A stretch of DNA of 50,189 nucleotides, taken from contig CAYQQI010000001.1 of the NCBI GenBank assembly GCA_964419595.1, positions 1 through 50,189 on the forward strand, read 5' to 3'. Under the pieces are notes generated by a model. The model saw only the letters and a list, made by a program, of their open reading frames with translations. It was not told where the DNA came from and did no database searches. The stretch's first letter is position 1. Every line of letters starts with the position of its first letter. Origin of the DNA: an uncultured Candidatus Saccharibacteria bacterium (GTDB taxonomy: Bacteria > Patescibacteriota > Minisyncoccia > Phycocordibacterales > UBA2100). Shown here piece by piece: positions 1 to 50,189 of the stretch. The position numbers were made by a program, and so were the translations under genes.

Positions 1-2
1 AC

Positions 3-158
3 TTATCCGTGGTCGCCTTTTGAACTTCCTTCGTGGTCCCATTCGCGCACGTCGCTGCAAGATGAACTTGCGTTCACGACAATGCAGATTGCGAGGAGAC
101 TCAGCCAGAATGCCCAGCCTTTCGGCTGCGAAACGGGTGTCATGGTTGCCGTTGTCAT
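3..158 (-). CDS. hypothetical small hydrophobic peptide (51 aa)
   Basis: Not in the ORF track (<60 aa). Minus-strand ATG at 158..156 is preceded by AAGGAGGTG plus 7 nt. It reads MTTATMTPVSQPKGWAFWLSLLAICIVVNASSSCSDVREWDHEGSSKGDHG, with TAA at 5..3. It has one hydrophobic helix. Confidence 0.35.
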   Translation of the reverse strand: MTTATMTPVSQPKGWAFWLSLLAICIVVNASSSCSDVREWDHEGSSKGDHG

Positions 159-261
159 GTGTATTCACCTCCTTTCCGGGGGTCTAAAACACCTCCTTTT
201 TTATCCTACGCAGGCTCGAGTTCTTGTCAAAGAGTTAGCGAAGCATGCTATGCAAGTAAAC

Positions 262-290
262 AAAAAACCCCGGCGAGTGGCCGGGGTTTT
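262..290. terminator. intrinsic terminator hairpin (A-run / CCCCGGC-loop-GCCGGGG / T-run)
   Basis: A 7-bp GC stem (268-274 pairs with 280-286) is flanked by A6 and T4. It lies directly at the stop of the minus-strand CDS 289..507. Confidence 0.6.
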
Positions 291-507
291 AGCTACCGCC
301 GCCGTCTCCTCCTCCGCCATCACCTCCACCGTCTCCCGCTGAGAGGGAATCGAGCCAGCTTCCACTGTTATCCGGAGTGTCCGGCACTTTTGTGCTGTCG
401 TTGGCTGCACCCGCACCGCCTATAAGCGCAGCGCTGCCGGCAGAACCGTCATCACTCTTGCGGCCCTTTGCATCTTTCTTTGATCTTAAAAAGTCGAAGA
501 AACCCAT
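289..507 (-). CDS. hypothetical small protein with Gly/Asp-rich C-terminal tail
   Basis: Trimmed from ORF 289..540 to the ATG at 507. It reads MGFFDFLRSKKDAKGRK...SGSWLDSLSAGDGGGDGGGGDGGGS, and the terminator hairpin overlaps the stop. Confidence 0.45.
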   Translation of the reverse strand: MGFFDFLRSKKDAKGRKSDDGSAGSAALIGGAGAANDSTKVPDTPDNSGSWLDSLSAGDGGGDGGGGDGGGS

Positions 508-613
508 ATGCCGACAGTATAGCAAAATGCATTCATGCAAAGCGAAACGAAAGAGTTCCGACAGTGTTCATGTGGGAGCGGTATACTCTCCCGATATCAC
601 TAACATTTCTCAG

Positions 614-973
614 ATGAAAAAATTCTTAGCCATATACATGGGTACAATGGACGACGAGAAGTTCAAGGCGTTCAACGCGATGCCGGAAGAGGACCGAAAG
701 AAAACAGATGCAGCGGGAATGGCGGCGTGGGGTGCATGGATGGGCGAGCATGCCGCACGCATAAAGGATCAGGGCGGACCGCTCGGTAAAACGAAACAGA
801 CGGACCGGGGAGGCGTCACTGATATAAAGAACAAGATGTCGGGCTACGTAATTCTTGAAGCTGAGAGCCACGAAGAAGCGGCACAGATGTTCGAGAACCA
901 CCCGCATTTTATGATCTTCCCCGGTACGAGCGTGGAGATCATGGAGATCCTCGACATGCCGCGAGAGAAATAA
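614..973 (+). CDS. YCII-like (dimeric alpha/beta-barrel) family protein
   Basis: Trimmed from ORF 377..973 to MKKFLAIYMG. The pattern GGPLG...SGYVILEAESHEEAAQMFENHPHF...SVEIMEI resembles the YCII/DGPF family. A paralog lies at 1550..1894. Confidence 0.65.
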   Translation: MKKFLAIYMGTMDDEKFKAFNAMPEEDRKKTDAAGMAAWGAWMGEHAARIKDQGGPLGKTKQTDRGGVTDIKNKMSGYVILEAESHEEAAQMFENHPHFMIFPGTSVEIMEILDMPREK

Positions 974-1001
974 AGTCCGGTAAGGAAAGCTGCCAAAAAG
1001 C

Positions 1002-1032
1002 AAAAAAGCCCGGAGCGGCGCTCCGGGCTTTT
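1002..1032. terminator. bidirectional intrinsic terminator
   Basis: The sequence is AAAAAA-GCCCGGAGC-ggc-GCTCCGGGC-TTTT. It lies between the convergent genes 614..973 (+) and 1051..1428 (-). Confidence 0.7.
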
Positions 1033-1050
1033 CATCTGTCGTTGCCTGCG

Positions 1051-1428
1051 CTACACGAGCGCGGCCTTGAGCACGCTCAGGAGGCGTACGATGTTGATCA
1101 CCTGGCCTGAGACCATGAGCGACTTCGGGCTCTCGTTCATCAGCAGCAATTGTCGAGTGTTGAGCCACACTTTCATCGCCGCCGAGTCGTTGCTGAAGCG
1201 CTTCCCGAGATACGCCTTGATCTCATACATGCTGTCGCAGCGCGGAATGAGGAACTCGGAATCCAGGAACCGGAGCTGCTGCTTGAGCCGTGCCTGATCG
1301 TTGTCGACCGACTGATAGTGACCCATCGTAGTGGCTTGCTCGTTGGGGGTGAATCCCATGCTACCAAGGAACTTCAAGACCTCGTCGATTGCTTCGATGC
1401 GGTTCGCTGCGATGTGTCCCTGAGCCAT
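1051..1428 (-). CDS. hypothetical protein; C-terminus resembles the DUF2384 / Xre-MbcA-ParS antitoxin toxin-binding domain
   Basis: Trimmed to the ATG at 1428, which is preceded by GGAGGA plus 6 nt. The C-terminal WLNTRQLLLMNESPKSLMVSGQVINIVRLLSVLK follows the W.NT....L.G.SP..L pattern of DUF2384. No RES/ART toxin gene lies adjacent. Confidence 0.45.
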   Translation of the reverse strand: MAQGHIAANRIEAIDEVLKFLGSMGFTPNEQATTMGHYQSVDNDQARLKQQLRFLDSEFLIPRCDSMYEIKAYLGKRFSNDSAAMKVWLNTRQLLLMNESPKSLMVSGQVINIVRLLSVLKAALV

Positions 1429-1549
1429 GGCTATTCCTCCTCTGCCACCGCGACTGTAGCTTGGCTGCGCATCCGCCGCAAGTATATTCACGAAGTATAA
1501 ATGTCGCGATTTGATATAGTGTCGGAACTAATAATAAACAGAGCACACT

Positions 1550-1894
1550 ATGAAATTCGTCGTTATGTATCGCGTTCCGGTAGAAACGATGCAGGAGTGG
1601 ATGAAAAACGCGCAGTCCGAAGAGATGGTCGCGCAGGGGAAACAGATGGAAGCCGATATGAATGCGTGGTTTGCACGCAACGAGAGCAAGATGCTGGATA
1701 AGGGCCTCCCGCTCGGCAAAAACACGCGCATGACAAAAGACGGTTCCGAGCAGATTTCGAACGACCTGATGATGTACCACGTGGTAGAGGCAGAGAAAGT
1801 GGAAGATGTTGTGGAAATGTTCAAAGACAATCCGCACTTCACCATCCCGACCGCGTACCTCGACATCATGGCCGTTACGCACACAGGAATGTAA
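1550..1894 (+). CDS. YCII-like family protein (paralog of 614..973)
   Basis: MKFVVMYRVP...KGLPLGKNTRM...MMYHVVEAEKVEDVVEMFKDNPHF aligns by eye with 614..973. Confidence 0.65.
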   Translation: MKFVVMYRVPVETMQEWMKNAQSEEMVAQGKQMEADMNAWFARNESKMLDKGLPLGKNTRMTKDGSEQISNDLMMYHVVEAEKVEDVVEMFKDNPHFTIPTAYLDIMAVTHTGM

Positions 1895-1924
1895 ACCACC
1901 CCGTTTCGCAACGATACTCGAGAG

Positions 1925-1962
1925 AAACATTCTCACATTCTGCAGAATGTGAGAATGTTTTT
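1925..1962 (+). terminator. intrinsic terminator (16-bp perfect stem)
   Basis: The sequence is AACATTCTCACATTC-tgca-GAATGTGAGAATGTT followed by TTTTT, just after the stop at 1894. Confidence 0.8.
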
Positions 1963-2056
1963 AAGTTGAGTAGGGTTTGACACAAGAGTCGGGAATGGGC
2001 AGTGTGGTATCTGGTTGAAATAAGCTCTTCACCGAGGAGCAGAACGGGAGGCGAAC

Positions 2057-2746
2057 ATGACCCGCGGATACGCATTCTTTGTAGCGCTATGCCTGTTTGT
2101 CTTTGCTACGGGGCCCGCGCGTGCGCAGGCGCCAAAGCCTGCCATCGTGTGCGAGAACGGCTTGTGGAGTCCGCTCTCGGCTGCGCAGATAGCCGCGCAC
2201 GAACTGGAAGCGCGTATTGCGCACTTCAGTGCCGCGGCGACTGGGGCAAAGCTCGGCAATACCTACGAGCTCAAGATCATTCCGCTCGATTGCCCGATCT
2301 CCGGCTATGCCATCCGGTCCATCAAAACAAGCCCGGGTATCCCCGCCATTCCGTTCAATATCTTGCCGACATACAACGTGTATGTGACGGTGGCCTATCT
2401 GCGTAACAAGCTCGAATTGGAAGACCTTGCGCGCGACGCTCGCAAGCAGGTTTGCCTAATCCGCAGCGGCATTGTGGATGCGGTTCAACGCGGCGATGAT
2501 CCGAAGGAAAGTCCGCTCTTGAGGCGCTGCATGCTGGAAGAGGCGGTTGTTGCGGGTGACACGCAATACGCCTCGTGGCTTGCTCGTGGATCGGGTGTGC
2601 AGGTCCCAACAGGCCGCACCAGAGCGAACGAGAACGGTTCAGTCCTGCAGCACATCATCGAGCAGTTGAAGGACTTTCCCGACGGACTGCCGCCGGGCTC
2701 CATCAAAGCGCTGGAGAGTCTGCGCGACTCTCTTCCGAAACAGTAA
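2057..2746 (+). CDS. secreted hypothetical protein
   Basis: The ATG is preceded by GGGAGG plus 5 nt. The N-terminus MTRGYAFFVALCLFVFATGPARAQA looks like a Sec signal peptide. Confidence 0.7.
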   Translation: MTRGYAFFVALCLFVFATGPARAQAPKPAIVCENGLWSPLSAAQIAAHELEARIAHFSAAATGAKLGNTYELKIIPLDCPISGYAIRSIKTSPGIPAIPFNILPTYNVYVTVAYLRNKLELEDLARDARKQVCLIRSGIVDAVQRGDDPKESPLLRRCMLEEAVVAGDTQYASWLARGSGVQVPTGRTRANENGSVLQHIIEQLKDFPDGLPPGSIKALESLRDSLPKQ

Positions 2747-2767
2747 GTCGCCGTGTGGCGCATCAGA

Positions 2768-2793
2768 AACCCCGGCTGCGCGCCGGGGTTTTG
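2768..2793 (+). terminator. intrinsic terminator
   Basis: The sequence is AACCCCGGC-tgcgc-GCCGGGGTT followed by TT..T, after the stop at 2746. Confidence 0.7.
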
Positions 2794-2811
2794 TCTATAT
2801 AATGGGCGGAT

Positions 2812-3054
2812 ATGGCCACGAACACGATGTGCGAGAGCTGCATGATGCCGTTCAAGAAAGACACGGGCGTGCGGGAATCCGAGCAGTATTGCAGCCTCTG
2901 CTTCCAGAACGGTCGGCTCAATTATCAGGGTGAGAACCTCAAAGAATTTCAGGACATCGTTTACAAATCGATGCGCTCACGCGGCGAGCGTTGGCTTTTC
3001 TCTCGTTTTGCGGTCTTTATGATTCGCTTTGCACCGCGCTGGAGCGGGAAATAA
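2812..3054 (+). CDS. putative zinc-ribbon domain protein
   Basis: CESCMMP...EQYCSLCFQNGRLNY gives a CxxC...CxxC arrangement typical of the 'putative zinc ribbon' family. Confidence 0.6.
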   Translation: MATNTMCESCMMPFKKDTGVRESEQYCSLCFQNGRLNYQGENLKEFQDIVYKSMRSRGERWLFSRFAVFMIRFAPRWSGK

Positions 3055-3065
3055 ACAAATATCAT

Positions 3066-3602
3066 ATGAAATGGCAGCAGGTCTACAAATTCTGGTTCAA
3101 AGACAACGGTCAAAAACAATGGTTCCAAAAGAGCACGTCATTCGACCGTGAGATTCGCAGGAAATTCCTCGCTACCTACGAAGCCGCTGTTCGCGGAGAA
3201 CTCTCACACTGGCGCACGAGTGCAAAGGGAAGGCTCGCTGAGATTATCGTACTCGATCAGTTTGCACGCAATATGTTCCGTGGTGAGGCACAAGCGTTCG
3301 CGTATGACCCGCTCGCACTCGCGCTTGCGCAAGAAGCGATACGTGCCGGCGCACCGCAGCGATTCTCTAAATTCCAGAAACTCTTCCTCTACCTGCCGTT
3401 CATGCACAGCGAGTCAAAGAAAGTCCAGGTAACATCCGTACGGTTGTTCAAGACACTCAAGGATAAAGAGGTCACGTATTTCGCGAACGACCACAAAAAG
3501 GTGGTCGACCGTTTCGGTCGATTTCCGCACCGCAATGCCGCCCGCAAACTCAAAAGCACCCCCGCGGAAAAGAAGTTCATGCTGACACACAAGGGGTACT
3601 GA
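3066..3602 (+). CDS. DUF924 family protein
   Basis: Trimmed from 2991 to the ATG at 3066. FWF...WF...FD.EIR..F and RLAEIIVLDQFARNMFRG are DUF924 hallmarks. Confidence 0.75.
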   Translation: MKWQQVYKFWFKDNGQKQWFQKSTSFDREIRRKFLATYEAAVRGELSHWRTSAKGRLAEIIVLDQFARNMFRGEAQAFAYDPLALALAQEAIRAGAPQRFSKFQKLFLYLPFMHSESKKVQVTSVRLFKTLKDKEVTYFANDHKKVVDRFGRFPHRNAARKLKSTPAEKKFMLTHKGY

Positions 3603-3606
3603 ACCT

Positions 3607-3951
3607 ATGAACATACTACTCAAGCTCGAGTACGCGGCCCTTTTAGGGCTCTCCGTGTTTCTCTTCGCGATGCTTCCGTTCGCCTGGTGGTGGTATCCCG
3701 TGCTTTTGCTCGTGCCGGATATCGGCATGCTCGGGTACCTGGTGAACCCACGCATCGGAGCGATCACCTACAATGCCACGCATTGGATGGTACTCGCCGT
3801 CGCACTCTTTATATTCGGCTACTTTTACGGGTATCCGCTCATTGCACTCGCGGGCGCAATAATGCTCGGGCACTCCTCGATGGACAGGATTCTCGGCTAT
3901 GGACTCAAATATAACGACTCCTTCAAGCGCACGCATCTGGGGATGCTTTGA
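3607..3951 (+). CDS. DUF4260-like integral membrane protein
   Basis: It has 3-4 hydrophobic helices. LVPDIGMLGYL...YNATH...GHSSMDRILGYGLKY matches my recollection of DUF4260. Confidence 0.65.
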   Translation: MNILLKLEYAALLGLSVFLFAMLPFAWWWYPVLLLVPDIGMLGYLVNPRIGAITYNATHWMVLAVALFIFGYFYGYPLIALAGAIMLGHSSMDRILGYGLKYNDSFKRTHLGML

Positions 3952-4002
3952 CATATCGTGCGGCGGGGCTAGTCTGGGGGCAGTGAAGCGCAGGAGCCCG
4001 CA

Positions 4003-4461
4003 ATGGCAGACACAAATAACCTCGTAGATTTCCGTGCACGACATGCGCAAAAGCAGGATGACGAGCGCGCGGCGGCGGCGTATCTCGAGCAGCTCAAGCA
4101 AGTCGCGGATTTTATTGCAGAAGCCGCTGGTGAAGGGGACTATGACCCGCAGAGGATTTCCGACGACAATGAGTTTCTCTTCAAACACAACGATGTCTCG
4201 GAGCGTGCCGCCGGCGTTTCCGAACGAGTCCTCGCACACTTGTTCCACCATCTTCGCTCAAAAGAGACTCGGCGTTTGATTCACCTGAAGCGTAAGCCCA
4301 TGCGAAACTCGTCGCTCGAATCGCTTTGCGACAAGCTCAACAACAGCACGGCGCCGCTCTGGGAGCTGGAATTCATCTATTTCGCGGCGCTTGCCATCGA
4401 ATACGAGCGGCGAATGGCCTACATCGTGCTCATGGGCACAACGGGAGGCTCAATGCTCTGA
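4003..4461 (+). CDS. hypothetical protein
   Basis: The ORF is 152 aa. The ATG is preceded by AGGAG plus 6 nt, and a terminator follows. Confidence 0.6.
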   Translation: MADTNNLVDFRARHAQKQDDERAAAAYLEQLKQVADFIAEAAGEGDYDPQRISDDNEFLFKHNDVSERAAGVSERVLAHLFHHLRSKETRRLIHLKRKPMRNSSLESLCDKLNNSTAPLWELEFIYFAALAIEYERRMAYIVLMGTTGGSML

Positions 4462-4471
4462 ACCGGTACCG

Positions 4472-4499
4472 AAAACGATCGCCACGCGCGATCGTTTTT
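4472..4499 (+). terminator. intrinsic terminator
   Basis: The sequence is ACGATCGC-cacgc-GCGATCGT followed by TTTT. Confidence 0.7.
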
Positions 4500-4521
4500 G
4501 TTTTGCGTTACAATCCCTGCC

Positions 4522-5052
4522 ATGGAACACGCGGCATTTTTACTCGGTATCAACGTGGGTCGTCGTATCGTGAAAATGGCAGCTCTGCAGGAGCTTATCG
4601 AGAAAGAGGGATATACGGATGTGCGCACGTATCTTGCGAGCGGCAACGTCCGCTTTGAGGCCGGAAAGCAGAGCCCGGCATCGATCGTGAAGAAACTTGA
4701 GCCCGCGCTGGAAAAGCAATTCGGTTTCAAAATTGAGATCATTCTACGCACGGTCAAAGAATTGGAGAACATGCTGAAGGCAGACCCGTTCAAAAAGATA
4801 CCGGTGGGGAAGAGCACGCGACTCTACGTGACCTTCCTCGCGCAGAAACCCCTGAAACCTGAAAAGCCTCGAAAGGTGTCACCGCAGTACGAAATACTGA
4901 AAGTCACACCCGGCGAGGTGTATTCGCATCTCGAGATATCGGAGCGCTTCAAAACACCCGACATTATGAAAGAAATGGGGAATTCCTACGGAAAGAAGAT
5001 AACAACCCGCAACTGGAACACTCTTCGTAAGATAGTGGACTCCGAGGGCTGA
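4522..5052 (+). CDS. DUF1697 family protein
   Basis: Trimmed to MEHAAFLLGINVGRRIVKMAALQELIEKEGYTDVRTYLASGNVRF, which is the typical DUF1697 N-terminus. Confidence 0.75.
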   Translation: MEHAAFLLGINVGRRIVKMAALQELIEKEGYTDVRTYLASGNVRFEAGKQSPASIVKKLEPALEKQFGFKIEIILRTVKELENMLKADPFKKIPVGKSTRLYVTFLAQKPLKPEKPRKVSPQYEILKVTPGEVYSHLEISERFKTPDIMKEMGNSYGKKITTRNWNTLRKIVDSEG

Positions 5053-5056
5053 AAAG

Positions 5057-5085
5057 TTGCCTTTTTCGGCCATCTGGTGCATACT
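5057..5085 (+). promoter_or_regulatory. candidate sigma70-like promoter for rpsJ (TTGCCT-17-CATACT)
   Basis: The hexamers have 17-nt spacing. The predicted transcription start lies only a few nt before the rpsJ ATG, so the mRNA would be nearly leaderless. Confidence 0.3.
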
Positions 5086-5096
5086 CTGCGGGTTCT

Positions 5097-5459
5097 ATGA
5101 CAGCGGAAAAGACGGCTAAGAAGCGCGCCCCGCGCGCAAAGAAGGGTGAGGGAACTCATCGCCTTCGCATTCGTGTACGTGCATACGAGCACGGCGTTTT
5201 GGACAAGTCCGTCAAACAGATCATCGACACCGCGGCCCGCTATAATGCGACCGTTGTCGGCCCCGTTCCGCTCCCCATCGACATCCGAAAATACACCGTC
5301 AATCGCTCCTCTTTCATTGATAAAGACTCCCGCGAACAGTTCGAAATGCGCATTCACAAGCGCATGATCGACATCCTGAATCCCGAGGCAAAGGTCATTG
5401 AGGCGCTCACCAATATCGATTTGCCCTCCGGTGTATCAATCGACGTCAAAATGATGTAG
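5097..5459 (+). CDS. rpsJ: 30S ribosomal protein S10 (uS10)
   Basis: RLRIRVRAYEHGVLDKSVKQIIDTAARYNATVVGPVPLP...REQFEMRIHKRMIDI is a canonical S10 core. There is a short basic N-terminal extension. Confidence 0.97.
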   Translation: MTAEKTAKKRAPRAKKGEGTHRLRIRVRAYEHGVLDKSVKQIIDTAARYNATVVGPVPLPIDIRKYTVNRSSFIDKDSREQFEMRIHKRMIDILNPEAKVIEALTNIDLPSGVSIDVKMM

Positions 5460-5481
5460 TCCGAAATGGACCCAGGGATCA

Positions 5482-5509
5482 GGTCTCCGAAAGGGGACTT
5501 TTTCTTTTT
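5482..5509 (+). terminator. intrinsic terminator directly after rpsJ
   Basis: The sequence is GTCTCC-gaaa-GGGGAC (one G.U pair) followed by TTTTTCTTTTT. Confidence 0.6.
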
Positions 5510-5521
5510 GGAGCCGGAGCG

Positions 5522-6613
5522 TTACTCGCCCCGCGATCGTGCCGCTTTGAGCGCCTCCAGGCATTCGTTCCTCTCCTCTGCAGACACTTTCGTACACAGT
5601 GTTCCGGCTTCAATACCCTTTCCGTAATTAATGTATTTTTCAAGCATTCCTGAAACGCAGGATACGCGGTCAAGACGGTCGGAGAGTCCAAGACAAAGCC
5701 GCTCCACCTGCGCGTAGTCCTCAAGATTTTCCTGTATGACCGCACCGTCGTTCCCGAGGCCGTTGAAACAATACGACCGCGCCAAACCGCTGAGCGTTCC
5801 GCACGCCCGGGCGCCTTCCTCGCGTATGTATTCAGGCGACACAGCTGATGTTTCGTTCAGATGCAGGCCGGTCAAAAAAGCGAAACAGGCGCGTTGATAC
5901 GGCGCTGCATATGTTGAACAGGGGTAGAGGTAGTCGTTTGCATCGGTATGAACAGAGGGTTCGTGAAATTTGACCGATAGATCGGAACCGAAACTTTCCA
6001 TGAATACACCGCGAAAACAGCTATCACGACGCGTCCCGCTTGCCATCTTTTCGCAGACCGAAAGGCTTTTCGACACGTCCGAGGTCGCAAGGAACAGGAC
6101 GTGGCCGATGCCGTGGCACAATTGTCCGGATGCGTCGCAGTATTTGCTTCCCGCGCCACGAATTATTTCATCATCCGCATGCACCAGGTCTTCCGTAGCG
6201 GCAAGGCCGGGCGCAGAAGACATAGACTCGGCAATAACACCGTGCAAGCATCCTGAGCCGCATATCGGACTGCACGCGGCGAGCGCAGACTCAATGGAAC
6301 CCTCTTGTCGGGCGAGTGACTCTCCGATGATATGACCGATACTGTGACAATTCGACGCGAGCGCTCGCGCTGATGTGCTTGCGCTCGCATACGCCAATAT
6401 TTCCGCCGCGGAATGTGCCGGTAACAAATCGTGCAGCGTGCTCGTGAGGCACGAAGCATTCGGCGCGGCGTACGCTGATGGTGTCGCAAAACATCGAGAC
6501 AATGATCGGAGAGATCGTCCGTCCTTCATTTCAGTGTATCGAACGCCGCACACGACGATTGCCACACAAACAACCGCAGTGCCTATCAGCAGCAGGGAGC
6601 GGGACATCCTCAT
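5522..6613 (-). CDS. membrane-anchored Cys/His-rich repeat protein (paralog family, copy 1)
   Basis: Trimmed to MRMSRSLLLIGTAVVCVAIVVCGV (TM anchor). It has repeated motifs CHSIGHIIGE, CGSGCLHGV, CHGIGHVLF, SCFRGVF and YCFNGLG. Its ATG overlaps the stop of the upstream small ORF (ATGA). Confidence 0.75.
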   Translation of the reverse strand: MRMSRSLLLIGTAVVCVAIVVCGVRYTEMKDGRSLRSLSRCFATPSAYAAPNASCLTSTLHDLLPAHSAAEILAYASASTSARALASNCHSIGHIIGESLARQEGSIESALAACSPICGSGCLHGVIAESMSSAPGLAATEDLVHADDEIIRGAGSKYCDASGQLCHGIGHVLFLATSDVSKSLSVCEKMASGTRRDSCFRGVFMESFGSDLSVKFHEPSVHTDANDYLYPCSTYAAPYQRACFAFLTGLHLNETSAVSPEYIREEGARACGTLSGLARSYCFNGLGNDGAVIQENLEDYAQVERLCLGLSDRLDRVSCVSGMLEKYINYGKGIEAGTLCTKVSAEERNECLEALKAARSRGE

Positions 6614-6810
6614 GGCCTGCCATCTGTACGGTGTTTGTACTCCCGCAGCAGGTGGATGATGACCGCGATAAACACGATCACCCACAGGATTTGCCACATC
6701 ATCTTGATCAGAGTGAGATGCTCCGATAGGAATACCTGCATGGGTAGGAGGTGTGCCGGTGCATTTCCGGTGAGCGCTTTCAGTGCAATGATCGGCGTCG
6801 ATGTATTCAT
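6610..6810 (-). CDS. small single-pass membrane protein coupled to the HTTM gene (copy 1)
   Basis: MNTSTPIIALKALTGNAPAHLLPMQ...WQILWVIVFIAVIIHLL is homologous by eye to 25404..25592 (MNTPLLILKDLQGNDPVSLTPLQ...). It occupies the same position downstream of an HTTM-like gene. Confidence 0.65.
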   Translation of the reverse strand: MNTSTPIIALKALTGNAPAHLLPMQVFLSEHLTLIKMMWQILWVIVFIAVIIHLLREYKHRTDGRP

Positions 6811-6819
6811 ACGGAGATA

Positions 6820-8244
6820 TTAGTCGCGGTACTTATTTTCTACAGGGTATCCGACGAGCGGTGCTTCGGGGGGTAATTTAATCCACTCGTTATGTACGAA
6901 CGGCATGTATTCAAGAGCGCACATATCAGGTTCGTTGATCATACGGTAAAACGGTCCGCCGTTGACCGAGTGCTCGAATACGAGTGCCACTTTTTGGACG
7001 CCTTCCAATGCGCACGCATGTTGTATCCTTGTCCACCAGTCATACGGATCGCAGCGATAGAGCGACGAGCCTGATTCATACGTTGTCTCGCGGATACGCA
7101 CCCCACCCTGCGTCGTCGTCTTTGATTGAACGACGCAGTATAAGTCTGTGCATGGTGTCCCGGCCTCGACTTCCATATCGGCTTGATACTGGATCGTGTC
7201 GGTGAGCGGGTCCGAATACACTTTCTGAGAAATTATGCACTGGTGATTTGCCTCAAACATGAACATGCCGTAGCGGTTGCCTTCGAGCGTCATGATGCGC
7301 TCCTCCGCGGGCACGACGAATCCGAGTATTTGAAATGCGCAAATGAATGCGACGATCGCCCAACCCGCGATGGCGCGAAGCGCAAACGGCGTCGGAGTGT
7401 AGCGGTAGAACAGTCCGAAGAGGATCAGCAGTGGAGGAAGCGCCACGCTCGGATACATGTAGTACACAAACAAGCCCGAGTACAGGTGAAAGACGGTGAA
7501 AAACACCAGTGCGATGCGTTGTCGAATTCGATACTTCGAAAGCAGGAACCAGCACCCTACGATTTGAGAGAATATGACGAGGTTGGTAAAGAGCGGGGTA
7601 ACCATCTTCGGTATGAGCGGAAGTCCGTTTTGTAATGAGGTAAAGTACGTTCCAAGGATCCATGTCGAGTCGAGCTTGATGGTCGCGGATACGAAGTAAC
7701 ACACGACGAAAACGATCTTCAAAAAGTATTCCTTGAACGGGACAAAAAGCAGGACCGCCGTCAGGTACAAATGGTAGTAGAAGTACGGCGCATTGATCGA
7801 ATAGGAGAACATAAAGACGACGAGCGCTTCCCACAGAAAAAGAGCGGTCATGAGTGCGTGTGCACGCGTCCACCATTGCTTCCACATGCACCACACGATC
7901 AGATACATCATCGCGTAGAGCACCATATAGAAAATACTCTTGCCGTAGTTCTCTGTCATCCCCGGCAGGAAAAAGAAGTCGGTACAATTCTGGAAATGTG
8001 GCCAGCAATTGGCGGTGCCGCGCGCTACACTCTGAGTCGTTGCGACTGACGTCTTAAGCCACTCGTCGAATACCAGCAAGAAAAACAGGAGCGATGCACC
8101 GAAATACCATTGCAGTGTTTTATTCTCGCGTATTTCTCCGATCGAGAAGACACGCTCGTATGTCATTGCCGCAGTCGCAAACATTCCTTTCATGAAGCGG
8201 GTTACGGACGACCCCGACTCTCTCAACATTGCGCCAGTATACAT
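6820..8244 (-). CDS. HTTM / vitamin K-dependent gamma-carboxylase-like polytopic membrane protein (copy 1)
   Basis: A multi-TM N-terminal half contains SATIKLDSTWILGTYF. It is followed by YGMFMFEANHQC and a soluble C-terminal domain (ALVFEHSVNGGPFYRMINEP) that recalls the VKGC lumenal region. The ORF-track start at 8331 is GTG. I trimmed to the ATG at 8244 (MYTGAM) by alignment with the paralog; 8229 and 8193 are also possible. Confidence 0.6.
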   Translation of the reverse strand: MYTGAMLRESGSSVTRFMKGMFATAAMTYERVFSIGEIRENKTLQWYFGASLLFFLLVFDEWLKTSVATTQSVARGTANCWPHFQNCTDFFFLPGMTENYGKSIFYMVLYAMMYLIVWCMWKQWWTRAHALMTALFLWEALVVFMFSYSINAPYFYYHLYLTAVLLFVPFKEYFLKIVFVVCYFVSATIKLDSTWILGTYFTSLQNGLPLIPKMVTPLFTNLVIFSQIVGCWFLLSKYRIRQRIALVFFTVFHLYSGLFVYYMYPSVALPPLLILFGLFYRYTPTPFALRAIAGWAIVAFICAFQILGFVVPAEERIMTLEGNRYGMFMFEANHQCIISQKVYSDPLTDTIQYQADMEVEAGTPCTDLYCVVQSKTTTQGGVRIRETTYESGSSLYRCDPYDWWTRIQHACALEGVQKVALVFEHSVNGGPFYRMINEPDMCALEYMPFVHNEWIKLPPEAPLVGYPVENKYRD

Positions 8245-8300
8245 GTGAATGTTGCTTCGTTTGAAGTCCTCAAATACCCCTCGTGCTAAACTCGATTGCA

Positions 8301-9668
8301 ATGTGGACGAAGATACAGGACGTGTGTGCACGAGTCACCTTGGAAAAAAGATACTGGCGCTCGGACATATTCTGGACGCAGTCACTATTTTTCAACACAG
8401 CAATCAAGTTCATCCCATTCTGGATGGATTGCTGGGCGCTAAAAAAGAGCCAATATTGGCCCTATTCGCAGATCGCTGCTTTGCGTGAGCGAAAACTGAG
8501 AATGCTCTTGCAAGGCGCTTCGACGCTTCCGTTCTGGAAGCAGTATTTCGAAAAGGGCGGGATCGATCCCGGTCGCGCAACAGTTTCGGAACTGGAGCGA
8601 ATACCAGTGACCGACCGGCGGGATTTTTCGGACCTGCAAAGTGCCGAATACATCATCGCATCTCTCCTACCGCGTTCATTTGCAGATCAGACATCGGGCT
8701 CCACAGGCAGCCCCTTTCGCTTCTATCACGACAGAGGAATCGTGTTGCGTTCCTTTGCTGTACGAGAGCGTATGTTCCGAACTGCGGCAAAGGGGATGAG
8801 GTACCAAATAGTATCAATGCGCGCTAAGGAGCGGATCGGAATGGCCTTTTTTAAGCATTACTTCTTTTACATACGAGGCTCAAACAGCATCAGGCATCGT
8901 CTCCCGCATCTCGTTGATGTCGTGAACAAACTGTATCGCGAAGGAATCGTGCTGTACGCAATTGCCTCCTGGGTCATGACGCTTGCCAGAGAAGTTGAGC
9001 GGGCGGGAGTAACGATCCCGTTTCAGGCCGTGATCTCAACGGGAGAATCGATGCTACCAAAGGAGCGCACGTACGTAGAGAAAGCACTGCAGACCAAGCT
9101 TTTTCTCGTGTATGCATCTCAAGAAGGGAATTGCATGGCATTTGAATGCGAGCATCAACGGTTTCATATCAACGAAGAAGAGATCTATTTTCAGATCGTG
9201 GATTCCTCCGGGGCTTCGCTCCCGTACGGAGCCGTAGGAAAAGTGGTTTTTACATTGCTGGACAATCGTGTCATGCCGTTCATTCGATACTCCAACGGAG
9301 ATATCGGCTCTATCTCTGACGAACAATGTCCGTGCGGACGAAGGCTTCGTACAATAACCCTTCTCGGAAGGGAGAAAGACCTTATACAGCTACCGGAAGG
9401 CAGGGAAATTGTGTTGATGGACTTGGCACCGATCTTCGACTACTACTTCGACGCTATACAGCAGTACCAGATAGTTCAGAAAAGTACGAAGCATTTTCTC
9501 ATACGTGTTATCGTGACCGCTCAATTCGAAGCGAAACAGGAACGGCTCACCGCCCGCCTCATGCGTGTCCTACACCCTGCGGTTAGGATCGACTGGGAAG
9601 TAGTAACTCATATACCGCATAGCGAAAGCGGTAAGGCCATATATTTCGTGCGAGAGAGTATCGAGTGA
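8301..9668 (+). CDS. PaaK / coenzyme F390 synthetase-like adenylate-forming enzyme (copy 1)
   Basis: DQTSGSTGSPFRFY is a P-loop-like AMP-binding motif. IRYSNGDIGS..CPCGR and the overall length fit the PaaK family. The start is uncertain (GTG 8283, ATG 8301 or ATG 8424). Confidence 0.7.
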   Translation: MWTKIQDVCARVTLEKRYWRSDIFWTQSLFFNTAIKFIPFWMDCWALKKSQYWPYSQIAALRERKLRMLLQGASTLPFWKQYFEKGGIDPGRATVSELERIPVTDRRDFSDLQSAEYIIASLLPRSFADQTSGSTGSPFRFYHDRGIVLRSFAVRERMFRTAAKGMRYQIVSMRAKERIGMAFFKHYFFYIRGSNSIRHRLPHLVDVVNKLYREGIVLYAIASWVMTLAREVERAGVTIPFQAVISTGESMLPKERTYVEKALQTKLFLVYASQEGNCMAFECEHQRFHINEEEIYFQIVDSSGASLPYGAVGKVVFTLLDNRVMPFIRYSNGDIGSISDEQCPCGRRLRTITLLGREKDLIQLPEGREIVLMDLAPIFDYYFDAIQQYQIVQKSTKHFLIRVIVTAQFEAKQERLTARLMRVLHPAVRIDWEVVTHIPHSESGKAIYFVRESIE

Positions 9669-9671
9669 TGC

Positions 9672-10556
9672 TTAGTATTTTGAATCTACCGAAAGCTGTT
9701 TCTCGAATTCTACGACCGGCAGACGATAGATCTGATCTTTCCCGTATTGCGCTCTCACACCCCCCTTCGCTACCTTGGTAAGTGACAAGATCTTCTCATA
9801 TCCGTGGTACTTGGGTCGCGGTTTTAAAAGCGGGAATTCCCACTGAAAAACGAGTCGTTTCAACGTGTAGACACTGGTTCGCTGCCTGAAGACGTCCGGA
9901 TGCTGCAGCGCGAATTTGTTCGCCGGCAACCGCAGATACGACAGGCAGAGCTCGGGCGTGCTGAACATAAAATACGGAACATGTCCCTGCGTGTTGCGCT
10001 CGATCCAGTCAAACGGGACCTTGTACCCCGCATTAAATTCAAGGAATATATCATCGGGCGCGAGAGTAACTTTTTCGCGGTCGATATCGTAGTATTGTTC
10101 GCCGCCCGCGATGACCGCGATGCCCCCCAAACTCTCAGCGATCTCCATCAATTTGATCTGCAGGTACCGTATCAGGTAAAAGGACACGAATCCTTTTTGG
10201 AGATACGCGGGGATCTCGTTCCGGAAAAAATTCTCCATGTCGACCGAGACGATCTTCTGGTGCACGCCGTGTTTCCTGCACCAGTTTCGCGCGTACGCTA
10301 TGTCGTGCTCGTTGGTACCGCTCGCGTGCCGCAGGGTGAGAACAGAGAAATTAATACCCTGGTCAAAGAATGCATGACACATAACCTCGCTATCAATGCC
10401 ACCCGAGGAACAAAGCCACAGTGGTCTGTCTGCACGGGAGGCGATAGCGAGCGCGGAGGCACGCATCTCCTCTTTCCAGCTTGCGGGCTTTCGCGTGCAC
10501 GGGCGAAATCGGGTGCAGAATGATGAGTCGGTACGCTTGAATTCGATCGCCGGCAT
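9672..10556 (-). CDS. PP-loop ATP pyrophosphatase superfamily protein (adenine-nucleotide alpha-hydrolase fold)
   Basis: LWLCSSGGIDSEV is an SGGxDS PP-loop motif near the N-terminus. ATG 10556 was chosen; GTG 10565 is an alternative. Confidence 0.7.
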   Translation of the reverse strand: MPAIEFKRTDSSFCTRFRPCTRKPASWKEEMRASALAIASRADRPLWLCSSGGIDSEVMCHAFFDQGINFSVLTLRHASGTNEHDIAYARNWCRKHGVHQKIVSVDMENFFRNEIPAYLQKGFVSFYLIRYLQIKLMEIAESLGGIAVIAGGEQYYDIDREKVTLAPDDIFLEFNAGYKVPFDWIERNTQGHVPYFMFSTPELCLSYLRLPANKFALQHPDVFRQRTSVYTLKRLVFQWEFPLLKPRPKYHGYEKILSLTKVAKGGVRAQYGKDQIYRLPVVEFEKQLSVDSKY

Positions 10557-10564
10557 GGCCACCA

Positions 10565-11872
10565 CTATACCGCACCGGATTCATCGAGAACGATCTTGGA
10601 TTTACCCCGAGGCAGTCGGGGGATAGATGCTACGGCTGCGAGAATGACATTAACTTCCGGTCCCATGAGCGCTTGAATCTTTTCGCGTATTTGGCCCTCG
10701 ACGAGCGTATTGAATGCCGGGGTCGGTATGATTCTCACCTCGAGCTCAGTATCCGATCCCTTGACGATCAGATATCGGAAAATGAACGGCGAGAACATTT
10801 GCATAAGTTCACTGAACTCAAATTGGTGGAACCTTCTCGGACCGAATGTGAGCATGGCCGAGTATCGCCCGGTGATCCACACTCGCTGCGACTGAAGCCC
10901 GCATGCACATTTCTCCCACGAAACATGCCCGCGATCCCCGGTATCGTAGCGAACGAACGGCATTTCGTAGTTGTACAGGTCGGTGATCACGATCTTGCCG
11001 CTCATTCCCTCAGGCACAGGATCACCGCTGCTATCGACTATCTCTACAATGCACGACTCTACGTACACGTGGAACCCGTCATGCGCACTACAATCCATAC
11101 CGATCGTACCGAGCTCCTCCAGACCGTAGCGATTGTAGACAGTGCAGTGCAATTGTTCTTCGATCAGTTGACGCGCGGCAGGGTAGAGCCGCTCACTTCC
11201 TGACACGGCGTACTTTGGTCGCGGTCCTGTACCGCTCTTTTGCACTTCGAGCGCGAGCTCTTCAAGGAATGACGCATGGCCCTCGATCACATACGGCCGG
11301 AACGCGATAAGCTCTTCGATGGCCGCTTTCGGGTCCGTGAACAGTTGGTCGGCAAATATAACCAAAGCATTCTCTCTCACGAGCGGCAACACGCGAAGGT
11401 ACGCAACACGTGCCCATGTGGTACTCATATGCCAAAGCCGCTCCTCCATAAGGAATCGGTACTGCATAAAGTCCACGTACAGGGGCATTCCTGTCGTGAT
11501 AAGTCGTCGGAGCGCAGTAAAAGGCATTCCGCTCGTGCCGGAGGTTGTGACCCACTTACCGACCGGCGGGAATGTCGAGATCGTATATTCGGATACCGAT
11601 CGACCCCGGAAGGTATCTTTATTCGTGACCGGGAGTTTTGCGAGGTCGTCGATCGTGACAATACCCGGAGAGCCGACGCCACGTGTTTGTAGGGTATTTC
11701 TGAACAGGATGATGTTCTTCTCCAGTACCGCAACTAATTCCCGCAGTTTTTTCTCCTGCCATCTTACAATGTAGGCACGATCCTTTTTATAAACGTTCCT
11801 AAAACGGTAAAAATTGTAGAAGTAACGTAGCTTTTGTCGAACAGTAAGACGTTTCAGATAGTTCAGAGCCAT
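10565..11872 (-). CDS. PaaK / F390 synthetase-like adenylate-forming enzyme (copy 2)
   Basis: VTTSGTSGMPFTAL, VRYDTGDRG and CACG motifs are present. It aligns by eye with 8301..9668. Confidence 0.75.
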   Translation of the reverse strand: MALNYLKRLTVRQKLRYFYNFYRFRNVYKKDRAYIVRWQEKKLRELVAVLEKNIILFRNTLQTRGVGSPGIVTIDDLAKLPVTNKDTFRGRSVSEYTISTFPPVGKWVTTSGTSGMPFTALRRLITTGMPLYVDFMQYRFLMEERLWHMSTTWARVAYLRVLPLVRENALVIFADQLFTDPKAAIEELIAFRPYVIEGHASFLEELALEVQKSGTGPRPKYAVSGSERLYPAARQLIEEQLHCTVYNRYGLEELGTIGMDCSAHDGFHVYVESCIVEIVDSSGDPVPEGMSGKIVITDLYNYEMPFVRYDTGDRGHVSWEKCACGLQSQRVWITGRYSAMLTFGPRRFHQFEFSELMQMFSPFIFRYLIVKGSDTELEVRIIPTPAFNTLVEGQIREKIQALMGPEVNVILAAVASIPRLPRGKSKIVLDESGAV

Positions 11873-11881
11873 AGCGGATCT

Positions 11882-13516
11882 TTATGCAGGTCGCTTTAAG
11901 CAATAGAGCTCGTTCGCGACCGTACGCGCAAAGATGCAGTGCGACGCTTCGTTGTAGGCAATTTTACTCATGATGCGCTCACTTGCCTGGAAGTATCCCA
12001 CCTGTGTCCCGTGTTCCGCACTCACCTCATACAGACATCCGTCATTCGAACCGATAAAAACGGACGGTCCCACGACGACAGGGGAGCCGAATATGCGCCC
12101 GCGGGTAAGAAACTGCCAGCGAAGCTTTGAGGAGCCGATATCTATTGCGTACAGTGTCTTATCGAGCGAGGCCACGTAGACCGTGTCGTTGTGCACGAGC
12201 GGTATGGAGTAGAGCGCCGCGCCCGTCTCATACGCGTAAATAGGCATGCCGTCGCGTGCACCGAATGCGTAGAGTTTTCCGTCCATCGACGTGAAGAACA
12301 CGATCCTCTGTTTCGCAGCATAGGCCGGCGCAACTTTAAGATCTCCTTGAGTGGCGTTTCGCCAGCGCAATGCACCGGTGATGGCATCGTAGGCATAACT
12401 GATACCGTCGTTACTACCGATCGCGACCATGCTTTCCTCTTTTATATAGAGCGGTGAGCCGTGCGTCATAGCCGCGGTTGTGTGTTGCCAGCGCATGCGG
12501 CCCGACAGCATGTCGAGCGCGACGATGCCGCCTTGCTTACGGAAGAGTCCGAATTCTAATCCGATGAACAGCAATCCGAGTTCGGGTGCCAGTGAAGGAG
12601 ATGAACCGATCCAGTCCGCATCATCGTAGCGCCACTTTTCCTTGCCTGTCCTGGAATCCAGTGCGTAGACGACTCCGTCGTACGCACCGAAATACAACAC
12701 ACCGTTGTGTATCGCAGGCGTTGAAAGAATACCTTTCCCGTCGGAGTGCTTTCCCACGTTGAACTCCCACACGACGTCACCCGTTTTCTGATCGAGTGCT
12801 CGCATGGTGCCGTCGTCACATCCGAGGAACACAAGTGAGTCGTCAATGACAGGTGCGGATTTCTGAACCACAAGGTGATAGCTCGGGTTCGGACCGGTAT
12901 AGCGCCATACGAGTTGAAGTTGAACGTTCGTTTCGATTTTTTTCTCCTGCAGGAGCGGTATACCGAAATCTTCAAGGGTGAATATGTGTCTGATCGAGGC
13001 GCCCCTGGTGCTCAATCGTTGGTAAGACTCAGGCTCACGGAATGCGAGTAGGACGAATACGTCGGTGACCGAACAGCCGGCGTCGGAAAGAATAGTCATC
13101 TGCTTCTCGAGGGTGGATCCGCTGTTGATGAGGTCATCGACGAGGACAATCGGCTCATCGGTAAGAGTACCCTCTATCTGTTTCATCAATCCGTGTCGTT
13201 TACGCGATTTTCGTATGAAAAAACCGTTGATAGGCGTTCCGCGTTCCGCTCCTTTCATCACGATAGCCGCGATGAGCGAGATGCCCGCGGTTTCCATTGC
13301 GCCCACTTGGAACGGGAGTTTGTCCGCGTATTGTTCCCAAAATATCTCTGCGTAACGGTTCAGCCATTTTGCCTGCAGCATGAGGGCGCGGAAATCAAAG
13401 AGCCACTCCTCGCGTTTGCCCGTCACCTCCGAACCTACGATCACGGCACCCTCTGAGCGCTGCACGAATGCGGTTGATTCGATTGCGCGTCGCAGGTCCT
13501 CGTATCCGTTCGTCAT
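11882..13516 (-). CDS. type I phosphoribosyltransferase (OPRT-like) fused to a PQQ-like beta-propeller repeat domain (copy 1)
   Basis: The N-terminus has LFDFRALML, GISLIAAIV, FFIRKSRKRHG and the PRPP loop IVLVDDLINSGSTL. The C-terminal ~350 aa has repeated ...G.VYFG..DG.LYALD..TG...W modules. Confidence 0.75.
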   Translation of the reverse strand: MTNGYEDLRRAIESTAFVQRSEGAVIVGSEVTGKREEWLFDFRALMLQAKWLNRYAEIFWEQYADKLPFQVGAMETAGISLIAAIVMKGAERGTPINGFFIRKSRKRHGLMKQIEGTLTDEPIVLVDDLINSGSTLEKQMTILSDAGCSVTDVFVLLAFREPESYQRLSTRGASIRHIFTLEDFGIPLLQEKKIETNVQLQLVWRYTGPNPSYHLVVQKSAPVIDDSLVFLGCDDGTMRALDQKTGDVVWEFNVGKHSDGKGILSTPAIHNGVLYFGAYDGVVYALDSRTGKEKWRYDDADWIGSSPSLAPELGLLFIGLEFGLFRKQGGIVALDMLSGRMRWQHTTAAMTHGSPLYIKEESMVAIGSNDGISYAYDAITGALRWRNATQGDLKVAPAYAAKQRIVFFTSMDGKLYAFGARDGMPIYAYETGAALYSIPLVHNDTVYVASLDKTLYAIDIGSSKLRWQFLTRGRIFGSPVVVGPSVFIGSNDGCLYEVSAEHGTQVGYFQASERIMSKIAYNEASHCIFARTVANELYCLKRPA

Positions 13517-13581
13517 ATCCGTTCACCGTTTATATCACGAAAGAAAATCGCAAGTAATCGACACCGGGAAAATGGTCCGGC

Positions 13582-14859
13582 TTAATAGCTGTATCTGCCG
13601 CTCTTCCGAATGGCGGGGAGTTCCTGCGTATACTGAGCGAATTTAGAGATGCACAACTCCTTCGCGTCAGCATGCATGCATGCATTCTCTGAGGGGGCGA
13701 CATCAAGTCCGTCGTAAGAAAAGAACGAGTAGAAACAGGAATCCTGAAGCGTTTCGGAGCGTATTGCTGTGCAGTATGTAAGTGCTGTGCCCGGTCGTCC
13801 GTAACTTCTCAGTATCCGAACGTGACCGTGGGCACAACTCTCTCTATCGGTCTCATTCGGTAGCTCTGCGCATATGCTCACAAGTCCTTCGGTTGTGGTG
13901 CCGGTCTGTTCCACGTAAAAAGGGAGGAATCTTCCAATGCCCTCGAAGCAATACGCTCGCTCCGGCATACCGAATGTCTCGCATGCTTGAGTCGCGATGC
14001 GCAATTTCTCCGCACGCTCTGTAATATTCTTTCTTGCGAACAATATCTCTTGGTAGGGGGGGAGGTACTTGAAGCACGGATGCCGGTACCGTTTTTCATC
14101 AGGGGCGATCGTATTACAGGGATACCCGTAATCATCGTCAGGAACGTCTGCCAATGACGGAACGGACTCACTCAATACCAAACTATTTGGCACGCCGCCG
14201 ATGCCTTGCATATAGACGCCGGTCACGCATTGGTCAAGCATTTCACCGGTCGCAATCGACCCGCAGCTTTGCGTGGCCGCTTTAAAGTTGCCGGTCAAAG
14301 AATAGAGAATGTGACCGATACCGTGACAGAGCTCCGTATTGGCAATACCCAGGCAGAATTTCCCCGCGACCGCCTCGATCTGTTCCGTATCCATATGCGC
14401 GATATCGACCTCGTCGACGCGTATACCGAGCCGCTCTACCATGACTTCGCCCAAAGCTCCGTGTAAACAACCGCCAAAGCATTGGTTGCTGCAGCGGGAC
14501 AGTGCGTGCTCGAGGTTCGGATCAACACGATATGTTTCCTGCCCGATAACATGTGCAACGCTGTGACAGTCACCATAGGGCTTCGGCATGGACCTCGAAC
14601 TTACGTCGTTCAACAGTTCGCTCGCGGTGCGATTTTCGAGCGCAGACCGGACGATTTCATGTGTGCAGGCGATGAGTTCTGATGAGCCCTGCGAGTCCTC
14701 TGCACAGCTTTGCAATCCGGTCGTAAAGTTTCGTTCCATGCCTCGAGCACGGTATGAGTCCAGCTCTCCGATACAGAGGATGGCGAACGATACCAGCAGG
14801 CACGCGATGAATATCCGGACCGGGATGCTCCACGCACGAGGATGAAGGGGGAGACTCAT
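13582..14859 (-). CDS. membrane-anchored Cys/His-rich repeat protein (copy 2)
   Basis: The TM anchor is VRIFIACLLVSFAILCIG. Motifs include CHSVAHVIGQ, CFGGCLHGA, CHGIGHILY, QCVTGVYMQ and YCFEGIG. ATG 14859 was chosen; GTG 14865 is an alternative. Confidence 0.75.
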   Translation of the reverse strand: MSLPLHPRAWSIPVRIFIACLLVSFAILCIGELDSYRARGMERNFTTGLQSCAEDSQGSSELIACTHEIVRSALENRTASELLNDVSSRSMPKPYGDCHSVAHVIGQETYRVDPNLEHALSRCSNQCFGGCLHGALGEVMVERLGIRVDEVDIAHMDTEQIEAVAGKFCLGIANTELCHGIGHILYSLTGNFKAATQSCGSIATGEMLDQCVTGVYMQGIGGVPNSLVLSESVPSLADVPDDDYGYPCNTIAPDEKRYRHPCFKYLPPYQEILFARKNITERAEKLRIATQACETFGMPERAYCFEGIGRFLPFYVEQTGTTTEGLVSICAELPNETDRESCAHGHVRILRSYGRPGTALTYCTAIRSETLQDSCFYSFFSYDGLDVAPSENACMHADAKELCISKFAQYTQELPAIRKSGRYSY

Positions 14860-14870
14860 ACACACCGATG

Positions 14871-15617
14871 TTAATCCTCAGCAACGTTCCCGGCATGAAT
14901 CGATGTGTCCTTACAAAGCGTTATCGTGTGAATCGATTGTTCGTTCTCCTCGTCGAGATCAAGGAGTTCCGCAATGACCGCATCGTCGAATCCGGCATAG
15001 GGGCGAACATTCAACCGGAGCGCACTTCCCACCAGCAGCATGTTTTCACTCATGTGTCCGGCCTCAAGCAGCGTATGGATATAGGACAACTCACCGTACT
15101 TTGCAGATGAGCGCTTCCATACGCCGGTGAAAACGATCAGCCCGGACAGTGACAACCACTCCGGGTGTCTGGCGATACTTTTCATGTCGAATTGCGGCGG
15201 GAGGTCCCACAAGCGCTCGAGCGCGTGTTTCGAGGGATTATAGTGGAACACCGCAGGACTTTGCGATTCCACCGCGTTTGATATCAGGTATGACTCAACC
15301 GGATAGAGTGCTCCGCCGGAAGGATAGTTTCTATTCGTCACACCGTCGCGTTTTCGAAGTGCAGAGCCGAAGAGTGTGCCGAGTTCCCGAAGTGAGATAG
15401 CGATGCCGGCATCGCCTTCGTGTCCGGAGATCCGGCTATCCAGTGCCTCCTGAAGTGTTGTTGTGAGTACATCCGGCTGCGGGAGCGAGATGCATTGCAT
15501 ACGAGGATATGCTTTGTGGACCCCTCGCGGGACCTCTTCCGGTCGGTGGGTTGCACCTTTTCTGGTGAGGCGAGTGCGCCGCAACTCCATATGCAAGCGG
15601 GATAAAAAAGAGCTCAT
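14871..15617 (-). CDS. SagB-type dehydrogenase (nitroreductase fold), pair 1
   Basis: YPSGGALYPVESYL, FHYNPSKHALERLW, SAKYGELSY (Lys-Tyr motif) and LLEAGHMSENMLL are present. Its ATG overlaps the YcaO stop (ATGA at 15617..15614). Confidence 0.85.
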   Translation of the reverse strand: MSSFLSRLHMELRRTRLTRKGATHRPEEVPRGVHKAYPRMQCISLPQPDVLTTTLQEALDSRISGHEGDAGIAISLRELGTLFGSALRKRDGVTNRNYPSGGALYPVESYLISNAVESQSPAVFHYNPSKHALERLWDLPPQFDMKSIARHPEWLSLSGLIVFTGVWKRSSAKYGELSYIHTLLEAGHMSENMLLVGSALRLNVRPYAGFDDAVIAELLDLDEENEQSIHTITLCKDTSIHAGNVAED

Positions 15618-17053
15618 GAGAACGGGTGCGGACTCTCCGCGAACGGTTCTTTCCGTGGCGTATAACCCAGCGCTCGCGGCACCTCGTGCCAGCGCTCTCC
15701 GCCGAATTGCCGGCTGGCTTCGTTGAGGTACGTTGGAACCATCTCCGGCACAATGACCATTTCAATATGAAGATCCGTCGGGTTTTTCGCAGAATGGGTC
15801 AGGGGGACCGAAACAACATTGAAATGCTTCGTGCGACACCACTGCACGATGCGTTCAAGATTCTCCTCTATCGTATCGTTTTCCCACTCTTTCGCTTCGA
15901 CCTCTATCTCCGGACCCTGCACCAGAAATTCAAGACGCTTGGCGTTCTCAGGTTCTCCCCAGTAGTACAGACGCTCCCGGTGTCCGATCGTCTCGATTGG
16001 TGTGGTCGTATCCCATGATTTTCCTTCATTCTCCCAGATGTGGTAGCTGCGAAACGCACGTATAGATTCGCACATCGCTTTCTCTATTGCAGTCGGCAGT
16101 GAGCGGTGAGCACGGATACCAAAACTAAACCGCGGACTCTTCCCGCTCATGTCCTCGAGTACGACTGCTACCGCGTGCGTCGGTGCGTCGGTTTGAAGCC
16201 GGATGACATGCGGTTTCAGTCTGTATCGTTCGCACTGTGACACTGCCCGGCCAAGTGACGGGTTCAACCTTCTCAGCGTATCGAGTGCAATGCGGGGAAG
16301 CGTGAGTTGATTCAGCCACATGATCATATAGGCTTCTCGTTCGATCACTTCCAGGATGCCGGCAAGCCGCGCGCCGCACTGCGTTGGCCACGTAGCCAGA
16401 CCGTTTGTATTTTGTTGCCGAATGATCGGTTCATTCGGTGCACACATGTGACGCCGACTGATACCGCTCACAATTTGGGCAGGAACGAATGTGTTTTCGC
16501 TGTGCGTGAGCGAAATGCCTTGGACCCACAGATACGCTGCGTCGGGTCGCAATATTCGTGCAGCGTGCCTCGTTCGCTGCGCTTCCGTGAAACCGGTGAT
16601 ATTTTCCGGGGCGATGGATGGGCCTATGGCCGTAATTTCCCGGTACGTGGCAATTGTCGGGTTTACGAAATAGTCGTTCTGCGTCATCCAAATGTAGCGC
16701 TCGAGTGCCTCCGAAGTAGCGGCATACAACGCGTTCTCGTCACTTTCCCAGGTCGTGCCTCCGGTCTGGTGTGCGGTATGTTCATTGCACAGGGCATACC
16801 AGGCTTTCGTCGGCGGCTCGTCCGGGGCGCGGTATACCCGTCCGAATTCCGAAATTACCCCGTGGTCTTTGAGAAGCTGTGCGCGCTGAAGGGGCTCCAG
16901 TAGGTCGGACCGACCGTAGGGAATGGTGCGGGAGTCCTTTACTACCCGCACGTCCAATCTTTTCTCTATATGGTCCGTAAAAGCCCGCAGGGCTCTTTCT
17001 TTAATATTCGAGCCGTTGAGTAGTTCAGTGAACCGTACGGCATCAAAAATCAT
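15614..17053 (-). CDS. YcaO-family cyclodehydratase-like protein, pair 1
   Basis: Trimmed to MIFDAVRF. SEALERYIW, TNGLATWPT and LEVIEREAYMIMWLN are YcaO hallmarks. The C-terminus is ...ESPHPFS. Confidence 0.85.
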   Translation of the reverse strand: MIFDAVRFTELLNGSNIKERALRAFTDHIEKRLDVRVVKDSRTIPYGRSDLLEPLQRAQLLKDHGVISEFGRVYRAPDEPPTKAWYALCNEHTAHQTGGTTWESDENALYAATSEALERYIWMTQNDYFVNPTIATYREITAIGPSIAPENITGFTEAQRTRHAARILRPDAAYLWVQGISLTHSENTFVPAQIVSGISRRHMCAPNEPIIRQQNTNGLATWPTQCGARLAGILEVIEREAYMIMWLNQLTLPRIALDTLRRLNPSLGRAVSQCERYRLKPHVIRLQTDAPTHAVAVVLEDMSGKSPRFSFGIRAHRSLPTAIEKAMCESIRAFRSYHIWENEGKSWDTTTPIETIGHRERLYYWGEPENAKRLEFLVQGPEIEVEAKEWENDTIEENLERIVQWCRTKHFNVVSVPLTHSAKNPTDLHIEMVIVPEMVPTYLNEASRQFGGERWHEVPRALGYTPRKEPFAESPHPFS

Positions 17054-17166
17054 TGGTGAATCATAGCAAAACACGAGTTCTTTCCACAAGCCGAGGCAAG
17101 TTATCCCACGTGCCGTGGGGCGCACTATATAAATGCGGTGGTATCATTTACCTCATATTTTCCTCT

Positions 17167-25593: not shown

Positions 25594-26901
25594 TCAGGAC
25601 GAGAACGGATTCGCAAAATAATTTTGAACCGGATACCCGATGATCTCAGGACCGTCGGCAGGCAATTTTATCCACCGATTGTGCGAAAACGGTTCGTAGG
25701 AGAGCACGCACGCGTTTGCAGTATCAACGATACGATAGAACGGACCGCCGTCTATAGAATGGTCAAACGTCCATTCGACTCGTTCGATCACGGGATGCCG
25801 CATGCACGCTTCGTGAATATGGTACCAAAATTCGTACGGATCGCACCGCTCTTGTGCGGCAGGAGACTCGATCGTATCGGCTATCACGGAGCCGTCGCGC
25901 ATATGGGTCCGGGTATTCGACACACACTGGTGGTTCGCTTCGAACATGAACAGACCGTACATATTTCCCTCGAGTGTCATACGATGATCGCCCGGTATCA
26001 ACAGGGGGATACTTTGCGGGATCAAGAGCACAGCGAGAAACGTCCATCCCGCCACAGACTTGCGATCGAGCGGCACCGCGCTGTACCGGTATCCGACAGC
26101 GAACAGAACGACGAGTGCGGTGAGTGCGATAGAAGGAAAACGGAAGCCGACAAAGATACCCGAATAGAGGTGAAATGTCGCGAAAAAGACGAGTGCGCCG
26201 AGACGGAGTCGATTGTCAGAAGAAAGGAGGAACCACGAACCGATCATCTGCATGAATATCACGACGCCCGTAAATATCGGCGCCACGCTGTTTCCGAATA
26301 TCGGCAATCCCGCGGAGAGGGAGGTAAAATATGTTCCCATGATCCAACCTGCATCGATCTTCACGCTGCTTGCGAGGAAGTAGAGCCACACGAACGTGAT
26401 CCGAAGGAAAGCGAGCTTGTGCGGGAACAAAAGCAGCACCGAACCGAGGTACAGGTCGTAGTAGCTGTAATTTTCGGCGAAGTGCATGGAGAACAGAAAT
26501 ACGGTCGCCGCTTTGCATATCCATAAGAGGAGCAGTAATACATGCGCAAGCACCCACTCTTTTTTATACATGAGCACCGCAACCAAGAGGCACAACAGAA
26601 AGATCCCCATCGAGAGTATCTGTTGGCTGTAGGCATCGGGGAATGTCCCGAGGACATAGAATTTCCAGCAGCTCTGAAAATACGGCCAGCACAGGTGAAC
26701 ATTTTCCGTGACGGCACGGGGCGACGTTATGGCAAACAATGCGAATCGCTGAAAACCGAGAAAGAACGAGAAAAGAATGACGCCGAAGACGATCTTAAGC
26801 GTTTCGTTCTGCTCGATCTCAGCGATCGAAAAGAAACGTCGGTACCATTCGAGCACGCGACGCTCGATCACTGACGTAAATATATGATGACGAAACGGCA
26901 T
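25594..26901 (-). CDS. HTTM / vitamin K-dependent gamma-carboxylase-like membrane protein (copy 2)
   Basis: ASSVKIDAGWIMGTYF, YGLFMFEANHQC and WTFDHSIDGGPFYRIVD are present. It is collinear with 6820..8244. Confidence 0.6.
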   Translation of the reverse strand: MPFRHHIFTSVIERRVLEWYRRFFSIAEIEQNETLKIVFGVILFSFFLGFQRFALFAITSPRAVTENVHLCWPYFQSCWKFYVLGTFPDAYSQQILSMGIFLLCLLVAVLMYKKEWVLAHVLLLLLWICKAATVFLFSMHFAENYSYYDLYLGSVLLLFPHKLAFLRITFVWLYFLASSVKIDAGWIMGTYFTSLSAGLPIFGNSVAPIFTGVVIFMQMIGSWFLLSSDNRLRLGALVFFATFHLYSGIFVGFRFPSIALTALVVLFAVGYRYSAVPLDRKSVAGWTFLAVLLIPQSIPLLIPGDHRMTLEGNMYGLFMFEANHQCVSNTRTHMRDGSVIADTIESPAAQERCDPYEFWYHIHEACMRHPVIERVEWTFDHSIDGGPFYRIVDTANACVLSYEPFSHNRWIKLPADGPEIIGYPVQNYFANPFSS

Positions 26902-26906
26902 GGCGC

Positions 26907-28400
26907 TTAGGGGAACGGATGGGGGAGCGGATTCAGTGTATCAACCGCTTTATGGTGCAGCATTCTGAATTCATCGAGTCGTGCGGAGCGTAGTGTTGCA
27001 TACGACTCAACGAGATAAAGCGGGAAAAGTCGCGGGACGATCGTTCTCACCACGTGATACCCGAGCCGCATCAGGATCGGATGCTCCACATCGTACGTAT
27101 AGAGTTCGTATCCGGCCCCGAGCCTTCGGAGCTGCGTGCATACCCACGAGAGTTGTTCTTCTGGCGAGAGAATGTGCTCTGTTTTTTTGAACACCGACGC
27201 AGATGATCGTTTTGTTCCCCGAATGAAAAAAGAAAACGCATCCAACATACGTGCACCCTTCCACAGCGACAGGCGCTCGTTTCGGCCGATCGAGCGGTCA
27301 GAGAAGGGCGGAGCGCTCTGGTCGTGAATATACGGCTCTGCGCTCACCAGGCGCAACAGTGCGATATTTGCTTCGCTCAAGGCTCCGATGTACACGTCTT
27401 TTTCCGAGAAACCTGACCCGCCGCCGACGGCGAGTGCGGGCTCTCCTTCTCGCGCATCTATCAAAACACACATGACAGCCGGGATCTCCACGTTCGTTGT
27501 TATATCGAGAAAATGAACGGTGAGGCCGAGCCGCTCGTACCTATCGATCATGGCGCGTGTTTCGCTATCGCGGATCGACTCGTTCGGGATGCGATGGGGC
27601 GGAACCGAATTGAGCCAGTGCATAAAGAAACCGTCTCGTTCCACGAGTTCGAGCACGCCGGAAAGTATCGCTTCCGTTCTTGTGAAATGACCGGCACCGC
27701 CGCTCGTGGTCGATTGATACAGTGTCGGCTCAAGGGAGTCGAGTTCGTTACGGTACGACCAATAGACAAGTTGTGCCGGTAGGAGAGTCGGAGATCCCGT
27801 CCCGTATGCGCTCCCTTCCACCCACGCGAATTCGGAATCAATACTCCGTTTGAATTTTGGGAACGATTCCTCCTGCCACGGAGCGAAACCGTTGAGAGAG
27901 AAAATATCGAGCAGTGAATGCATGGTCGATAGGTCACGAGGTGTACCGTACGTAAGCGCTGCTTTGCGGTACAGCGTGAGCAGATGACGCTCGAGTATCT
28001 CACCGACTGACTTTGACATTGCATCCTCAAATGAAGCCGAGCTGCCATAGCCGGTATATTCCACCTTGCGCCCGTCGGTTTGTGACTCGTCCTCGTACGG
28101 CAGTACTCGTGCCGAGTACGTACCGGGAAAGTCGTTGCGTGCGAGCGGAAATGAAAATGAAGGGGTATCGATTATCTTTGCACGGTGCAGCTCATCGAGG
28201 AGGAGCTGCCAATTCAGCGGCATCCCCGTGGTGAGCACTGCTTCAGCGCCGCGAAAACGATCGAATCGATGCATGGTTTCGACGATACGCGCGCGCAGAC
28301 GGTCACGCGAGTCGAACAGCGACCGAAATCGCCCGCACGGTTGAGCAATTTCGTGCATCGCGTCGCCCTTTGATTGCAGACGAGTATGGGGATAGGGCAT
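26907..28400 (-). CDS. YcaO-family cyclodehydratase-like protein, pair 3 (divergent type)
   Basis: SVGEILERHLL, TTSGGAGHFT and VLELVERDGFFMHWLN are present, and the C-terminus is ...PLPHPFP (PxPxP-like). The ORF extends to 28754, but that would overlap the divergent SagB-3. Candidate starts are 28508, 28400 and 28358. Confidence 0.75.
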   Translation of the reverse strand: MPYPHTRLQSKGDAMHEIAQPCGRFRSLFDSRDRLRARIVETMHRFDRFRGAEAVLTTGMPLNWQLLLDELHRAKIIDTPSFSFPLARNDFPGTYSARVLPYEDESQTDGRKVEYTGYGSSASFEDAMSKSVGEILERHLLTLYRKAALTYGTPRDLSTMHSLLDIFSLNGFAPWQEESFPKFKRSIDSEFAWVEGSAYGTGSPTLLPAQLVYWSYRNELDSLEPTLYQSTTSGGAGHFTRTEAILSGVLELVERDGFFMHWLNSVPPHRIPNESIRDSETRAMIDRYERLGLTVHFLDITTNVEIPAVMCVLIDAREGEPALAVGGGSGFSEKDVYIGALSEANIALLRLVSAEPYIHDQSAPPFSDRSIGRNERLSLWKGARMLDAFSFFIRGTKRSSASVFKKTEHILSPEEQLSWVCTQLRRLGAGYELYTYDVEHPILMRLGYHVVRTIVPRLFPLYLVESYATLRSARLDEFRMLHHKAVDTLNPLPHPFP

Positions 28401-28506
28401 GCGCGCATGCACCGCATTCTTCCAATATCGATTCGGTTCCACGCGTGAAAGTATAGCAATATCGCTCGCTTGCGCCCGCAAAGGGGGAGAGTACCATTGA
28501 GCTTCC

Positions 28507-29235
28507 ATGGATTTTTCCGAGTTCTTCCACATCTCCTCAAAGGACGCCACGGGTGCGGGTGAACTTCGGATACCGCTTGATCCCAAAGAGTGGCCCGAAT
28601 CATGGAGCACGATAGAAACGAAAACATATACGCGTTTGCCGAAGATCTCTCTTCCCGAGACCGACCCGAAAGCGGACCACTTTGCGCTCATTCGTGATCG
28701 CAGATCCCGCTTTGCGTTCACGAGCGAACCGTTGACGCTAGAGGCAATGAGCACGTTGCTCAGGTATTCATGCGGTCTCTTTTTTCAAGACGATGTAGCC
28801 ACACACAGGGCGCAACCCTCCGCGGGCTCGAGGTATCCGATCGAACTCTATCCGATCGTACTTCGCGGGAACGATGCGCTCGCGTCCGGCGTGTACCATT
28901 ACAACGTTGATCATCATCGTCTTGAGCTGCTCTGGAGCCGCACATTTTCGCCGGAAGAGAAGCGGGCACTCGTAACGCACGAGAATATCGACGACGCCGC
29001 GTGTCTGCTCGTGATGAGTGCCACCTTCGATCGAACGAAACGTAAATACGGCGAGCGAGGATACCGATACATCATGCTTGAGGCGGGACATATCGGGCAG
29101 AATGTATGTTTGGCGGCAACCCACCTCAACCTCTCGTGCTGTCCGCTGGGAAATACACGCGACGGCGCTATTGAGACACTGCTGGATATCGACGGTGTGA
29201 ACGAGTCCGTGGTCTACGCAACGCTGATCGGGTAA
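28507..29235 (+). CDS. SagB-type dehydrogenase, pair 3
   Basis: GSRYPIELYPIVL, YHYNVDHHRLELLW, KRKYGERGYRYIMLEAGHIGQN and CCPLG are present. Confidence 0.8.
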   Translation: MDFSEFFHISSKDATGAGELRIPLDPKEWPESWSTIETKTYTRLPKISLPETDPKADHFALIRDRRSRFAFTSEPLTLEAMSTLLRYSCGLFFQDDVATHRAQPSAGSRYPIELYPIVLRGNDALASGVYHYNVDHHRLELLWSRTFSPEEKRALVTHENIDDAACLLVMSATFDRTKRKYGERGYRYIMLEAGHIGQNVCLAATHLNLSCCPLGNTRDGAIETLLDIDGVNESVVYATLIG

Positions 29236-29307
29236 GACTTGACAGAACCGTCCGTCTTGGGCTTAATACCGGTGGAGGGCAACCCCGCCCTGCCGGAGGA
29301 AACAGCC

Positions 29308-29532
29308 ATGAGGAAACTTTTTTTCGCGAGCGCCGCAATCGCAATGCTCGGGATGCCGATCAGTGCTACCGCCCAGGTCAAGCAGATCTCGGGTCCGGGC
29401 GGCATGGTGTGCAACCACACCAACTCGTGCGCCTGCAAGCCATCGCTCAACGCGTGCGTCGCGTGCAACAACACCCACGGCCAGGAAGCCCAGCGCAATT
29501 GGTGCAAGATGACCAATCCGGCGCTGCGCTGA
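29308..29532 (+). CDS. secreted Cys-rich small peptide (74 aa; candidate precursor or bacteriocin-like)
   Basis: Trimmed to the ATG at 29308, preceded by GGAGGA plus 7 nt. The signal peptide is MRKLFFASAAIAMLGMPISATAQ. The mature part is VKQISGPGGMVCNHTNSCACKPSLNACVACNNTHGQEAQRNWCKMTNPALR (6 Cys). Confidence 0.6.
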   Translation: MRKLFFASAAIAMLGMPISATAQVKQISGPGGMVCNHTNSCACKPSLNACVACNNTHGQEAQRNWCKMTNPALR

Positions 29533-29572
29533 TCGGCATCGGTCACGGCTACAACATTGCTCTTACGCTCGA

Positions 29573-29598
29573 GGCGACGGATCACCCGATCCGTCGCC
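29573..29598. terminator. 11-bp hairpin between convergent genes
   Basis: The sequence is GGCGACGGATC-accc-GATCCGTCGCC. The downstream stretch is only moderately T-rich. Confidence 0.45.
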
Positions 29599-29620
29599 TG
29601 ATCTATTTATACGACCCGCA

Positions 29621-31273
29621 TCACGCGGATCTTTTCTTTTGAATACGGTAGATCTCATTGGCGAATGTCGGCAAAAATATTGCATGCGTCGTGGGGTTGT
29701 AGGCGATCACGTTCACGATGCGCTCCGCAGCCTGAAAAAAGCCTCTCTCTTCGCCGGTTTTCGCGTCAAGCTCATACATACGACCGTCATTGCTGCCGAT
29801 ATAGACCGACGAGCCGATTATTGCAGGGGATGCGAATATTCTTCCCATTGTCCTGAATTTCCATCGAATTATGCCGGTCGCCGCACCGATGGCGTAGAAC
29901 TTCTTATCGAGCGATGCCACGTATACCGTGCCCTCGTGTGCAAGCGGGTTCGAATACACCGCTTCGGGTAACTCCACCGCATGTACGAGCGCCCCGGTCT
30001 TTGCATTCAATATATAGAGATGTTTGTCGAACGAGCCAAAACAAACGGTACCGGCTGATTCGTCGAATGAGAAACCTGCACGAACCGCATCTTGTGTCGC
30101 GAATTCCCAGAGCTGGGATCCGGTTTTTGCGTCGAATCCGTACACGGTCCCGCTATTACTCCCGCACACCACAACTGAGAGTTTTTCCGAGACAGAAGGT
30201 GAGGAATGCACCAAGCCGTTCATGGTTTGCTGCCATACTTTTTTCCCGGTCTCGGCGTTCACCGCGAGCAATCCTCCCCGTTTATTCCACAGACCGAATT
30301 CCAGGCCCACGTACACGAGGCCGAACTTTTCCGATACTGCCGGTGATGAGCCGACCCAGTCGGCCTCCATACTTACCCAGGCACGGGAACCGTCACGCGT
30401 CTTCAGCGCGTACAAATTGCCGTCGTACGCACCGAAATACACGAGTCCGAGTTTCTTTGAGAGCGCAGGGGACGAGAAGATGCGCTTGTGCCCGTCACCG
30501 AATTGTATGAGGTATTTCCATACGACTTCGCCGCTTTCCTGATCGAGTGCCCAAAACATGCCGCTGTCCGACCCGAAGTAGAGCTTCGTGTCATCCAATA
30601 CAGGAGCAGATTTCGGGATCACATAAAAATAGTTCGGGTCGGGACTTGCGAATTTCCAGGTGCTCTCGAAGACTGACAGTTCTCCCACGGGTTTGGAAAC
30701 GGGGATGGGGGGATGTGCATCGGGAAAATCTTCTATCGAGAAAAGCGAGTGAACCTCGATCCCTTTTTCCCGGAACAGTTCGTAGAAAGAATCGTCTCTG
30801 AGACGAAGCACTACACAAATAGCACGCACCTCCATGCCGCGCTCTTCAAGTGCCGCGATCTGACGGAGCATGCCCTTACCGGAATTCACGAGATCGTCCA
30901 GTAGTACGACCGGCTCATCAGTAACGACTCCTTCGATCATGTTTTGCATTCCGTCCTTATCCCGGGATTTACGCATGAAAAAACCGTTCATGTTCGTGCC
31001 TGCATCGTGCGCTTTCAACACCACGCCCGCGATCAGGGGAAGCGACGCGGTTTCCAATCCGCCCACTTGAACCTTTCCGTACGGTGCCACGCGTGCGTAC
31101 ATCTCGATTGAGAGTGCGTCGAGCACATCGCTTTGTAACAGTACTCGTCGAAAGTCGAACATCCACGATTGCCGCTCACCCTCACCGGAGTAGAACGCGG
31201 CCTCCTTCGAAGTGACGAATACGCGCTCTTGCAATACCGACTTTAAGAACTGCATACGTGATGACGTTTCCAT
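29621..31273 (-). CDS. type I phosphoribosyltransferase::PQQ-like beta-propeller fusion (copy 2)
   Basis: Trimmed to METSSRMQFLK. MFDFRRVLLQ, FFMRKSRDKDG and the PRPP loop VVLLDDLVNSGKGM are followed by propeller repeats (LVYFGAYDGNLYALKTRDG...). Confidence 0.75.
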   Translation of the reverse strand: METSSRMQFLKSVLQERVFVTSKEAAFYSGEGERQSWMFDFRRVLLQSDVLDALSIEMYARVAPYGKVQVGGLETASLPLIAGVVLKAHDAGTNMNGFFMRKSRDKDGMQNMIEGVVTDEPVVLLDDLVNSGKGMLRQIAALEERGMEVRAICVVLRLRDDSFYELFREKGIEVHSLFSIEDFPDAHPPIPVSKPVGELSVFESTWKFASPDPNYFYVIPKSAPVLDDTKLYFGSDSGMFWALDQESGEVVWKYLIQFGDGHKRIFSSPALSKKLGLVYFGAYDGNLYALKTRDGSRAWVSMEADWVGSSPAVSEKFGLVYVGLEFGLWNKRGGLLAVNAETGKKVWQQTMNGLVHSSPSVSEKLSVVVCGSNSGTVYGFDAKTGSQLWEFATQDAVRAGFSFDESAGTVCFGSFDKHLYILNAKTGALVHAVELPEAVYSNPLAHEGTVYVASLDKKFYAIGAATGIIRWKFRTMGRIFASPAIIGSSVYIGSNDGRMYELDAKTGEERGFFQAAERIVNVIAYNPTTHAIFLPTFANEIYRIQKKRSA

Positions 31274-31337
31274 GGATACACAGTATACGACGTGGTCGCA
31301 ATGTGCTCTGCGGTGCGGATGGTACGATATACATGTG

Positions 31338-31766
31338 ATGAATCGCACCGTAGGTATCGTGCTCGCAGCTGTGCTCGTGACCGCACTTGCTATCTACCTG
31401 ACGCCGCTTAAGCATGTCGCACTCATTGAGCCCACGATCAACGACATCGATGCCGTGGAGTTCCAGGCAGCCCTTAAGGCGGATCCTGATCGCTACATCT
31501 TTCTTGATGTCAGGCCCGCAGAAGCGTACAACAAACAGCATGCCGAAGGTTCCGTGAGTGCACCCGTGCATACACTCTTCGATCTCCGCCACACGCTTCC
31601 GAAACACGGTAAGGAGATAGTGCTCATCTGTAGCGGGGGACGGGCCTCGGGCGTCGGGTACGGCTACCTCGAACATTTCGGTTTTTTCAACATTGCGCGT
31701 ATCGAAGGAGGCATTGAGGCGTGGCTCACGGCGGGGTTACCCACAGTGCCGGCGCCCGCAAAATAG
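31338..31766 (+). CDS. membrane-anchored rhodanese-domain sulfurtransferase-like protein
   Basis: Trimmed to MNRTVGIVLAAVLVTALAIY. IFLDVRPAEAYNKQHAEGS and the active-site loop LICSGGRASG are present. Confidence 0.7.
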   Translation: MNRTVGIVLAAVLVTALAIYLTPLKHVALIEPTINDIDAVEFQAALKADPDRYIFLDVRPAEAYNKQHAEGSVSAPVHTLFDLRHTLPKHGKEIVLICSGGRASGVGYGYLEHFGFFNIARIEGGIEAWLTAGLPTVPAPAK

Positions 31767-31792
31767 ACGCGAGTGCTACACTTCATGTAACT

Positions 31793-32077
31793 ATGGAGCA
31801 ACTGCTGTTTCGAACAATTCGCGTCGCATCGTTCCTCGGACTCGCCGCACTCGCTACACTTCTCACCATGTTTTTCGGTACCTCGCGCTCTGCGAGCAAT
31901 CTGTCCTCCGATGGAGGTTTTACGGGATTCGGCATTCAGTGCGCAAACGCCGATGCGCCGGTTGTTGACACGGGCTGCACCGGCGACGCCGGTTGCGCCG
32001 GTTGCGCCGGCTCAGATTCAGGTTGTTCAGGAGGATGTGACAGCGGCGGCGGCGGTAGCAGCGACGGCTGCGCGTGA
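31793..32077 (+). CDS. candidate RiPP precursor 2: Sec-like signal/anchor plus Cys/Gly/Ser/Asp-only core
   Basis: Trimmed from ORF 31721 to MEQLLFRTIRVASFLGLAALATLLTMFFGTSRSASNLSSDGGFTGFGIQCANADAPVVDTGCTGDAGCAGCAGSDSGCSGGCDSGGGGSSDGCA*. It shares the GG.xG(Y/F).I...A.AP...CTGDA junction with precursor 1. Confidence 0.6.
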   Translation: MEQLLFRTIRVASFLGLAALATLLTMFFGTSRSASNLSSDGGFTGFGIQCANADAPVVDTGCTGDAGCAGCAGSDSGCSGGCDSGGGGSSDGCA

Positions 32078-32084
32078 TTCTCAT

Positions 32085-33185
32085 ATGTCGAAATACATCA
32101 TCGGGGTAGTGATCATACTTGCGGCAGCATTTTTTGGCGTGTGGTACTACATATCCCTACCCCGACCTCTGCAGGATCCCTTCTCCACGCTCTCGATAAA
32201 AAGTGAGAAATTTGCCGAGGCAAATACACTTCATTTCTCCGCGAAGACCCCCGAAGATCAGGCCAAAACCGAGGCTGCATACAAAGCGGCACTCCTCGAC
32301 GCTGATTCTTCGGCCGAGAAGAGTATGGTTGAATTTCGGATCGCTCTGACCGTTGAGCAGCAAGGTAGGTATGTCGAGGCCATTCAACAGCTCAAAATGA
32401 TCGCGGCGAACACTCAGTATCCCGCATTTACACGTGCCTACGCGATACAGGAACTGGGTCTCATGTACTACAATTACGGTTCCCCGGAGATCACAAAAGA
32501 AGTGTTCAGTACACCACCGTACGACGCAATGCAGGCGGAGAGCGGCGCGGTGTCATATCGCCACGTCTTTGAATATGCCTCGTCGATCTATCCGCTCGCT
32601 GCTTCCGAGAGCTTTATTGCGTATTTATATGCAAACGACATGATGAAGCTGTTTAACGCTTCGACTGTTCGACCGCTCACGCCCGAAGAGCAAACTTCGT
32701 ATGAGAGCGCGAAACTCGAGGTTGAAAGGCGACTGGCGAGCGCGGAGCGTGATATCGCGCGACTCGATAAAATGGCGCAAGAGCGATACTACCGTTCGTA
32801 CGCACTCCTGCGCGTTGCCATCGTGCGCGGGCAATTGGCCAGGATGAAGCTTGGTACCGATGAAGCGGCAGAAGCTGCCTTCCAAAAGACCATCGCGATC
32901 ACCGACTACGAAAGCGGCGACGCCGAATCAGCGTTCCCGCGTTTGCACTACGCCTTTTTCCTCTCCAAGCGATACGGTGCCGAGCGAGCGACGGAGATCC
33001 ATGATCTCTTGAGCGCAATTTATACGACGATGGACAAGCGAGCGTATTCCCCGATCATGAAATATTTTGAGGGTGAACGAAAGAGTGTCTACGGAGCAAA
33101 AGCGGATCTCGCGGCGCTCGCCAAAATAGACCCTCAGTTCAAAGTTGCACTCATAAACCTCGGTTGGATAGAGAGCGACTTCTAG
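32085..33185 (+). CDS. membrane-anchored helical protein following precursor 2 (paralog of 17498..18610)
   Basis: Trimmed from ORF 31911 to MSKYIIGVVIILAAAFFGVWYY. It occupies the same position relative to its precursor as 17498..18610. Confidence 0.65.
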   Translation: MSKYIIGVVIILAAAFFGVWYYISLPRPLQDPFSTLSIKSEKFAEANTLHFSAKTPEDQAKTEAAYKAALLDADSSAEKSMVEFRIALTVEQQGRYVEAIQQLKMIAANTQYPAFTRAYAIQELGLMYYNYGSPEITKEVFSTPPYDAMQAESGAVSYRHVFEYASSIYPLAASESFIAYLYANDMMKLFNASTVRPLTPEEQTSYESAKLEVERRLASAERDIARLDKMAQERYYRSYALLRVAIVRGQLARMKLGTDEAAEAAFQKTIAITDYESGDAESAFPRLHYAFFLSKRYGAERATEIHDLLSAIYTTMDKRAYSPIMKYFEGERKSVYGAKADLAALAKIDPQFKVALINLGWIESDF

Positions 33186-33186
33186 C

Positions 33187-33864
33187 ATGAAGGAAGGCAC
33201 GAGGCGGCGTTGGCCCCGAAATGCGGTGCGAACCGGTTTGTTTCTGTTCACGATTGCGATACTGGTGTTCGCAGCGATGTACGTGCGCGGAACCGGCACG
33301 GAAACTGTTGCAGGAGGGCCGGTGCCGCCGATCGTTCCCGGGGATCATATACAAGGCGAACGCACGGCACCGGTGCAGTTGATCGTGTACACCGATATGG
33401 AGTGTCCGCATTGCAAAGCGCTGCATCTCTCCACCATTCCGCGCCTCCTGTCTGAATTCGGGACATCGACGTACGTGATCGCATACCGCCACTTTCCGCT
33501 CGCGTCGCATCTGCGCGCGCCACTTGAAGCGGCTGCGACCGAATGTGCGGCGAGATATGGCGAAAAGTATTTCTGGCTCTACGTTGAGCAGATATTCAGA
33601 GAAACAAAGTCCAACGACGCGCTCGAGCCGGCACGCTTACCGGAGATCGCCGATGAACTGGGTCTCCCGAAAAGTGCGTTCGAGCGCTGCCTGGAGCGAC
33701 CGGATCGGATGGAGCGTGTGCTGCACGATATTTCCGAGGCACTTCGAGCAGATGTAGCCATAACCCCGACTATATTTGTAGGTCGCGGTAATGAGATGAT
33801 ACGGGTAAAGGGAAATTCGTACGCGCAGCTTTCGAGCGCGACGGAGCTTCTCTTGTCCGAGTAA
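33187..33864 (+). CDS. DsbA-like thiol:disulfide oxidoreductase (thioredoxin fold, CPHC)
   Basis: It has an N-terminal TM helix. LIVYTDMECPHCKALH is the active site, and the C-terminal part is DsbA-like (ITPTIFVG). Confidence 0.75.
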   Translation: MKEGTRRRWPRNAVRTGLFLFTIAILVFAAMYVRGTGTETVAGGPVPPIVPGDHIQGERTAPVQLIVYTDMECPHCKALHLSTIPRLLSEFGTSTYVIAYRHFPLASHLRAPLEAAATECAARYGEKYFWLYVEQIFRETKSNDALEPARLPEIADELGLPKSAFERCLERPDRMERVLHDISEALRADVAITPTIFVGRGNEMIRVKGNSYAQLSSATELLLSE

Positions 33865-33868
33865 CCGT

Positions 33869-34669
33869 ATGCATGTCCGATCTACACGACGCTTCGTCTT
33901 TTCCGCATCAGTACTGGCGGTCGGCGTACTGTGCCTGGGGTATGTTGCATGGCCGCATCTCGTTCAATTAGGAGAGCGGGCTATATTCTCGATGTATCCG
34001 GAAGCAGAGCGGGCATATTCATACGGCGAGCGTCATTTCGATGGGAGGTACCCGCGTGCGTACAACATTCGTGTTGCGCACTATTATTTTTCCGAGGCAC
34101 TCAAACTGAACCCGGACATGCCGCTCGTCAAACACCAACTCGCCCGAGTCGCATTTCTGGAAAATAAGCTCTATCTCGCGCTCGAATTGATCAATCAAGA
34201 AATACGGGACAACCCATCTCCGAGTCCGTCCTCCTACTATATACGCGGACTCATTCTGGGCTACCTCGAAGAGTTCGATAGCGCCGCAGAGTCGTATCGC
34301 GTGTACGTGGATTCGGCCCCACCGAACTGGGCAGGGTTCACCGACTATGCGTGGGTGCTCTCGATGGCGGGTCGATACGAAGATACGCTTGACATTACAA
34401 GTAGAGGCTTGATGTATTTTCCCGAGAATCCGTGGCTCTTGAATACCCGTGCAAGCGCGCTCGCGGAGCTCGGACGCTATGAAGAGGCACTCGATGCGGT
34501 GTCGCGCGCCAAGGAATACGCAACCGCTATCACGGAAGAAGCGTGGTCTACGTACTATCCCGGCAATGACCCGCGTATCGCGCAAACCGGCATCAAAACC
34601 TTTCGCGATTCCATCGACTCCAATTTCCACATGATATCGCTTGAAAGGGACAAGCAGGCAAAACAGTAG
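33869..34669 (+). CDS. membrane-anchored TPR-repeat protein (copy 3)
   Basis: KHQLARVAFLENKLYLALELINQEIRDNPS, YYIRGLILGY and FTDYAWVLSMAGRYEDTL align with copies 1 and 2. Confidence 0.75.
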   Translation: MHVRSTRRFVFSASVLAVGVLCLGYVAWPHLVQLGERAIFSMYPEAERAYSYGERHFDGRYPRAYNIRVAHYYFSEALKLNPDMPLVKHQLARVAFLENKLYLALELINQEIRDNPSPSPSSYYIRGLILGYLEEFDSAAESYRVYVDSAPPNWAGFTDYAWVLSMAGRYEDTLDITSRGLMYFPENPWLLNTRASALAELGRYEEALDAVSRAKEYATAITEEAWSTYYPGNDPRIAQTGIKTFRDSIDSNFHMISLERDKQAKQ

Positions 34670-34688
34670 GCTATACTGAAGCGACTAT

Positions 34689-35951
34689 ATGAAGACCATC
34701 CGCAGGAATGCAGGGCATGTGCTTCAGCTCCTCAAACAGCTTCGCGTGTTTCGCGCGCAGCGCGACAACATGTTGGTGGCAATCGGAGTACTGGCGCTCA
34801 TCGGCGCATTTTCGATGAATCCCGCCACCATCAATTCAAGCGAAGCAAAATTCTCGGATACGACGGCGCAGGGGTTCATGATCGTGCCCGCATCGTGTCC
34901 GTCGAATCCCCACAGTGCATCTGAATGTGCAGTTCCGCCGGCTCCCACCGGCTTGCGTATCACGTGTAATGCGGCTGGAACAAGTGCGACGATAAATTAC
35001 AATCCGACGCCGAATGCGACCAGCTATCTCTTTCGTGTCGATAGACAAGATAATCCGTGGCTTCCACTCTTTTGCGACGGTCGCATGAACGATACGAGAC
35101 CCGGGGATATCTGTACTGCACCACTTGCAGTATCCTCGTGGACATTCACGGTCACACCGGACAAGCCGTACGGTATCTGGATGCACGGCGTGAATGCAAA
35201 CGGCAACGGACCGGGTACGGGCATTGCATTTTCCTGTCCGTCGCCGGCAAACCAGTGTCCCAACGGTATGGATATTACGGTGTACCCGACATGTATGTGT
35301 CCGGCCGGAAAGATCCAGGTAGGGATCACGTGCGTTGATCCGCCGATCGTATGTCCGAACGGACTCAACATTTCGCTCTACCCCTCGTGCGTTTGTCCGG
35401 CACCTCAGGTTCAGAGCGGCTCGATCTGTGTTCCGCCTCCTCCCGGTACAGGCGCATATCCTCCGGTAACGCTCTCGTATGTCGAGTCGTATCCGCCGAA
35501 CTCGTGCTGGGATGGCTCATCCCCGGATCCGTCGGACGGCAACTGTCCGCCGTGTCCTTCGGGTTACACCCAAGTCGGCAACACCTGTGTACCGCCGGAT
35601 CTCAACCCGCACTTCGTCGGATTCCCGACAACAAAGGGCTTCAACGCGAGCGGTCACTTGGAAGTGCGCCCGTCGCTCGTGCGCTCCGGCGACAAAACGT
35701 GGGTGTACTGGAATGTATCAAACGTACGCGATTGCACGGTGCGCGGAACGAACGGCGACGGTCAGTCGGGCGGGGTATGGAACGGATTGGGCTCGGGAGC
35801 CGCCGGAGTGGAAACGAGTGCAATCACAAGCCGCACCGAATACACACTCTTCTGCCGCTCACGAGTCGGCGGAACACCTGCTACGATAACAGAGACGCGC
35901 AGCGTCAACGTGATACCGACATGGTACGAACCGTCGGGCCAGCAAGACTAA
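34689..35951 (+). CDS. membrane-anchored or secreted Cys/Pro-rich protein with tandem Cys modules
   Basis: The TM anchor is MLVAIGVLALIGAF. An FN3-like stretch (APTGLRITCNAAGTSATINYNPTPNATSYLFRVD) is followed by the repeated module CPNG..I..YP.C.CPA...Q.G..CV.PP. Confidence 0.7.
   Translation: MKTIRRNAGHVLQLLKQLRVFRAQRDNMLVAIGVLALIGAFSMNPATINSSEAKFSDTTAQGFMIVPASCPSNPHSASECAVPPAPTGLRITCNAAGTSATINYNPTPNATSYLFRVDRQDNPWLPLFCDGRMNDTRPGDICTAPLAVSSWTFTVTPDKPYGIWMHGVNANGNGPGTGIAFSCPSPANQCPNGMDITVYPTCMCPAGKIQVGITCVDPPIVCPNGLNISLYPSCVCPAPQVQSGSICVPPPPGTGAYPPVTLSYVESYPPNSCWDGSSPDPSDGNCPPCPSGYTQVGNTCVPPDLNPHFVGFPTTKGFNASGHLEVRPSLVRSGDKTWVYWNVSNVRDCTVRGTNGDGQSGGVWNGLGSGAAGVETSAITSRTEYTLFCRSRVGGTPATITETRSVNVIPTWYEPSGQQD
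35256..35447 (+). repeat. two tandem 96-nt (32-aa) Cys-module repeats inside CDS 34689..35951
   Basis: The repeats are CPNGMDITVYPTCMCPAGKIQVGITCVDPPIV and CPNGLNISLYPSCVCPAPQVQSGSICVPPPPG. A third degenerate unit (CPPCPSGYTQVGNTCVPPD) lies downstream. Confidence 0.6.
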
Positions 35952-35954
35952 CAT

Positions 35955-36383
35955 ATGATCACTTCAATTAAGTTCGCGGCAGTAGTAGCCCTCGTGGTAC
36001 TCCCGTTCACCGTTGGCGCTCAGTCGGTCGGACTCACAGAGGCGATACGCGCGGAGATATTGAAAGACCCGCGCTCAGCTTCTATCCCCACACCGCAGGT
36101 GGATGCGATGGTCGCCTCACTTGCCCAGGCCGCAGCACAGCAGGGAGTGACCGAGTCCGACATAACCTGGCGACCGGCTGTGGCCGATACGGGTACCTCC
36201 GGGGAGTGCGGCTTTTTCTGCTCCATCAATGAAATCTTCGGTTTCGGCGGTAACGACTACACCATTCCGCTCGGGCTCGGTATAACCTCGGCCCTCCTTA
36301 TATTGTTCATCAGCATGATGCTACATCGGCACCACAAACACGGTATCGACCCGACCGTCGAGGCTATCCATACGCACTCCTGA
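35955..36383 (+). CDS. hypothetical exported protein with a C-terminal TM anchor
   Basis: The signal peptide is MITSIKFAAVVALVVLPFTVGAQS. The C-terminal helix is GLGITSALLILFISMML, followed by HRHHKH. Confidence 0.6.
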   Translation: MITSIKFAAVVALVVLPFTVGAQSVGLTEAIRAEILKDPRSASIPTPQVDAMVASLAQAAAQQGVTESDITWRPAVADTGTSGECGFFCSINEIFGFGGNDYTIPLGLGITSALLILFISMMLHRHHKHGIDPTVEAIHTHS

Positions 36384-36412
36384 CCACTGATCCGGGCGTG
36401 TGACCTTTGCAA

Positions 36413-36441
36413 TTTGCCTTTTGCTTTTGCTTCTGTATACT
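36413..36441 (+). promoter_or_regulatory. candidate promoter for the rplC operon (TTTGCC-17-TATACT)
   Basis: The hexamers have 17-nt spacing and lie about 80 nt upstream of the rplC ATG. The -35 is weak. Confidence 0.3.
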
Positions 36442-36487
36442 GCCTCAACCCAAGTCCGCATATGGACCAATGGCAGGCACCGAGTGG

Positions 36488-36514
36488 GGCCCGCTATGGC
36501 GGGTCAATTTTTTT
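36488..36514 (+). promoter_or_regulatory. leader hairpin plus T7 run upstream of rplC (candidate attenuator)
   Basis: The sequence is GGCCCGC-tatg-GCGGGTC followed by AATTTTTTT. It ends 8 nt before the rplC ATG. Confidence 0.3.
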
Positions 36515-36521
36515 GAAAACT

Positions 36522-37142
36522 ATGGCTGGTAAATTCATGCTCGGAACCAAGGGCAAAATGACACAGGTCTTCGACGAGAAGGGTGTTGTTTCTGCTGCAA
36601 CGGTGGTAAATGCAGGTCCGATGACCGTCACCCAGGTAAAGGGTAAGGAGAAAGACGGCTACGATGCCGTGCAGCTCGGCATGGGCACCCGTGCAGCAAA
36701 GAACCTCGGAAAGGCGGTCGTGGGCCACTTGAAGGATCTCCCGCAGGCTCGTTTTATTCGTGAGAACCGACAGGAAGCAGGAGAAATGAAGCGCGGCGAT
36801 ACTATCGACCTCTCCATCTTTACTCCCGGTGATATTGTGGAGGTTTCTGCCATTTCCAAAGGTAAGGGTTTCCAGGGAGTGGTGAAGCGACACGGATTCT
36901 CCGGCGGTCCTCGCTCACACGGACAGAAGAACAAAGAACGAGCACCGGGCTCTATCGGCGGAGGCGGTCGTGCAGGCGGACGAGTGGTAAAGGGTATGCG
37001 CATGGCCGGACGCATGGGCGGCGATCGCGTTACCGTAACGAATCTGCGCGTATTGCAGGTAGACGTAGCAAACAATCAGATCCTCATTTCAGGTGCGGTT
37101 CCCGGACGACCGGGCACACTTGTCGAAATACGTTCAAAGTAA
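36522..37142 (+). CDS. rplC: 50S ribosomal protein L3 (uL3)
   Basis: Trimmed to MAGKFMLGTKGKMTQVFDEKG. ...KGKGFQGVVKRHGFSGGPRSHG... is a canonical L3 motif. Confidence 0.97.
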   Translation: MAGKFMLGTKGKMTQVFDEKGVVSAATVVNAGPMTVTQVKGKEKDGYDAVQLGMGTRAAKNLGKAVVGHLKDLPQARFIRENRQEAGEMKRGDTIDLSIFTPGDIVEVSAISKGKGFQGVVKRHGFSGGPRSHGQKNKERAPGSIGGGGRAGGRVVKGMRMAGRMGGDRVTVTNLRVLQVDVANNQILISGAVPGRPGTLVEIRSK

Positions 37143-37152
37143 ATATTTCTAT

Positions 37153-37848
37153 ATGAAAACAGACATTTTCGACATCAAAGGGAAGAAAGCGGGAACCGTT
37201 GAGCTCCCGGAGAACGTATTCGACCTCCCATGGAACGCCGCACTCATGCACCAGGTGGTTGTTTCGATGCAGGCAAATGCACGCACGAACGTGGCACACA
37301 CAAAGACCCGCGGCGAAGTACGCGGCGGCGGTAAAAAGCCATGGCAGCAAAAGGGAACAGGCCGCGCTCGTCACGGCTCATCGCGCTCTCCGATCTGGAA
37401 AGGCGGCGGTGTAACCCACGGTCCTCGCAACGAAAAGGTATTCGGTCGCGAGATACCGAAGAAAATGCGCGCAAAGGCACTCTTTGTTGCACTCTCAGAG
37501 AAATTGCGAAACGGTGAACTTTTGTTCGTGGACTCATTCGGCTTCTCGGCTCCGAAAACTTCGGATGCAAAGAAGGCACTCGTCGCACTCTCTTCTGTGA
37601 AGGGATTTGAAAAGCTCTCGGGCACCAAAAAGCAGAATCTTGCACTCATTGCCTCACCCGAGAAGTCGGTTGCCGCATCGAAGAGCTTCCGGAACATCGG
37701 TTCGGTCTCGTTCGAGAATGTAACGAATCTCAATCCGGTAAATGTGCTCAAGTACAAGTACATCGTAATTGAGAACCCTGAAACGTCGGTCGCTTCTATC
37801 GCAAAACGCCTCACTGTTTCTAAGAAGGAAACCAAATCAGACAAATAA
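37153..37848 (+). CDS. rplD: 50S ribosomal protein L4 (uL4)
   Basis: Trimmed to MKTDIFDIKGKK. KTRGEVRGGGKKPWQQKGTGRARHGSSRSPIWKGGGVTHGP is present. Confidence 0.97.
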   Translation: MKTDIFDIKGKKAGTVELPENVFDLPWNAALMHQVVVSMQANARTNVAHTKTRGEVRGGGKKPWQQKGTGRARHGSSRSPIWKGGGVTHGPRNEKVFGREIPKKMRAKALFVALSEKLRNGELLFVDSFGFSAPKTSDAKKALVALSSVKGFEKLSGTKKQNLALIASPEKSVAASKSFRNIGSVSFENVTNLNPVNVLKYKYIVIENPETSVASIAKRLTVSKKETKSDK

Positions 37849-37857
37849 TAATCGCGT

Positions 37858-38223
37858 ATGGCACTCTTCGGAACAAAAAAGAATACTAAAAAAACTGAGG
37901 CATCGGCTACAAAGTCCGACTCAGCTTCGATTTCGACCGGTCAGCGAGACCTCGCGCACGTGCTCCGGCATGCTCGTATCACTGAGAAGGCAACGATGCA
38001 CCGGGATACAAAGGTATACACCTTCGACATCGCGGAGCGCGCCACGAAACGCGATGTTATCCGCGCAGTCTTCCAGCTCTACAAGGTTACACCGCGCATG
38101 ATCCGAATCGTCTCTATCCCGATGAAATCCGTTCGCCACGCACGCACGGGAAAAACCGGCATGAAGGGCGGCGGCAAGAAGGCCTACGTGTACCTCAAGC
38201 AGAGCGACAGCATCACATTCTAG
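37858..38223 (+). CDS. rplW: 50S ribosomal protein L23 (uL23)
   Basis: ITEKAT...YTFDIAERATKRDVIRAVFQLYKVTP is present, and the gene sits between L4 and L2. It has an N-terminal extension. Confidence 0.93.
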   Translation: MALFGTKKNTKKTEASATKSDSASISTGQRDLAHVLRHARITEKATMHRDTKVYTFDIAERATKRDVIRAVFQLYKVTPRMIRIVSIPMKSVRHARTGKTGMKGGGKKAYVYLKQSDSITF

Positions 38224-38227
38224 TTAT

Positions 38228-39070
38228 ATGAAACACCTAAAACCGGTCACACCAGGAACGCGCGGCATGACGCGCATCGAGTACAAGAAGCTCCTTTCCG
38301 GCCACAAGCCGACGAAATCGCTCTTGAAGGGTAAGCGCTCGACCGGCGGCCGCAACTCGTTCGGTCGTATCACCACACGCCATCATGGCGGTGGTCACAA
38401 GCGCAAGTATCGCAATGTGGACTTTGTATTTGATAAGCAGAACATCGAAGCGACAATCAAAACCATCGAATACGATCCGAACCGCTCAGCATTCATCGGT
38501 CTTGCGGTATATCGCGACGGCGAGAAGCGCTACGTGGTGCTCCCGAAGACCATGAAGGTAGGCGATGTGTTCATCGTCTCTGAAACTGCACCGATGAAGA
38601 CCGGGAATCGCCTGCCCTTGGGCAACATGCCGGTGGGTACGTTCGTCTACAACGTATCAATTCAGCCGGGTATGAAAGCGGCCATCGCACGCTCTGCAGG
38701 AAATTACGCGGAAGTGGTGGCGCAGGATGCCGGCTACACGCACCTCAAAATGCCTTCGACCGAAGTGCGCCGCATTATCTCCACTGCATGGGCATGCGTG
38801 GGCGAAGTATCGAACGACGAACATCGCCTCGTCGTCATCGGTAAAGCAGGACGCTCGCGCTGGATGGGCATTCGCCCGACGGTCCGCGGAACGGTCATGA
38901 ACCCGGTGGATCATCCGCACGGAGGCGGAGAAGGCAAGCAGGGTCGCGGTCACCGACGTCAGCGCACGATGTGGGGCAAGCCGTCCGGCAAGGGCCAAAA
39001 GACCCGCCGACCGAAGAAGTACAGCAATGTCTTTGTTGTTACGCGACGTAAAGTTGGAAAGCGAAAGTAA
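38228..39070 (+). CDS. rplB: 50S ribosomal protein L2 (uL2)
   Basis: GRNSFGRITTRHHGGGHKRKYR and MNPVDHPHGGGEGK are present. Confidence 0.98.
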   Translation: MKHLKPVTPGTRGMTRIEYKKLLSGHKPTKSLLKGKRSTGGRNSFGRITTRHHGGGHKRKYRNVDFVFDKQNIEATIKTIEYDPNRSAFIGLAVYRDGEKRYVVLPKTMKVGDVFIVSETAPMKTGNRLPLGNMPVGTFVYNVSIQPGMKAAIARSAGNYAEVVAQDAGYTHLKMPSTEVRRIISTAWACVGEVSNDEHRLVVIGKAGRSRWMGIRPTVRGTVMNPVDHPHGGGEGKQGRGHRRQRTMWGKPSGKGQKTRRPKKYSNVFVVTRRKVGKRK

Positions 39071-39078
39071 CATCAAAA

Positions 39079-39114
39079 CAAAAAGCCCCGGGAATTGCCC
39101 GGGGCTTTTTCGTT
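39079..39114. terminator. bidirectional intrinsic terminator inside the r-protein cluster
   Basis: The sequence is AAAAA-AGCCCCGGG-aattg-CCCGGGGCT-TTTT. It lies between the rplB stop (+) and the stop of a minus-strand small ORF (39152). Confidence 0.8.
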
Positions 39115-39151
39115 TCGAGTGTCCGCATAGTTTGATAGCAGCGCCGTCGTT

Positions 39152-39325
39152 TCAAAACGTTTCGTCTTCGGCGGCCTCTCGCATCAACTCCGATAGGGAG
39201 CGCTCTCGGGGCGGCGGCAAACGGCCGCCCTGTGCCGCATGAATCAGCTCATCGGCCGCTTCCATGACGCGCTCTGCTGCAGGGCCGAGCTTTGGTGGTT
39301 CAACGTATTCTCCGCGCTTGCGCAT
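39152..39325 (-). CDS. hypothetical small protein (57 aa), second gene of an antisense two-ORF cassette
   Basis: Not in the ORF track (<60 aa). AAGGAGG plus 6 nt precedes the ATG at 39325. It reads MRKRGEYVEPPKLGPAAERVMEAADELIHAAQGGRLPPPRERSLSELMREAAEDETF*. Confidence 0.5.
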   Translation of the reverse strand: MRKRGEYVEPPKLGPAAERVMEAADELIHAAQGGRLPPPRERSLSELMREAAEDETF

Positions 39326-39336
39326 GCGATGCCTCC

Positions 39337-39540
39337 TTAGCTCGTCTCGTCGTCACCGTGTCTCGGTTCCGACAGAGACGTGATCTTGCTCCTGTGGCGC
39401 AGATATTCCGGACGTGCTCCCAGGGCATTGCGATTCCGGGGCGGCTTTCCGAGTAACTTACCCACCGACTTCGTTGCATCGGCGAGTGCGGTGCTCGCAA
39501 CATCAACGTCGCGGCAGAGATCTTTCCAATTGGCGGGCAT
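39337..39540 (-). CDS. hypothetical small protein (67 aa), first gene of an antisense two-ORF cassette
   Basis: Trimmed from ORF 39337..39819. GGAGGA plus 8 nt precedes the ATG at 39540. It reads MPANWKDLCRDVDVASTALADATKSVGKLLGKPPRNRNALGARPEYLRHRSKITSLSEPRHGDDETS*. Confidence 0.5.
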   Translation of the reverse strand: MPANWKDLCRDVDVASTALADATKSVGKLLGKPPRNRNALGARPEYLRHRSKITSLSEPRHGDDETS

Positions 39541-39630
39541 GATTACCGTCCTCCGAGGCTCTTGTTCAGCCCCTATAAGACCACAAATAAAAACATCCGC
39601 AACACGACCTCCGATTTTTGGCGAAAACAG

Positions 39631-39659
39631 TTGACATTCGGACCCACTTCGTTTAAATT
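39631..39659 (+). promoter_or_regulatory. sigma70-like promoter TTGACA-17-TAAATT restarting transcription at rpsS
   Basis: It has a consensus -35, 17-nt spacing and a good -10. It lies 51 nt upstream of the rpsS ATG. Confidence 0.6.
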
Positions 39660-39709
39660 GCACGGACTCCCGCAAGACGCGGGTTTTCAATTGACTCAAT
39701 AAAACATAT

Positions 39710-40048
39710 ATGCGAAGCGCCAAAAAAGGTCCGTATGTCGACGAGAAGCTCCTCAAAAAGGTGTCAGCTCGCAAGCCGAATGCCGGCTCTATTAAGACAT
39801 GGGCACGCGCAAGCTCCATCGCCCCTGAATTCGTAGGCTACACCTTTGCGGTTCACACCGGAAAGAACTTCGACGAGGTTTTCGTGTCCGAAGACATGGT
39901 GGGCCACAAGCTCGGTGAATTCGCTCCCACAACCCGCTTCGTACGACACGGCGGTAAGATGCAGAAGGAAGCAGAAATGGCGGCGAAGCAGCAGGAAATT
40001 GCAACTGCGCAAGCCGCTAAGGCGGCAACAACCGCAGCAAAGAAATAA
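39710..40048 (+). CDS. rpsS: 30S ribosomal protein S19 (uS19) with an Ala/Lys-rich C-terminal extension
   Basis: [14 protein letters not shown]...[27 protein letters not shown]...[13 protein letters not shown]-like core is present. Confidence 0.97.
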
Positions 40049-40051
40049 TAT

Positions 40052-40507
40052 TTGTATATGAAGGCGCTGCTCAAGAACTACAATCAGTCACCGCGCAAGG
40101 TGCGCCTCGTAGCGGATCTCATCCGCGGTAAGTCTGTGGGCGCTGCTCGTCAGGCGCTGACCTACCTCCCGAAAAAGTCTTCACCGGCAATGTTGAAGCT
40201 TTTAAACTCTGCAGTATCGAATGCGGTACAAAACAACGGGCAGGACGTGGAGAGCCTGTTTGTTAAGGCCATCGCGGTGAACAAGGGCCAGGTAATGCGC
40301 CGTTTTATGCCGAAGGCCCGCGGACGCGCAGCACGTTATGCAAAGACTTTCTCTATCGTCACCTTGGAGCTGGGCTCAAAGAATACGGCACCTGCAGTAC
40401 CGGCAAAGTCCGCATCCGCCAAGGCTTCGAAGGATACGGCTGCGCCTAAAGGTAAGAAGGCTGTAGCAAAAAAGACAGCGAAGAAAGCCGTAAAGAAAGC
40501 TGAATAA
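40052..40507 (+). CDS. rplV: 50S ribosomal protein L22 (uL22) with a Lys/Ala-rich C-terminal tail
   Basis: SPRKVRLVADLIRGKSVGAARQALTYLPKK...RFMPKARGRAARYAKTFSIVTLEL is present. Confidence 0.96.
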   Translation: MYMKALLKNYNQSPRKVRLVADLIRGKSVGAARQALTYLPKKSSPAMLKLLNSAVSNAVQNNGQDVESLFVKAIAVNKGQVMRRFMPKARGRAARYAKTFSIVTLELGSKNTAPAVPAKSASAKASKDTAAPKGKKAVAKKTAKKAVKKAE

Positions 40508-40512
40508 TTTTT

Positions 40513-41187
40513 ATGACACACACAGTACATCCATACGCACATCGCCTCGGCATCATTCGTGACTGGAAGTCGCGCTGGTTTGCAAAGACTCCGGCGGAAT
40601 ATCGCACCAACGTGATGATCGACGCGACCGTTCGACGCTTTCTCACCAAGCGCCTGCGCGGTATGTATGTCACCTCGGTAGAAATTGAACGTGCACAGAA
40701 CACCATCCGAATCTTGGTGAAAACGTCACGCCCGGGCCTCGTTATCGGTCGCGGCGGAGAGGGAAGTCAGAAGCTCGTGAAAGAGATCGAAAAAGTTGTC
40801 GGCACCGTGAAGGGCGCTCCGAAAGGAAAGGGCCTCGTGCGCCTCGACATCGAAGAAGTTCGCTCACCTGAATCGCAGGCACCGGTTGTGGCCTACATGG
40901 TCGCCGAAGGCTTAGAGAAGCGCCAGACGTTCCGTCGTGTGCTCAAGCAGACGGTAGAGAAGGTAATGGCGAACCGCGACGTGCAGGGTGTGCGCATCGG
41001 CATCTCGGGCCGCTTGGGCGGAGCAGAAATGAGCCGTTCAGAGGAAATTAAGCGCGGACGCGTACCATTGCAGACACTGCGCGCAGACATCGACTTTGCG
41101 AAGGAAAAGGCCTACCTCCCGTACGGTGTTATCGGCGTGAAGGTATGGATCTACCGCGGAGAGATCTTCGACAAAAAAGACCAGTAA
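40513..41187 (+). CDS. rpsC: 30S ribosomal protein S3 (uS3)
   Basis: HPYAHRLGIIRDWKSRWFA is present, together with a KH domain and GISGRLGGAEMSRSE. Confidence 0.97.
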   Translation: MTHTVHPYAHRLGIIRDWKSRWFAKTPAEYRTNVMIDATVRRFLTKRLRGMYVTSVEIERAQNTIRILVKTSRPGLVIGRGGEGSQKLVKEIEKVVGTVKGAPKGKGLVRLDIEEVRSPESQAPVVAYMVAEGLEKRQTFRRVLKQTVEKVMANRDVQGVRIGISGRLGGAEMSRSEEIKRGRVPLQTLRADIDFAKEKAYLPYGVIGVKVWIYRGEIFDKKDQ

Positions 41188-41206
41188 GCAGGATAAGTAA
41201 ATCATT

Positions 41207-41629
41207 ATGTTGGCACCTAAAAAAGTAAAACACCGAAAGTGGCAGAATGGCCGCCGCCGAGGCGATCGTCGTGTTGCACCGGATACCCGCGGCATTACCG
41301 TGGCGTTCGGTTCGTTTGGCCTCAAGGCCATGAGCCAGCACCGCGTTACCTCGAATCAGATCGAAGCGGCTCGCCGTGCGCTTTCTAAAGCTGCAGGAAA
41401 GTCGGCAAAGATCTGGGTGCGCATTTTCCCCGACCGACCGTTCACGAAGAAGCCGGCGGAAGTACGCATGGGTTCCGGTAAGGGTGACTTGGCGGGATAC
41501 GTGTTTGACGTACGACCGGGCCGCGTATTGTTCGAGATCGACGGCGCACCGGAGGCAATGGCACGTGAGGCGCTTCGCAAGGCAGGTACGAAACTCCCGG
41601 TAAAGGTACGCATCGTTGCACGAGCATAA
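41207..41629 (+). CDS. rplP: 50S ribosomal protein L16 (uL16)
   Basis: MLAPKKVKHRKWQNGRRRG...IEAARRAL...RMGSGKG are present. Confidence 0.97.
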   Translation: MLAPKKVKHRKWQNGRRRGDRRVAPDTRGITVAFGSFGLKAMSQHRVTSNQIEAARRALSKAAGKSAKIWVRIFPDRPFTKKPAEVRMGSGKGDLAGYVFDVRPGRVLFEIDGAPEAMAREALRKAGTKLPVKVRIVARA

Positions 41630-41639
41630 ATATTGATAT

Positions 41640-41837
41640 ATGGCTGAAATGAAAACTTGGACACTAGAAGACTTGCAGAAAGAGATCGCGACGAAGCGCG
41701 AGGCGCTTCGCACGTTCCGATTCGGTGAGGCAGGTACCCGCACACGCAATGTGCGCGAGGGTCGCACACTCCGCAAAGAGATCGCTCGTTTGCTCACAGA
41801 GATGAATTCGCGTAAGGTGGCCGAGACAAACAAATAA
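41640..41837 (+). CDS. rpmC: 50S ribosomal protein L29 (uL29)
   Basis: It is a 65-aa helical protein (LEDLQKEIATKREALRTFRF) positioned between L16 and S17. Confidence 0.9.
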   Translation: MAEMKTWTLEDLQKEIATKREALRTFRFGEAGTRTRNVREGRTLRKEIARLLTEMNSRKVAETNK

Positions 41838-41843
41838 ACAGGT

Positions 41844-42083
41844 ATGGAAACTAAAGTAACAACAGGCAAAACATTCGAGGGAACCGTCGTAAAGTCGGCC
41901 ATGAAGGACACCGTTACGGTGCTTGTTGAGCGCTACGAAAAACACCCGAAGTACAAGAAGTACATGCGTCTTTCCAAGAAGTTCCTCGTTCACAATCCCG
42001 GGAATACCCTTGAGATCGGCACAAAAGTGACCATCAAGGAGACCCGCCCTATCTCTAAGCGTAAGCGATTCATCGTCGTATAA
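41844..42083 (+). CDS. rpsQ: 30S ribosomal protein S17 (uS17)
   Basis: GTVVKSAMKDTVTVLVERYEKHPKYKKYMRLSKKFLVHN...IKETRPISKRKRF is present. Confidence 0.96.
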   Translation: METKVTTGKTFEGTVVKSAMKDTVTVLVERYEKHPKYKKYMRLSKKFLVHNPGNTLEIGTKVTIKETRPISKRKRFIVV

Positions 42084-42089
42084 ATTTAT

Positions 42090-42461
42090 ATGTTGCAGGA
42101 CCGTTCACTCGTAAAAATAGCAGATAACTCCGGCGGTCAGATCGGACGCGTATTCAAAATTCTCGGAGGCTCCAAGAAGCGCTATGCCGAGATCGGGGAC
42201 GAAGTAGTACTCTCTATCCAGACCGCGCAGCCCCGCAAGGCCGTGAAGAAGAAGGATGTGCACCGCGCCGTTGTGGTACGCCAGAAGAAGGCATTCCGCC
42301 GCAAGGACGGTTCCTACATCCGATTCGACGAGAACGCTGTTGTGCTCGTAGAAAAGGAGAAGAAGGAGCCAAAGGCGAACCGTGTGTTCGGTCCGATTCC
42401 TCGCGAAGTTATTGAGCGCGGCTACCAGAAGATCGGTTCGCTCGCACCGGAGATTCTGTAA
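42090..42461 (+). CDS. rplN: 50S ribosomal protein L14 (uL14)
   Basis: MLQDRSLVKIADNSGG...RKDGSYIRFDENAVVL is present. Confidence 0.97.
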   Translation: MLQDRSLVKIADNSGGQIGRVFKILGGSKKRYAEIGDEVVLSIQTAQPRKAVKKKDVHRAVVVRQKKAFRRKDGSYIRFDENAVVLVEKEKKEPKANRVFGPIPREVIERGYQKIGSLAPEIL

Positions 42462-42474
42462 ATTTTGTAATTGT

Positions 42475-42786
42475 ATGAAACTCAAAAAAGGAGACAAAGT
42501 AATAGTCATCGCCGGCAAGGCAAAGGGCGCAACAGGCGCTATCTCGCAGGTATTCACCAAGCTCGACAAGGTCATCATCGACGGGGTCAACATGGGCAAG
42601 CGTCATCGCAAGCCCACACAGCAGGCTCGCCGCGGACAGATCATCGACAAGCCGATGCCCATCCACGCATCGAACGTAATGATAGTGGACAGCAAAACCG
42701 GTAAGCCGTCGCGCATCACTATCAAGCGAGACGAGAAGGGAGTTCGCAGCCGCATCGCCGTAAAGAGCGGTCAGACAATCAAGTAA
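42475..42786 (+). CDS. rplX: 50S ribosomal protein L24 (uL24)
   Basis: Trimmed to MKLKKGDKVIVIAGKAKGATG, a KOW motif. Confidence 0.95.
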   Translation: MKLKKGDKVIVIAGKAKGATGAISQVFTKLDKVIIDGVNMGKRHRKPTQQARRGQIIDKPMPIHASNVMIVDSKTGKPSRITIKRDEKGVRSRIAVKSGQTIK

Positions 42787-42793
42787 TACGCAT

Positions 42794-43324
42794 ATGGACG
42801 CACACACAATTCAGAAAAATACGCACGCAGCCCTCAAGGCTGAGTTCGGCTACAAGAACATCATGCAGACACCGACGCTGACTAAGCTCGTTGTTTCTTG
42901 CGGAGTGGGCTCCGTGAAAGACAAAAAGAAGCTCGAAGTTATCGTGGACCGCTTGACCCGGATCACCGGCCAGGCTCCTGCGAAGCGCAACACCAAGAAG
43001 TCCATCGCGAACTTCAAGACCCGTGTCGGCGACCTCTCGGGCTACCAGGTCACGATGCGAGGACAGCGCATGGTCTCGTTCTTCGACAAGCTCGTGAACA
43101 TCGTGCTCCCGCGCGTGAAAGACTTCCGCGGCATCAAGGTTTCCGCAATCGACGAGATGGGCAACATCACCATCGGATTCAAGGAACACACGGTTTTCCC
43201 GGAAACTTCGGACGAAGATGCAAAGGATGTGTTCGGTCTCGCCGTCACCATCACCACGACCGCCAAGAACAAGAAGGAGGCAGAAGCATTTCTTCGCCAC
43301 CTCGGAGTCCCGCTCCAGAAATAA
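42794..43324 (+). CDS. rplE: 50S ribosomal protein L5 (uL5)
   Basis: YKNIMQTPTLTKLVVSCGVG...NFKTRVGDLSGYQVTMRGQRM..FFDKLVNIVLPRVKDFRG is present. Confidence 0.97.
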   Translation: MDAHTIQKNTHAALKAEFGYKNIMQTPTLTKLVVSCGVGSVKDKKKLEVIVDRLTRITGQAPAKRNTKKSIANFKTRVGDLSGYQVTMRGQRMVSFFDKLVNIVLPRVKDFRGIKVSAIDEMGNITIGFKEHTVFPETSDEDAKDVFGLAVTITTTAKNKKEAEAFLRHLGVPLQK

Positions 43325-43334
43325 CAACCAAAAC

Positions 43335-43367
43335 AAAAAGCCCGGGTCGTCGACCCGGGCTTTTTTC
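43335..43367. terminator. bidirectional intrinsic terminator after rplE
   Basis: The sequence is AAAAA-GCCCGGGT-cgtcg-ACCCGGGC-TTTTTT. It lies between rplE (+) and the minus-strand ORF 43389..43571. Confidence 0.8.
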
Positions 43368-43388
43368 GTTGAGGAGCGATAAACGCTG

Positions 43389-43571
43389 TTACTCCAGCAG
43401 ACTGAGGAGCCGCTGCGAGTCTTCCCGGCGCATACCGCTGAGGTACAGACGCAGGAATTGTTCGTCGGTGATGAGCCCTTCCTTGCGAGCCTGCGCGAGG
43501 CCGTGTGCAAGTGCGTTGATCACGATCAGATTAACTATGGCCGGCGGTCCTTTGGGGCCTGGGATTTCCAT
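43389..43571 (-). CDS. hypothetical small protein (60 aa)
   Basis: The ATG is preceded by GGAG plus 8 nt. It reads MEIPGPKGPPAIVNLIVINALAHGLAQARKEGLITDEQFLRLYLSG... and a terminator follows. Confidence 0.4.
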   Translation of the reverse strand: MEIPGPKGPPAIVNLIVINALAHGLAQARKEGLITDEQFLRLYLSGMRREDSQRLLSLLE

Positions 43572-43753
43572 GTCGCATCTCCGTGAGGGTTCCGTGCGAA
43601 CCGTAGCAAACGTATGATTTATGCGCCACTCTGAACGTAAGCGTACAGACTATTACCCCCCCCCTGTTCTTCGTCTGTCTTCGTGTGCAATCATATCCCT
43701 ATACACACGCTATCGCGTATCGATAGGGACCATATCAGAGCTCGAATACAGCC

Positions 43754-44335
43754 CTAAAGACTGAAATAATTTTTAATTTTGTGTTCTCCCTCGATTTGAT
43801 CCACAAGGGCGTAGAGAATTGCCGATCCGATTCGAAGTTCAGCTTTTACCAAAGCAATGAGCTCCTCACAGTCATACGGCGATATCCATACGCTGTTTTG
43901 CAAACGCATGAATCCAAACTCGCCCATAAGCATGCGTAGGCGATCACGTGTGCTTTTGCGTTTCTCGGGAATATCGAACATCACCAAGCGATATCGCCCG
44001 TCCCATCGTTTTCTTTGTTTTGATGCGGGTGAGTTTGCTCGGGCTTCTTCAATAAGCAAATGTTGACGACCCGCTCCGGTTAGTTCTAAGAAAACTGAAC
44101 CACCTTTACGAATACGCCGCATGTATCCTTTCACAATCAGCCTATCGACCGCCGTCTTAGTTTTGAATGCTAATTTGTAGCGGTCCTTCCCCATAACGTG
44201 AGGAAGCGCTTGAAATATATTGGGTGCAATTGCGGTCACAGCGAGTGCTCCGGCAACGGTAACAATCGAAAGGAGAGCGTTCTGAATATTTTCTTTCCTC
44301 CGTCTTTTCCGACCTTTTTCTTCGATGTTTCTCAT
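43754..44335 (-). CDS. membrane-anchored winged-helix / PaaX-C-like (Cas2-fold-like) putative regulator
   Basis: It has a basic N-terminus and a TM helix. VDRLIVKGYMRRIRKGGSVFLELTGAGRQ is wHTH-like. WDGRYRLVMFDIPEKRKSTRDRLRMLMGEFGFMRLQNSVWISP is the PaaX C-terminal/Cas2-like pattern. Confidence 0.55.
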   Translation of the reverse strand: MRNIEEKGRKRRRKENIQNALLSIVTVAGALAVTAIAPNIFQALPHVMGKDRYKLAFKTKTAVDRLIVKGYMRRIRKGGSVFLELTGAGRQHLLIEEARANSPASKQRKRWDGRYRLVMFDIPEKRKSTRDRLRMLMGEFGFMRLQNSVWISPYDCEELIALVKAELRIGSAILYALVDQIEGEHKIKNYFSL

Positions 44336-44426
44336 ATCCCTAAATATACGCTATCGCCTAGGAATAGGGGTCTAAGGACGTGTGCATACCAAGTCCGGCT
44401 AGGGTATTGTGGGGCGAATACAGGAT

Positions 44427-45191
44427 ATGAGCCGAAAAGTACGAAAAATACGGGCGGGCCAGAAGACCCTCATCAAGCAGGGGACCGGCAAGCACAAGGA
44501 ATTCTGGAACAAGGAGTACCAGACGAGCGAACACCTCGCGCTTTCTATGAATGTCTCGGAGGACCTGGAGAAGTTCGTGCGATGGATGGAGCGCGAGCAC
44601 GGCCGCAAATACCTGAACCCCGTCGCAAAAATAATCGACATCGGCACGGGAAACGGCCGCAACATCATTTACATGTCCAACAACTTCGGCATGCACGGTA
44701 CAGGCTACGACATCTCGGAAGTGGCGATAGCGGAAGCGCGGGTGAACAAAGAAGACCTTCCCATTGATTTTGAGGTGCGCTCCATGACCGAGCCGCTCCC
44801 CGAAGCCGACAACTCGGTAACGCTCGCGCTCGATATGATGAGCTCTCACTTTTTGCACCAGGCAGAACGCGAAGCGCTTCGCGCGGAAATTGTGCGGGTG
44901 TTGAAGCCCGGCGGATGGCTGTTCTTCAAATCATTCCTCGCGGATGAAGACCTACATTCAAAGCGGCTGCTCAAAGAGCATCCGTCCGACGAGCCGGGAG
45001 GTTACATTCACCCGAAGATAGGCGTGCACGAGCATGTGTGGAGAGAAGAAGAGGCAAAGGAATTCTTTGACCCGTACTTTGCAATTCATAAGGTGGTGAA
45101 ATCCCACAAGCACATCAACCGCGGCAAGATAGGCGAAGAGCGCGCCTGGAAACGCCGCACGTTCTCCATGTATCTCCAGAAGCTCGGATAA
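44427..45191 (+). CDS. class I SAM-dependent methyltransferase
   Basis: IIDIGTGNGRN is motif I, and VLKPGGWLFF is also present. The track start at 44409 is GTG. ATG 44427 was chosen for its 'gatATG' context. Confidence 0.75.
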   Translation: MSRKVRKIRAGQKTLIKQGTGKHKEFWNKEYQTSEHLALSMNVSEDLEKFVRWMEREHGRKYLNPVAKIIDIGTGNGRNIIYMSNNFGMHGTGYDISEVAIAEARVNKEDLPIDFEVRSMTEPLPEADNSVTLALDMMSSHFLHQAEREALRAEIVRVLKPGGWLFFKSFLADEDLHSKRLLKEHPSDEPGGYIHPKIGVHEHVWREEEAKEFFDPYFAIHKVVKSHKHINRGKIGEERAWKRRTFSMYLQKLG

Positions 45192-45193
45192 AT

Positions 45194-45736
45194 ATGAGGG
45201 TCTTCCATGAAGGTACTACGAAGGATGGACGCGAGTACTCGATCCGTCATCCTCGTATCGAAGACGCGGAAAGTGCCTGTCGCTACATCAACCGTCTTTC
45301 GCAAGAGCAGACGTTCGTTCGTATGCAGGGGGAAGAGGTCACGCTTGAAGAAGAACATAAATTCATTTCAAAACTTGTTGGAAACATCAGTGCTCAAAAA
45401 GGCGTCGCGGTGATCCTTACTATCGATGAGGAAGTTCACGGTATTTGTAATGTTGAGCTCGGAGAAAAGACAGAAAAGCATATTGCGACACTTGGTCTCG
45501 GGGTAGATGCCTCTTCGCGAGGGCACGGATTCGGCCGACTGCTTATAGAGACGGCGATCGGGGAAGCAAAAAAGTTGCCCGGAATCGCGAAGATTGTGCT
45601 CACGGTGAAAGGCCCCAACGATCTTGCGCGCTCCCTTTACAGTAAGCTCGGGTTCGTAGAATTCGGTGTACTTCCGAAAGGCACCTCTCATAGGGGCGAG
45701 CAGGTAGACCAGCACTACATGCACCTGGACTTGTAG
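45194..45736 (+). CDS. GNAT-family N-acetyltransferase
   Basis: LGLGVDASSRGHGFGRLLIETAIGEAKK is the acetyl-CoA-binding motif A (R/Q-x-x-G-x-G/A). SLYSKLGFVEFG is also present. Confidence 0.75.
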   Translation: MRVFHEGTTKDGREYSIRHPRIEDAESACRYINRLSQEQTFVRMQGEEVTLEEEHKFISKLVGNISAQKGVAVILTIDEEVHGICNVELGEKTEKHIATLGLGVDASSRGHGFGRLLIETAIGEAKKLPGIAKIVLTVKGPNDLARSLYSKLGFVEFGVLPKGTSHRGEQVDQHYMHLDL

Positions 45737-45744
45737 CCTCTGGT

Positions 45745-45773
45745 TTGACTTACCCAAGAGCTTGGGATATATT
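45745..45773 (+). promoter_or_regulatory. sigma70-like promoter TTGACT-17-TATATT restarting the spc-type operon
   Basis: The hexamers are near-consensus with 17-nt spacing. It lies about 170 nt upstream of the rpsN ATG. The palindrome CCCAAGAGCTTGGG lies in the spacer. Confidence 0.6.
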
Positions 45774-45883
45774 TCTCAGGCCTCGCAGGAGGTCCGTTTT
45801 TTGGCCTGATTCCTCACTTTTGAGGGATATCGCAAGAATCTAGGACCTACGCCGCGGAGTGTCCATAACCCAGGCCGTAAGGC

Positions 45884-45922
45884 GGGGTGCAGGCCTCCCA
45901 AGCTATCCTTCCGGAGCACCCC
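45884..45922 (+). promoter_or_regulatory. stable hairpin in the rpsN 5' leader
   Basis: GGGGTGC (45884-45890) pairs with GCACCCC (45916-45922), with internal CCTCC/GGAG pairing. It ends 21 nt before the rpsN ATG. Confidence 0.3.
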
Positions 45923-45943
45923 AACAAGGGGCTAAAAAACTAC

Positions 45944-46129
45944 ATGGCAAAGAAATCGATGATCGTAAAGGCAAACCGCGTCCCGAAGTTCTCTTCGCGC
46001 ACGGTACGCCGATGCTTCAAGTGCGGCCGCCCGCGCGGCTTTATGCGTGATTTCAACCTCTGCCGTATCTGCTTCCGTGAAGAGGCCCTCGAAGGAAACA
46101 TCCCCGGAGTTAAGAAGTCATCTTGGTAA
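45944..46129 (+). CDS. rpsN: 30S ribosomal protein S14, zinc-binding type Z (uS14)
   Basis: Trimmed to [46 protein letters not shown] (61 aa, CxxC...CxxC). Confidence 0.96.
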
Positions 46130-46130
46130 T

Positions 46131-46526
46131 ATGGTCACCGATCCTGTCGCAGATTTCATCACACGCCTTACGAACGCCGGTGCTGTTAAGCACGCGGTCG
46201 TTTCGCTTCCGTACTCCACCTTCAAGGCGGCCATCGCCGAGAAGCTGAAAGATGCCGGATACGTAACTGCGATTGAAAAGAAGGGAAAGAAGGTCAAGAA
46301 GACCCTCGACGTAACTCTCAAATACGATTCCGAAGGCGTGCACGTTATCCAGGGCGTAAAGCGCATCTCAAAGCCGGGCCGCCGCATGTACAAGCGCGCA
46401 GGCGAGATCAATCGTGTGAAGTACGGACATGGTGCACTCATCCTCTCCACTCCGCAGGGCATCAAGACTGATAAGGAGGCACGCAAAGAAAACATCGGCG
46501 GCGAAGCCCTCTTTGAAATTTGGTAA
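46131..46526 (+). CDS. rpsH: 30S ribosomal protein S8 (uS8)
   Basis: Trimmed to MVTDPVADFITRLTNA. ...RISKPGRRMY... and GGEALFEIW are present. Confidence 0.97.
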   Translation: MVTDPVADFITRLTNAGAVKHAVVSLPYSTFKAAIAEKLKDAGYVTAIEKKGKKVKKTLDVTLKYDSEGVHVIQGVKRISKPGRRMYKRAGEINRVKYGHGALILSTPQGIKTDKEARKENIGGEALFEIW

Positions 46527-46536
46527 ATATCGCTAT

Positions 46537-47073
46537 ATGTCACGAGTAGGCAAAAAAGAAATAATCATTCCCGCAGGCACCGAAGTATCGGTGGTATCTC
46601 AGGAGTTGATCGTGAAAGGCAAGGGCGGCACGCTCAAGAAGATGGTGCACCCGGGCGTTACTATCGCAATCGATGGCCAGAACGTAACGGTCAATCCCGC
46701 CAATAACTCACGCCTCGCAAAGGCGCTCTGGGGAACCTACGCTGCACACGTGCGCAACATGATCGCCGGGGTCAACACGCCGTTCGTAAAGAAGCTCCAG
46801 ATCGAAGGCATCGGTTACCGCGCAGAAATGCAGGGAACCAATCTCAAGATGGCGCTCGGTTTCTCACATCCCGTAATCAAGGCCATCCCGCAGGGTCTCA
46901 CCGTTGCGGTAGAAAAGAACATCATCTCGGTATCCGGTCCGGACAAGGAAGTTGTCGGCGAGTTCGCTGCAACCGTGCGCTCAATCAAGAAGCCGGAGCC
47001 GTACAAGGGCAAGGGTATTCGATACGAAGGCGAAGTCGTACGCCAGAAGGCAGGTAAGAAAGTAGCCGGATAA
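46537..47073 (+). CDS. rplF: 50S ribosomal protein L6 (uL6)
   Basis: Trimmed to [17 protein letters not shown]. ...[12 protein letters not shown]...[14 protein letters not shown] is present. Confidence 0.97.
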
Positions 47074-47081
47074 ACATTTGT

Positions 47082-47426
47082 ATGGCACTCACAAAACGAG
47101 AACAGCGAGAACGACGACACCGACGCGTACGCGCAGGTGTTTCAGGAACGGAATCACGTCCGCGTCTTTCCATCTACAAGTCCAACACTCGTCTCACCGC
47201 ACAAATCATCAACGACGAGAAGGGAGTTACCCTCGCAGCAGTATCCTCCGCAGACGAAAAGGGCAAGACCCCGCGCGAGCGCGCTGAACAGGCTGCAGCA
47301 ACAATCGCGAAAGCTGCGACTGCCAAGGGCATCAAGCAAGTCGTGTTCGACCGCGGCGGATTCCAGTATGTCGGGACCATTAAAGCTTTTGCAGATGCCG
47401 CACGAGGTGCAGGATTAGAATTTTAG
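47082..47426 (+). CDS. rplR: 50S ribosomal protein L18 (uL18)
   Basis: [33 protein letters not shown]...[28 protein letters not shown] is present. Confidence 0.97.
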
Positions 47427-47456
47427 TTCAACTACGTTCACTACAAGTAAAACATT

Positions 47457-48053
47457 ATGATGGCTGACGAAACACAACAGAATACCGACGCACCAGAGGT
47501 GGCAGCTCCGGCTGCAGCAGAGCGCCCTGCACGTGGAGGCGGACGCGACAACCGCGATCGTCGCGGGGGTGCAGGCCAGCGCGGTCCGCGCCGTGGCGGT
47601 AACCGCCCGGAACGCGAGCGCTCCGAATTCGCTCAGAAGATGATCGGTATCCGCCGTGTTGCCCGTGTGATGGCAGGCGGTCGTCGTTTCAATTTCTCCG
47701 TTGCTATCGTTATCGGCGACAAAAAGGGTCGCGTCGGTGTGGGAGTGGGTAAGGCCGCAGACACACAGCTCGCAATCGAAAAGGCCACACGTTCGGCAAA
47801 GCGCCGCATGATCACACTGAACCTCACCAAGAACCGCTCTATCAAGCACAACGTCGAAGCAAAGTTCTGCGCATCGGTCGTGGAAATTCGCCCTTCACCG
47901 GGCCGCGGGCTCGTTGCCGGTTCATCGGTGCGCTCCGTCCTCGAAATGGCCGGCGTATCAGATGTGACTGCAAAGTTGCTCTCACGCTCAAAGAATCCCA
48001 TCAACAATGCACGCGCAGCGCTCCAGGCACTCGCATCCGTCTCAATGAAATAG
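47457..48053 (+). CDS. rpsE: 30S ribosomal protein S5 (uS5) with an Arg/Gly-rich N-terminal extension
   Basis: IRRVARVMAGGRRFNFSVAIVIGDKKGRVGVGVGKA is the core. The N-terminus has about 55 aa of RGG-like low complexity. Confidence 0.96.
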   Translation: MMADETQQNTDAPEVAAPAAAERPARGGGRDNRDRRGGAGQRGPRRGGNRPERERSEFAQKMIGIRRVARVMAGGRRFNFSVAIVIGDKKGRVGVGVGKAADTQLAIEKATRSAKRRMITLNLTKNRSIKHNVEAKFCASVVEIRPSPGRGLVAGSSVRSVLEMAGVSDVTAKLLSRSKNPINNARAALQALASVSMK

Positions 48054-48054
48054 T

Positions 48055-48495
48055 ATGTCTACGCTCAATACACTTACACGTTCAGGAAAACGACCGTATC
48101 GCCGAGTAGGGCGCGGCCAGGGTTCTACCCGCGGCAAGCAGTCAGGCCGAGGAGGCAAGGGACAGACCGCACGAGCGGGCCACAAGGTGCGCCCGGAAAT
48201 GCGCGACATCATCAAGAAGCTCCCGAAGCGCCGCGGCTACGGCAAGAACCGAGGCCGCACCGTTATCCCGGGTGAGGGCGCTCGCGCGATCTCGCTCACA
48301 AAGATTGACAAGCACTTCGCTGCAGGTGATGTAACACGCCAGATGATTTTGGACATGAATCTTGCACGTAAGAGCCAGCCCATCACGATCGTTGCAGGGG
48401 AAACGTCAAAAAAGTACACATTCAAGGGCGTTCGCGTTACCGGTTCCGCGCGTGCGGCGGTGGAAAAAGCCGGCGGTAGTGTTTCGCTTAAATAA
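48055..48495 (+). CDS. rplO: 50S ribosomal protein L15 (uL15)
   Basis: RVGRGQGSTRGKQSGRGGKGQTARAGHKVRPE is present. The gene starts 1 nt after the rpsE stop, so no L30 gene lies between them. Confidence 0.97.
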   Translation: MSTLNTLTRSGKRPYRRVGRGQGSTRGKQSGRGGKGQTARAGHKVRPEMRDIIKKLPKRRGYGKNRGRTVIPGEGARAISLTKIDKHFAAGDVTRQMILDMNLARKSQPITIVAGETSKKYTFKGVRVTGSARAAVEKAGGSVSLK

Positions 48496-48504
48496 TACAT
48501 TCGT

Positions 48505-49779
48505 ATGTTTGAATCCTTCCTTCGAAAAGTAAAGCTTGTGTTCGAAGACGAGGGGTTGCGCAGCCGCATCCTTTTCGTCTTGGGCGCTCTCGTTGTATTC
48601 CGCATCCTTGCGGCAATTCCTACACCGGGCATCGATGCAATTCAGCTCGAGGCCTTCCTCGCGAATAACCAGTTCTTCGGACTCTTGAACATTTTCTCCG
48701 GCGGCGGATTCTCAAACCTCTCCATCGTCATGCTCGGTGTCGGACCGTACATCACCGCATCCATCGTGATGCAACTGATGACCATTTTGGTACCGCGCCT
48801 GAAAGAGATGTATCAGGAAGAAGGGGATGCAGGTCGCCAGCGATTCTCGCAGTACTCACGCTACCTTTCGGTACCGCTCGCATTCATCCAGGCATTCGCA
48901 TTTCTCTTGCTCTTGCAGCAGAACGGCATTGTGCCCACCCTCACGCTCATTAGTCTCATCACGAACGTTACCGTTATCGCAGCAGGCTCCATCCTCCTCA
49001 TGTGGATCGGCGAACTCATCTCTGAATTCGGCGTGGGCAACGGAGTATCCTTGATCATCTTTGCAGGTATCGTTTCGGGTATTCCGGCGAGCCTCGCCCA
49101 AACGCTCTTTGCCTTCGATGCGACGCAGTTGCCTGCATACCTCGGCTTCATCGCGGCAGGTATCGCTATCATGGCAGGGGTCGTGTACATCACCGAGGCA
49201 GAACGACCGATTCCCGTTACCTACGCACGCCGCGTACGCGGTATGAAGGTGCTCGGCGGCGTATCAACGTACTTGCCGCTGCGTGTGAACCAGGCAGGCG
49301 TTATTCCGATAATCTTCGCACTCTCGTTCCTCTTGTTCCCGCAAATGATCGCTACGTTCCTCGCACGCGTTCCGATCACCTGGATAGCGAACGCCGCACA
49401 GGCTGTGGTGAACGGTCTGGCGAATCAGTGGATATACGGCAGCTTGTACTTCCTCTTTGTGGTCATGTTCACGTACTTCTACACAGCCATTACATTCGAG
49501 CCGCACCAGATCGCGAAGAACCTTCAGAAGAACGGTGCGTTCATTCCGGGCGTTCGACCGGGCGGCACAACCGCTGATTACCTCGGCAACATCATCACGC
49601 GCATCACCCTCGTTGGAGCGCTCTTCCTGGGTGCACTCGCCGTTATGCCCATCATTTTGCAGGGCATCACCGGTATCACTGCAGTTACCATCGGCGGTAC
49701 CGCACTCTTGATCGCAGTCTCTGTCGTACTCGATCTGGTAAAAAAGATCGACGCTCAAACCTCCATCAGGGAATACTAA
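48505..49779 (+). CDS. secY: preprotein translocase subunit SecY
   Basis: It is a 10-TM protein. IPTPGID, FSGGGFSNLSIVMLGVGPYITASI, WIGELISEFGVGNGVSLIIFAGI and NLQKNGAFIPGVRPG are present. Confidence 0.98.
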   Translation: MFESFLRKVKLVFEDEGLRSRILFVLGALVVFRILAAIPTPGIDAIQLEAFLANNQFFGLLNIFSGGGFSNLSIVMLGVGPYITASIVMQLMTILVPRLKEMYQEEGDAGRQRFSQYSRYLSVPLAFIQAFAFLLLLQQNGIVPTLTLISLITNVTVIAAGSILLMWIGELISEFGVGNGVSLIIFAGIVSGIPASLAQTLFAFDATQLPAYLGFIAAGIAIMAGVVYITEAERPIPVTYARRVRGMKVLGGVSTYLPLRVNQAGVIPIIFALSFLLFPQMIATFLARVPITWIANAAQAVVNGLANQWIYGSLYFLFVVMFTYFYTAITFEPHQIAKNLQKNGAFIPGVRPGGTTADYLGNIITRITLVGALFLGALAVMPIILQGITGITAVTIGGTALLIAVSVVLDLVKKIDAQTSIREY

Positions 49780-49947
49780 GCGCGCACGGGCATAGCCCAC
49801 CTGCTTCGTTACGGAGCCTCAGTCCCGCTCTCGACGTACGTTCAGTACGACTCGAGACGGGACTTTCTCCGTGCCTCGCATCTGGGCCATTCCGTGCGGC
49901 TCTAAGCTCGCAATGATGCTGTTTTTTGTGGTAATGTTCGCGCAAAC

Positions 49948-50189: not shown

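Follow-up and report, generated by a model that had tools for sequence, protein, structure and literature searches.

A YcaO/SagB gene block separating rpsJ from rplC in Paceibacteria/Parcubacteria, with a probable TOMM/LAP-type peptide-maturation core

The window, i.e., the whole stretch of 50,189 nucleotides analyzed here, carries a block of genes between rpsJ and rplC, which lie ~31 kb apart; it corresponds to NCBI contig JAKFZD010000010.1. A moderately probable reading is that the block is a lineage-wide, vertically inherited system of the Paceibacteria/Parcubacteria that splits rpsJ from rplC, with a TOMM/LAP-type peptide-maturation module as its core and the other modules facultative. Judged from sequence, the system most likely makes azole-containing peptides out of the tails, rich in Cys, Ser, Gly and Asp, of small proteins anchored in the membrane, with an enzyme set that resembles no described pathway of the kind. 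The boundaries are as follows.

5097-5459, plus strand: rpsJ (ribosomal protein S10), left boundary; PF00338 in the NCBI record's gene calls.
5481-5500, T-run to 5510, plus strand: terminator-like hairpin after rpsJ, from a sequence scan.
36414-36515, plus strand: promoter-like site (36414-36441) and hairpin with T7 (36488-36515) before rplC.
36522-37142 (approximate), plus strand: rplC (L3), right boundary; matches PF00297-called genes in the NCBI record and related loci.

Downstream of rplC are rplD, rplW and rplB. A first-pass annotation had given rpsJ its own terminator and rplC its own candidate promoter and leader. The hairpin with its T-run, the promoter-like site and the T7 hairpin are present, but the counts of such sites are no higher than the shuffled expectation; Rfam yielded no match for the element preceding rplC. 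The same annotation counted 31 genes in the block, a figure corrected here to 33 plausible genes. Six of these encode the presumptive core enzymes.

15614-17053, minus strand: YcaO_A, stand-alone YcaO cyclodehydratase, C-terminus PHPFS (PF02624, 1.5e-43; TIGR03604, 171 bits).
23363-24799, minus strand: YcaO_B, by HMM; C-terminus PHPFS, 50% identity to YcaO_A.
26907-28358, minus strand: YcaO_C, by HMM; divergent, 25% identity to A and B, C-terminus PHPFP.
14871-15590, minus strand: SagB_A, FMN dehydrogenase of the SagB family (TIGR03605, 106 bits).
22626-23366, minus strand: SagB_B (TIGR03605, 105 bits).
28507-29235, plus strand: SagB_C (TIGR03605, 133 bits).

PF02624 matches the three YcaOs with E values of 3e-41 to 8e-50. 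Throughout this YcaO family the ExxER pairs, which we take to be the ATP/Mg-binding hallmark, are invariant, as is a C-terminal P-H-P motif, presumably the PxPxP hallmark of azoline-forming YcaOs. The SagBs score 105-133 bits against a TIGR03605 cutoff of 78 bits, and their Lys-Tyr motif is kept in 87-88 of 88 homologs. The catalytic motifs of both enzymes match those of azole-forming enzymes. Against the azole reading, the island YcaOs reach only 165-178 bits with the SagD-family model TIGR03604, under its curated cutoff of 219. The closest solved YcaO domains are those of the cyanobactin heterocyclases LynD, TruD and MusD (profile E ~3e-11; Foldseek E 3e-23); the AF2 model of YcaO_A (pLDDT 93) aligns with LynD over 464 columns at TMq 0.71. 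Those heterocyclases carry fused N-terminal E1-like and RRE parts (~300-400 aa); their CPR counterparts consist of a YcaO domain alone (~480 aa), as the YcaO_A model displays. Most azoline-forming YcaOs require an E1-like/RRE-type partner, and its absence here counts against the azole reading. In bottromycin biosynthesis, stand-alone YcaOs work without one; there, however, a SagB partner of the island type is lacking, the peptide has a follower rather than a leader, and the cluster content is different.

The candidate substrates and their nearest neighbors are encoded as follows.

17167-17478, plus strand: pre_A, precursor with basic N-terminus, membrane helix, VAHAEAP and a 43-aa Cys/Gly/Ser/Asp core.
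31793-32077, plus strand: pre_B, second precursor, ANADAP motif, 38-aa core with 6 Cys.
17459-18610, plus strand: X_A, membrane-anchored all-helical protein, always located after the precursor.
32085-33185, plus strand: X_B, paralog of X_A, after pre_B.
11882-13516, minus strand: PRT_PQQ_A, OPRT-like phosphoribosyltransferase fused to a PQQ-type beta-propeller, by HMM.
29621-31273, minus strand: PRT_PQQ_B, 41% identity to PRT_PQQ_A.
19185-20015, plus strand: TPR_A, membrane-anchored TPR protein, by HMM.
20033-20800, plus strand: TPR_B, membrane-anchored TPR protein, by HMM.
33869-34669, plus strand: TPR_C, by HMM.
35955-36383, plus strand: g142, signal peptide and C-terminal membrane helix.

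The two Cys/Gly/Ser/Asp-tailed small proteins, read directly, belong to a family of ~100 aa with a common plan: a basic N-terminus, a membrane helix, the motif VAHADAP and a core of 26-71 aa. Among 23 precursors from 20 loci, the leader is common and the cores are hypervariable. Five residues, Gly, Ser, Asp, Cys and Ala, together make up some 90% of the cores (G 34%, S 19%, D 14.5%, C 13%, A 10%), Glu accounts for 0.8%, and Gly precedes core Cys in 65 of 141 cases. Some cores have just 2-3 Cys, and a related precursor (L005) has none, which weighs against azole formation. The precursor genes adjoin YcaO and are divergent from it, an arrangement kept across genomes with YcaOs 35-64% identical. 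Three YcaO/SagB pairs are found in the window versus two recognizable precursors, a mismatch that also counts against the azole reading. YcaO plus SagB plus a Cys/Ser-rich peptide had been put forward as the signature of azole-type RiPP pathways; HMMs, motifs and the precursor family support this reading of the island. Each precursor is followed directly 3′ by an X protein (366-383 aa), one of two paralogs that the earlier annotation did not list. X_A has no family match and a weak TPR-like profile similarity (P 0.002).

A scan of species representatives revealed one layout across Paceibacteria/Parcubacteria. From a divergent start, precursor, X, TPR, g142 and rplC follow in one direction, and YcaO, SagB and PRTase::propeller in the other, with rpsJ beyond. 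In related loci g142 is always immediately 5′ of rplC. SagB accompanies YcaO in all 42 close CPR loci, PRT-PQQ and TPR occur in 30 each, X in 27, rpsJ or rplC in 24, HT (see below) in 17, rhodanese in 10 and the PP-loop protein in 5; the X proteins are part of the most conserved core. Full rpsJ-to-rplC brackets of 11-17 kb are found in L009, L019, L038, L039, L061 and one JGI contig. In 13 non-CPR loci SagB is kept, while PRT-PQQ, TPR, X and the rpsJ/rplC linkage occur in none.

We propose the following pathway. The stand-alone YcaO, with ATP, would cyclodehydrate Cys, and probably Ser, in the acidic hypervariable tail of the precursor, mostly after Gly, to give azolines, which the SagB flavoprotein would oxidize to azoles. 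As had been suggested earlier, the usual TOMM partners appear absent: the island has no detectable gene for an E1-like, Ocin-ThiF or RRE protein, a leader peptidase, an ABC exporter or an immunity protein. The PRTase::propeller, whose PRPP loop (hhhDDhhNSGxT) is kept in 37-38 of 38 homologs, is encoded beside SagB at the majority of loci; among the island's proteins it is the likeliest substitute for the absent E1-like/RRE partner, or it may add a phosphoribosyl-derived group. The modified tail would be displayed extracellularly, either anchored or released near the AHA/DAP site, which lies ~20 residues past the helix, farther than a classical signal-peptidase site. Once outside the cell, it would encounter X, TPR, DsbA, CxxC and rhodanese, all anchored in the membrane. 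Membrane or signal segments are confined to pre, X, TPR, CH, DsbA, rhodanese, g420, g142, HT and CxxC, with none in YcaO, SagB, PRT-PQQ, PaaK or the PP-loop protein, and the charge distribution of the leader suggests an N-in, C-out topology. Were insertion co-translational, cytoplasmic enzymes could not reach the tail, which counts against the azole model. We also know of no precedent for a membrane helix within a RiPP leader, a further point against it. Any function assigned to PRT-PQQ, X, TPR or CH is guesswork.

The remaining genes are listed next.

5522-6613, minus strand: CH_A, membrane-anchored Cys/His-rich protein with an N-terminal membrane helix; no Pfam or NCBIfam profile match.
13582-14859, minus strand: CH_B, membrane-anchored Cys/His-rich paralog.
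20824-22026, plus strand: CH_C, membrane-anchored Cys/His-rich paralog.
6610-6810, minus strand: stm_A, single-pass partner of HT_A, about 65-66 aa, called in the NCBI record.
6820-8244, minus strand: HT_A, multi-pass membrane protein of vitamin K gamma-carboxylase (HTTM) fold, by AF2 and Foldseek.
25404-25592, minus strand: stm_B, small partner of HT_B.
25594-26901, minus strand: HT_B, GGCX-fold paralog, 40% identity to HT_A.
8283-9668, plus strand: PaaK_A, PaaK/F390-synthetase-like adenylate-forming ligase, start uncertain (NCBIfam DVU_1553-family ligase 1e-30, under curated cutoffs; CapK_C in the record's gene calls).
10565-11872, minus strand: PaaK_B, PaaK-like ligase (NCBIfam 1.5e-38; PDB phenylacetate-CoA ligase 1.6e-21).
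9672-10556, minus strand: PP-loop-like ATPase, SGGIDS motif (weak ThiI, QueC, TilS and MnmA matches, E ~2e-3; none among PDB sequences).
18733-19053, plus strand: s106, small secreted 4-Cys protein, not conserved elsewhere.
22051-22599, minus strand: Ser_hydrolase, alpha/beta hydrolase (PF06821, 4.5e-17).
24880-25407, minus strand: CxxC, membrane protein of 4-5 passes, one helix of which contains a conserved GCAxCG; no family match.
29239-29532, plus strand: s97, Sec signal and 6 Cys, after SagB_C, outside the precursor family.
31338-31766, plus strand: rhodanese, membrane-anchored (PF00581, 1e-13).
33187-33864, plus strand: DsbA-like thioredoxin, membrane-anchored (PF13462, 1e-17).
34689-35951, plus strand: g420, membrane-anchored Cys-rich protein.

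The gene content given by the first-pass annotation largely stands. The three YcaOs and three SagBs pass HMM and motif tests, HMMs support two PaaK/F390-like ligases, two PRTase::propeller fusions, three TPR proteins, the rhodanese and the DsbA-like protein, and direct reading confirms the CxxC protein and three Cys/His-rich paralogs (mutual identity 23-29%), which keep a H, CHGxGH and five Cys pairs ~11 residues apart. The PP-loop ATPase has its motif but only marginal HMM scores. The Ser_hydrolase lies beside the system in one other fetched locus (metagenome L106) and is absent from the other genome loci.

The HT proteins bear on whether all ~33 genes act on one peptide. They had been called HTTM/VKGC-like, each with a coupled small membrane protein. 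The coupling is real, both stm genes directly following HT genes, and the likeness holds in fold but not in HMM searches. The HT_A model (pLDDT 87.9) matches GGCX only; human GGCX takes each of the first 14 places among the Foldseek PDB matches (E 2e-6 to 7e-5, TMq ~0.5), spanning the membrane and lumenal domains at 13-15% identity. Pfam, NCBIfam and PDB sequences gave nothing significant for the pair, and VKGC_lumenal_dom matched marginally (E 0.069) in one of 42 HT family members. B. subtilis SdpB, an HTTM protein of the SdpABC toxin system, pairs with the small SdpA in a peptide-maturation neighborhood, as HT does with stm.

In a single pathway, HT and stm would modify the Asp-rich tail, once azoles had formed and it had been exported, at the outer membrane face (e.g., by carboxylation), DsbA and CxxC would handle thiols and redox, and PaaK and PP-loop proteins would add groups. 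Many loci do place HT-stm immediately between SagB and PRT-PQQ, a DCC1-like oxidoreductase and DsbA/CxxC are found alongside HT, and GGCX substrates are propeptide-tethered acidic peptides, comparable to the membrane-tethered acidic tail. We nevertheless consider this unlikely. The candidate substrates are Asp-rich rather than Glu-rich, with Glu nearly absent; by a rough hand count, core Asp content is alike in loci with and without HT; and, to our knowledge, CPR bacteria usually lack quinone synthesis, which we count against it. HT is present in fewer than half of the close loci. Of 14 HT loci from metagenomes that are flanked by 4.5 kb or more on each side, 4 have YcaO/SagB within 7 kb and 10 do not, and HT is also seen in a solitary context. 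Among 45 metagenome loci that extend far enough downstream, stm follows HT in 35, and the two, often with PaaK-like ligases, are also found without YcaO/SagB within 7 kb. The island therefore probably combines a peptide-making core with envelope modules that can be separated from it, and is not one pathway; HT, stm, the PaaK-like ligases, the PP-loop ATPase and the Cys/His proteins would be facultative neighborhood modules, which may, but need not, work on that peptide.

An improbable alternative is that the YcaOs form thioamides, or alter the backbone in some other way, with sulfur supplied via the rhodanese and PP-loop ATPase. The island encodes both proteins, and secondary HMM matches to the McrA-thioamidation YcaO reach E 1e-12 to 1e-15, but that model scores 46-56 bits versus 165-178 for the SagD-family model, the PHP C-terminus is conserved, no island protein matches TfuA in Pfam or NCBIfam, rhodanese and PP-loop genes are infrequent, and the universal partner SagB has no role in thioamidation.

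That the small proteins are unmodified membrane-anchored metal binders, incidentally adjacent to YcaO/SagB, is very improbable. Their Cys/Asp/Gly-rich tails do look like metal-binding sequences; against this, the divergent precursor-YcaO order is conserved, and the pairing of conserved leaders with hypervariable cores is the pattern expected of RiPPs.

In E. coli, YcaO helps RimO to act on S12. The S10-operon position, the conserved rpsJ or rplC linkage and the JGI auto-annotation of homologs as 'S12 methylthiotransferase accessory factor' invite the idea that the target of the enzymes is a ribosomal protein or a translation factor and that the small proteins are unrelated. This is barely credible: the S12-type YcaO model matches one paralog only (E 0.006), RimO is absent from the island, SagB pairing is universal, and a dedicated precursor family divergently adjoins YcaO.

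One of the closest known systems is that of microcin B17 (McbA; McbB/C/D synthetase; McbEFG export/immunity). Both have a Gly/Ser/Cys-rich core with heterocyclizable residues mostly after Gly, and both pair a YcaO (McbD, which structurally matches YcaO_A; 6gos_D, E 2e-14) with a SagB-type FMN dehydrogenase (McbC). In contrast to microcin B17, an accessory plasmid operon, the island is chromosomal and lineage-wide, lacks a McbB-like E1/RRE protein, an ABC exporter and a pentapeptide immunity protein, has a leader with membrane helix and VAHADAP and strongly acidic cores, and adds the PRTase::propeller, X and TPR partners.

The components other than YcaO, SagB and the Cys/Ser-rich peptide had been said to fit no described class of such pathways. 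No published description of the island's architecture was found in the literature, but a YcaO-nitroreductase core has been reported in CPR: Sharrar et al. (2020, mBio, PMC7298704) listed 110 CPR 'LAP' clusters in 93 genomes, 51 of them Parcubacteria, in which YcaO adjoins a nitroreductase with a small Cys/Ser-rich peptide nearby. The island family is very likely among these clusters. Their description is at the antiSMASH level (YcaO, nitroreductase, peptidase), without the membrane-helix leader, PRTase::propeller, X, TPR, GGCX-fold partners or rpsJ-rplC position; the peptidase is absent here.

An assembly chimera or recent horizontal insertion, for which the unusual position is the sole argument, is refuted: independent single-run Logan assemblies reproduce the rpsJ junction (SRR10388246) and the rplC junction (SRR10388246 and SRR10388237), GC holds steady at 0.50-0.57 through the island and the sequence on either side, island paralogs are 25-61% identical to one another, and dozens of species-level genomes share the layout. 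The earlier view of an old, internally duplicated system, as opposed to a recent transfer, agrees with these data. With the layout conserved in Paceibacteria/Parcubacteria and YcaO and SagB alone kept in non-CPR loci, sequence comparison indicates that the block is old and vertically inherited, and that the window holds a triplicated version of it.

The ~31 kb island between rpsJ (5097-5459) and rplC (36522-37142) holds 33 plausible genes by our count, rather than the 31 of the first-pass annotation. Profile searches bear out the three YcaO proteins (YcaO_A to YcaO_C; PF02624, E 3e-41 to 8e-50) and three SagB-type FMN dehydrogenases (SagB_A to SagB_C; TIGR03605, 105-133 bits vs a cutoff of 78) named there. 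With the SagD family model TIGR03604, the YcaOs score 165-178 bits, below the curated cutoff of 219, though with E values of 1e-48 to 1e-52. They form a diverged subfamily. Across 36 homologs, E115/E118/R119, E235/E238/R239 (two ExxER motifs) and the C-terminal P475-H-P477 are invariant. We take the ExxER pairs to be the nucleotide/Mg site and P-H-P to be the PxPxP motif of azoline-forming enzymes. In SagB, Lys-Tyr is kept in 87-88 of 88 homologs. With these motifs, the island YcaO and SagB enzymes look like azole formers. At least 200 YcaO relatives were found at E <= 1e-5, and the 120 matches listed share 43-63% identity. Where a source name gives an organism, it is always Parcubacteria, Kaiserbacteria, Pacebacteria or Minisyncoccota.

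The closest solved relatives of the YcaOs are cyanobactin heterocyclases, and the AF2 model of YcaO_A (pLDDT 93) matches the fold of LynD. The alignment to the LynD chain has 464 columns for the 479-residue query; therefore, YcaO_A has no extra N-terminal recognition domain. The HMM libraries found no ThiF, E1-like or Ocin-ThiF-like/RRE partner, neither separate nor fused, in any island protein, in agreement with the absence noticed at first reading.

The substrates are likely to be two small proteins with Cys/Gly/Ser/Asp-rich tails:

17167-17478, pre_A, candidate precursor
31793-32077, pre_B, candidate precursor

The two had been noticed as homologs and prove to be members of a recurrent family, found in about 20 loci beside homologs of X (membrane-anchored proteins of 366-383 aa encoded after the precursors). 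The family numbers 23 precursors. Each begins with a basic N-terminus, followed by a hydrophobic helix that has a conserved G-F at its centre, ~15-25 linker residues, a G-x-G-V-A-H-A-D-A-P motif and the core. Cores are 26-71 residues long and wholly different from genome to genome. Their composition is skewed (G 34%, S 19%, D 14.5%, C 13%, A 10%), with basic and hydrophobic residues nearly absent. The median core has 6 Cys, and the residue before Cys is Gly in 65/141 cases. Such a pairing of constant leader and hypervariable core is the signature of a ribosomally made, modified peptide. Precursor cores at three loci (L020, L039 and L013) consist of long repeats, (DSGS)n or (ADSx/ADAG)n, or of a ten-Asp run, and have only 2-3 Cys, at the very end. 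In cores of this kind, the Cys-bearing end may be what matters for function. By a rough hand count, the Asp content of cores is alike at loci with and without HT, the HTTM-like membrane proteins.

The conserved G-F invites comparison with a type IV prepilin signal. That reading was rejected, as hydrophobic residues lie on both sides of G-F and there is no Glu at +5. Classical signal-peptidase cleavage between AHA and D is possible. This site lies ~20 residues past the helix, and in this it differs from the AxA sites of g142 (a membrane-anchored protein encoded just upstream of rplC) and of the small secreted Cys proteins s97 and s106. A third precursor, for the YcaO_C/SagB_C pair, was sought; the window has only two ORFs with the leader motif, vs three enzyme pairs. 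Another locus has a precursor with an AHAD-type leader beside a C-type YcaO/SagB pair (L005:18031-18276, minus strand), its core rich in Gly, Thr, Ser and Ala and with zero Cys. The lack of Cys there is a hint that enzymes of the divergent YcaO_C type may use only Ser or Thr. Directly after SagB_C, s97 (29239-29532, plus strand) has a Sec signal, and its mature part of 51 aa contains 6 Cys; it lies outside the precursor family and is absent from the other loci compared.

Besides the enzyme pairs, HMM searches confirmed two PaaK/F390-like ligases, one Ser_hydrolase and, with the three TPR paralogs, the rhodanese and the DsbA-like thioredoxin, the identities first given to these last five. The ligases match NCBIfam models at E 1e-30 (PaaK_A) and 1.5e-38 (PaaK_B), in no case reaching an equivalog cutoff; PaaK_B also matches the PDB phenylacetate-CoA ligase (PaaK) at 1.6e-21. 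The PaaK/F390-synthetase-like label thus holds at that level, and by sequence the ligases would be classed only as PaaK-type members of the ANL superfamily. The two PRT-PQQ proteins are, as proposed, fusions of a phosphoribosyltransferase with a beta-propeller. HMMs support both an OPRT-like domain (TIGR00336 pyrE domain 1.5e-18, below cutoff) and a PQQ-type propeller, and the PRPP-binding loop hhhDDhhN(S/T)Gx(T/S) is kept in 37-38/38 homologs. The PP-loop-like protein has an SGGIDS motif (family motif SGGxDS) and weak HMM matches, with E about 2e-3 to 4e-3; a PDB sequence search with it was empty. Searches with Pfam at E up to 10 and with NCBIfam gave nothing usable for the three Cys/His-rich anchored proteins (CH), the CxxC membrane protein, the two HT and two X proteins, g420 and g142, which had no family match in any HMM library. 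X drew only 5 homologs from a word-based homolog search. By hhalign, X matches the TPR proteins weakly (probability 12%, P 0.002), and neither X vs CH nor CH vs TPR gave a match.

Hydropathy divides the products into two sets. YcaO, SagB, PRT-PQQ, PaaK, PP-loop and Ser_hydrolase are without membrane segments. The precursors, X, TPR, CH, DsbA, rhodanese, g420, g142, HT, CxxC and stm (the small single-pass partners of HT) have either several membrane helices or, at the N-terminus, an anchor or signal. Paralogs within the island are 25-61% identical; YcaO_A and YcaO_B share 50%, and YcaO_C only 25% with either.

The system recurs in related genomes. The YcaO alignment was scanned against one genome per species (GTDB), yielding 77 loci, and the island proteins were mapped by tblastn. 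The 40 scan loci with a YcaO >=35% identical to the query, with L005 and L006 fetched separately, make up 42 close CPR loci.

Occurrence of island components in the 42 close CPR loci
SagB, 42/42
PRT-PQQ, 30/42
TPR, 30/42
X, 27/42
HT, 17/42
g142, 13/42
CH, 12/42
Rhodanese, 10/42
PaaK, 9/42
DsbA, 8/42
CxxC, 8/42
PP-loop, 5/42
rpsJ or rplC within reach, 24/42

The co-occurrence that the first-pass annotation had proposed to check is thus found, in all 42 loci for SagB, in 30 for PRT-PQQ and in 17 for HT. At 13 non-CPR loci (Nitrospinota, Bdellovibrionota, Actinomycetes and others), there is YcaO only, plus SagB in 11/13. The recurrent order is rplC <- g142 <- (g420) <- TPR <- (rhodanese <- DsbA) <- X <- precursor // YcaO -> SagB -> (HT -> stm) -> PRT-PQQ -> (CxxC / PaaK PaaK PP-loop / CH) ... 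rpsJ. Complete rpsJ-rplC brackets of 11-17 kb occur at L009, L019, L038, L039, L061 and on one JGI contig. Therefore, the splitting of rpsJ from rplC by the system is an old trait of the clade; the first-pass annotation, too, had favoured an old system over a recent transfer. The window holds an expanded version with three modules.

Two loci (L054 and L055) have 4-6 CH copies around a distant YcaO-SagB pair (28-30% identity), a pattern suggesting that CH and YcaO are directly linked in some lineages. In one genome, a fused ATP-sulfurylase/APS-kinase gene sits at the system's edge (L006:21184-21437), possibly a sulfur link, possibly a coincidence. Many record titles among L007-L083 read 'uncultured Candidatus Saccharibacteria', that of L026 'Methanosarcinales' and that of L057 'Bathyarchaeia'. 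Their gene content matches Parcubacteria-type loci, and the taxon labels or bins of such MAGs therefore look unreliable.

Misassembly at the borders, raised at the outset as a way in which the island could prove spurious, is not borne out. In run SRR10388246, rpsJ lies beside CH_A, stm_A, HT_A and onward on a Logan assembly of 14.7 kb. Logan contigs of SRR10388246 (7.8 kb) and SRR10388237 (3.8 kb) carry DsbA/TPR_C-g420-g142-rplC, then rplD. Contigs from single runs, independent of the deposited assembly, therefore reproduce the rpsJ and the rplC junction. GC is 0.50-0.57 across island and flanks, and the borders show no step.

The precursor operon is co-directional with rplC and runs into it. 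A terminator for rpsJ and a promoter and leader for rplC had been proposed. Candidate sites are seen, namely a terminator-like hairpin 3' of rpsJ and a promoter-like site and GC hairpin with a T7 run 5' of rplC, but hairpin- and promoter-type sites are no commoner in the window than in shuffled sequence. The latter site, at 36414-36521, has the promoter-like site followed by GGCCCGC-TATG-GCGGGTC and the T7 run, 6 bases 5' of the rplC start codon; this hairpin could be the terminator of g142 or an attenuator-type leader of the L3 operon. The public gene call puts the rplC start at 36462, upstream of the hairpin, and looks wrong. Scanning the window for Rfam families (at gathering thresholds) and for tRNAs gave no matches; therefore, no known r-protein leader precedes rplC. 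On the other side (1-5459), rpsJ stands alone, with DUF1697, DUF4260, DUF924 and zinc-ribbon genes upstream and without tuf. The usual gene upstream of rpsJ is tuf.

The HTTM/VKGC-like assignment of HT_A and HT_B stands in fold and fails in profile searches. Neither protein matches Pfam HTTM/VKG_Carbox at E up to 10. When 42 HT homologs were compared with Pfam one by one, a single marginal VKGC_lumenal_dom match appeared (E 0.069), and GGCX was not found by a PDB sequence-profile search with the family. In contrast, the HT_A model (pLDDT 87.9) has significant PDB fold matches to one protein only, human vitamin K-dependent gamma-carboxylase, in 14 structures (E 2e-6 to 7e-5, TMq about 0.5), with alignments of ~430-510 columns spanning membrane and lumenal parts. 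The family has 339 relatives at E <= 0.001, those with an organism in the source name all from the same CPR clade; the 120 relatives listed have no Pfam domain. K171, K190, H129 and H253 are invariant, and a single-pass protein of ~65 aa follows HT directly in 35/45 metagenome loci with enough downstream sequence.

HT is less closely tied to YcaO than YcaO is to HT. Of the metagenome HT loci, 14 have >=4.5 kb of sequence on each side. YcaO/SagB lies within 7 kb in 4 of these 14; other system-specific genes are present in 9, and tblastn found none in 4. One 'solitary' HT still has diverged PaaK-like ligases beside it. Another solitary homolog (P0225, 427 aa; L084:8001-9284) lies between CTP synthase and a serine recombinase plus restriction-modification gene set. 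We therefore read HT-stm, frequently joined by the two PaaK genes, PP-loop and CH, as a probably separable module in a shared neighbourhood. The contig JGI 3300056388 has a complete system between rplC and rpsJ, including a DCC1-like thiol-disulfide oxidoreductase (PF04134). This family is often found in association with HTTM proteins.

Gene families, motifs, folds, precursor architecture and synteny are observed for the island, and a mechanism can be proposed. The core would work like microcin B17 and other LAP-type pathways, with YcaO carrying out ATP-driven cyclodehydration of tail Cys or Ser and SagB oxidizing the azolines to azoles. Shared with TOMM/LAP pathways are the YcaO motifs, the SagB Lys-Tyr and an adjacent precursor with conserved leader and variable Cys/Ser-rich core. 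Unlike them, the island is without the defining E1/RRE partner and falls below the curated SagD cutoff. PRT-PQQ, beside SagB and with an intact PRPP loop, may stand in for the missing recognition subunit or may add a group. The charge distribution of the leader, read by eye, suggests a precursor oriented N-in, C-out. The acidic tail would then end outside the cell, anchored or cut near AHA/DAP, amid membrane-anchored partners.

Sharrar et al. 2020 (PMC7298704) described 110 YcaO-based 'LAP' clusters in 93 CPR genomes, and because of that report YcaO/nitroreductase clusters in CPR are already known. Our literature search found no description of the membrane-helix leader, PRTase::propeller, X, TPR, GGCX-fold partners or rpsJ-rplC location. 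Nor did it find YcaO paired with HTTM, CPR with gamma-carboxylase, or YcaO with PRTase plus propeller; for HTTM with RiPPs, it returned only unrelated linaridin work. For RiPP enzymology, the system offers a YcaO apparently working without the canonical recognition partner, a PRTase::propeller fusion as candidate new partner and a leader peptide predicted to be a membrane helix. The vitamin K carboxylase field gains a compact bacterial protein of modeled GGCX fold that has a defined small partner and is encoded in peptide-maturation surroundings.

The most far-reaching proposal is that the Paceibacteria have a class-wide, new type of housekeeping peptide system in the main ribosomal-protein operon. 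Its leader would be a membrane anchor, a partner-less YcaO/SagB pair would work with the PRTase::beta-propeller as substitute for the E1/RRE subunit, and the exported acidic azole tail would be modified on the outer face of the membrane by a prokaryotic relative of vitamin K gamma-carboxylase. The product would be a hypervariable surface peptide with which these episymbionts bind metal or attach to hosts. Taken whole, this is improbable.

The hypervariability of the cores and the repeated duplications suggest diversifying selection, as in surface or competition molecules, whereas constitutive importance is suggested by the fixed place beside ribosomal genes. Genomes of CPR/Patescibacteria are tiny, with few biosynthetic pathways that can be recognised. 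That 31 kb of the window is devoted to this system, fixed by ribosomal protein genes across a large clade, suggests a central function, and the hypervariable core points to a role at the surface, in host contact or in competition.

Follow-up and report, generated by a model that had tools for sequence, protein, structure and literature searches.

A GGCX-fold membrane protein and its small single-pass partner in a YcaO/SagB gene cluster of an uncultured Candidatus Saccharibacteria bacterium

In Bacillus subtilis, the HTTM-superfamily protein SdpB is encoded beside ribosomal peptide toxin genes and has no known reaction. The bacterial carboxylase homolog MloH carboxylates an Asp-derived unit during malonomycin biosynthesis in Streptomyces. 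Linaridin HTTM proteins of the CrdG type are encoded beside RiPP genes, also without a known reaction (PMC9927463). The original prediction for the DNA described here named SdpB as its only peptide-linked HTTM example, which has to be amended since MloH and the linaridin proteins also exist. A complex has been predicted between a Firmicute HTTM-DCC1 protein and its DUF5819 partner (preprint 10.64898/2026.08.19.745780). Roles of the human GGCX residues that are compared below have been described (10.1101/2025.02.09.637231; PMC12647623). In the present work two paralogous membrane proteins, X_A and X_B, and their small partners, sm_A and sm_B, were analysed in a window of 50,189 nucleotides, which is the whole stretch of DNA studied. 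They sit in a cluster conserved among tiny symbiotic bacteria, and X may modify the acidic, glycine-rich exported peptides that are encoded there.

Fold, family and conserved residues of X_A and X_B

X_A (6820..8244, minus strand) has 474 aa, with a possible upstream GTG start at 8331, and carries a 34-aa insertion in its outer domain. X_B (25594..26901, minus strand) has 435 aa. The two proteins share 40% identity over 448 columns (BLASTP, E 2e-117). Three motifs had been quoted for a pair of HTTM-like paralogs at these positions, and all of them were found in both proteins, as SATIKLDSTWILGTYF, YGMFMFEANHQC and FEHSVNGGPFYRMI in X_A and as ASSVKIDAGWIMGTYF, YGLFMFEANHQC and FDHSIDGGPFYRIV in X_B. 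On the family tree, X_A falls within the large YcaO-associated clade. The 474-aa product, as well as the 66-aa and 363-aa products of the genes that follow it, also appears in public gene calls from other assemblies of the same organism.

Neither paralog was recognised by Pfam and NCBIfam. The expected hit to the HTTM profile PF05090 did not materialise: no match was obtained for X_A and X_B even at E ≤ 10, nor for 35 relatives at E ≤ 1, although human GGCX, the positive control, matched the same profile in the same library at 1.4e-118. A profile search against PDB sequences gave no match for X. Because PF05090 gives no match, the family assignment is based on the fold and on profile alignment. 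The AlphaFold model of X_B reached a pLDDT of 88.5 and a pTM of 0.89. When this model was compared with the PDB using Foldseek, ranks 1-15 were all human GGCX (E 9e-8 to 3e-5, probability 1.0, TM-score on the query 0.51-0.62), and the first match beyond GGCX, at rank 16, had an E of 0.4. The resemblance to GGCX that had been proposed was thus upheld by predicted structure; only the vitamin-K-dependent gamma-carboxylase was matched, and no assignment to an unrelated transporter or acyltransferase was obtained.

A collinear alignment over 414 columns (E 2.6e-4) was produced by hhalign between a profile of 130 X sequences and human GGCX. X residues 285-412 were placed by hhalign on GGCX 363-503, the span of PF22777 (VKGC_lumenal_dom). 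Weak matches to that profile were detected in 4 of 35 relatives, none of them reaching the curated cut-off (27.7 bits); the lowest E was 0.0013, and the match of relative P0248 had an E of 0.0077 (16.6 bits). The order of parts is the same in X and GGCX, namely a multi-helix membrane domain, a cap after the catalytic Lys and a first lumenal lobe (the PF22777 region). X is very probably a GGCX-fold homolog, a strongly diverged relative within the superfamily of vitamin-K-dependent carboxylases (HTTM plus lumenal-domain).

The motifs of the original prediction correspond to defined parts of GGCX: K181 (X_B numbering is used throughout) is placed on K218, YG..MF on the 395-402 loop, and FDHSINGGPF on lumenal-domain residues 470-480. 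Further pairs given by hhalign are C71-C99, W186-W223, position 218 with D263, F243-H244 with F286-H287, M319-M401, C366-C450 and W410-W501. Like K218 and W223 of GGCX, K181 and W186 belong to a K-(L/I)-D-x-x-W motif; they are kept in 127 and 125 of the 130 sequences, respectively. Position 218 is occupied by Glu in 88 and by Gln in 36 of the 130. Conservation is similar for F243 (124/130), H244 (125/130) and M319 (119/130); the quinone-pocket equivalences (D263, F286, M401) are read from the sequence alignment. C71 (124/130) and C366 (128/130) are aligned to the C99-C450 disulfide of GGCX, which links the lumenal helix with the first outer loop, and may form a corresponding one in X, as judged from sequence. 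Altogether six outward-facing Cys are conserved (104-128 of 130 sequences), and no CxxC motif was found in X.

Where GGCX has H160, in the Glu/CO2 pocket, 122 of 130 X sequences have Phe or Tyr and none has His, and the N159 equivalent is kept in just 79 of 130. GGCX F299 is aligned to Val within a gapped, unreliable stretch, and the alignment leaves a two-residue uncertainty as to which residue corresponds to Y395. The quinol-site residues are conserved in X, while the Glu/CO2 half-site is not. The C terminus of X lies at about GGCX residue 505; taking the domain limits from the literature, it follows that X lacks both PBD-2, the propeptide-binding lobe, and the Arch domain.

The small partner and the gene cluster

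Direct reading of the DNA confirmed that a small ORF of 62-66 aa starts 1-9 nt past each paralog and that it is followed by an ATGA-coupled gene. The X_A stop is separated by 9 nt from the ATG of sm_A (6610..6810, minus strand, 66 aa), whose TGA overlaps the ATG of the first f6Cys paralog (5522..6613, minus strand, 363 aa; ATGA at 6613). Likewise, the X_B stop is 1 nt away from the ATG of sm_B (25404..25592, minus strand, 62 aa), whose TGA overlaps the ATG of TM200 (24880..25407, minus strand; ATGA at 25407). TM200 is a four-helix membrane protein of 175 aa, with GCAACG within a helix and a C-terminal CPI. The two single-pass partners are related to each other (pairwise E 6e-7).

A local HMM located sm alongside X in 78 of 83 sources, so that the small ORF is conserved elsewhere, as had been anticipated. 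Since public data contain 713 clusters of the X family (50% identity) and sm accompanies it in nearly all of these sources, the pairing is not due to chance. Some lineages encode fusions: sm forms the C-terminal end of X in several loci, and of 113 full-length representatives at least 25 have this arrangement; alphaproteobacterial loci have sm joined to the N terminus of X, and in three loci (L002, L003 and L022) the sm domain is fused to f6Cys. The protein consists of 60-70 aa, with one helix and a 30-residue outer segment. Charge counts place the N terminus outside and the C terminus inside, as in sm_A, a topology that fits both kinds of fusion to X. It matched no described family, apart from one weak sub-threshold match to DUF7427. 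sm is the obligate partner of X, and most probably a subunit of the X enzyme.

The cluster is bordered on the left by rpsJ (S10; 5097..5459, plus strand) and on the right by rplC (L3; 36414..37142). Its three SagD-like YcaO cyclodehydratases, all on the minus strand, are YcaO 1 (23363..24799), YcaO 2 (26907..28754) and YcaO 3 (15614..17125). They match Pfam YcaO with E 3e-41 to 7.5e-50, the latter for YcaO 2, whose true start is probably further downstream; TIGR03604 is their best NCBIfam match, at 165-178 bits and under its cut-off of 219. No family was matched by their N-terminal extensions of 100-235 residues. The three SagB-type dehydrogenases score 105-133 bits with TIGR03605, above the cut-off of 78.4. 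These are copy 1 (22626..23588, minus strand, 105 bits, start uncertain), copy 2 (28507..29235, plus strand, 133 bits) and copy 3 (14871..15617, minus strand). X_B lies between two YcaO genes, in one operon with the order YcaO 2, X_B, sm_B, TM200 and with gaps of 5 nt and 1 nt and then an overlap.

f6Cys is a membrane-anchored, Cys/His-rich alpha-solenoid, with further paralogs at 13582..14865 (minus strand) and 20686..22026 (plus strand, start uncertain). Membrane-anchored TPR proteins are encoded on the plus strand at 19185..20015, 20012..20800 and 33869..34669. In CPR loci, no neighbour accompanies X as constantly as a PRTase-beta-propeller fusion, which has an OPRT-like N-terminal domain, a PQQ-like propeller and no membrane helix; it is present at 11882..13516 and at 29621..31348 (ATG start probably 31273), both on the minus strand. 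Two PaaK/F390-synthetase-like adenylating enzymes (8283..9668, plus strand; 10565..11872, minus strand) and a PP-loop-like ATPase (9672..10565, minus strand) recur in just 5-9 related loci. The secreted Cys/Pro-rich protein f7 (34689..35951, plus strand) and the secreted f13, with a C-terminal anchor (35955..36383, plus strand), are the final cluster genes ahead of rplC.

The YcaO/SagB setting that had been described holds for this window and does not extend to the family as a whole, in which YcaO is facultative; it occurs in about half of the Paceibacteria-type X loci and in no proteobacterial locus. In 16 proteobacterial or Bdellovibrionota-like loci, X/sm was found with none of the other cluster genes, precursors and YcaO included. 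The core role would therefore be independent of the precursors, unless these genomes carry substrate genes at another place.

Candidate precursors and possible roles of X/sm

Two candidate precursor genes were identified on the plus strand, A at 17167..17478 and B at 31793..32077. Precursor A (103 aa) has a K/R-rich N terminus, a membrane helix, the motif VAHAE-AP and a Gly/Ser/Cys/Asp core (ACTGDAAGCGSGGDSGSGGCSGSDSGGSSGASCGSSGDDGGGG); precursor B (94 aa) has a membrane helix, the motif CANAD-AP and the core VVDTGCTGDAGCAGCAGSDSGCSGGCDSGGGGSSDGCA, likewise rich in Gly, Asp, Ser and Cys. Each precedes a gene for the membrane-anchored, all-helical protein f3, namely f3a (17498..18610, plus strand; the start may be 17459) and f3b (32085..33185, plus strand), the latter starting 8 nt past the precursor B stop. 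Both precursor genes were unannotated and previously unnoticed; A is absent from ORF lists because a longer f3 ORF call overlaps it.

Motifs of this type were found in 37 ORFs from 32 sources, all directly upstream of an f3 gene, and f3 always follows a precursor gene. The layout comprises an N-terminal membrane helix, an AHA(D/E)(A/V)P-type motif at a median of 20 residues past the helix, and a core of 26-98 residues made of Gly, Asp, Glu, Ser and Cys. Charge counts indicate an N-in/C-out topology, and the cores have a median net charge of -8. In the two precursors of the window, the core has a C+S+T fraction of 0.35-0.36. This fraction is 0.30 in YcaO loci against 0.18 in loci without YcaO (p 0.002), a link that is partly one of clade versus clade, with the main contrast between two large clades. 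By parsimony, some 15 changes on the tree of X are needed to account for the presence of YcaO. The quinone-dependent modification of exported precursors proposed in the original prediction becomes more concrete, as a proposal, because candidate exported precursors were found.

Our tentative preference is for X/sm as a two-subunit, outward-facing, quinol-using membrane enzyme that modifies exported precursor peptides. X and sm would form this enzyme in the cytoplasmic membrane, with the catalytic side of X facing outward. The membrane-embedded K181 could deprotonate a membrane quinol, as in GGCX, and the quinol would react with O2 to give a strong base able to deprotonate a substrate positioned at the surface of the membrane. 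In Paceibacteria-type clusters the substrates would be the exported precursors, whose cores lie outside the cell. YcaO and SagB, where present, would turn Cys and Ser into azol(in)es in the cytoplasm. After export the peptide may be held by the membrane-anchored alpha-solenoids (f6Cys, f3, TPR), replacing the propeptide-binding lobe that X lacks, and X/sm would then act on the acidic core. That its targets are the locally encoded exported peptides is plausible, if somewhat short of probable. Asp/Glu carboxylation, for which MloH offers a precedent, would be the leading candidate for the chemistry, but it is rather doubtful, given that of the half-site residues H160 is never kept and N159 only in part of the sequences. 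A lack of quinone biosynthesis is generally reported for Patescibacteria, many of which are anaerobes; a quinol/O2 enzyme would consequently need scavenged quinone and oxygen.

Loss of the Glu/CO2-site residues with retention of the quinol site would also fit a quinol oxidiser without carboxylation, an epoxidase or a thiol-quinone oxidoreductase used outside the membrane for oxidative folding or for sulfur chemistry. A Leptospira carboxylase ortholog reportedly has epoxidase activity and no carboxylase activity. The clients of such a VKOR/DsbB-like enzyme would be the Cys-rich exported f6Cys and f7 and the Cys-bearing precursors, and the six outward-facing Cys of X are in line with this role. 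The window encodes possible co-workers, a membrane-anchored DsbA-like thioredoxin-fold protein with a CPHC motif (33187..33864, plus strand) and a membrane-anchored rhodanese (31338..31766, plus strand, start read from translation; local HMM E 1e-59, Pfam Rhodanese E 1e-13). Genes of these two types and for DCC1-like thiol-disulfide oxidoreductases occur in 12 sources each, the DCC1-like gene adjoining the PRTase gene in several loci, and HTTM-DCC1 fusions are known (preprint 10.64898/2026.08.19.745780). They are companions of X in only a minority of loci, however, and X-bearing Proteobacteria normally have their own DsbB. X itself is without CxxC, and its Cys may all be structural, given that the C99-C450 disulfide with which C71 and C366 are aligned has a structural role. 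We consider this function quite unlikely.

It is unlikely as well that X/sm is a non-redox factor which matures, docks or processes membrane-tethered peptides, the kind of function assumed for SdpB and for HTTM proteins of the linaridin clusters. Such a factor might release the core at the AHA(D/E)-(A/V)P junction or hand the peptide over to the solenoids. SdpB belongs to a peptide-maturation cluster and has no known reaction. The linaridin proteins offer the same picture (PMC9927463). The motif at the leader-core junction is strongly conserved (37/37 precursors) and too distant from the helix for an ordinary signal-peptidase I site, and the cluster contains no dedicated protease gene except a serine-hydrolase-like one (22051..22599). 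Nevertheless, no protease-type catalytic set is evident in X, the near-invariant Lys-Trp pair and the quinone-pocket residues are hard to account for without quinone chemistry, and X/sm is present also where such precursors are not nearby. This last distribution, with X/sm as the sole component common to all lineages, could instead reflect a housekeeping envelope role, e.g. the modification of a lipid, lipoprotein or surface polymer, unrelated to ribosomal peptides and merely co-located in a conserved island. X/sm stands alone between rpoC and rpsL in Alphaproteobacteria, the CPR island is set among core genes of high expression, with rpsJ and rplC at its flanks, and the carrier lineages are mostly host-dependent or predatory bacteria. 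Such a role is improbable in view of the gaps of 1-5 nt and the ATGA overlaps, which suggest translational coupling with YcaO/SagB, the recurrence of the order YcaO, SagB, X, sm, PRTase in L027, L039 and L044, the fusion of sm to f6Cys, and the precursors found alongside in 22 of 31 long CPR loci.

Comparison with known systems

Human GGCX is the only significant structural match of X, and equivalents of its K218, W223, D263 (Glu/Gln in X), F286-H287, M401, C99-C450 and W501 are present. Identity is 16-18%, and X is shorter (435-474 aa against 758), with Phe/Tyr in place of H160 and without PBD-2 and the Arch domain. X has four additional conserved Cys and needs a separate single-pass partner; its proposed substrates would carry a membrane-helix leader, whereas those of GGCX have a soluble propeptide. 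MloH, likened by description, belongs to a natural-product pathway and has an acidic, Asp-derived unit as its target; an acidic target is proposed for X too. Its substrate is a polyketide/non-ribosomal peptide intermediate, and no small partner protein has been reported for it.

The HTTM-DCC1/DUF5819 pair resembles X/sm in its two adjacent genes, one of them for a single-pass membrane protein, and in the DCC1-type association. There the lumenal domain is supplied by the partner, DUF5819, while in X it is built in. Unlike X, SdpB and the linaridin proteins are recognised by the Pfam HTTM profile, and we found no report for them of a lumenal domain, a small partner or Gly/Asp-rich precursors.

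With TOMM-type RiPP clusters, such as those of microcin B17 and streptolysin S, this cluster shares pairs of YcaO and SagB, the YcaO proteins being SagD-like by a best match under the TIGR03604 cut-off; a SagB-family FMN dehydrogenase and Cys/Ser/Thr-rich precursor cores are both present in the window. The cores are rich in Gly, Ser and Cys, a composition that we take to be close to that of microcin B17. Unlike in the TOMM type, YcaO and SagB are dispensable add-ons, missing from roughly every second locus. A membrane helix is part of the leader, the strongly acidic core lies outside the cell, and the cluster is conserved phylum-wide and sits inside a ribosomal protein operon.

The paralogous membrane proteins and their predicted fold

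The two membrane proteins X_A (6820..8244, minus strand, 474 aa) and X_B (25594..26901, minus strand, 435 aa) were found to be clear paralogs, with 40% identity (E 2e-117). The three sequence motifs quoted in the original prediction were all located in this pair. Behind each gene lies a small ORF, sm_A (6610..6810, minus strand, 66 aa) and sm_B (25404..25592, minus strand, 62 aa). The spacing of 1-9 nt given in the original prediction was confirmed on the DNA, being 9 nt for X_A and 1 nt for X_B, and in both small ORFs the stop codon overlaps the following start codon in an ATGA. Products of 474, 66 and 363 aa are also present in public gene calls from other assemblies of the same organism. 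In the family tree the two copies belong to separate clades, and so the window contains two old modules and no recent duplication.

In order to identify this family (X), profile and structure searches were carried out. The expected assignment to HTTM was not obtained by profiles: X gave no match in Pfam even at E ≤ 10, and likewise nothing in NCBIfam, while with that library the control, human gamma-glutamyl carboxylase (GGCX), matched PF05090 (HTTM; 1e-118) and PF22777 (4e-53). All PDB sequences were also searched with HMMER profiles of 43 and of 130 X members, without a match. The anticipated likeness to GGCX structures was borne out by the AlphaFold model of X_B, which was built with 43 homologs (pLDDT 88.5, pTM 0.89). 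In a Foldseek search of the PDB, the best 15 matches were all human GGCX (E 9e-8 to 3e-5, probability 1.0, TM-score 0.51-0.62), and the next match had an E of 0.4. The fold is the decisive evidence for what X is. In hhalign, a shallow profile of 43 sequences matched GGCX weakly (probability 4.8%), and the 130-sequence profile aligned collinearly with the human enzyme over 414 columns (E 2.6e-4), at a modest probability of 42%. The carboxylase lumenal-domain profile gave weak matches in a few X relatives. Among 35 divergent relatives (from P0121..P0270), two matched Pfam MauE (E 5e-7) and one matched DoxX weakly; the MauE-matching members were not among the 19 of 33 relatives scanned individually.

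The roles of the GGCX residues have been described (10.1101/2025.02.09.637231; PMC12647623), and conservation of their equivalents was counted in 130 X sequences (X_B numbering). Of the catalytic Lys and the Cys/His equivalents, singled out for checking in the original prediction, the following are retained: K181 (GGCX K218) in 127/130, F243-H244 (GGCX F286-H287) in 124/130 and 125/130, and C71 and C366, which align to the disulfide C99/C450, in 124/130 and 128/130. W186 (GGCX W223) was conserved in 125/130, Glu or Gln at position 218 (GGCX D263) in 124/130 and M319 (GGCX M401) in 119/130. At the position of GGCX H160, X has Phe or Tyr in 122 sequences and His in none of the 130, and N159 is retained in 79/130. 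F299 is paired with Val where the alignment is gapped, and the equivalent of Y395 is ambiguous. Judged from these alignments, the putative quinol half-site is conserved in X and the putative carboxylation half-site is not. X ends at approximately GGCX residue 505 and therefore has neither the second propeptide-binding lobe nor the Arch domain. It is best described as a divergent superfamily member that probably kept the quinol-activating site and has a different substrate site.

The small partner protein

An HMM made from 55 copies detected the small protein in 78 of the 83 sources, most commonly encoded directly after X. X carries it as a C-terminal fusion in L005, L026, L031, L072, L074, L075, L079 and L081, an arrangement also seen in at least 25 of the 113 full-length representatives, and as an N-terminal fusion in the alphaproteobacterial loci L062, L064, L065, L070 and L076. 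In L002, L003 and L022 the small protein is joined to the N terminus of a downstream f6Cys, a cysteine-rich cluster protein. The count of Lys and Arg residues was 0.33 ahead of its helix and 3.11 behind it, which indicates an N-out/C-in orientation. No other topology accommodates the fusions at both ends of X. The arrangement, the fusions and the topology together argue that the small protein is a subunit and not a substrate. A role as Glu substrate was considered separately and rejected, because the Glu is variable (LEGN, LAGN, LTGN, LQGN) and many lineages have the protein fused to the enzyme; its single acidic residue is not conserved.

Gene neighbourhood and candidate precursors

Grouped at 50% identity, family X comprises at least 713 clusters in public data, with hypothetical annotation only. 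It occurs mainly in Patescibacteria and also in Gracilibacteria-type, Micavibrio-like, Rickettsiales-like and Oligoflexia genomes. The complete genomes with X include CP066682.1 (Kaiserbacteria), OZ246423.1, OZ245819.1 and OZ244161.1 (Micavibrio). Neighbours were counted in 31 long Paceibacteria-type loci and, separately, in 16 proteobacterial-type loci. In the former, X was accompanied by the small protein and by a PRTase-propeller fusion (28/31 each), a TPR protein (25/31), f7 (23/31), a precursor (22/31), f3 (20/31), f6Cys (17/31), YcaO (16/31) and a SagB-type dehydrogenase (14/31). In the 16 proteobacterial-type loci the small protein was the only companion. The link to YcaO is therefore real yet optional: the proposed embedding of X in a YcaO cluster is tight in the window and does not extend to the family as a whole. 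In the window, YcaO2, X_B, sm_B and TM200 make up a single operon, separated by gaps of 5 nt and 1 nt and then an overlap, and the order YcaO, SagB, X, small protein, PRTase was seen again in other loci. The YcaO proteins of the window match a SagD-type model best, and the dehydrogenases exceed the SagB cut-off. The searchable literature yielded no relevant YcaO or HTTM system in Patescibacteria, and no description of the X family, its partner or the precursors.

The cluster is bordered by rpsJ (S10, 5097..5459) and rplC (L3, 36414..37142). These genes are normally neighbours, and the 31-kb cluster as a whole is inserted between them. Of the 31 long CPR loci, 13 have S10 and 11 have L3 within reach of X (e.g. 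L001, L002, L008, L015). In the Alphaproteobacteria L061, L065, L068 and L070, X and the small protein stand alone between rpoC and rpsL. Some X-bearing contigs (L016, L026, L074, L067) carry the labels Methanosarcinales archaeon, Sphingobacterium or Mesorhizobium; the genes on them resemble those of CPR or Gracilibacteria, and the bins may be contaminated or mislabelled.

In the fusions at 11882..13516 and 29621..31348, an orotate-PRTase-like domain is joined to a PQQ-type beta-propeller. They are cytoplasmic, without a membrane helix. Among the CPR neighbours of X they are the most constant (46/55 loci, mostly directly adjacent), and nothing obvious ties them to a peptide or quinone pathway. 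Three copies of f6Cys, with many invariant Cys and His, are found in the window. The model is a membrane-anchored alpha-solenoid (pLDDT 81); it was discarded as a guide to function, as it matches generic ARM/HEAT/TPR solenoids only (best E 0.017). The f3 and TPR proteins are likewise membrane-anchored with helical repeats. In the otherwise unassigned stretch between the first f3 gene (f3a) and the first TPR gene lies a 106-aa ORF (18733..19053, plus strand) with five cysteines and an N terminus resembling a signal peptide.

In many loci, an ORF of 75-135 aa was found immediately upstream of f3. In the window, these candidate precursors are A (17167..17478, plus strand) and B (31793..32077, plus strand). 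Both are masked by longer overlapping f3 ORF calls (17291..18610 and 31911..33185, plus strand), which start upstream of the true starts. Another misleading longest-ORF call, of 164 aa (31182..31676, minus strand), overlaps the real plus-strand rhodanese gene. The precursors have a Lys/Arg-rich N terminus, a single hydrophobic helix and, a median of 20 residues past it, the conserved motif x-H/S/Y/N-A-(D/E)-(A/V/T/I)-P. For the Gly/Asp/Glu/Ser/Cys-rich tail, or core, the median length is 41 residues and the median net charge -8, and charge counts place it outside the cell. Because of its distance from the helix, AHA(D/E) is unlikely to be an ordinary signal-peptidase I site. The Cys/Ser/Thr fraction of the core was 0.30 with YcaO versus 0.18 without (p 0.002), a contrast that is largely one of one clade versus another.

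A second precursor type (L015 5363..5629, L052 5297..5629, L055 8346..8660, L048 8453..8740) has the junction (V/A)SAD(T/V/A)P or (V/A)SADAG and cores of (SGD)n repeats, and lies between two f6Cys genes, not upstream of f3. A 72-aa ORF located 5 kb outside the cluster (289..507, minus strand) ends in SAGDGGGDGGGGDGGGS, a Gly/Asp tail resembling precursor cores, without membrane helix or AHA(D/E) motif.

Proposed function and comparison with known systems

The best-supported model is that X and the small protein form an outward-facing two-subunit GGCX-type enzyme modifying exported acidic peptides. A base would be generated by X with the help of a membrane quinol and K181. In these clusters, the X/small protein pair would act on the exported peptides, in which YcaO and SagB, where present, would already have formed azoles, and the solenoid proteins would stand in for the propeptide-binding lobe that X lacks. 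The leading candidate reaction is carboxylation of Asp/Glu, and the apparent lack of conservation of the Glu/CO2 pocket in the alignments argues against a strictly GGCX-like one. Alternatively, the pair might have a quinol-linked role in thiol chemistry or oxidative folding. The window encodes a DsbA-like protein and a membrane-anchored rhodanese; the latter, c15, had been considered as a VKOR/DsbB-like quinone reductase and was rejected as such. DCC1-like oxidoreductases, known partners of HTTM domains (10.64898/2026.08.19.745780), occur in 12 sources and are absent from the window. TM200 (24880..25407, 175 aa), a four-helix membrane protein translationally coupled to sm_B, carries an invariant GCAACG in one of its helices and, at the C terminus, a Cys-Pro/Ala motif. 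Present in 6 sources, it has no family in Pfam and only a chance-level match in NCBIfam. It too had been considered as a VKOR/DsbB-like quinone reductase, and it could be a redox partner.

A housekeeping envelope role unrelated to the peptides is a further rival. A non-redox processing or docking role may also be envisaged, by analogy with that assumed for SdpB. For the linaridin HTTM proteins, a role of this type is assumed as well (PMC9927463).

Returning to carboxylation, its most specific form would be a vitamin-K-carboxylase-type reaction at the outer face of Patescibacteria and some predatory or host-dependent Proteobacteria, converting Asp/Glu of membrane-tethered, Gly-rich ribosomal peptides into malonate-type (Gla-like) metal-binding residues; this we regard as rather unlikely. 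Patescibacteria are generally described as lacking quinones, and carboxylation would therefore imply a quinone scavenged from hosts. A quinol-dependent reaction would bear on quinone uptake from hosts by symbiotic CPR bacteria and on the pre-animal evolution of carboxylation chemistry.

The family represents a large blind spot, as at least 713 hypothetical-only clusters appear to share the fold and quinol-site residues of the blood-clotting carboxylation enzyme, in organisms with almost no envelope biochemistry assigned. The precursors are of a new kind: conserved phylum-wide, they combine a leader containing a membrane helix with a Gly-rich, strongly acidic core. The minimal set of parts (a 435-aa enzyme, a 62-aa partner, a precursor of about 100 aa and, optionally, YcaO and SagB) allows the activity of bacterial carboxylase homologs to be tested, a question standing since the HTTM domain was named. 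If carboxylation is true, no earlier example of such a system acting on ribosomal peptides would be known outside animals; for carboxylation by a carboxylase homolog, MloH provides a bacterial precedent.

Follow-up and report, generated by a model that had tools for sequence, protein, structure and literature searches.

A possible optional tailoring module of two PaaK-type ligases and a PP-loop enzyme in the azole-peptide island of a Candidatus Saccharibacteria bacterium

Among the PaaK-family ligases, NatL2, AjiA1 and ClxA belong to benzoxazole pathways, and the substrates of the PP-loop enzymes NadE and LarE are nucleotides of the nicotinate type. In clusters for ribosomally synthesized peptides (RiPPs), AsnB-like enzymes amidate or nitrilate the C-terminus, with TsrC and ScdTA forming the amide and PesC the nitrile, and they also cyclise lasso peptides (PMC13060819). 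A search for literature on YcaO together with PaaK found nothing relevant. In the present study, we analysed a stretch of 50,189 nucleotides from an uncultured Candidatus Saccharibacteria bacterium (the window), in which two PaaK-type ligases (PaaK-A and PaaK-B) and a PP-loop protein are encoded together with YcaO and SagB genes (Table 1). Our reading, to which we give slightly less than an even chance, is that this trio is an optional cytoplasmic tailoring module of a CPR azole-peptide island, all three enzymes forming acyl-adenylates from ATP.

Table 1. Genes of the trio and of its surroundings in the window
Feature	Position	Strand	Basis or remark
Putative HTTM / vitamin-K-carboxylase-like membrane protein, divergent from PaaK-A	6820..8244	-	Co-occurrence with PaaK-A/B
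PaaK-A, PaaK/CapK-type ANL adenylating ligase, 455 aa	8301..9668	+	NCBIfam, PDB, AF2 model, Foldseek, motifs, tree
PP-loop ATP pyrophosphatase, unnamed family, 294 aa	9672..10556	-	Weak Pfam, profile search, AF2, Foldseek, motifs
PaaK-B, PaaK/CapK-type ANL adenylating ligase, 435 aa	10565..11872	-	NCBIfam, Pfam, PDB, motifs, tree
PRTase-beta-propeller fusion	11882..13516	-	Pfam Beta-prop_ACSF4, PQQ_2, Pribosyltran; NCBIfam pyrE domain
SagB-type dehydrogenase	14871-15617	-	Head of the PaaK-B/PP-loop gene string; TIGR03605 1.3e-30
YcaO cyclodehydratase	15614-17125	-	Head of the PaaK-B/PP-loop gene string; PF02624 1.5e-43, TIGR03604 3e-50
Precursor 1: membrane-anchor head, AHAEAP junction, Gly/Ser/Asp/Cys tail ending DDGGGG	17167..17478	+	Translation

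The three reading frames were found intact and tightly packed where the earlier note had placed them. As read from the sequence, a gap of 9 nt separates the PRTase-propeller stop from the PaaK-B ATG at 11872, 8 nt lie between the PaaK-B stop (10567-10565) and the PP-loop ATG, and the convergent stops of the PP-loop gene and PaaK-A are 3 nt apart. The PRTase-propeller, PaaK-B and PP-loop genes form one minus-strand gene string with YcaO and SagB at its head. Alignment of homologues backed the PP-loop start at ATG 10556 (MPA..., consensus MSA) and was compatible with the PaaK-A start at ATG 8301. Since tens of full-length homologues were found for each of PaaK-A, PaaK-B and the PP-loop protein, these are real genes and not chance reading frames. 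The three translations are without a signal peptide or membrane span, and judged from these sequences the trio would share the cytoplasm with YcaO and SagB.

Both ligases are PaaK/F390-like, as had been proposed, by their matches to NCBIfam models and to PaaK structures. The NCBIfam models matched were the DVU_1553 family (PaaK-A 1e-30, PaaK-B 1.5e-38), FlxY (8e-28 for PaaK-A), PaaK and F390 synthetase, with every PaaK/F390-type match of both ligases far under the curated cut-off. In addition, PaaK-B matched Pfam AMP-binding (2e-6). Assignment to phenylacetate-CoA ligase PaaK proper is disfavoured by scores of 54 and 78.5 bits on the PaaK equivalog TIGR02155, below its cut-off of 646 bits, together with the context, as the neighbouring genes that were inspected include no paa catabolic gene. 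The two ligases share 27% identity (E 3e-36), and each gave a sequence match to PDB 4R1L (PaaK-A 1.4e-20, PaaK-B 1.6e-21), from which the PaaK fold is predicted for PaaK-B. For PaaK-A, the AF2 model (pLDDT 89.7) predicts the PaaK fold of two domains, the C-terminal one being short, and an N-terminal helical extension of ~55 aa is present. The top Foldseek match of this model was BT_0428 (4e-28, TM 0.61-0.68), followed by PaaK1/2 (1e-23 to 9e-26), ClxA, AjiA1, NatL2 and HCL; every solved PaaK-type relative in this Foldseek set has small free acids, aryl or alkyl, as its substrates.

In the alignments, both ligases retain the full set of ANL adenylation motifs. The A3 P-loop reads TSGSTGSPF in PaaK-A and TSGTSGMPF in PaaK-B, and the S, G, G and F of this motif do not vary among the 22 sequences aligned. 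Likewise invariant in both clades are E275 (A5), R329-Y330-D334-G336 (A7, RYxxGD), G356-R357 (A8 hinge) and the catalytic Lys K445 (A10). In the phylogeny that the earlier note had called for, the ligases are PaaK-type and fall into two separate, monophyletic, CPR-island-specific clades (support 100/100 for PaaK-A and 100/99 for PaaK-B). The homologues of PaaK-B comprise ~42 orthologue clusters, after which similarity falls steeply to CapK_C/PaaK-family proteins; its next-nearest relatives (32-34% identity) belong to a glycan-type locus (L128) with DegT, GT2, PIG-L and GFO/IDH.

The SGGIDS motif noted earlier in the PP-loop protein is present within the SGGxDSE block, which is invariant in the family, as are N82 and E202; in the model, SSGGIDSE (residues 50-57) directly follows the strand E46-49. 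All three enzymes are predicted, as claimed, to be adenylate-forming, from motifs that are intact in sequence and from fold. Pfam gave weak ThiI/QueC/ATP_bind_3 matches (E about 3e-3), PF00733 (Asn_synthase) did not match the PP-loop protein at E<=0.01, and a precomputed PF00733 match was found for 1 of 40 homologues (P0018). A PDB sequence search with the PP-loop protein gave no match, and a profile search of PDB found NadE (2e-4) and LarE (8e-4). Foldseek comparison of the AF2 model (pLDDT 95.7) with PDB returned 76 matches at E<=1e-3 with TM 0.3-0.45, and all 50 matches listed of the 76 were PP-loop enzymes (LarE, TtuA, NcsA, MnmA, NadE, beta-lactam synthetase, carbapenam synthetase and AsnB). 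The likeness to solved enzymes is confined to the nucleotide-binding half, and superposition on beta-lactam synthetase and AsnB gave TM 0.37-0.45 with rmsd above 10 A; the AsnB-type synthetase C-domain spans about 300 aa and has a catalytic Tyr-acid dyad in PesC and its relatives. Against a viral library, TM rose to 0.73-0.78 for uncharacterised Caudovirales proteins. The model describes a predicted Rossmann-like PP-loop domain joined to a family-specific C-terminal half, in a family of 607 clusters (50% identity, E<1e-30).

In 48 aligned sequences of this family, the only near-invariant cysteine is C93, which is located at a helix end ahead of strand 3 and is matched in the alignment by a C. 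jejuni NadE Cys; a CxxC motif or a conserved Cys triad or pair is absent from the same alignment. Membership among the sulfur-transferring PP-loop enzymes (LarE, TtuA/NcsA, MnmA, ThiI) is not supported, the catalytic Cys or 3-Cys Fe-S site not being conserved. Because the family lacks a conserved cysteine set, amide formation is favoured over sulfur transfer, and the thiocarboxylation raised by the earlier note is disfavoured.

The distribution of the trio links it to the peptide island. Wherever a homologue of the PP-loop protein at 35-55% identity had sufficient flanking sequence, island genes were present within 10 kb. Eleven longer loci were compared (the window, L001=L031, L003=L012, L005=L035, L011, L013, L032, L033, L034, L126 and L127). 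YcaO/SagB are visible in 8 of the 11, and L032 and the cut locus L001 show other island genes only. The full trio occurs in seven longer loci (the window, L003, L013, L030, L032, L126 and L127), and L001 carries the PP-loop gene and PaaK-A only. CPR YcaO/SagB islands were the only setting in which close homologues of the trio turned up, which agrees with the earlier view that the three genes belong with the peptide genes. Among the loci examined, no capsule or cofactor locus contained them as a unit, so that the refuting condition named in the earlier note did not apply to close homologues; the wider relatives differ. The trio is an optional part of the CPR peptide island, with conserved linkage.

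The PP-loop gene is adjacent to YcaO in many islands, and it or a PaaK could be imagined to provide the substrate recognition or activation for which the YcaO enzymes have no partner. This explanation is already contradicted, and we regard it as highly improbable. In G482 and G683 (98% complete), YcaO1 orthologues (49% and 42%) are accompanied by SagB and a precursor, and the PP-loop and PaaK genes are absent from both. Furthermore, the window holds three YcaO/SagB pairs and one trio, and the same-genus and same-family genomes examined have neither the trio nor island genes. The trio is dispensable for azole formation and is not a core component of the azole synthetase; because G482, G683 and the same-genus genomes are without it, a tailoring module is indicated and not a missing YcaO partner.

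The cores of the precursors had been described as unusually Asp-rich. Asp does make up 11.6% of the tail of precursor 1 and 13.2% of that of precursor 2, but this is only a moderate enrichment in tails dominated by Gly (34-42%) and Ser. Homologous precursors with a conserved AHADAP junction were found in 9 related loci, and the tails of trio-bearing islands have 5-7 Asp against 0-4 elsewhere, a weak trend drawn from ten non-independent precursors. This trend, and the placing of the trio in one operon with YcaO/SagB, would fit direct action of all three enzymes on the carboxylates of the peptide, whether of Asp side chains, of the C-terminal Gly or of both, by amidation, lactam or ester formation. 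CapK-like enzymes of polymer loci, which to our knowledge have no characterised function, are suspected amide ligases and point the same way. On the other hand, we know of no PaaK-type or other ANL enzyme that adenylates a peptide carboxylate, and all solved relatives bind small acids. G683 has 11.8% Asp in its precursor tail and no trio, and L005 combines a PP-loop gene and an Asp-containing tail with no PaaK. Even with the AsnB-like RiPP precedent (PMC13060819), we consider direct action on peptide carboxylates unlikely. The fuller version, in which the trio with a phage-derived PP-loop amide synthetase acts directly on both the Asp and the C-terminal carboxylates of the membrane-anchored azole-peptide precursor, seems to us quite unlikely.

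PaaK-A/B were found in 7 of 7 longer islands with the putative HTTM protein and in 0 of 6 without it (Fisher p ~6e-4 if the loci were independent, which they are not). HTTM orthologues (38-52% identity) adjoin PaaK-A/B in L001, L003, L013, L032, L126 and L127, and islands without PaaK have none. In L032, the trio and the HTTM gene are accompanied by three Cys/His-rich genes, the anchor protein has no Gly/Ser/Asp/Cys tail, and YcaO/SagB were not found within 17.7 kb. These observations may suggest that the PaaK pair, if not the whole trio, serves to make or activate a small molecule that is not a peptide, and that nothing but its place in the accessory island connects it to azole formation. Such a molecule could be a substituent of a glycan or a lipid, or it could serve the HTTM enzyme and the Cys/His-rich proteins as a cofactor or ligand. 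The free acids used by the solved relatives and the glycan-type surroundings in L128 are in keeping with such a product. Members of the wider PP-loop family are common on predicted phage contigs that have no peptide machinery, in cassettes that adjoin TauD, desaturase, Rieske and radical SAM genes, and fusions to GNAT and methyltransferase domains exist. Islands with the PP-loop gene but no PaaK carry a second PP-loop family with a partner, a cassette also seen on phage contigs. Nevertheless, no close orthologue was seen outside peptide islands, the genes of the trio overlap directly after YcaO in L127 (order YcaO, PP-loop, PaaK-A, PaaK-B), and CPR genomes of about 1 Mb supply little small-molecule biosynthesis. 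A small-molecule role of this kind is in our judgement improbable.

The PRTase-propeller gene accompanies nearly all PP-loop-bearing islands and stands 9 nt upstream of PaaK-B in the string of the window. By analogy with NH3-dependent NAD synthetase and LarE, the best profile and fold matches, the PP-loop enzyme might act after the orotate-PRTase-like propeller and amidate a carboxylate on a phosphoribosylated heterocycle to give a nucleotide-like appendage. We regard this as very unlikely, since the matches are limited to the generic PP-loop domain and L064 and L065 have the PRTase-propeller gene without a PP-loop gene. Moreover, in 60 phage contigs with the PP-loop family, none of the other reference proteins of the window was found, the PRTase-propeller included.

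What the present data establish is the reality of the genes, their intact catalytic motifs, the fold, the island linkage, the dispensability for azoles and the co-occurrence of the PaaK pair with HTTM. As to which reactions take place, in which order, and whether the peptide finally accepts the groups, we infer the following. The PP-loop enzyme would most likely adenylate a carboxylate, which ammonia or an amine would then attack as the nitrogen nucleophile to give an amide, by analogy with NadE and with the AsnB-like TsrC, ScdTA, PesC and lasso cyclases. PaaK-A and PaaK-B would most likely each activate one small carboxylic acid, and the acyl group may go to CoA or, as in NatL2, AjiA1 and ClxA, directly to an N, O or S nucleophile. 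In this way the Gly/Ser/Asp/Cys tail, or else a partner molecule, would gain further groups through amide or ester bonds ahead of export. It counts against the tailoring module that the 1-Mb genome shows no evident pathway for an acyl or amine donor. The trio without YcaO/SagB in L032, the phage PP-loop relatives, the glycan-locus PaaK-B relatives and the weak Asp trend also weigh on that side.

This tiny CPR/Patescibacteria genome nevertheless gives at least 35 kb to a strain-specific peptide-modification island that is missing from same-genus relatives, and the trio would be an optional layer of chemistry on a partner-less azole-peptide pathway. Two enzyme groups without a characterised member meet here, a PP-loop family lacking a Pfam model and a pair of island-specific PaaK clades. 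Since a candidate for the substrate peptide is encoded close by, the function of the trio is directly testable. Solving the function of the PP-loop enzyme would annotate hundreds of phage genes, and the co-occurrence of the PaaK pair with HTTM is a lead to the role of bacterial HTTM proteins. If peptide carboxylates were in fact decorated, the trio would provide the first demonstrated case of a ribosomal peptide modified by an ANL/PaaK-type enzyme, and a first function for a PP-loop family of >600 clusters that is widespread in uncultured phages.

In comparison with known systems, the ligases share with BT_0428 (4R1L/4R1M), PaaK1/PaaK2 of Burkholderia cenocepacia, NatL2/AjiA1/ClxA and 2-hydroxyisobutyryl-CoA ligase a two-domain fold (TM 0.5-0.68, PaaK-A as modelled) and the ANL motifs A3, A5, A7, A8 and A10, and with BT_0428 also the EC...H and CxCG residues. 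They differ in their identity of 18-20%, in having no paa or benzoxazole genes nearby, in forming two separate CPR-island clades and in the extra N-terminal helical segment of PaaK-A. The nearest broad neighbourhood is the CapK-like 'phenylacetate-CoA ligase family' (CapK_C, PF27533; polysaccharide loci), at 24-39% and usually 25-30% identity. Homologues of the window ligases have CapK_C matches and the L128 relatives lie in a glycan-type locus, but long, well-supported branches separate the two groups and the window is a peptide island. The PP-loop protein resembles NadE and LarE as a single-domain enzyme of about 250-300 aa without glutaminase, with its best profile and fold matches running through the PP-loop domain. 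However, the E-values are only 2e-4 to 8e-4, the LarE catalytic Cys or 3-Cys Fe-S site is lacking, and the context is unrelated to NAD or the lactate-racemase cofactor. Compared with the AsnB-like RiPP enzymes, it has 294 aa, no glutaminase domain and no PF00733, and its C-terminal half differs, its full-length relatives being uncharacterised phage proteins. Like them, it is a predicted ATP-dependent PP-loop adenylating enzyme encoded inside a ribosomal-peptide modification cluster, which in the case of TsrC also makes an azole-containing peptide, and the expected chemistry (carboxylate to acyl-AMP, then N attack) would be the same. Finally, known LAP/TOMM clusters have an E1-like partner and are without PaaK-type or PP-loop tailoring genes, but the window shares with those such as microcin B17 (McbBCD) a YcaO, a SagB-type dehydrogenase and a Gly/Ser/Cys-rich precursor in one gene string.

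In the present study, the trio, which comprises two PaaK-type ligases (PaaK-A and PaaK-B) and a PP-loop protein, is rated as the adenylating tailoring enzymes of a peptide-modification cluster, namely the azole-peptide island with YcaO and SagB of CPR (Patescibacteria) bacteria. Tailoring of RiPPs by AsnB-like enzymes is already known (PMC13060819), and our literature search turned up no relevant paper that names both YcaO and PaaK, nor any description of a PaaK-type ligase within a YcaO cluster. The function of the trio is directly testable. The sequence and its translation confirmed the three open reading frames at the positions proposed in the earlier note; the ATG start at 10556 of the PP-loop gene was backed by the alignment of homologues (MPA against the consensus MSA), and the ATG at 8301 of PaaK-A is compatible with such an alignment. 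All three genes are intact and keep the catalytic motifs of adenylate-forming enzymes, and no signal peptide or membrane span was found in the translations. The spacing is 9 nt between the PRTase-propeller gene and PaaK-B and 8 nt between PaaK-B and the PP-loop gene, the stop codons of the convergent PP-loop and PaaK-A genes lie 3 nt apart, and an HTTM-like (vitamin-K-carboxylase-like) membrane gene is divergent from PaaK-A. At the island edge, a small, acidic and glycine-rich ORF of 72 aa (289-507, minus strand) ends in ...SAGDGGGDGGGGDGGGS.

Genes of the island in the window, and positions of the second PP-loop family with its partner gene in related loci
Feature	Sequence	Coordinates	Strand	Arrangement
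YcaO1	window	15614-17125	minus	first gene of minus-strand string
SagB1	window	14871-15617	minus	in string, after YcaO1
Cys/His-rich membrane protein	window	13582-14865	minus	in string, after SagB1
PRTase-propeller fusion	window	11882-13516	minus	in string, before PaaK-B
PaaK-B	window	10565-11872	minus	in string, before PP-loop gene
PP-loop gene	window	9672-10556	minus	last of string
PaaK-A	window	8301-9668	plus	convergent with PP-loop gene
Second PP-loop family and partner	L011	10877-12647		
Second PP-loop family and partner	L033	9302-11084		
Second PP-loop family and partner	L034	12315-14098		
Second PP-loop family and partner	L005	4373-6177		
Second PP-loop family and partner	L001	8022-9985		
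Second PP-loop family and partner	L003	4907-6696		
Second PP-loop family and partner	L126	6720-8555 and 11951-13716		

The two ligases belong to the PaaK-type branch of the ANL superfamily and are not PaaK orthologues. They share 27% identity, and the best NCBIfam match of both was the DVU_1553 family (1e-30 and 1.5e-38), with further matches to FlxY, haloarchaeal PaaK, TIGR02155 and F390 synthetase, all scoring far under the curated cut-offs; the Pfam AMP-binding model matched PaaK-B only. By sequence, the closest solved structures of both were BT_0428 (4R1L), ClxA (9S3L), PaaK1/2, NatL2 and AjiA1, and the fold of the AlphaFold model of PaaK-A (pLDDT 89.7) matched BT_0428 (4e-28, TM 0.61-0.68) and then PaaK1/2, ClxA, AjiA1, HCL and NatL2. 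The solved PaaK-type relatives all use free acids. Among 22 island ligase sequences the ANL motifs TSGxxGxPF, A5 Glu, RYxxGD, GR and A10 Lys were invariant, as was an EC...H and CxCG set that is common to BT_0428. Judged from the alignment, Cys283, His289 and Cys343-x-Cys345 (PaaK-A numbering), which are invariant in both clades and in BT_0428, may form a metal site. In the tree, the PaaK-A clade (support 100/100) and the PaaK-B clade (100/99) were joined weakly (87/58), and both stood apart from the 'phenylacetate-CoA ligase family' proteins with CapK_C that other bacteria encode; a literature search found no characterised CapK-type enzyme. The next-nearest relatives of PaaK-B (32-34% identity) are encoded in a Parcubacteria locus (L128 10001-19586) with five PaaK-like paralogues, 21-34% identical to PaaK-A or PaaK-B, in a glycan-type setting of DegT, epimerase, GT2, PIG-L and GFO/IDH genes. 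In a scan of viral contigs for PaaK-A/B, two matches of 22% identity were the only ones, and this type is essentially absent there.

The PP-loop protein is a separate lineage of the PP-loop superfamily and falls in none of its named families. Its Pfam and NCBIfam matches (ThiI, QueC, ATP_bind_3, TilS_N and MnmA) were marginal (E about 2-4e-3), no Pfam model for the family exists, and a sequence search of the PDB gave no match. A 48-sequence profile of the family reached NH3-dependent NAD synthetase (2e-4), LarE (8e-4) and TtuA (2e-3), in each case limited to the PP-loop domain. The predicted structure (pLDDT 95.7, pTM 0.92) aligned partially with LarE, TtuA/NcsA, MnmA, the beta-lactam and carbapenam synthetases, AsnB and NadE in the PDB (TM 0.3-0.45), and at full length with predicted structures of uncharacterised proteins from uncultured Caudovirales (TM 0.73-0.78). 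Membership in the AsnB, lasso-cyclase, LarE, TilS or QueC clades was rejected, as sequence, profile and fold gave only generic similarity of the PP-loop domain. SGGxDSE, N82 and E202 are invariant in the family, and the one Cys that is nearly invariant, C93, lines up with a Cys of C. jejuni NadE; neither a CxxC motif nor a three-Cys site was found in the alignments. The lack of a conserved Cys set argues against sulfur transfer of the LarE, TtuA or MnmA type and favours nitrogen as the attacking nucleophile, and thiocarboxylation, one of the roles put forward earlier, is thus disfavoured. There is no glutaminase domain in the protein. In a HMMER scan the wider family proved large: of the clusters made at 50% identity, 607 reached E<1e-30 and 1548 reached E<1e-10. 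It includes fusions to GNAT or methyltransferase domains (P0231, P0216, P0302 and P0229), which do not settle its function; in L053 a GNAT gene immediately precedes the PP-loop gene.

The linkage of the trio to the islands is conserved. Clustering at 90% identity gave about 40 groups of close PP-loop homologues (35-55% identity), all of them unnamed, and where flanking DNA was adequate the homologues always lay within 10 kb of island genes, counted as YcaO, SagB and PRTase-propeller or as HTTM, Cys/His-rich, membrane-partner and TPR genes (L001=L031, L003=L012, L005=L035, L011, L013, L032, L033, L034, L126 and L127). The complete trio was found in the window, L003, L013, L030, L032, L126 and L127, and L001 has the PP-loop gene and PaaK-A only. 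The trio is conserved as a unit, packed co-directionally or convergently with azole synthetase genes; in L127 YcaO is followed by PP-loop, PaaK-A and PaaK-B in that order, and genes overlap. These ties to peptide genes are confined to the island clades, and the broader PP-loop and PaaK families are not peptide-specific. PaaK-A/B genes were present in all seven of the longer islands that bear HTTM (window, L001, L003, L013, L032, L126 and L127) and in none of six HTTM-less islands (L005, L011, L033, L034, L063 and L064), and in a divergent island (L065, genome G145) the PP-loop gene is absent and the only PaaK-like gene is a distant one. A non-peptide role of the trio, with a cofactor or a ligand as the molecule made or activated, is kept as a live alternative, since the PaaK pair strictly co-occurs with HTTM and Cys/His-rich genes, and since L032 combines the trio with HTTM and with three Cys/His-rich genes, has no YcaO or SagB within 17.7 kb and encodes a tail-less anchor protein.

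The earlier note had proposed that the trio activates carboxylates of Asp-rich peptides. In ten related precursors, a common membrane-anchor head and an AHADAP-type junction are combined with a Gly/Ser/Asp/Cys tail that is hypervariable. Asp made up 11.6-15.0% of the tail in trio islands, 6.4-11.8% in islands with the PP-loop gene only, and 0% and 11.8% in two islands without PP-loop or PaaK genes. This is a weak trend in favour of that proposal, in ten precursors that are not independent. The L032 protein (13515-13724), a homologue of the precursor's head without the Gly/Ser/Asp/Cys tail, is a counter-example because the trio is present there. The version in which all three enzymes act on peptide carboxylates is likewise kept alive.

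Other genes accompany the islands. In PaaK-less islands the PP-loop gene adjoins a member of a second PP-loop family (about 365 aa, with a YSGGIDST motif) and a conserved partner (about 225 aa), both of which are missing from the genome of the window. The same gene order, PP-loop-1, middle gene, PP-loop-2, recurs on a phage contig (L066) beside TauD and radical SAM genes; the middle gene (215 aa) had no BLAST match to the island partner. Our searches of viral contigs thereby confirm a portable PP-loop cassette. Members of the PP-loop family, at 21-38% identity and frequently as 2-4 paralogues, occurred on 60 predicted viral contigs, and none of these contigs had YcaO, SagB, PaaK or PRTase-propeller genes. 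The neighbours of the distant relatives on predicted phage contigs (TauD, Asp/Asn hydroxylase, fatty-acid desaturase, Rieske, GNAT, BKACE, SDR and radical SAM) suggest tailoring chemistry without naming the substrate. Inside the L013 island, a fused ATP-sulfurylase/APS-kinase gene for PAPS synthesis (1947-3614) lies between Cys/His-rich genes, which suggests that tailoring may also include sulfation, again as an option. MurL is an epimerase that acts on a peptide-terminal Glu; a MurL-like gene lies directly after PaaK-B in L127 (7025-8389) and near a PP-loop gene in L001 (11491-12873), and no homologue was found in the window.

The genome of the window, a CPR assembly of 1.02 Mb (94% complete), has one gene of this PP-loop family, both ligases and one distant third PaaK-like ORF outside the island (contig C11 13187-13669, minus strand, 388 aa, 25% identity over 155 residues). 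In two other genomes, G482 and G683 (98% complete), orthologues of YcaO1 (at 49% and 42% identity) are accompanied by SagB, membrane partner and precursor, and PP-loop and PaaK genes are absent; these orthologous clusters rule out the PP-loop protein or a PaaK enzyme as a missing YcaO partner. Genomes of the same genus and family (0.5-0.8 Mb, 99-100% complete) lacked YcaO1, the PP-loop gene and PaaK-A/B. In 400 sampled genomes of the class there was no PP-loop gene and YcaO homologues were distant only, so this sample is uninformative for co-occurrence. Since the trio is missing from some YcaO/SagB/precursor clusters and relatives lack the island, the island has a patchy, strain-specific distribution, and within it the trio is an accessory; the absence of YcaO1, PP-loop and PaaK-A/B genes in relatives also makes the island appear a recent, strain-specific acquisition.

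As for the chemistry, the most economical acceptor would be the peptide tail, because YcaO and SagB must also act on it before export. The PP-loop enzyme would convert a carboxylate to an acyl-AMP and pass it to ammonia or an amine, for which NadE, the NH3-dependent NAD synthetase, and the AsnB-like RiPP enzymes TsrC, ScdTA, PesC and the lasso cyclases (PMC13060819) are precedents. PaaK-A and PaaK-B would each activate a small acid for transfer either to CoA or straight to a nucleophile, on the model of NatL2, AjiA1 and ClxA.

Follow-up and report, generated by a model that had tools for sequence, protein, structure and literature searches.

The prevailing view of azoline-forming YcaO enzymes is that they depend on an E1-like or ThiF-like partner, which supplies the element for leader binding. 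Clusters that combine YcaO with a nitroreductase have been described from genomes of the candidate phyla radiation (CPR) (Sharrar et al. 2020, PMC7298704); the portion of that account available here names YcaO, nitroreductase and peptidase genes and no PRT-propeller, the fusion of a phosphoribosyltransferase (PRT) domain to a β-propeller that is the subject of this analysis. The window, a stretch of 50,189 nucleotides from a CPR genome, contains two paralogous PRT-propeller genes, whose products are 41% identical over their full length (BLASTP, E = 1e-156). They represent a large group of YcaO/SagB clusters in which the YcaO protein is bare and the conserved third gene joins a PRPP-type enzyme to a propeller. 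The family could be the sign of a step in peptide maturation that has yet to be described.

Both genes lie on the minus strand. Copy 1 (11882..13516) has an ATG start and encodes 544 amino acids, with an OPRT-like PRTase domain at about residues 1-190 (nucleotides ~12947-13516) and an eight-bladed propeller at about residues 200-544 (nucleotides 11882-12919). Copy 2 (29621..31273) encodes 550 amino acids from the ATG at 31273; its longest open reading frame reaches a GTG at 31348, but the N-termini of homologs match the ATG instead. The initial annotation had placed both reading frames at these positions and read each as an OPRT-like type I PRTase joined to a BamB/PQQ-type propeller; the two are indeed full-length paralogs, and the assignment is borne out by profile, PDB and AF2/Foldseek matches. 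The N-terminal domain (about residues 30-185) matches the pyrE profile TIGR00336 with E-values of 1.5e-18 (67.2 bits) and 4.4e-15 (55.9 bits) in the two copies, both under the equivalog cut-off of 106.8 bits. Against Pfam Pribosyltran (PF00156, cut-off 26.3 bits), copy 1 scores 21.8 bits and copy 2 scores 27.0 bits. The top PDB matches by sequence are actinobacterial OPRTs, 2p1z (E = 1e-11) and the M. tuberculosis enzyme 5hkf (E = 6e-9), and these matches, together with the secondary structure of the AF2 model, support the PRT fold. In a Foldseek search with the full model propeller matches dominate and are uninformative on the PRT domain, for which the sequence search against the PDB is the informative one. 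The motifs FDFR, RKSRK..G and VLVDDLINSG, quoted from the start as signatures of the domain, are present and form the most conserved columns of the family.

The C-terminal domain (about residues 200-544) matches PF13570 (Beta-prop_ACSF4) with 172.3 and 190.5 bits, above the gathering cut-off of 133, and PQQ_2 is also matched. The AF2 model (pLDDT 90.5, pTM 0.86) has about 31 strands, which form eight blades, and its best PDB matches in Foldseek are the designed eight-blade protein Cake8 (TM on target 0.95) and BamB. Neither a quinoprotein nor BamB itself is present: TIGR03075 gives 82-85 bits against a threshold of 480 and PF01011 aligns only in fragments of 25-38 residues of its 595-position profile, while TIGR03300 gives 126-132 bits against a cut-off of 285, and a PRT domain takes up the N-terminus in place of a signal peptide. 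‘PQQ-like’ is a label for the fold only. The protein is predicted to be cytoplasmic, since the PRPP-using domain is N-terminal. Among anti-phage defense PRTases (PADLOC), copy 1 has only a 19-bit match (E = 2e-4) confined to the PRPP loop and copy 2 has none, and identity with a defense PRTase is rejected. The view that the fusion has no characterised relative is upheld, as there is no NCBIfam equivalog or solved structure of the fusion, and a full-text literature search on YcaO, phosphoribosyltransferase, CPR, RiPP, propeller and PRPP topics found no paper on it. A Desulfovibrio YcaO paper (PMC7774982) is irrelevant, its phosphoribosyltransferase being the upp marker only.

The residues that would bind PRPP were counted over 146 PRT domains, representatives of the family at no more than 50% identity. 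In the PRPP loop, IVLVDDLINSG, D127 is present in all 146, D128 in 145 and G133 in 134. In the flexible catalytic loop, Arg-Lys-x-x-Lys, R102 is present in all 146, K103 in 143 (with Arg in the other three) and K106 in 141; an apparent Glu occupies the K103 position in one relative (L086). Arg or Lys at position 43 (146/146), E115 (144/146) and G116 (145/146) are likewise near-invariant. A HMMER alignment to 5hkf pairs D127 and D128 with Glu120 and Asp121, R102, K103 and K106 with Arg94, Lys95 and Lys98, and R/K43 with Arg38. All of these M. tuberculosis OPRT residues contact PRPP, Lys98 being the catalytic-loop lysine (PMC5430920). Since the PRPP-contacting residues are essentially invariant among the 146 representatives, the PRT domain is not a degenerate pseudo-enzyme, an outcome that would have counted against the enzymatic role first suggested for it. 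Thr128 and Arg156 (E. coli numbering) are the residues that we take to contact orotate in the E. coli and Salmonella enzymes. In a MAFFT alignment with E. coli PyrE, which is trustworthy for the C-terminal half only and misaligns the PPi-loop region, the position of Thr128 is Asn in 130 of 146 domains, and R160, which aligns with Arg156, is conserved as Arg in 89 of them, with Lys in another 15. Because this Thr is replaced and R160 is only partly conserved, the acceptor pocket appears unlike that of OPRT and its ligand cannot be read from the sequence.

Conservation of the PRPP-binding residues would also be expected of a PyrR- or PurR-like sensor of PRPP or nucleotides, one that gates the maturation or export of peptides by the nucleotide status of a host-dependent symbiont. 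PurR and PyrR are PRT folds reused as sensors, and PyrR is itself among the weak PDB matches of the PRT domain. Such a role is nevertheless improbable, as the protein has no DNA- or RNA-binding domain, the conserved catalytic-loop lysine is needless for sensing, and the gene belongs to biosynthetic operons and occurs in fusions with tailoring enzymes.

Copy 1 had been assigned to the operon of the first YcaO gene and copy 2 to a position divergent from the operon of a rhodanese and a second precursor, and both placements are confirmed. The copy-1 operon runs in the order YcaO1, SagB1, unknown protein, PRT-propeller 1, PaaK-like protein and PP-loop-like protein, all on the minus strand. YcaO1 (15614..17053, 479 amino acids) is a bare heterocyclase-type YcaO domain without an E1-like or RRE domain. 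SagB1 (14871..15617) is a SagB-family peptide dehydrogenase of the nitroreductase fold (TIGR03605 106 bits, cut-off 78.4). Between SagB1 and PRT-propeller 1 lies a membrane-anchored protein with repeated Cys/His motifs, family Y (13582..14865), which has a paralog at 5522-6697. Directly downstream of PRT-propeller 1 is a PaaK/F390-synthetase/CapK-like adenylate-forming ligase (10565..11872), with a paralog at 8283-9668 on the plus strand, and the last gene (9672..10565) has a weakly PP-loop ATPase-like N-terminus (TilS/MnmA, E ~2e-3).

Copy 2 occupies the usual position of its subfamily, divergent from a rhodanese/precursor operon. On the plus strand this operon encodes a membrane-anchored rhodanese (31212..31766, with a likely start near 31338), precursor 2, a membrane-anchored helical protein (31911..33185, likely start 32085), a DsbA-like thioredoxin (33187-33864) and a TPR protein (33869-34669). 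The counterpart of the helical protein follows precursor 1, at 17291-18610. On the other side of copy 2 are SagB3 (28507..29235, plus strand, TIGR03605 133 bits) and YcaO3 (26907..28754, minus strand), whose start codon is uncertain because the reading frame overlaps SagB3 on the opposite strand. Beyond YcaO3 is a polytopic membrane protein, family X (25594..26901, minus strand), with a paralog at 6820-8331; elsewhere this family adjoins the PRT-propeller gene or lies between it and SagB. The third YcaO/SagB pair of the island, YcaO2 and SagB2 (22626..24799, minus strand), is without a PRT-propeller gene of its own. No radical-SAM or Hxs genes occur in the window.

The YcaO proteins of the island match PF02624 with E-values of 1e-41 to 1e-50 and the SagD-family profile TIGR03604 with 165-178 bits, under its cut-off of 219 bits, while the SagB proteins score 105-133 bits against the TIGR03605 cut-off of 78.4. 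The nearest structures to YcaO1 are LynD, MusD and TruD. When the model of YcaO1 (pLDDT 92) is superposed on LynD (TMq 0.71), it covers the C-terminal ~460 residues of that protein; YcaO1 is therefore without the N-terminal E1-like/RRE part of LynD, about 290 residues long. A hidden RRE or E1-like domain at the N-terminus of YcaO1 was considered and rejected; AF2 gives only about 60 extra residues there, folded as two helices and two short strands. Scans of about 35 island proteins detected no ThiF, E1-like or TfuA domain, although very divergent RREs might evade such scans.

With YcaO lacking an E1-like/RRE domain and no gene for such a partner detected, the PRT-propeller could instead be a recruitment or scaffold subunit that does the work of the E1-like ‘C protein’ or RRE in azole synthetases. 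In this reading it would dock the signal-like leader or the AHADAP region of the precursor, so that the core is offered to the bare YcaO, to SagB and to further tailoring enzymes; PRPP or a nucleotide bound by the PRT domain would have a structural or allosteric part only, and the peptide would be left unmodified by that domain. The PRT-propeller gene is the third conserved gene of the YcaO-SagB operon, to which it is apparently translationally coupled, and propellers of the BamB type are generally known as protein-docking platforms. However, a purely structural role hardly explains why the Lys and Arg of the catalytic loop and both Asp residues of the PRPP loop stay near-invariant among representatives at 50% identity or less, and neither the PRT domain nor the propeller has the winged-helix fold of an RRE. 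A role confined to recruitment is the main rival reading, somewhat less probable than the catalytic one.

Each of the two PRT-propeller copies has a candidate precursor peptide in its module. Precursor 1 (17167..17478, plus strand), divergent from YcaO1, has 103 amino acids, with a basic N-terminus, a hydrophobic helix, the sequence VAHAEAP and a core rich in Gly, Ser, Cys and Asp. Precursor 2 (31793..32077, plus strand), with 94 amino acids, has a hydrophobic helix, a CANADAP motif and the core VVDTGCTGDAGCAGCAGSDSGCSGGCDSGGGGSSDGCA. The combination of [AV]xA[DE]xP and a following Gly/Ser/Cys/Asp-rich tail was found in 37 of 84 sources, the gene normally being divergent from the YcaO or the PRT-propeller gene. 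This type of precursor, with its signal-like helix, AHADAP motif and Gly/Ser/Cys/Asp-rich core, accompanies the PRT-propeller even where there is no YcaO. In one locus (L062) with no YcaO nearby, the precursor cores are free of Cys; in a second (L080), a DG-rich precursor directly follows a fusion of an Asp-hydroxylase with the PRT-propeller; in a third (L086), a radical-SAM/HxsD cluster, an (SHG)n precursor is directly upstream of the PRT-propeller gene. The PRT-propeller family tracks the type of precursor peptide more faithfully than it tracks YcaO.

The PRT-propeller is a family of hundreds of members, mostly from Patescibacteria, and not an oddity of one island. It occurs in at least 286 species genomes or loci of the 185,579 GTDB species genomes, nearly all of them Patescibacteria, with further members in Acidobacteriota. 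More than 120 full-length homologs are 52-72% identical. Clustering at 50% identity gives 172 clusters with a match to the PRT domain at E < 1e-30, nearly all of 530-580 amino acids and of the same architecture. Both YcaO and SagB lie within 10 kb of the PRT-propeller gene in 51 of 81 non-redundant loci. Where at least 8 kb is available on both sides, YcaO and SagB are within 10 kb in 23 of 32 loci, and in the other nine YcaO is beyond that distance or absent; a collinear YcaO-SagB-(X)-PRT-propeller operon, often with overlapping stop and start codons, is present in 17 of the 32. The connection with YcaO and peptide genes, proposed in the initial annotation from this island, is thus tight across the family, and the fusion is not scattered over contexts without such a link.

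This distribution bears on whether the protein is simply a housekeeping or salvage PRTase for orotate, or for another base, that carries a propeller and has come to lie near YcaO incidentally. The nearest relatives of the N-terminal domain in sequence and structure are indeed genuine OPRTs. Yet two diverged paralogs occur in one island, each beside a precursor module of its own, and the linkage to YcaO/SagB or precursor operons is kept across hundreds of genomes. The family is also rare, it extends to Acidobacteriota that presumably have their own pyrE, and it combines scores under the pyrE equivalog cut-off with the change of the base-contacting Thr to Asn. On these grounds of context, paralogy, rarity and scores we reject the housekeeping OPRT as highly improbable.

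Elsewhere, the PRT-propeller module is fused to an Asp/Asn hydroxylase, a Stf0 sulfotransferase, a PurN-like formyltransferase, a radical-SAM protein or a HlyC acyltransferase. A nitroreductase-PRT ‘Rosetta stone’ fusion had been expected among the longer relatives; the partners found are these other tailoring enzymes. Because one module is fused to so many different tailoring enzymes and serves clusters of differing chemistry, much as RREs do, recruitment of the substrate has to be weighed seriously against catalysis on the peptide, and since the pattern of fusions is that of a recruitment module such as the RRE, such catalysis is not needed to explain the data. The radical-SAM fusion (P0220) points the other way: its PRT domain is well kept (37% identity, with RKKRK and VDDLMNSG), while its propeller is barely recognizable. 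What is conserved there is the PRT domain and not the propeller, a sign that the PRT domain is the part that cannot be spared.

The conserved PRPP-contacting residues, the linkage to YcaO, the co-occurrence with precursors and the fusions to tailoring enzymes indicate that the PRT-propeller is a dedicated, and probably catalytic, component of peptide maturation. Our working model, to which we give somewhat less than even odds, is a PRPP-using enzyme with a built-in docking propeller that acts in RiPP-like maturation across many Patescibacteria. In the window, each copy would serve one module of precursor, YcaO and SagB. The eight-bladed propeller would serve as the dock for the precursor or for a partner enzyme, YcaO and SagB would convert Cys and Ser to azol(in)es, and the OPRT-like domain would move the 5-phosphoribosyl group from PRPP to a nucleophile, either on the peptide or on an intermediate of the pathway. 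The predicted products are Gly-, Ser-, Cys- and Asp-rich peptides for export. In a narrower and more tentative version, PRPP would donate its 5-phosphoribose directly to the ribosomal peptide, the site being a side chain, an amine or the nitrogen of a backbone-derived heterocycle. More speculative still, by analogy with early purine biosynthesis, the fusion to a PurN-like formyltransferase and the amide-activating YcaO might together build a ribosylated heterocycle on Gly-rich peptides. We know of no precedent for phosphoribosylation of a peptide from PRPP, and the literature search found none; for the PRT-propeller the reaction is plausible but unproven.

If the protein is catalytic, PRPP chemistry would enter the maturation of ribosomal peptides, which would be new. 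Direct phosphoribosylation of the peptide would be an undescribed post-translational modification and would define a new class of core enzyme for RiPP-like pathways, one that works alongside YcaO, radical-SAM or hydroxylase chemistry and is spread over hundreds of uncultivated bacteria. If the protein is a scaffold, it would represent a new, non-RRE means of substrate recognition common to YcaO, radical-SAM, hydroxylase, sulfotransferase and acyltransferase pathways. The PRT-propeller, the signal-like leader with its AHADAP motif and the Gly/Ser/Cys/Asp core together provide a handle for mining a large and unexplored family of peptides in Patescibacteria, for whose small genomes an island of about 31 kb is a large investment.

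Although the PRT-propeller resembles several known systems in part, each comparison also brings out its own features. With PyrE of the short actinobacterial type (M. tuberculosis OPRT 5HKF/5HKI and C. diphtheriae 2P1Z) it shares the type I PRT fold, the hood motif (W/Y)x(F/V)D(F/L)R, the flexible loop RKSxKxHG...IEG and a PRPP loop of four hydrophobic residues followed by (D/E)D....G, and every PRPP-contacting residue of the M. tuberculosis enzyme has a conserved counterpart in the family. Unlike PyrE, it has Q70 and E75 as family-specific invariants, carries a propeller and is encoded in operons for peptide maturation rather than for pyrimidines. The propeller has eight blades, as in BamB and the YxaL-type PQQ-like propellers (Foldseek TM on target 0.8-0.95), but there is no lipoprotein or signal sequence as in BamB; as in ACSF4 (AASDH, PF13570), it is attached to an enzyme whose chemistry involves an activated small molecule. 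The island as a whole is similar to the azole synthetases McbBCD, SagBCD, LynD and TruD in combining a heterocyclase-type YcaO, a SagB-family dehydrogenase and a Cys/Ser/Gly-rich precursor, with a third conserved gene in the place of the C protein. That third component, however, is a PRT-propeller and not an E1-like/RRE protein, and the leader of the precursors is hydrophobic and signal-like and contains an AxA|D motif. The likeness to RRE and PqqD-like domains is one of distribution only, a single module lying beside or fused to chemically unrelated peptide-tailoring enzymes; in fold, a PRT domain and a propeller stand against a winged helix, and the active-site residues are retained. Finally, the HxsBCD (His-Xaa-Ser repeat) system is approached by relative L086, whose cluster contains HxsD, eight radical-SAM genes and the (SHG)n repeat precursor. 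The window shares with this cluster the PRT-propeller and the layout of the precursor, in which a basic N-terminus, a hydrophobic helix and an Ala-rich junction lead into a low-complexity core.

The proteins encoded at 11882-13516 (copy 1, 544 aa) and 29621-31273 (copy 2, 550 aa), both on the minus strand, have the same two-domain architecture and align end to end with 41% identity (E = 1e-156). Both ORFs are present as the initial annotation described them. The N-terminal ~190 residues, which it took for an OPRT-like type I phosphoribosyltransferase (PRT) domain, do match TIGR00336 (pyrE; E = 1.5e-18 for copy 1 and 4.4e-15 for copy 2), although the scores of 67 and 56 bits are both below the cut-off of 106.8. 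Against the Pfam Pribosyltran cut-off of 26.3 bits, copy 1 scores 21.8 and copy 2 scores 27.0, and the closest solved structures are 2p1z (E = 1e-11) and M. tuberculosis OPRT, 5hkf (E = 6e-9). The proposed BamB/PQQ-type propeller is also borne out. The C-terminal ~345 residues match the Pfam families Beta-prop_ACSF4 (172 and 190 bits, above the cut-off of 133) and PQQ_2, and the AlphaFold2 model, computed with 25 homologs as input (pLDDT 90.5, pTM 0.86), has a PRT fold leading into an eight-bladed propeller, with the designed eight-blade Cake8 and BamB as its top PDB matches. Curated cut-offs rule out a quinoprotein dehydrogenase and a BamB orthologue, and identity with a defence-system PRTase was also rejected.

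Degeneration of the PRPP site, which would have pointed to a pseudo-enzyme, is not seen in an alignment of 146 PRT domains whose source proteins represent clusters at no more than 50% identity. The PRPP-loop acids D127 (146/146) and D128 (145/146) and the flexible-loop residues R102 (146/146), K103 (143/146, with Arg in the other three), R105 (138/146) and K106 (141/146) are nearly invariant. The hood residues R/K43 (146/146) and D41 (145/146) are similarly conserved, as are E115 (144/146) and G116 (145/146). In a HMMER alignment to 5hkf, the conserved residues correspond to Arg38, Arg94, Lys95, Lys98, Glu120 and Asp121 of MtOPRT, all of which touch PRPP in the MtOPRT structure, Lys98 being the catalytic-loop lysine (PMC5430920). 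The acceptor side, in contrast, is unlike that of OPRT. An invariant Asn stands where OPRT has its base-contacting Thr, Q70 and E75 are likewise invariant and specific to the family, and the counterpart of the orotate-binding Arg is itself Arg in just 89 of the 146 sequences. The conservation pattern thus suggests a functional PRPP enzyme with an acceptor other than orotate. Neither a housekeeping OPRT role nor a pure sensor role is likely.

Both copies are located in an island of ~31 kb between the gene for ribosomal protein S10 (rpsJ, 5097-5459, plus strand) and those for L3/L4/L2/S3 (36414-41187, plus strand, from ~36.4 kb), so that the island appears to interrupt the S10 operon, which is usually unbroken. 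The related cluster L003 likewise adjoins L3/L4. Copy 1 occupies the fourth position in a minus-strand operon whose genes run in the order YcaO1 (15614-17053), the SagB-family dehydrogenase SagB1, a Cys/His-rich membrane-anchored protein, copy 1, a PaaK/F390-synthetase-like ligase and a weakly PP-loop-like protein (9672-10565). Precursor 1 (17167-17478, plus strand) is divergent from YcaO1 and is followed by a membrane-anchored helical protein. Copy 2 is divergent from a second operon encoding a rhodanese, precursor 2 (31793-32077, plus strand), a similar helical protein, a DsbA-like thioredoxin and a TPR protein. Its other flank carries YcaO3 (26907-28754, minus strand), SagB3 and a polytopic membrane protein. 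The longest YcaO3 ORF, from a GTG at 28754, overlaps the opposite-strand SagB3 by ~250 nt (28507-28754); the real start is probably further downstream, since the Pfam domain does not begin before residue 237. The third YcaO/SagB pair lacks an associated PRT-propeller. All three nitroreductases of the island pass the SagB-family cut-off.

Several accompanying genes recur. The polytopic membrane proteins (25594-26901 and 6820-8331, both minus strand) are paralogs whose C-terminal domain contains Cys and which match nothing in Pfam or NCBIfam; their homologs elsewhere adjoin the PRT-propeller gene or lie between it and SagB, and the related locus L001 has an HTTM/DCC1-like membrane protein instead. 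The membrane-anchored paralogs with repeated CHxIGH/CxxG motifs (13582-14865 and 5522-6697, both minus strand) match no family and are possibly metal- or thiol-related. Two PaaK/F390-synthetase/CapK-like adenylate-forming ligases (10565-11872, minus strand; 8283-9668, plus strand) and the PP-loop-like protein recur beside copy-1-type PRT-propellers (L003, L008, L010). The precursor-2 operon ends with a secreted-looking 420-aa protein of repeated CP..G/Cys-Pro-rich modules (34689-35951, plus strand), which matches no family and has homologs in 25 loci.

The precursors have a conserved layout, comprising a basic N-terminus, a single hydrophobic helix, a linker of ~15-25 residues, the sequence (V/I)AHADAP (VAHAEAP in precursor 1) and a Gly/Ser/Cys/Asp-rich core, in some cases rich in Tyr or poly-Asp. 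The motif [AV]xA[DE]xP occurs between helix and tail in 37 of 84 sources. By sequence, its AxA|D junction is reminiscent of a cleavage site for signal peptidase I, and an exported product would be consistent with the DsbA-like thioredoxin, the TPR protein and the membrane proteins that the cluster encodes.

Among the GTDB species genomes scanned, at least 286 loci encode relatives, almost all in Patescibacteria; a few, at 37-40% identity, are in Acidobacteriota and Nitrospirae MAGs. Six-frame ORFs from the retrieved loci were searched with the window's proteins, and 51 of 81 non-redundant loci encode YcaO and SagB within 10 kb of the PRT-propeller. YcaO is present in 23 of the 32 loci whose flanks extend 8 kb or more on each side, and 17 of these 32 have collinear YcaO, SagB, (polytopic membrane protein) and PRT-propeller genes. 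The fusion is thus linked to YcaO and peptide genes rather than scattered. Independent gene calls give the same YcaO-SagB-PRT-propeller order in two relatives at 57% identity. Copy-1-like orthologs are mostly the last gene of the YcaO-SagB operon, while copy-2-like orthologs are mostly divergent from the rhodanese/precursor operon.

The family tracks the precursor type more faithfully than it tracks YcaO. In L062, a locus of a complete Kaiserbacteria chromosome, the precursor cores are Cys-free (e.g. YAQSAYYGQGGYGWWGGDGGDGDDD) and no YcaO was found within 10 kb. In L080, a Sulfotelmatobacter MAG locus that lacks YcaO, an Asp/Asn-hydroxylase-PRT-propeller fusion is directly followed by a precursor ending CDGDGDGDGGDGDGGGGDGGCNSCPCS; the transposase HTH, resolvase and phage-type integrase genes flanking this pair (1130-14246) suggest a mobile cassette. 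Other fusion partners are a formyltransferase (with rhodanese and DsbA-like genes next in line, as at copy 2), a Stf0 sulfotransferase and an HlyC acyltransferase. Separate genes for ATP-sulfurylase/APS-kinase and sulfotransferase, or for an Asp/Arg hydroxylase and an HTTM protein, occur in L003 (17432-19893) and L001 (3703-6112); the sulfotransferase and Asp/Asn-hydroxylase domains, separate in such clusters, are fused to the PRT-propeller elsewhere. On a short contig (L088, 1195-1773), the 192-aa P0196 is a complete family PRT domain directly after a DegT/DnrJ/EryC1-type aminotransferase, so the domain can occur without the propeller.

The PRT-propeller is very probably a functional part of peptide maturation. 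As a PRPP-using enzyme, it would dock the peptide or partner enzymes through its propeller and phosphoribosylate the peptide or an intermediate. Its invariant catalytic residues favour such a role, as does a radical-SAM fusion in which the PRT domain is retained but the propeller is not. Alternatively, it may be a recruitment or scaffold module, analogous in function to the C protein or RRE, as the missing YcaO partner and the varied fusions to tailoring enzymes unrelated to one another would suggest. The enzymatic and scaffold roles compete but are compatible. Phosphoribosylation chemistry is unproven, even with the PRPP-site residues conserved and the link to YcaO upheld, the two points that could have refuted the initial annotation's hypothesis. 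A categorically new peptide modification is a realistic possibility, though less likely than not.

The PRT-propeller emerges as a widespread, uncharacterised core component of a peptide-maturation cluster family so far reported only at the YcaO/nitroreductase level. YcaO and nitroreductase clusters of CPR genomes were described by Sharrar et al. 2020 (PMC7298704), part of which names YcaO, nitroreductase and peptidase genes but not the PRT-propeller; a literature search for the fusion found no description. The family is tied to the bioinformatically defined His-Xaa-Ser system by L086 (1-16586, on a 1.5-Mb contig), where a PRT-propeller at 36% identity and the radical-SAM-PRT fusion P0220 lie amid eight radical-SAM genes and HxsD, with an (SHG)n-repeat precursor of the usual layout directly upstream. 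The best structural match to the YcaO1 model (pLDDT 92.4) is the heterocyclase LynD, a protein of 747 residues of which the model covers the C-terminal ~460 (TMq 0.71); the next matches are MusD, TruD and archaeal thioamide-forming YcaOs. YcaO1 is therefore predicted to lack the E1-like/RRE half present in LynD, and no ThiF, E1-like or TfuA domain was found in the ~35 island proteins scanned. Among the conserved cytoplasmic proteins, the PRT-propeller alone is a candidate for the third subunit, and in that role it would give an otherwise azole-peptide-like cluster a third component without precedent.

What the first reader, a model, noticed from the sequence alone, without database searches (positions are those of the whole stretch)
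31793..32077. Candidate precursor 2: homolog of precursor 1 with 8 Cys and a textbook Sec-type signal peptide
This 94-aa ORF reads MEQLLFRTIRVASFLGLAALATLLTMFFGTSRSAS|NLSSDGGFTGFGIQCANADAPVVDTGCTGDAGCAGCAGSDSGCSGGCDSGGGGSSDGCA.

The n-, h- and c-regions with SAS resemble a cleavable signal peptide.

The region GG.xG(Y/F).I....A.AP...CTGDA aligns with precursor 1 (GGQPGYTIHGIDVAHAEAPACTGDA). Both genes share an identical 14-nt string, TGCACCGGCGACGC, encoding CTGDA. This looks like a conserved recognition or junction element just ahead of the variable Cys/Gly/Ser/Asp core.

The DNA contains a short tandem repeat, GCCGGTTGC GCCGGTTGC.

The gene is 14 kb from precursor 1 in a second, syntenic module. 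It follows a rhodanese gene and precedes a paralogous membrane protein.
Basis: seen in the sequence. Interest (0 to 1): 0.85.

Follow-up and report, generated by a model that had tools for sequence, protein, structure and literature searches.

The report
Membrane-anchored precursor of azole peptide
This small gene is real and belongs to an unannotated family from tiny uncultured (CPR/Patescibacteria) bacteria: a membrane-inserting N-terminus, a conserved junction, and a hypervariable acidic Gly/Ser/Cys tail that here is probably turned into a thiazole-containing exported peptide by neighbouring YcaO/SagB enzymes.

Summary
The 94-aa ORF at 31793..32077 is real, but it has 7 Cys, not 8. With its low-complexity tail removed, it scores E=5e-10 against an HMM of syntenic ORFs from other Patescibacteria, so it is a true family member. 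I collected 57 members. All share a basic N-terminus, a TM helix, a ~26-aa linker and an [A/V]-x-A|[D/E]-[A/V]-P junction. A hypervariable Gly/Ser/Asp/Glu/Cys tail follows (0-10 Cys).

The family is unannotated (no Pfam or NCBIfam hit). Its usual neighbours are a PRTase-beta-propeller fusion, a rhodanese, a TM/helical protein, a DsbA-like protein (CPHC) and TPR proteins. About half the loci also carry TOMM-type YcaO plus SagB. This window has three such pairs.

Tail Cys count tracks YcaO presence (>=2 Cys in 20/24 versus 3/21 loci, p=4e-6). The best reading (confidence ~0.55) is a Sec-exported azole (LAP/TOMM-type) precursor. That is a new variant, because signal-peptide RiPP precursors are otherwise known only for MNIO systems. 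The main rival is an exported disulfide- or metal-binding acidic peptide that YcaO does not touch. YcaO/nitroreductase (LAP) clusters in CPR genomes have been reported before (Sharrar 2020).

The parts
31793..32077 (+). P2 coding sequence (94 aa plus stop). Type-2 member of the signal-anchored small-protein family with a hypervariable tail.
31793..31822 (+). Basic N-region (M1-R10, with R7 and R10), predicted cytoplasmic.
   Evidence: Positive-inside statistics: the N-flank is net positive in 57/57 members, mean +3.8.
31823..31879 (+). Hydrophobic segment V11-G29 (19 aa): signal anchor or h-region.
   Evidence: Hydropathy scan. Aligned TM segment in A4.
31880..31942 (+). Linker T30-C50.
   Evidence: Alignments. 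The linker varies in length and sequence across the family.
31943..31960 (+). Conserved junction A51-N52-A53|D54-A55-P56 (family motif [A/V]-x-A|[D/E]-[A/V]-P).
   Evidence: A53 is the only invariant column of alignment A4. Position frequencies over 57 members: -3 A41/V13, +1 D46/E11, +3 P34. Sixteen of the 17 members found by synteny alone carry the motif.
31952..32074 (+). Hypervariable acidic core or tail D54-A94 (41 aa). It has 6 Cys (C62, 68, 71, 78, 82, 93), all preceded by Gly, plus 6 Ser, 6 Asp and no basic residue.
31976..31989 (+). 14-nt string shared with P1 (at 17350..17363), encoding C62-T63-G64-D65-A66.
   Evidence: P(identical codons given the same peptide) is about 0.02.
31988..32005 (+). 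Tandem 9-mer GCCGGTTGC x2 encoding AGCAGC (a Cys-Xaa-Xaa repeat, CxxC). The same peptide AGCAGCAGSGDG occurs in the orthologues L032 and L035.
31338..31766 (+). TM-anchored rhodanese immediately upstream (probable start at M43 of the ORF that opens at 31212). The active-site loop CSGGRAS is present.
   Evidence: PF00581, E=1e-13. The orthologue in L003 is 57% identical.
32085..33185 (+). Mem_2, 366 aa, with an N-terminal TM and no family hit. It starts 7 nt after the P2 stop and has no conserved catalytic-type residues.
33187..33864 (+). TM-anchored DsbA-like thioredoxin-fold protein with a CPHC motif.
   Evidence: PF13462, E=1e-17. Sequence.
33869..34669 (+). TPR protein of the module.
29621..31273 (-). 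PRTase-PQQ-like beta-propeller fusion (PRTPQQ_2), divergent from the rhodanese-P2 operon.
28507..29235 (+). SagB-family dehydrogenase 2.
   Evidence: TIGR03605, 133 bits against a cutoff of 78.
26907..28400 (-). YcaO_2, a TOMM/SagD-type cyclodehydratase. The real start is probably M119 of the 615-aa ORF. The C-terminus is PLPHPFP.
   Evidence: PF02624, E=7e-50. TIGR03604, 178 bits, full-length match but below the 219 cutoff. Orthologues align only from residue 112-119.
23363..24799 (-). YcaO_3, a paralogue of the type-1 YcaO_1. It has no adjacent family-type small ORF and may be a second enzyme acting on P2.
22626..23366 (-). SagB-family dehydrogenase 3. Its probable start overlaps the YcaO_3 stop.
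17167..17478 (+). P1, 103 aa, a type-1 family member with junction A55-H56-A57|E58-A59-P60 and 4 Cys. It is divergent from and adjacent to YcaO_1 (15614..17125, minus strand).

Best explanation
P2 is a genuine protein-coding gene. It belongs to a conserved, unannotated Patescibacteria family of small type-II (N-in, C-out) signal-anchored proteins. These carry a conserved A-x-A|D-A-P junction followed by a hypervariable acidic Gly/Ser/Cys tail. In this organism the tail is most likely a ribosomal precursor core for azole formation.

Proposed mechanism. Shown: gene order, homology and residue statistics. Inferred: all chemistry and export steps.
1. P2 is co-transcribed with the rhodanese, Mem_2, DsbA-like and TPR genes. 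The gaps between neighbouring genes from the rhodanese to the TPR gene are 1-26 nt.
2. Before or during targeting, the cytoplasmic ATP-dependent YcaO cyclodehydratase converts Gly-Cys (and possibly Ser) units of the tail to thiazolines. The enzyme would be YcaO_2 and/or the orphan type-1 paralogue YcaO_3. The SagB-type FMN dehydrogenase then oxidises the thiazolines to thiazoles.
3. The basic N-region and the 19-residue hydrophobic segment drive Sec/YidC-type insertion, with the acidic tail outside the cell.
4. The tail is either released by cleavage at the conserved A51-N52-A53|D54 site or stays tethered by the anchor. The site fits the signal-peptidase-I -3/-1 rule, but its spacing from the membrane segment is atypical.
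5. Outside the cell, the remaining thiols are handled by the TM-anchored DsbA-like (CPHC) protein and the rhodanese, and the peptide interacts with Mem_2 and the TPR proteins.

The product would be a small, strongly anionic, Gly-rich thiazole peptide. If cut at A53|D54 it is 41 aa, 3442.17 Da unmodified and 3322.01 Da with six thiazoles. The conserved chromosomal slot makes a cell-surface or metal/redox-handling role more likely than a classical bacteriocin role.
For: Real gene and family member. The head-only leave-one-out HMM gives E=4.7e-10 with 0/1000 shuffles reaching the score. A syntenic ORF lies upstream of the Mem homologue in essentially every locus with enough sequence. The census finds 20 database proteins, all named 'hypothetical'.

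Enzymes. Both YcaO_2 and YcaO_1 match TIGR03604 (TOMM SagD) end to end, with E about 1e-50. Both have ExxER and a Pro-rich C-terminus (PHPFP and PHPFS). The SagB proteins score above the TIGR03605 cutoff.

Association. YcaO lies within 200 bp of the small ORF in 13 loci (mean 4.85 tail Cys) and within 0.2-5 kb in 11 loci (mean 2.18). It is absent from the held DNA in 21 loci (mean 0.71). Tails have >=2 Cys in 20/24 loci with YcaO and in 3/21 without (Fisher p=4e-6). The association also holds inside the type-2 subfamily (MWU p=0.006).

P2 itself. It has the most Cys of any type-2 member. All 6 tail Cys are Gly-preceded (p=0.0007). It has a Cys-Xaa-Xaa repeat. Its core start, CTGD, is shared with type-1 cores that sit directly beside YcaO.

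No competing substrate. The only other small Cys-rich ORF near SagB_2 (29308..29532) is not conserved in any other locus.

Topology. The N-flank is net positive in 57/57 members and the tail averages -8.8 charge.

Precedent. Bufferins are heterocycle-bearing RiPPs exported by Sec (PMC11626156). LAP clusters have been reported in CPR genomes (PMC7298704).
Against: No chemistry has been observed.

The family also exists without YcaO on the held DNA, in 21 of 45 loci, with Cys-free poly-Asp, poly-Gly or (GE)n tails. The ancestral function therefore does not need heterocycles.

Three members near a YcaO have no tail Cys (L036, L072 and P0010).

The G-C bias also occurs in YcaO-less tails.

No E1-like, Ocin-ThiF or RRE partner was found among about 40 neighbouring proteins scanned.

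The YcaO scores fall below the curated TIGR03604 cutoff.

P2 is 3 kb from YcaO_2 and in a different transcription unit.

Modifying a signal-anchored substrate requires the enzymes to act before translocation.

The conserved AxA site is 24 residues from the membrane segment, which is atypical for signal peptidase I.

The association statistics are not phylogenetically corrected. Most loci were ascertained through the PRTase-propeller gene. 'No YcaO' means none on a partial contig.
Confidence: 0.55

Rival explanations
1. P2 is an exported or surface-tethered acidic low-complexity peptide. Its Cys residues act as thiols or disulfides, for metal binding or redox, handled by the adjacent DsbA-like and rhodanese proteins. 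It is not a YcaO substrate. The YcaO/SagB pairs act on something else or are only loosely linked.
For: The family persists without YcaO in 21/45 loci, with 0-2 Cys. Forty-three of 57 tails keep at least one Cys. In 20 tails the last Cys lies within 2 residues of the C-terminus, often as C-x(5-9)-C or CxxC, including in YcaO-less loci. A TM-anchored CPHC DsbA-like protein and a TM-anchored rhodanese are in the same operon. The conserved rpsJ-rplC location suggests a housekeeping envelope function. No RRE or E1 partner was detected.
Against: It does not explain why tail Cys count rises from 0.7 to 2.2 to 4.9 as YcaO gets closer. It does not explain the classic divergent precursor-YcaO arrangement of type-1 members. 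It does not explain why no other conserved small ORF exists for three YcaO/SagB pairs in a small genome.
Confidence: 0.28
2. P2 is a YcaO substrate, but the modification is backbone thioamidation or amidine/macrocycle chemistry rather than azole formation. The neighbouring rhodanese would serve as sulfur relay.
For: The YcaOs also hit TIGR03266 (McrA-glycine thioamidation), E=4e-15. The closest solved sequence is the M. jannaschii thioamidating YcaO 6pe3 (E=6e-9). A rhodanese is adjacent, and the tails are Gly-rich.
Against: The match to the TOMM SagD model is far stronger (E about 1e-52 versus 1e-15). A SagB-type azoline dehydrogenase is paired with every one of the three YcaOs. No TfuA was found. 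The rhodanese is predicted to face outside the cell, and it also occurs in YcaO-less loci.
Confidence: 0.07
3. The ORF is not a real gene. It would be a chance ORF in GC-rich sequence, or the region would belong to a longer N-terminal extension of Mem_2 (alternative ORF 31911..33185).
For: An overlapping ORF in another frame runs from 31911 into Mem_2. Automated gene callers started Mem inside the P2 tail. The direct homologue search with P2 returned only itself. No Shine-Dalgarno sequence is obvious upstream.
Against: The head plus junction is conserved in frame with a low-complexity tail in 57 homologues across many MAGs. Mem homologues start at the TM helix that corresponds to 32085.
Confidence: 0.02

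Closest known systems
Linear azol(in)e-containing peptide (LAP/TOMM) precursors, e.g. McbA of microcin B17, and the antiSMASH-detected LAP clusters in CPR genomes (Sharrar et al. 2020, PMC7298704)
   Same: A small precursor gene sits next to a YcaO cyclodehydratase and a SagB/McbC-type FMN dehydrogenase. The C-terminal core is rich in Gly, Ser and Cys, with Gly-Cys units. The core is hypervariable while the N-terminal part is conserved. YcaO plus nitroreductase clusters were already reported in 93 CPR genomes.
   Different: The 'leader' is a basic N-region plus a 19-aa membrane segment, not a soluble leader. The core is strongly acidic. No E1-like or Ocin-ThiF partner or RRE was detected. No dedicated ABC exporter or leader protease was found. 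The constant partners are a PRTase-beta-propeller fusion, a rhodanese, a DsbA-like protein and TPR proteins. The same small-protein family also occurs without YcaO. The chromosomal location between rpsJ and rplC is conserved.
Heterocycloanthracin/sonorensin-type TOMM precursors (Cys-Xaa-Xaa repeat bacteriocins; recalled from the literature, TIGR03601)
   Same: Tandem Cys-Xaa-Xaa units occur in the core: AGCAGC in P2, GCGGCGGC in L013 and CGGGCGGGCGGG in L094. Repeat number varies between strains.
   Different: P1 and P2 have no NCBIfam hit to that or any other family. The leader type and the taxon differ.
Bufferins/oxazolins (BufA precursors modified by MNIO/DUF692 enzymes; PMC11626156, PMC12452194)
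   Same: The precursor carries an N-terminal Sec-type signal instead of a classical leader. Cys-derived heterocycles would be installed in the cytoplasm before export. Disulfide formation follows outside the cell. A metal-binding function is plausible.
   Different: The enzyme class differs entirely: YcaO/SagB here, against MNIO plus DUF2063 for bufferins. No DUF692 or DUF2063 gene was found among about 40 proteins scanned. Bufferins fold as small proteins, whereas these tails are low-complexity. Here the conserved AxA site lies far from the membrane segment.

Membership tests
TOMM/LAP biosynthetic system | YcaO-domain cyclodehydratase of the azoline-forming (SagD) type | tested here: inconclusive
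   PF02624 E=7e-50 and 1.5e-43. TIGR03604 is matched over positions 1-377 of 377, but at 178 and 171 bits, below the curated 219 cutoff. ExxER and the Pro-rich C-terminus are visible in alignment A5. The significance of those two motifs is recalled from the literature and was not tested here.
TOMM/LAP biosynthetic system | FMN-dependent SagB/McbC-type azoline dehydrogenase | tested here: met
   TIGR03605 scores 133.4 and 106.2 bits against a cutoff of 78.4. A third copy is at 22626..23366.
TOMM/LAP biosynthetic system | E1-like (C protein) or Ocin-ThiF-like partner, or a fused RRE domain that binds the leader | tested here: not met
   None of about 40 neighbouring proteins has a ThiF, E1, cyclo_dehyd or PqqD/RRE family hit. 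The YcaOs have only a ~120-aa N-terminal region with no family hit. Its AF2 model was unusable (pLDDT 38), so a cryptic RRE cannot be excluded.
TOMM/LAP precursor peptide | Small ORF adjacent to the enzymes, with a conserved N-terminal part and a variable Cys/Ser/Thr-rich core | tested here: met
   P1 is divergent from and adjacent to YcaO_1. P2 is 3 kb from YcaO_2. Heads are conserved (HMM) and tails are hypervariable. Tail Cys content correlates with YcaO presence.
TOMM/LAP precursor peptide | Azol(in)e heterocycles actually present in the product | not testable with these tools
   This needs mass spectrometry. Predicted masses are given.
Cleavable Sec (SPase I) signal peptide | Positively charged n-region, hydrophobic h-region, and small residues at -3/-1 a few residues after the h-region | tested here: inconclusive
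The n-region is positive in 57/57 members. The h-region is 17-20 aa, which is anchor-like. A at -1 is invariant and -3 is A/V in 54/57, but the site lies a median 26 aa after the hydrophobic segment. No signal-peptide predictor was available.
Bufferin/MNIO-modified RiPPs | MNIO (DUF692) enzyme plus a DUF2063-type partner next to the precursor | tested here: not met
   No such Pfam hit among the module proteins.
Known curated precursor families (Pfam, NCBIfam) | Profile match of the small protein | tested here: not met
   P1 and P2 have no Pfam or NCBIfam hit. All 20 database relatives are 'hypothetical protein' with no Pfam domain.

The most novel reading that the evidence does not exclude
This would be the first YcaO-dependent RiPP family whose precursors use a Sec-type signal anchor instead of a soluble leader. 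It would be part of a Patescibacteria-wide, vertically inherited envelope system lodged between rpsJ and rplC. In that system a signal-anchored, hypervariable anionic peptide is the common hub. Its constant partners are a PRTase-beta-propeller protein, a rhodanese, a DsbA-like protein and TPR proteins. YcaO/SagB modules have been plugged in repeatedly to convert Cys-enriched versions of the tail into azole peptides displayed or released at the cell surface of these epibiotic bacteria.
Probability: 0.35. Interest if true: 0.8.

Novelty: new variant of a known kind. Interest (0 to 1): 0.62.

Why it matters
CPR/Patescibacteria have tiny genomes and depend on hosts, yet this organism spends about 30 kb on three YcaO/SagB pairs and two copies of this small protein. 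The region lies in a conserved slot between two normally adjacent ribosomal protein genes.

If the tails are azole-modified and Sec-exported, signal-peptide-guided RiPP export would extend from MNIO systems (bufferins) to the large YcaO class. That would define a precursor family that genome-mining tools currently miss, because it has no Pfam or NCBIfam model.

It would also give a concrete, testable candidate for a surface or secreted molecule involved in CPR-host interaction or in metal/redox handling. The natural series of tails, from Cys-free poly-Asp/Gly to ten Cys, with and without YcaO, is a ready-made comparative experiment on how a RiPP pathway is recruited onto a pre-existing exported peptide.

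Tried and rejected
1. A direct homologue search with P2 returned only itself. BLASTP of P2 against the syntenic Kaiserbacteria ORF found nothing. Homology became visible only with neighbourhood-anchored collection and head-only HMMs.

2. An AlphaFold2 model of YcaO_2, built from a 3-sequence alignment to look for an N-terminal RRE, gave mean pLDDT 38 and was discarded. No fold search was run.

3. I considered the small secreted Cys-rich ORF 29308..29532, directly after SagB_2, as the true substrate. I rejected it as the conserved substrate because it has no counterpart in any other locus.

4. I considered Mem_2 as a leader protease. Thirty-nine homologues share no conserved His, Asp, Glu, Ser or Cys.

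5. The 615-aa YcaO_2 ORF, which suggested a large fused N-terminal domain, was rejected. The first ~83 codons are antisense to SagB_2, and orthologues align only from residue ~112-119.

6. The 14-nt identity as evidence by itself: given the shared peptide, identical codons have p of about 0.02. That is suggestive of local sequence exchange but not decisive.

7. The G-before-Cys bias as specific evidence for cyclodehydratase substrates: it is also present in YcaO-less tails.

8. A lipobox or type IV prepilin reading of the N-terminus: no conserved L-x-x-C or G|F-x-x-x-E motif appears in the alignment.

9. Literature searches for YcaO with signal-peptide precursors, or for PRTase-propeller partners, found nothing relevant.
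Full report
OBSERVATION

The ORF at 31793..32077 (+) exists exactly as quoted: ATG start, 94 codons plus stop.
- It has 7 Cys, not 8. One (C50) lies before the conserved junction and six lie after it.
- The 14-mer TGCACCGGCGACGC occurs only at 31976 and at 17350, inside 'precursor 1' (P1, 17167..17478, 103 aa, 4 Cys). Shuffles predict 0.07 matches.
- The tandem GCCGGTTGC x2 is at 31988 and encodes AGCAGC.
- Upstream is a rhodanese (PF00581). Downstream, 7 nt after the stop, is a 366-aa TM protein that is weakly paralogous (E=1e-5) to the one after P1.

NEIGHBOURHOOD

Both modules contain the following:
- a TOMM/SagD-type YcaO (PF02624; TIGR03604 matched end to end but below its cutoff);
- a SagB-family dehydrogenase (TIGR03605, above its cutoff);
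- a phosphoribosyltransferase-PQQ-like beta-propeller fusion;
- TPR proteins.

Module 2 also has a TM-anchored DsbA-like protein with a CPHC motif. A third YcaO/SagB pair, closely paralogous to the module-1 pair, lies at 22626..24799 with no small ORF of this family beside it.

The annotated 615-aa YcaO_2 ORF is too long. Orthologues align only from residue ~112-119, and the first ~83 codons are antisense to SagB_2. The gene is probably 26907..28400.

The whole ~31-kb region lies between ribosomal protein genes S10 (5097..5459) and L3 (36414..). The same placement is seen in 19 other loci, five of which show both flanks.

IS P2 A REAL HOMOLOGUE OF P1, AND DO OTHER LOCI HAVE IT?

A direct search with P2 found only itself. 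I therefore collected loci through the neighbours.
- The membrane protein led to a Candidatus Kaiserbacteria contig with the same gene order and a 102-aa ORF in the same slot.
- The PRTase-propeller fusion gave 20 genome loci and 80 metagenome loci. Nearly all are Patescibacteria.

In almost every locus with enough sequence, the ORF immediately upstream of each membrane-protein homologue has the same architecture: a basic N-terminus, a 17-20-aa hydrophobic segment, a linker, an [A/V]-x-A-[D/E]-[A/V]-P block, and then a Gly/Ser/Asp/Glu/Cys low-complexity tail of 20-81 aa.

With the tail removed, P2 scores 25.8 bits (E=4.7e-10) against an HMM built from the other heads. The best of 1000 shuffles reaches 13.7 bits. 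P1 versus P2 by BLASTP gives E=2e-4 in the non-repetitive block. Both of the finding's own refutation criteria therefore fail. The homology is real, and homologous loci have the ORF.

A census with a head-only profile found 20 proteins in 5.8 billion. All are 'hypothetical' and none has a Pfam domain. Four contexts looked up from that census are independent of the PRTase anchor:
- three again show PRTase-propeller with (rhodanese)-small ORF-Mem;
- two of those also have YcaO plus nitroreductase;
- the fourth belongs to a subfamily (MKKFFRL...) in a different context, with CapK-like adenylating enzymes.

ANATOMY AND CORRECTIONS

Across 57 members:
- position -1 is always Ala;
- position -3 is Ala or Val in 54;
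- position +1 is Asp or Glu;
- position +3 is Pro in 34.

The regex used for part of the collection forces -1 and +1. However, 16 of the 17 members found by synteny alone also have the motif.

In P2 the block is A51-N52-A53|D54-A55-P56. CTGD recurs only at the start of some Cys-rich cores (P1, P2, L013, L015).

The N-flank is net positive in 57/57 members (mean +3.8). The tails carry a mean charge of -8.8, so an N-in, tail-out topology is strongly predicted.

The block obeys the -3/-1 rule for signal peptidase I, but it lies a median 26 residues after the hydrophobic segment (24 in P2). Ordinary secreted proteins in this window have their AxA site 3-8 residues after it. 'Textbook signal peptide' is therefore too strong. 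This is a signal anchor with a conserved distal junction. Whether that junction is cut, and by what, is open.

P1 and P2 belong to different subfamilies. P2's head is type 2 (33.1 versus 10.5 bits) and P1's is type 1 (49.1 versus 11.1 bits). P2 thus combines a type-2 head with a Cys-rich core whose start resembles type-1 cores. An orphan type-1 YcaO/SagB pair sits about 7 kb away, so it may also act on P2 (inference).

Given the shared peptide, the four identical codons have a probability of about 0.02. That is compatible with local sequence exchange but is not proof.

LINK TO YcaO

Tails are hypervariable. Examples are poly-Asp (L098), poly-Gly (L092), (SD/SG)n (L022), (GE)n (L008), and 7-10 Cys (L013, L015, L025, L094). 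Close relatives with identical heads differ by repeat-unit indels in the tail (L057/L061, P0005/P0006).

Tail Cys count tracks YcaO proximity:

| YcaO position relative to the small ORF | Loci | Mean tail Cys |
|---|---|---|
| within 200 bp | 13 | 4.85 |
| 0.2-5 kb (P2, with 6, is the highest) | 11 | 2.18 |
| none on the held DNA | 21 | 0.71 |

Tails have >=2 Cys in 20/24 loci with YcaO and in 3/21 without (Fisher p=4e-6). The trend holds within the type-2 subfamily (p=0.006).

Two further members that my composition filter missed (L065, L105) have 2 and 5 tail Cys and lie about 350 bp from a YcaO.

All six tail Cys of P2 follow Gly (p=0.0007). This G-C bias is family-wide and also appears in YcaO-less tails.

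Caveats:
- the statistics are not phylogenetically corrected;
- contigs are partial;
- most loci were ascertained through one anchor gene;
- a group of loci with a more distant YcaO (L078-L090) shows no detectable family member.

INTERPRETATION

The most economical reading is that an old Patescibacteria family of exported, anionic, low-complexity peptides has been recruited, in the Cys-enriched subset, as a substrate of azole-forming YcaO/SagB enzymes. The subset includes both copies here. P2 would then be a LAP/TOMM-type precursor whose 'leader' is a Sec-type signal anchor.

Heterocycles would have to be installed in the cytoplasm before translocation. This was shown experimentally for bufferins, the only RiPPs demonstrated to use Sec in their native host. 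The authors of that work call the feature highly unusual (PMC11626156, PMC12452194).

The extracytoplasmic DsbA-like and rhodanese proteins would handle the remaining thiols.

Points against this reading:
- no E1, ThiF or RRE partner was found;
- the family exists without YcaO;
- the junction spacing is odd;
- P2 lies in a different transcription unit from YcaO_2.

The main rival is that the tail is a disulfide- or metal-binding surface peptide that YcaO does not touch. It is favoured by the recurrent C-terminal Cys, CxxC and C-x(5-9)-C patterns in YcaO-less members and by the housekeeping-like chromosomal slot. It leaves the Cys-YcaO gradient unexplained.

WHAT IS KNOWN

antiSMASH-type LAP clusters (YcaO plus nitroreductase, with a putative precursor next to YcaO) have been reported in 93 CPR genomes (Sharrar et al. 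2020, PMC7298704). The cluster class is therefore not new.

I found no description of the following:
- the precursor family itself, with its signal anchor and conserved A-x-A-D-A-P junction;
- its occurrence without YcaO;
- its fixed partners;
- its rpsJ-rplC location.

No profile database recognises the family.

VERDICT

P2 is a real gene, a correctly spotted homologue and a plausible precursor. It is a new variant of a known kind (LAP/TOMM precursors). It is of moderate to high interest because it would extend Sec-guided RiPP export to YcaO chemistry and it points to a conserved CPR envelope system.

Noticed in passing
window 5097..5459 (S10) and 36414..37142 (L3); loci L008, L024, L041, L097, L098 and 14 others: The whole ~31-kb region lies between rpsJ (S10) and rplC (L3), which are normally adjacent genes. 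It holds three YcaO/SagB pairs and two small-protein modules. The same placement recurs in 19 other Patescibacteria loci, five of which show both flanks 11-15 kb apart.
   Followed up: partly
window 22626..24799 (-): A third YcaO/SagB pair is closely paralogous to the module-1 pair but has no family-type small ORF next to it. It may act on P1 or P2. A 200-aa polytopic membrane protein (24880..25482) and the 435-aa polytopic protein (25594..26901) separate it from YcaO_2.
   Followed up: partly
window 11882..13516 (-), 29621..31273 (-); about 100 loci: A phosphoribosyltransferase domain fused to a PQQ/BamB-like beta-propeller is the most constant neighbour of the small-protein gene. The family has no described function. 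The DDxxNxG loop is invariant in 16 aligned sequences. Homologues in Acidobacteriota (L018-L021, L023) have none of the other module genes nearby.
   Followed up: partly
window 29308..29532 (+) and 18733..19053 (+); L003 5406..5690 and 5694..5957: Small secreted Cys-rich proteins with canonical signal peptides and 5-7 Cys are scattered in these clusters. The one after SagB_2 has no counterpart in other loci.
   Followed up: partly
window 13582..14865 (-), 20686..22026 (+), 5522..6697 (-); L003 2582..3757: Three paralogous ~390-450-aa proteins have an N-terminal TM segment and repeated Cys/His motifs (CHxxGH, HxxAH). They have no family hit and may be extracytoplasmic metal- or redox-related proteins.
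   Followed up: no
window 25594..26901 (-); L003 6192..7496: A 435-aa polytopic membrane protein with conserved Cys pairs (CWPYFQxC, ANHQC) is 48% identical between the window and the Kaiserbacteria MAG. It has no Pfam hit. In YcaO-less loci it directly abuts the PRTase-propeller gene. In the window, YcaO_2/SagB_2 are inserted between the two.
   Followed up: partly
L107 5945..6490: An Asp/Asn beta-hydroxylase (PF05118) gene sits between the nitroreductase and the PRTase-propeller genes, in a locus whose small protein has a Cys-free Asp/Ser/Gly tail. It may be a further tail modification.
   Followed up: no
window 8283..9668 (+), 10565..11872 (-), 9672..10565 (-); L109: CapK-like/AMP-binding adenylating enzyme paralogues and a PP-loop ATPase lie next to module 1. 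The adenylating enzymes recur in 17 loci. They flank the MKKFFRL... subfamily of the small protein, which lacks an adjacent PRTase-propeller gene.
   Followed up: partly
L026 10210..10611 (-): One family member ends two residues after the conserved junction (…TANAETVGK), so it has no tail. It is either a decayed copy or evidence that the head has a function of its own.
   Followed up: no
window 28506..28509: The long YcaO_2 ORF and SagB_2 would start back to back on a CATG palindrome. This is an artefact of ORF extension, and the real YcaO_2 start is about 106 bp further in.
   Followed up: yes
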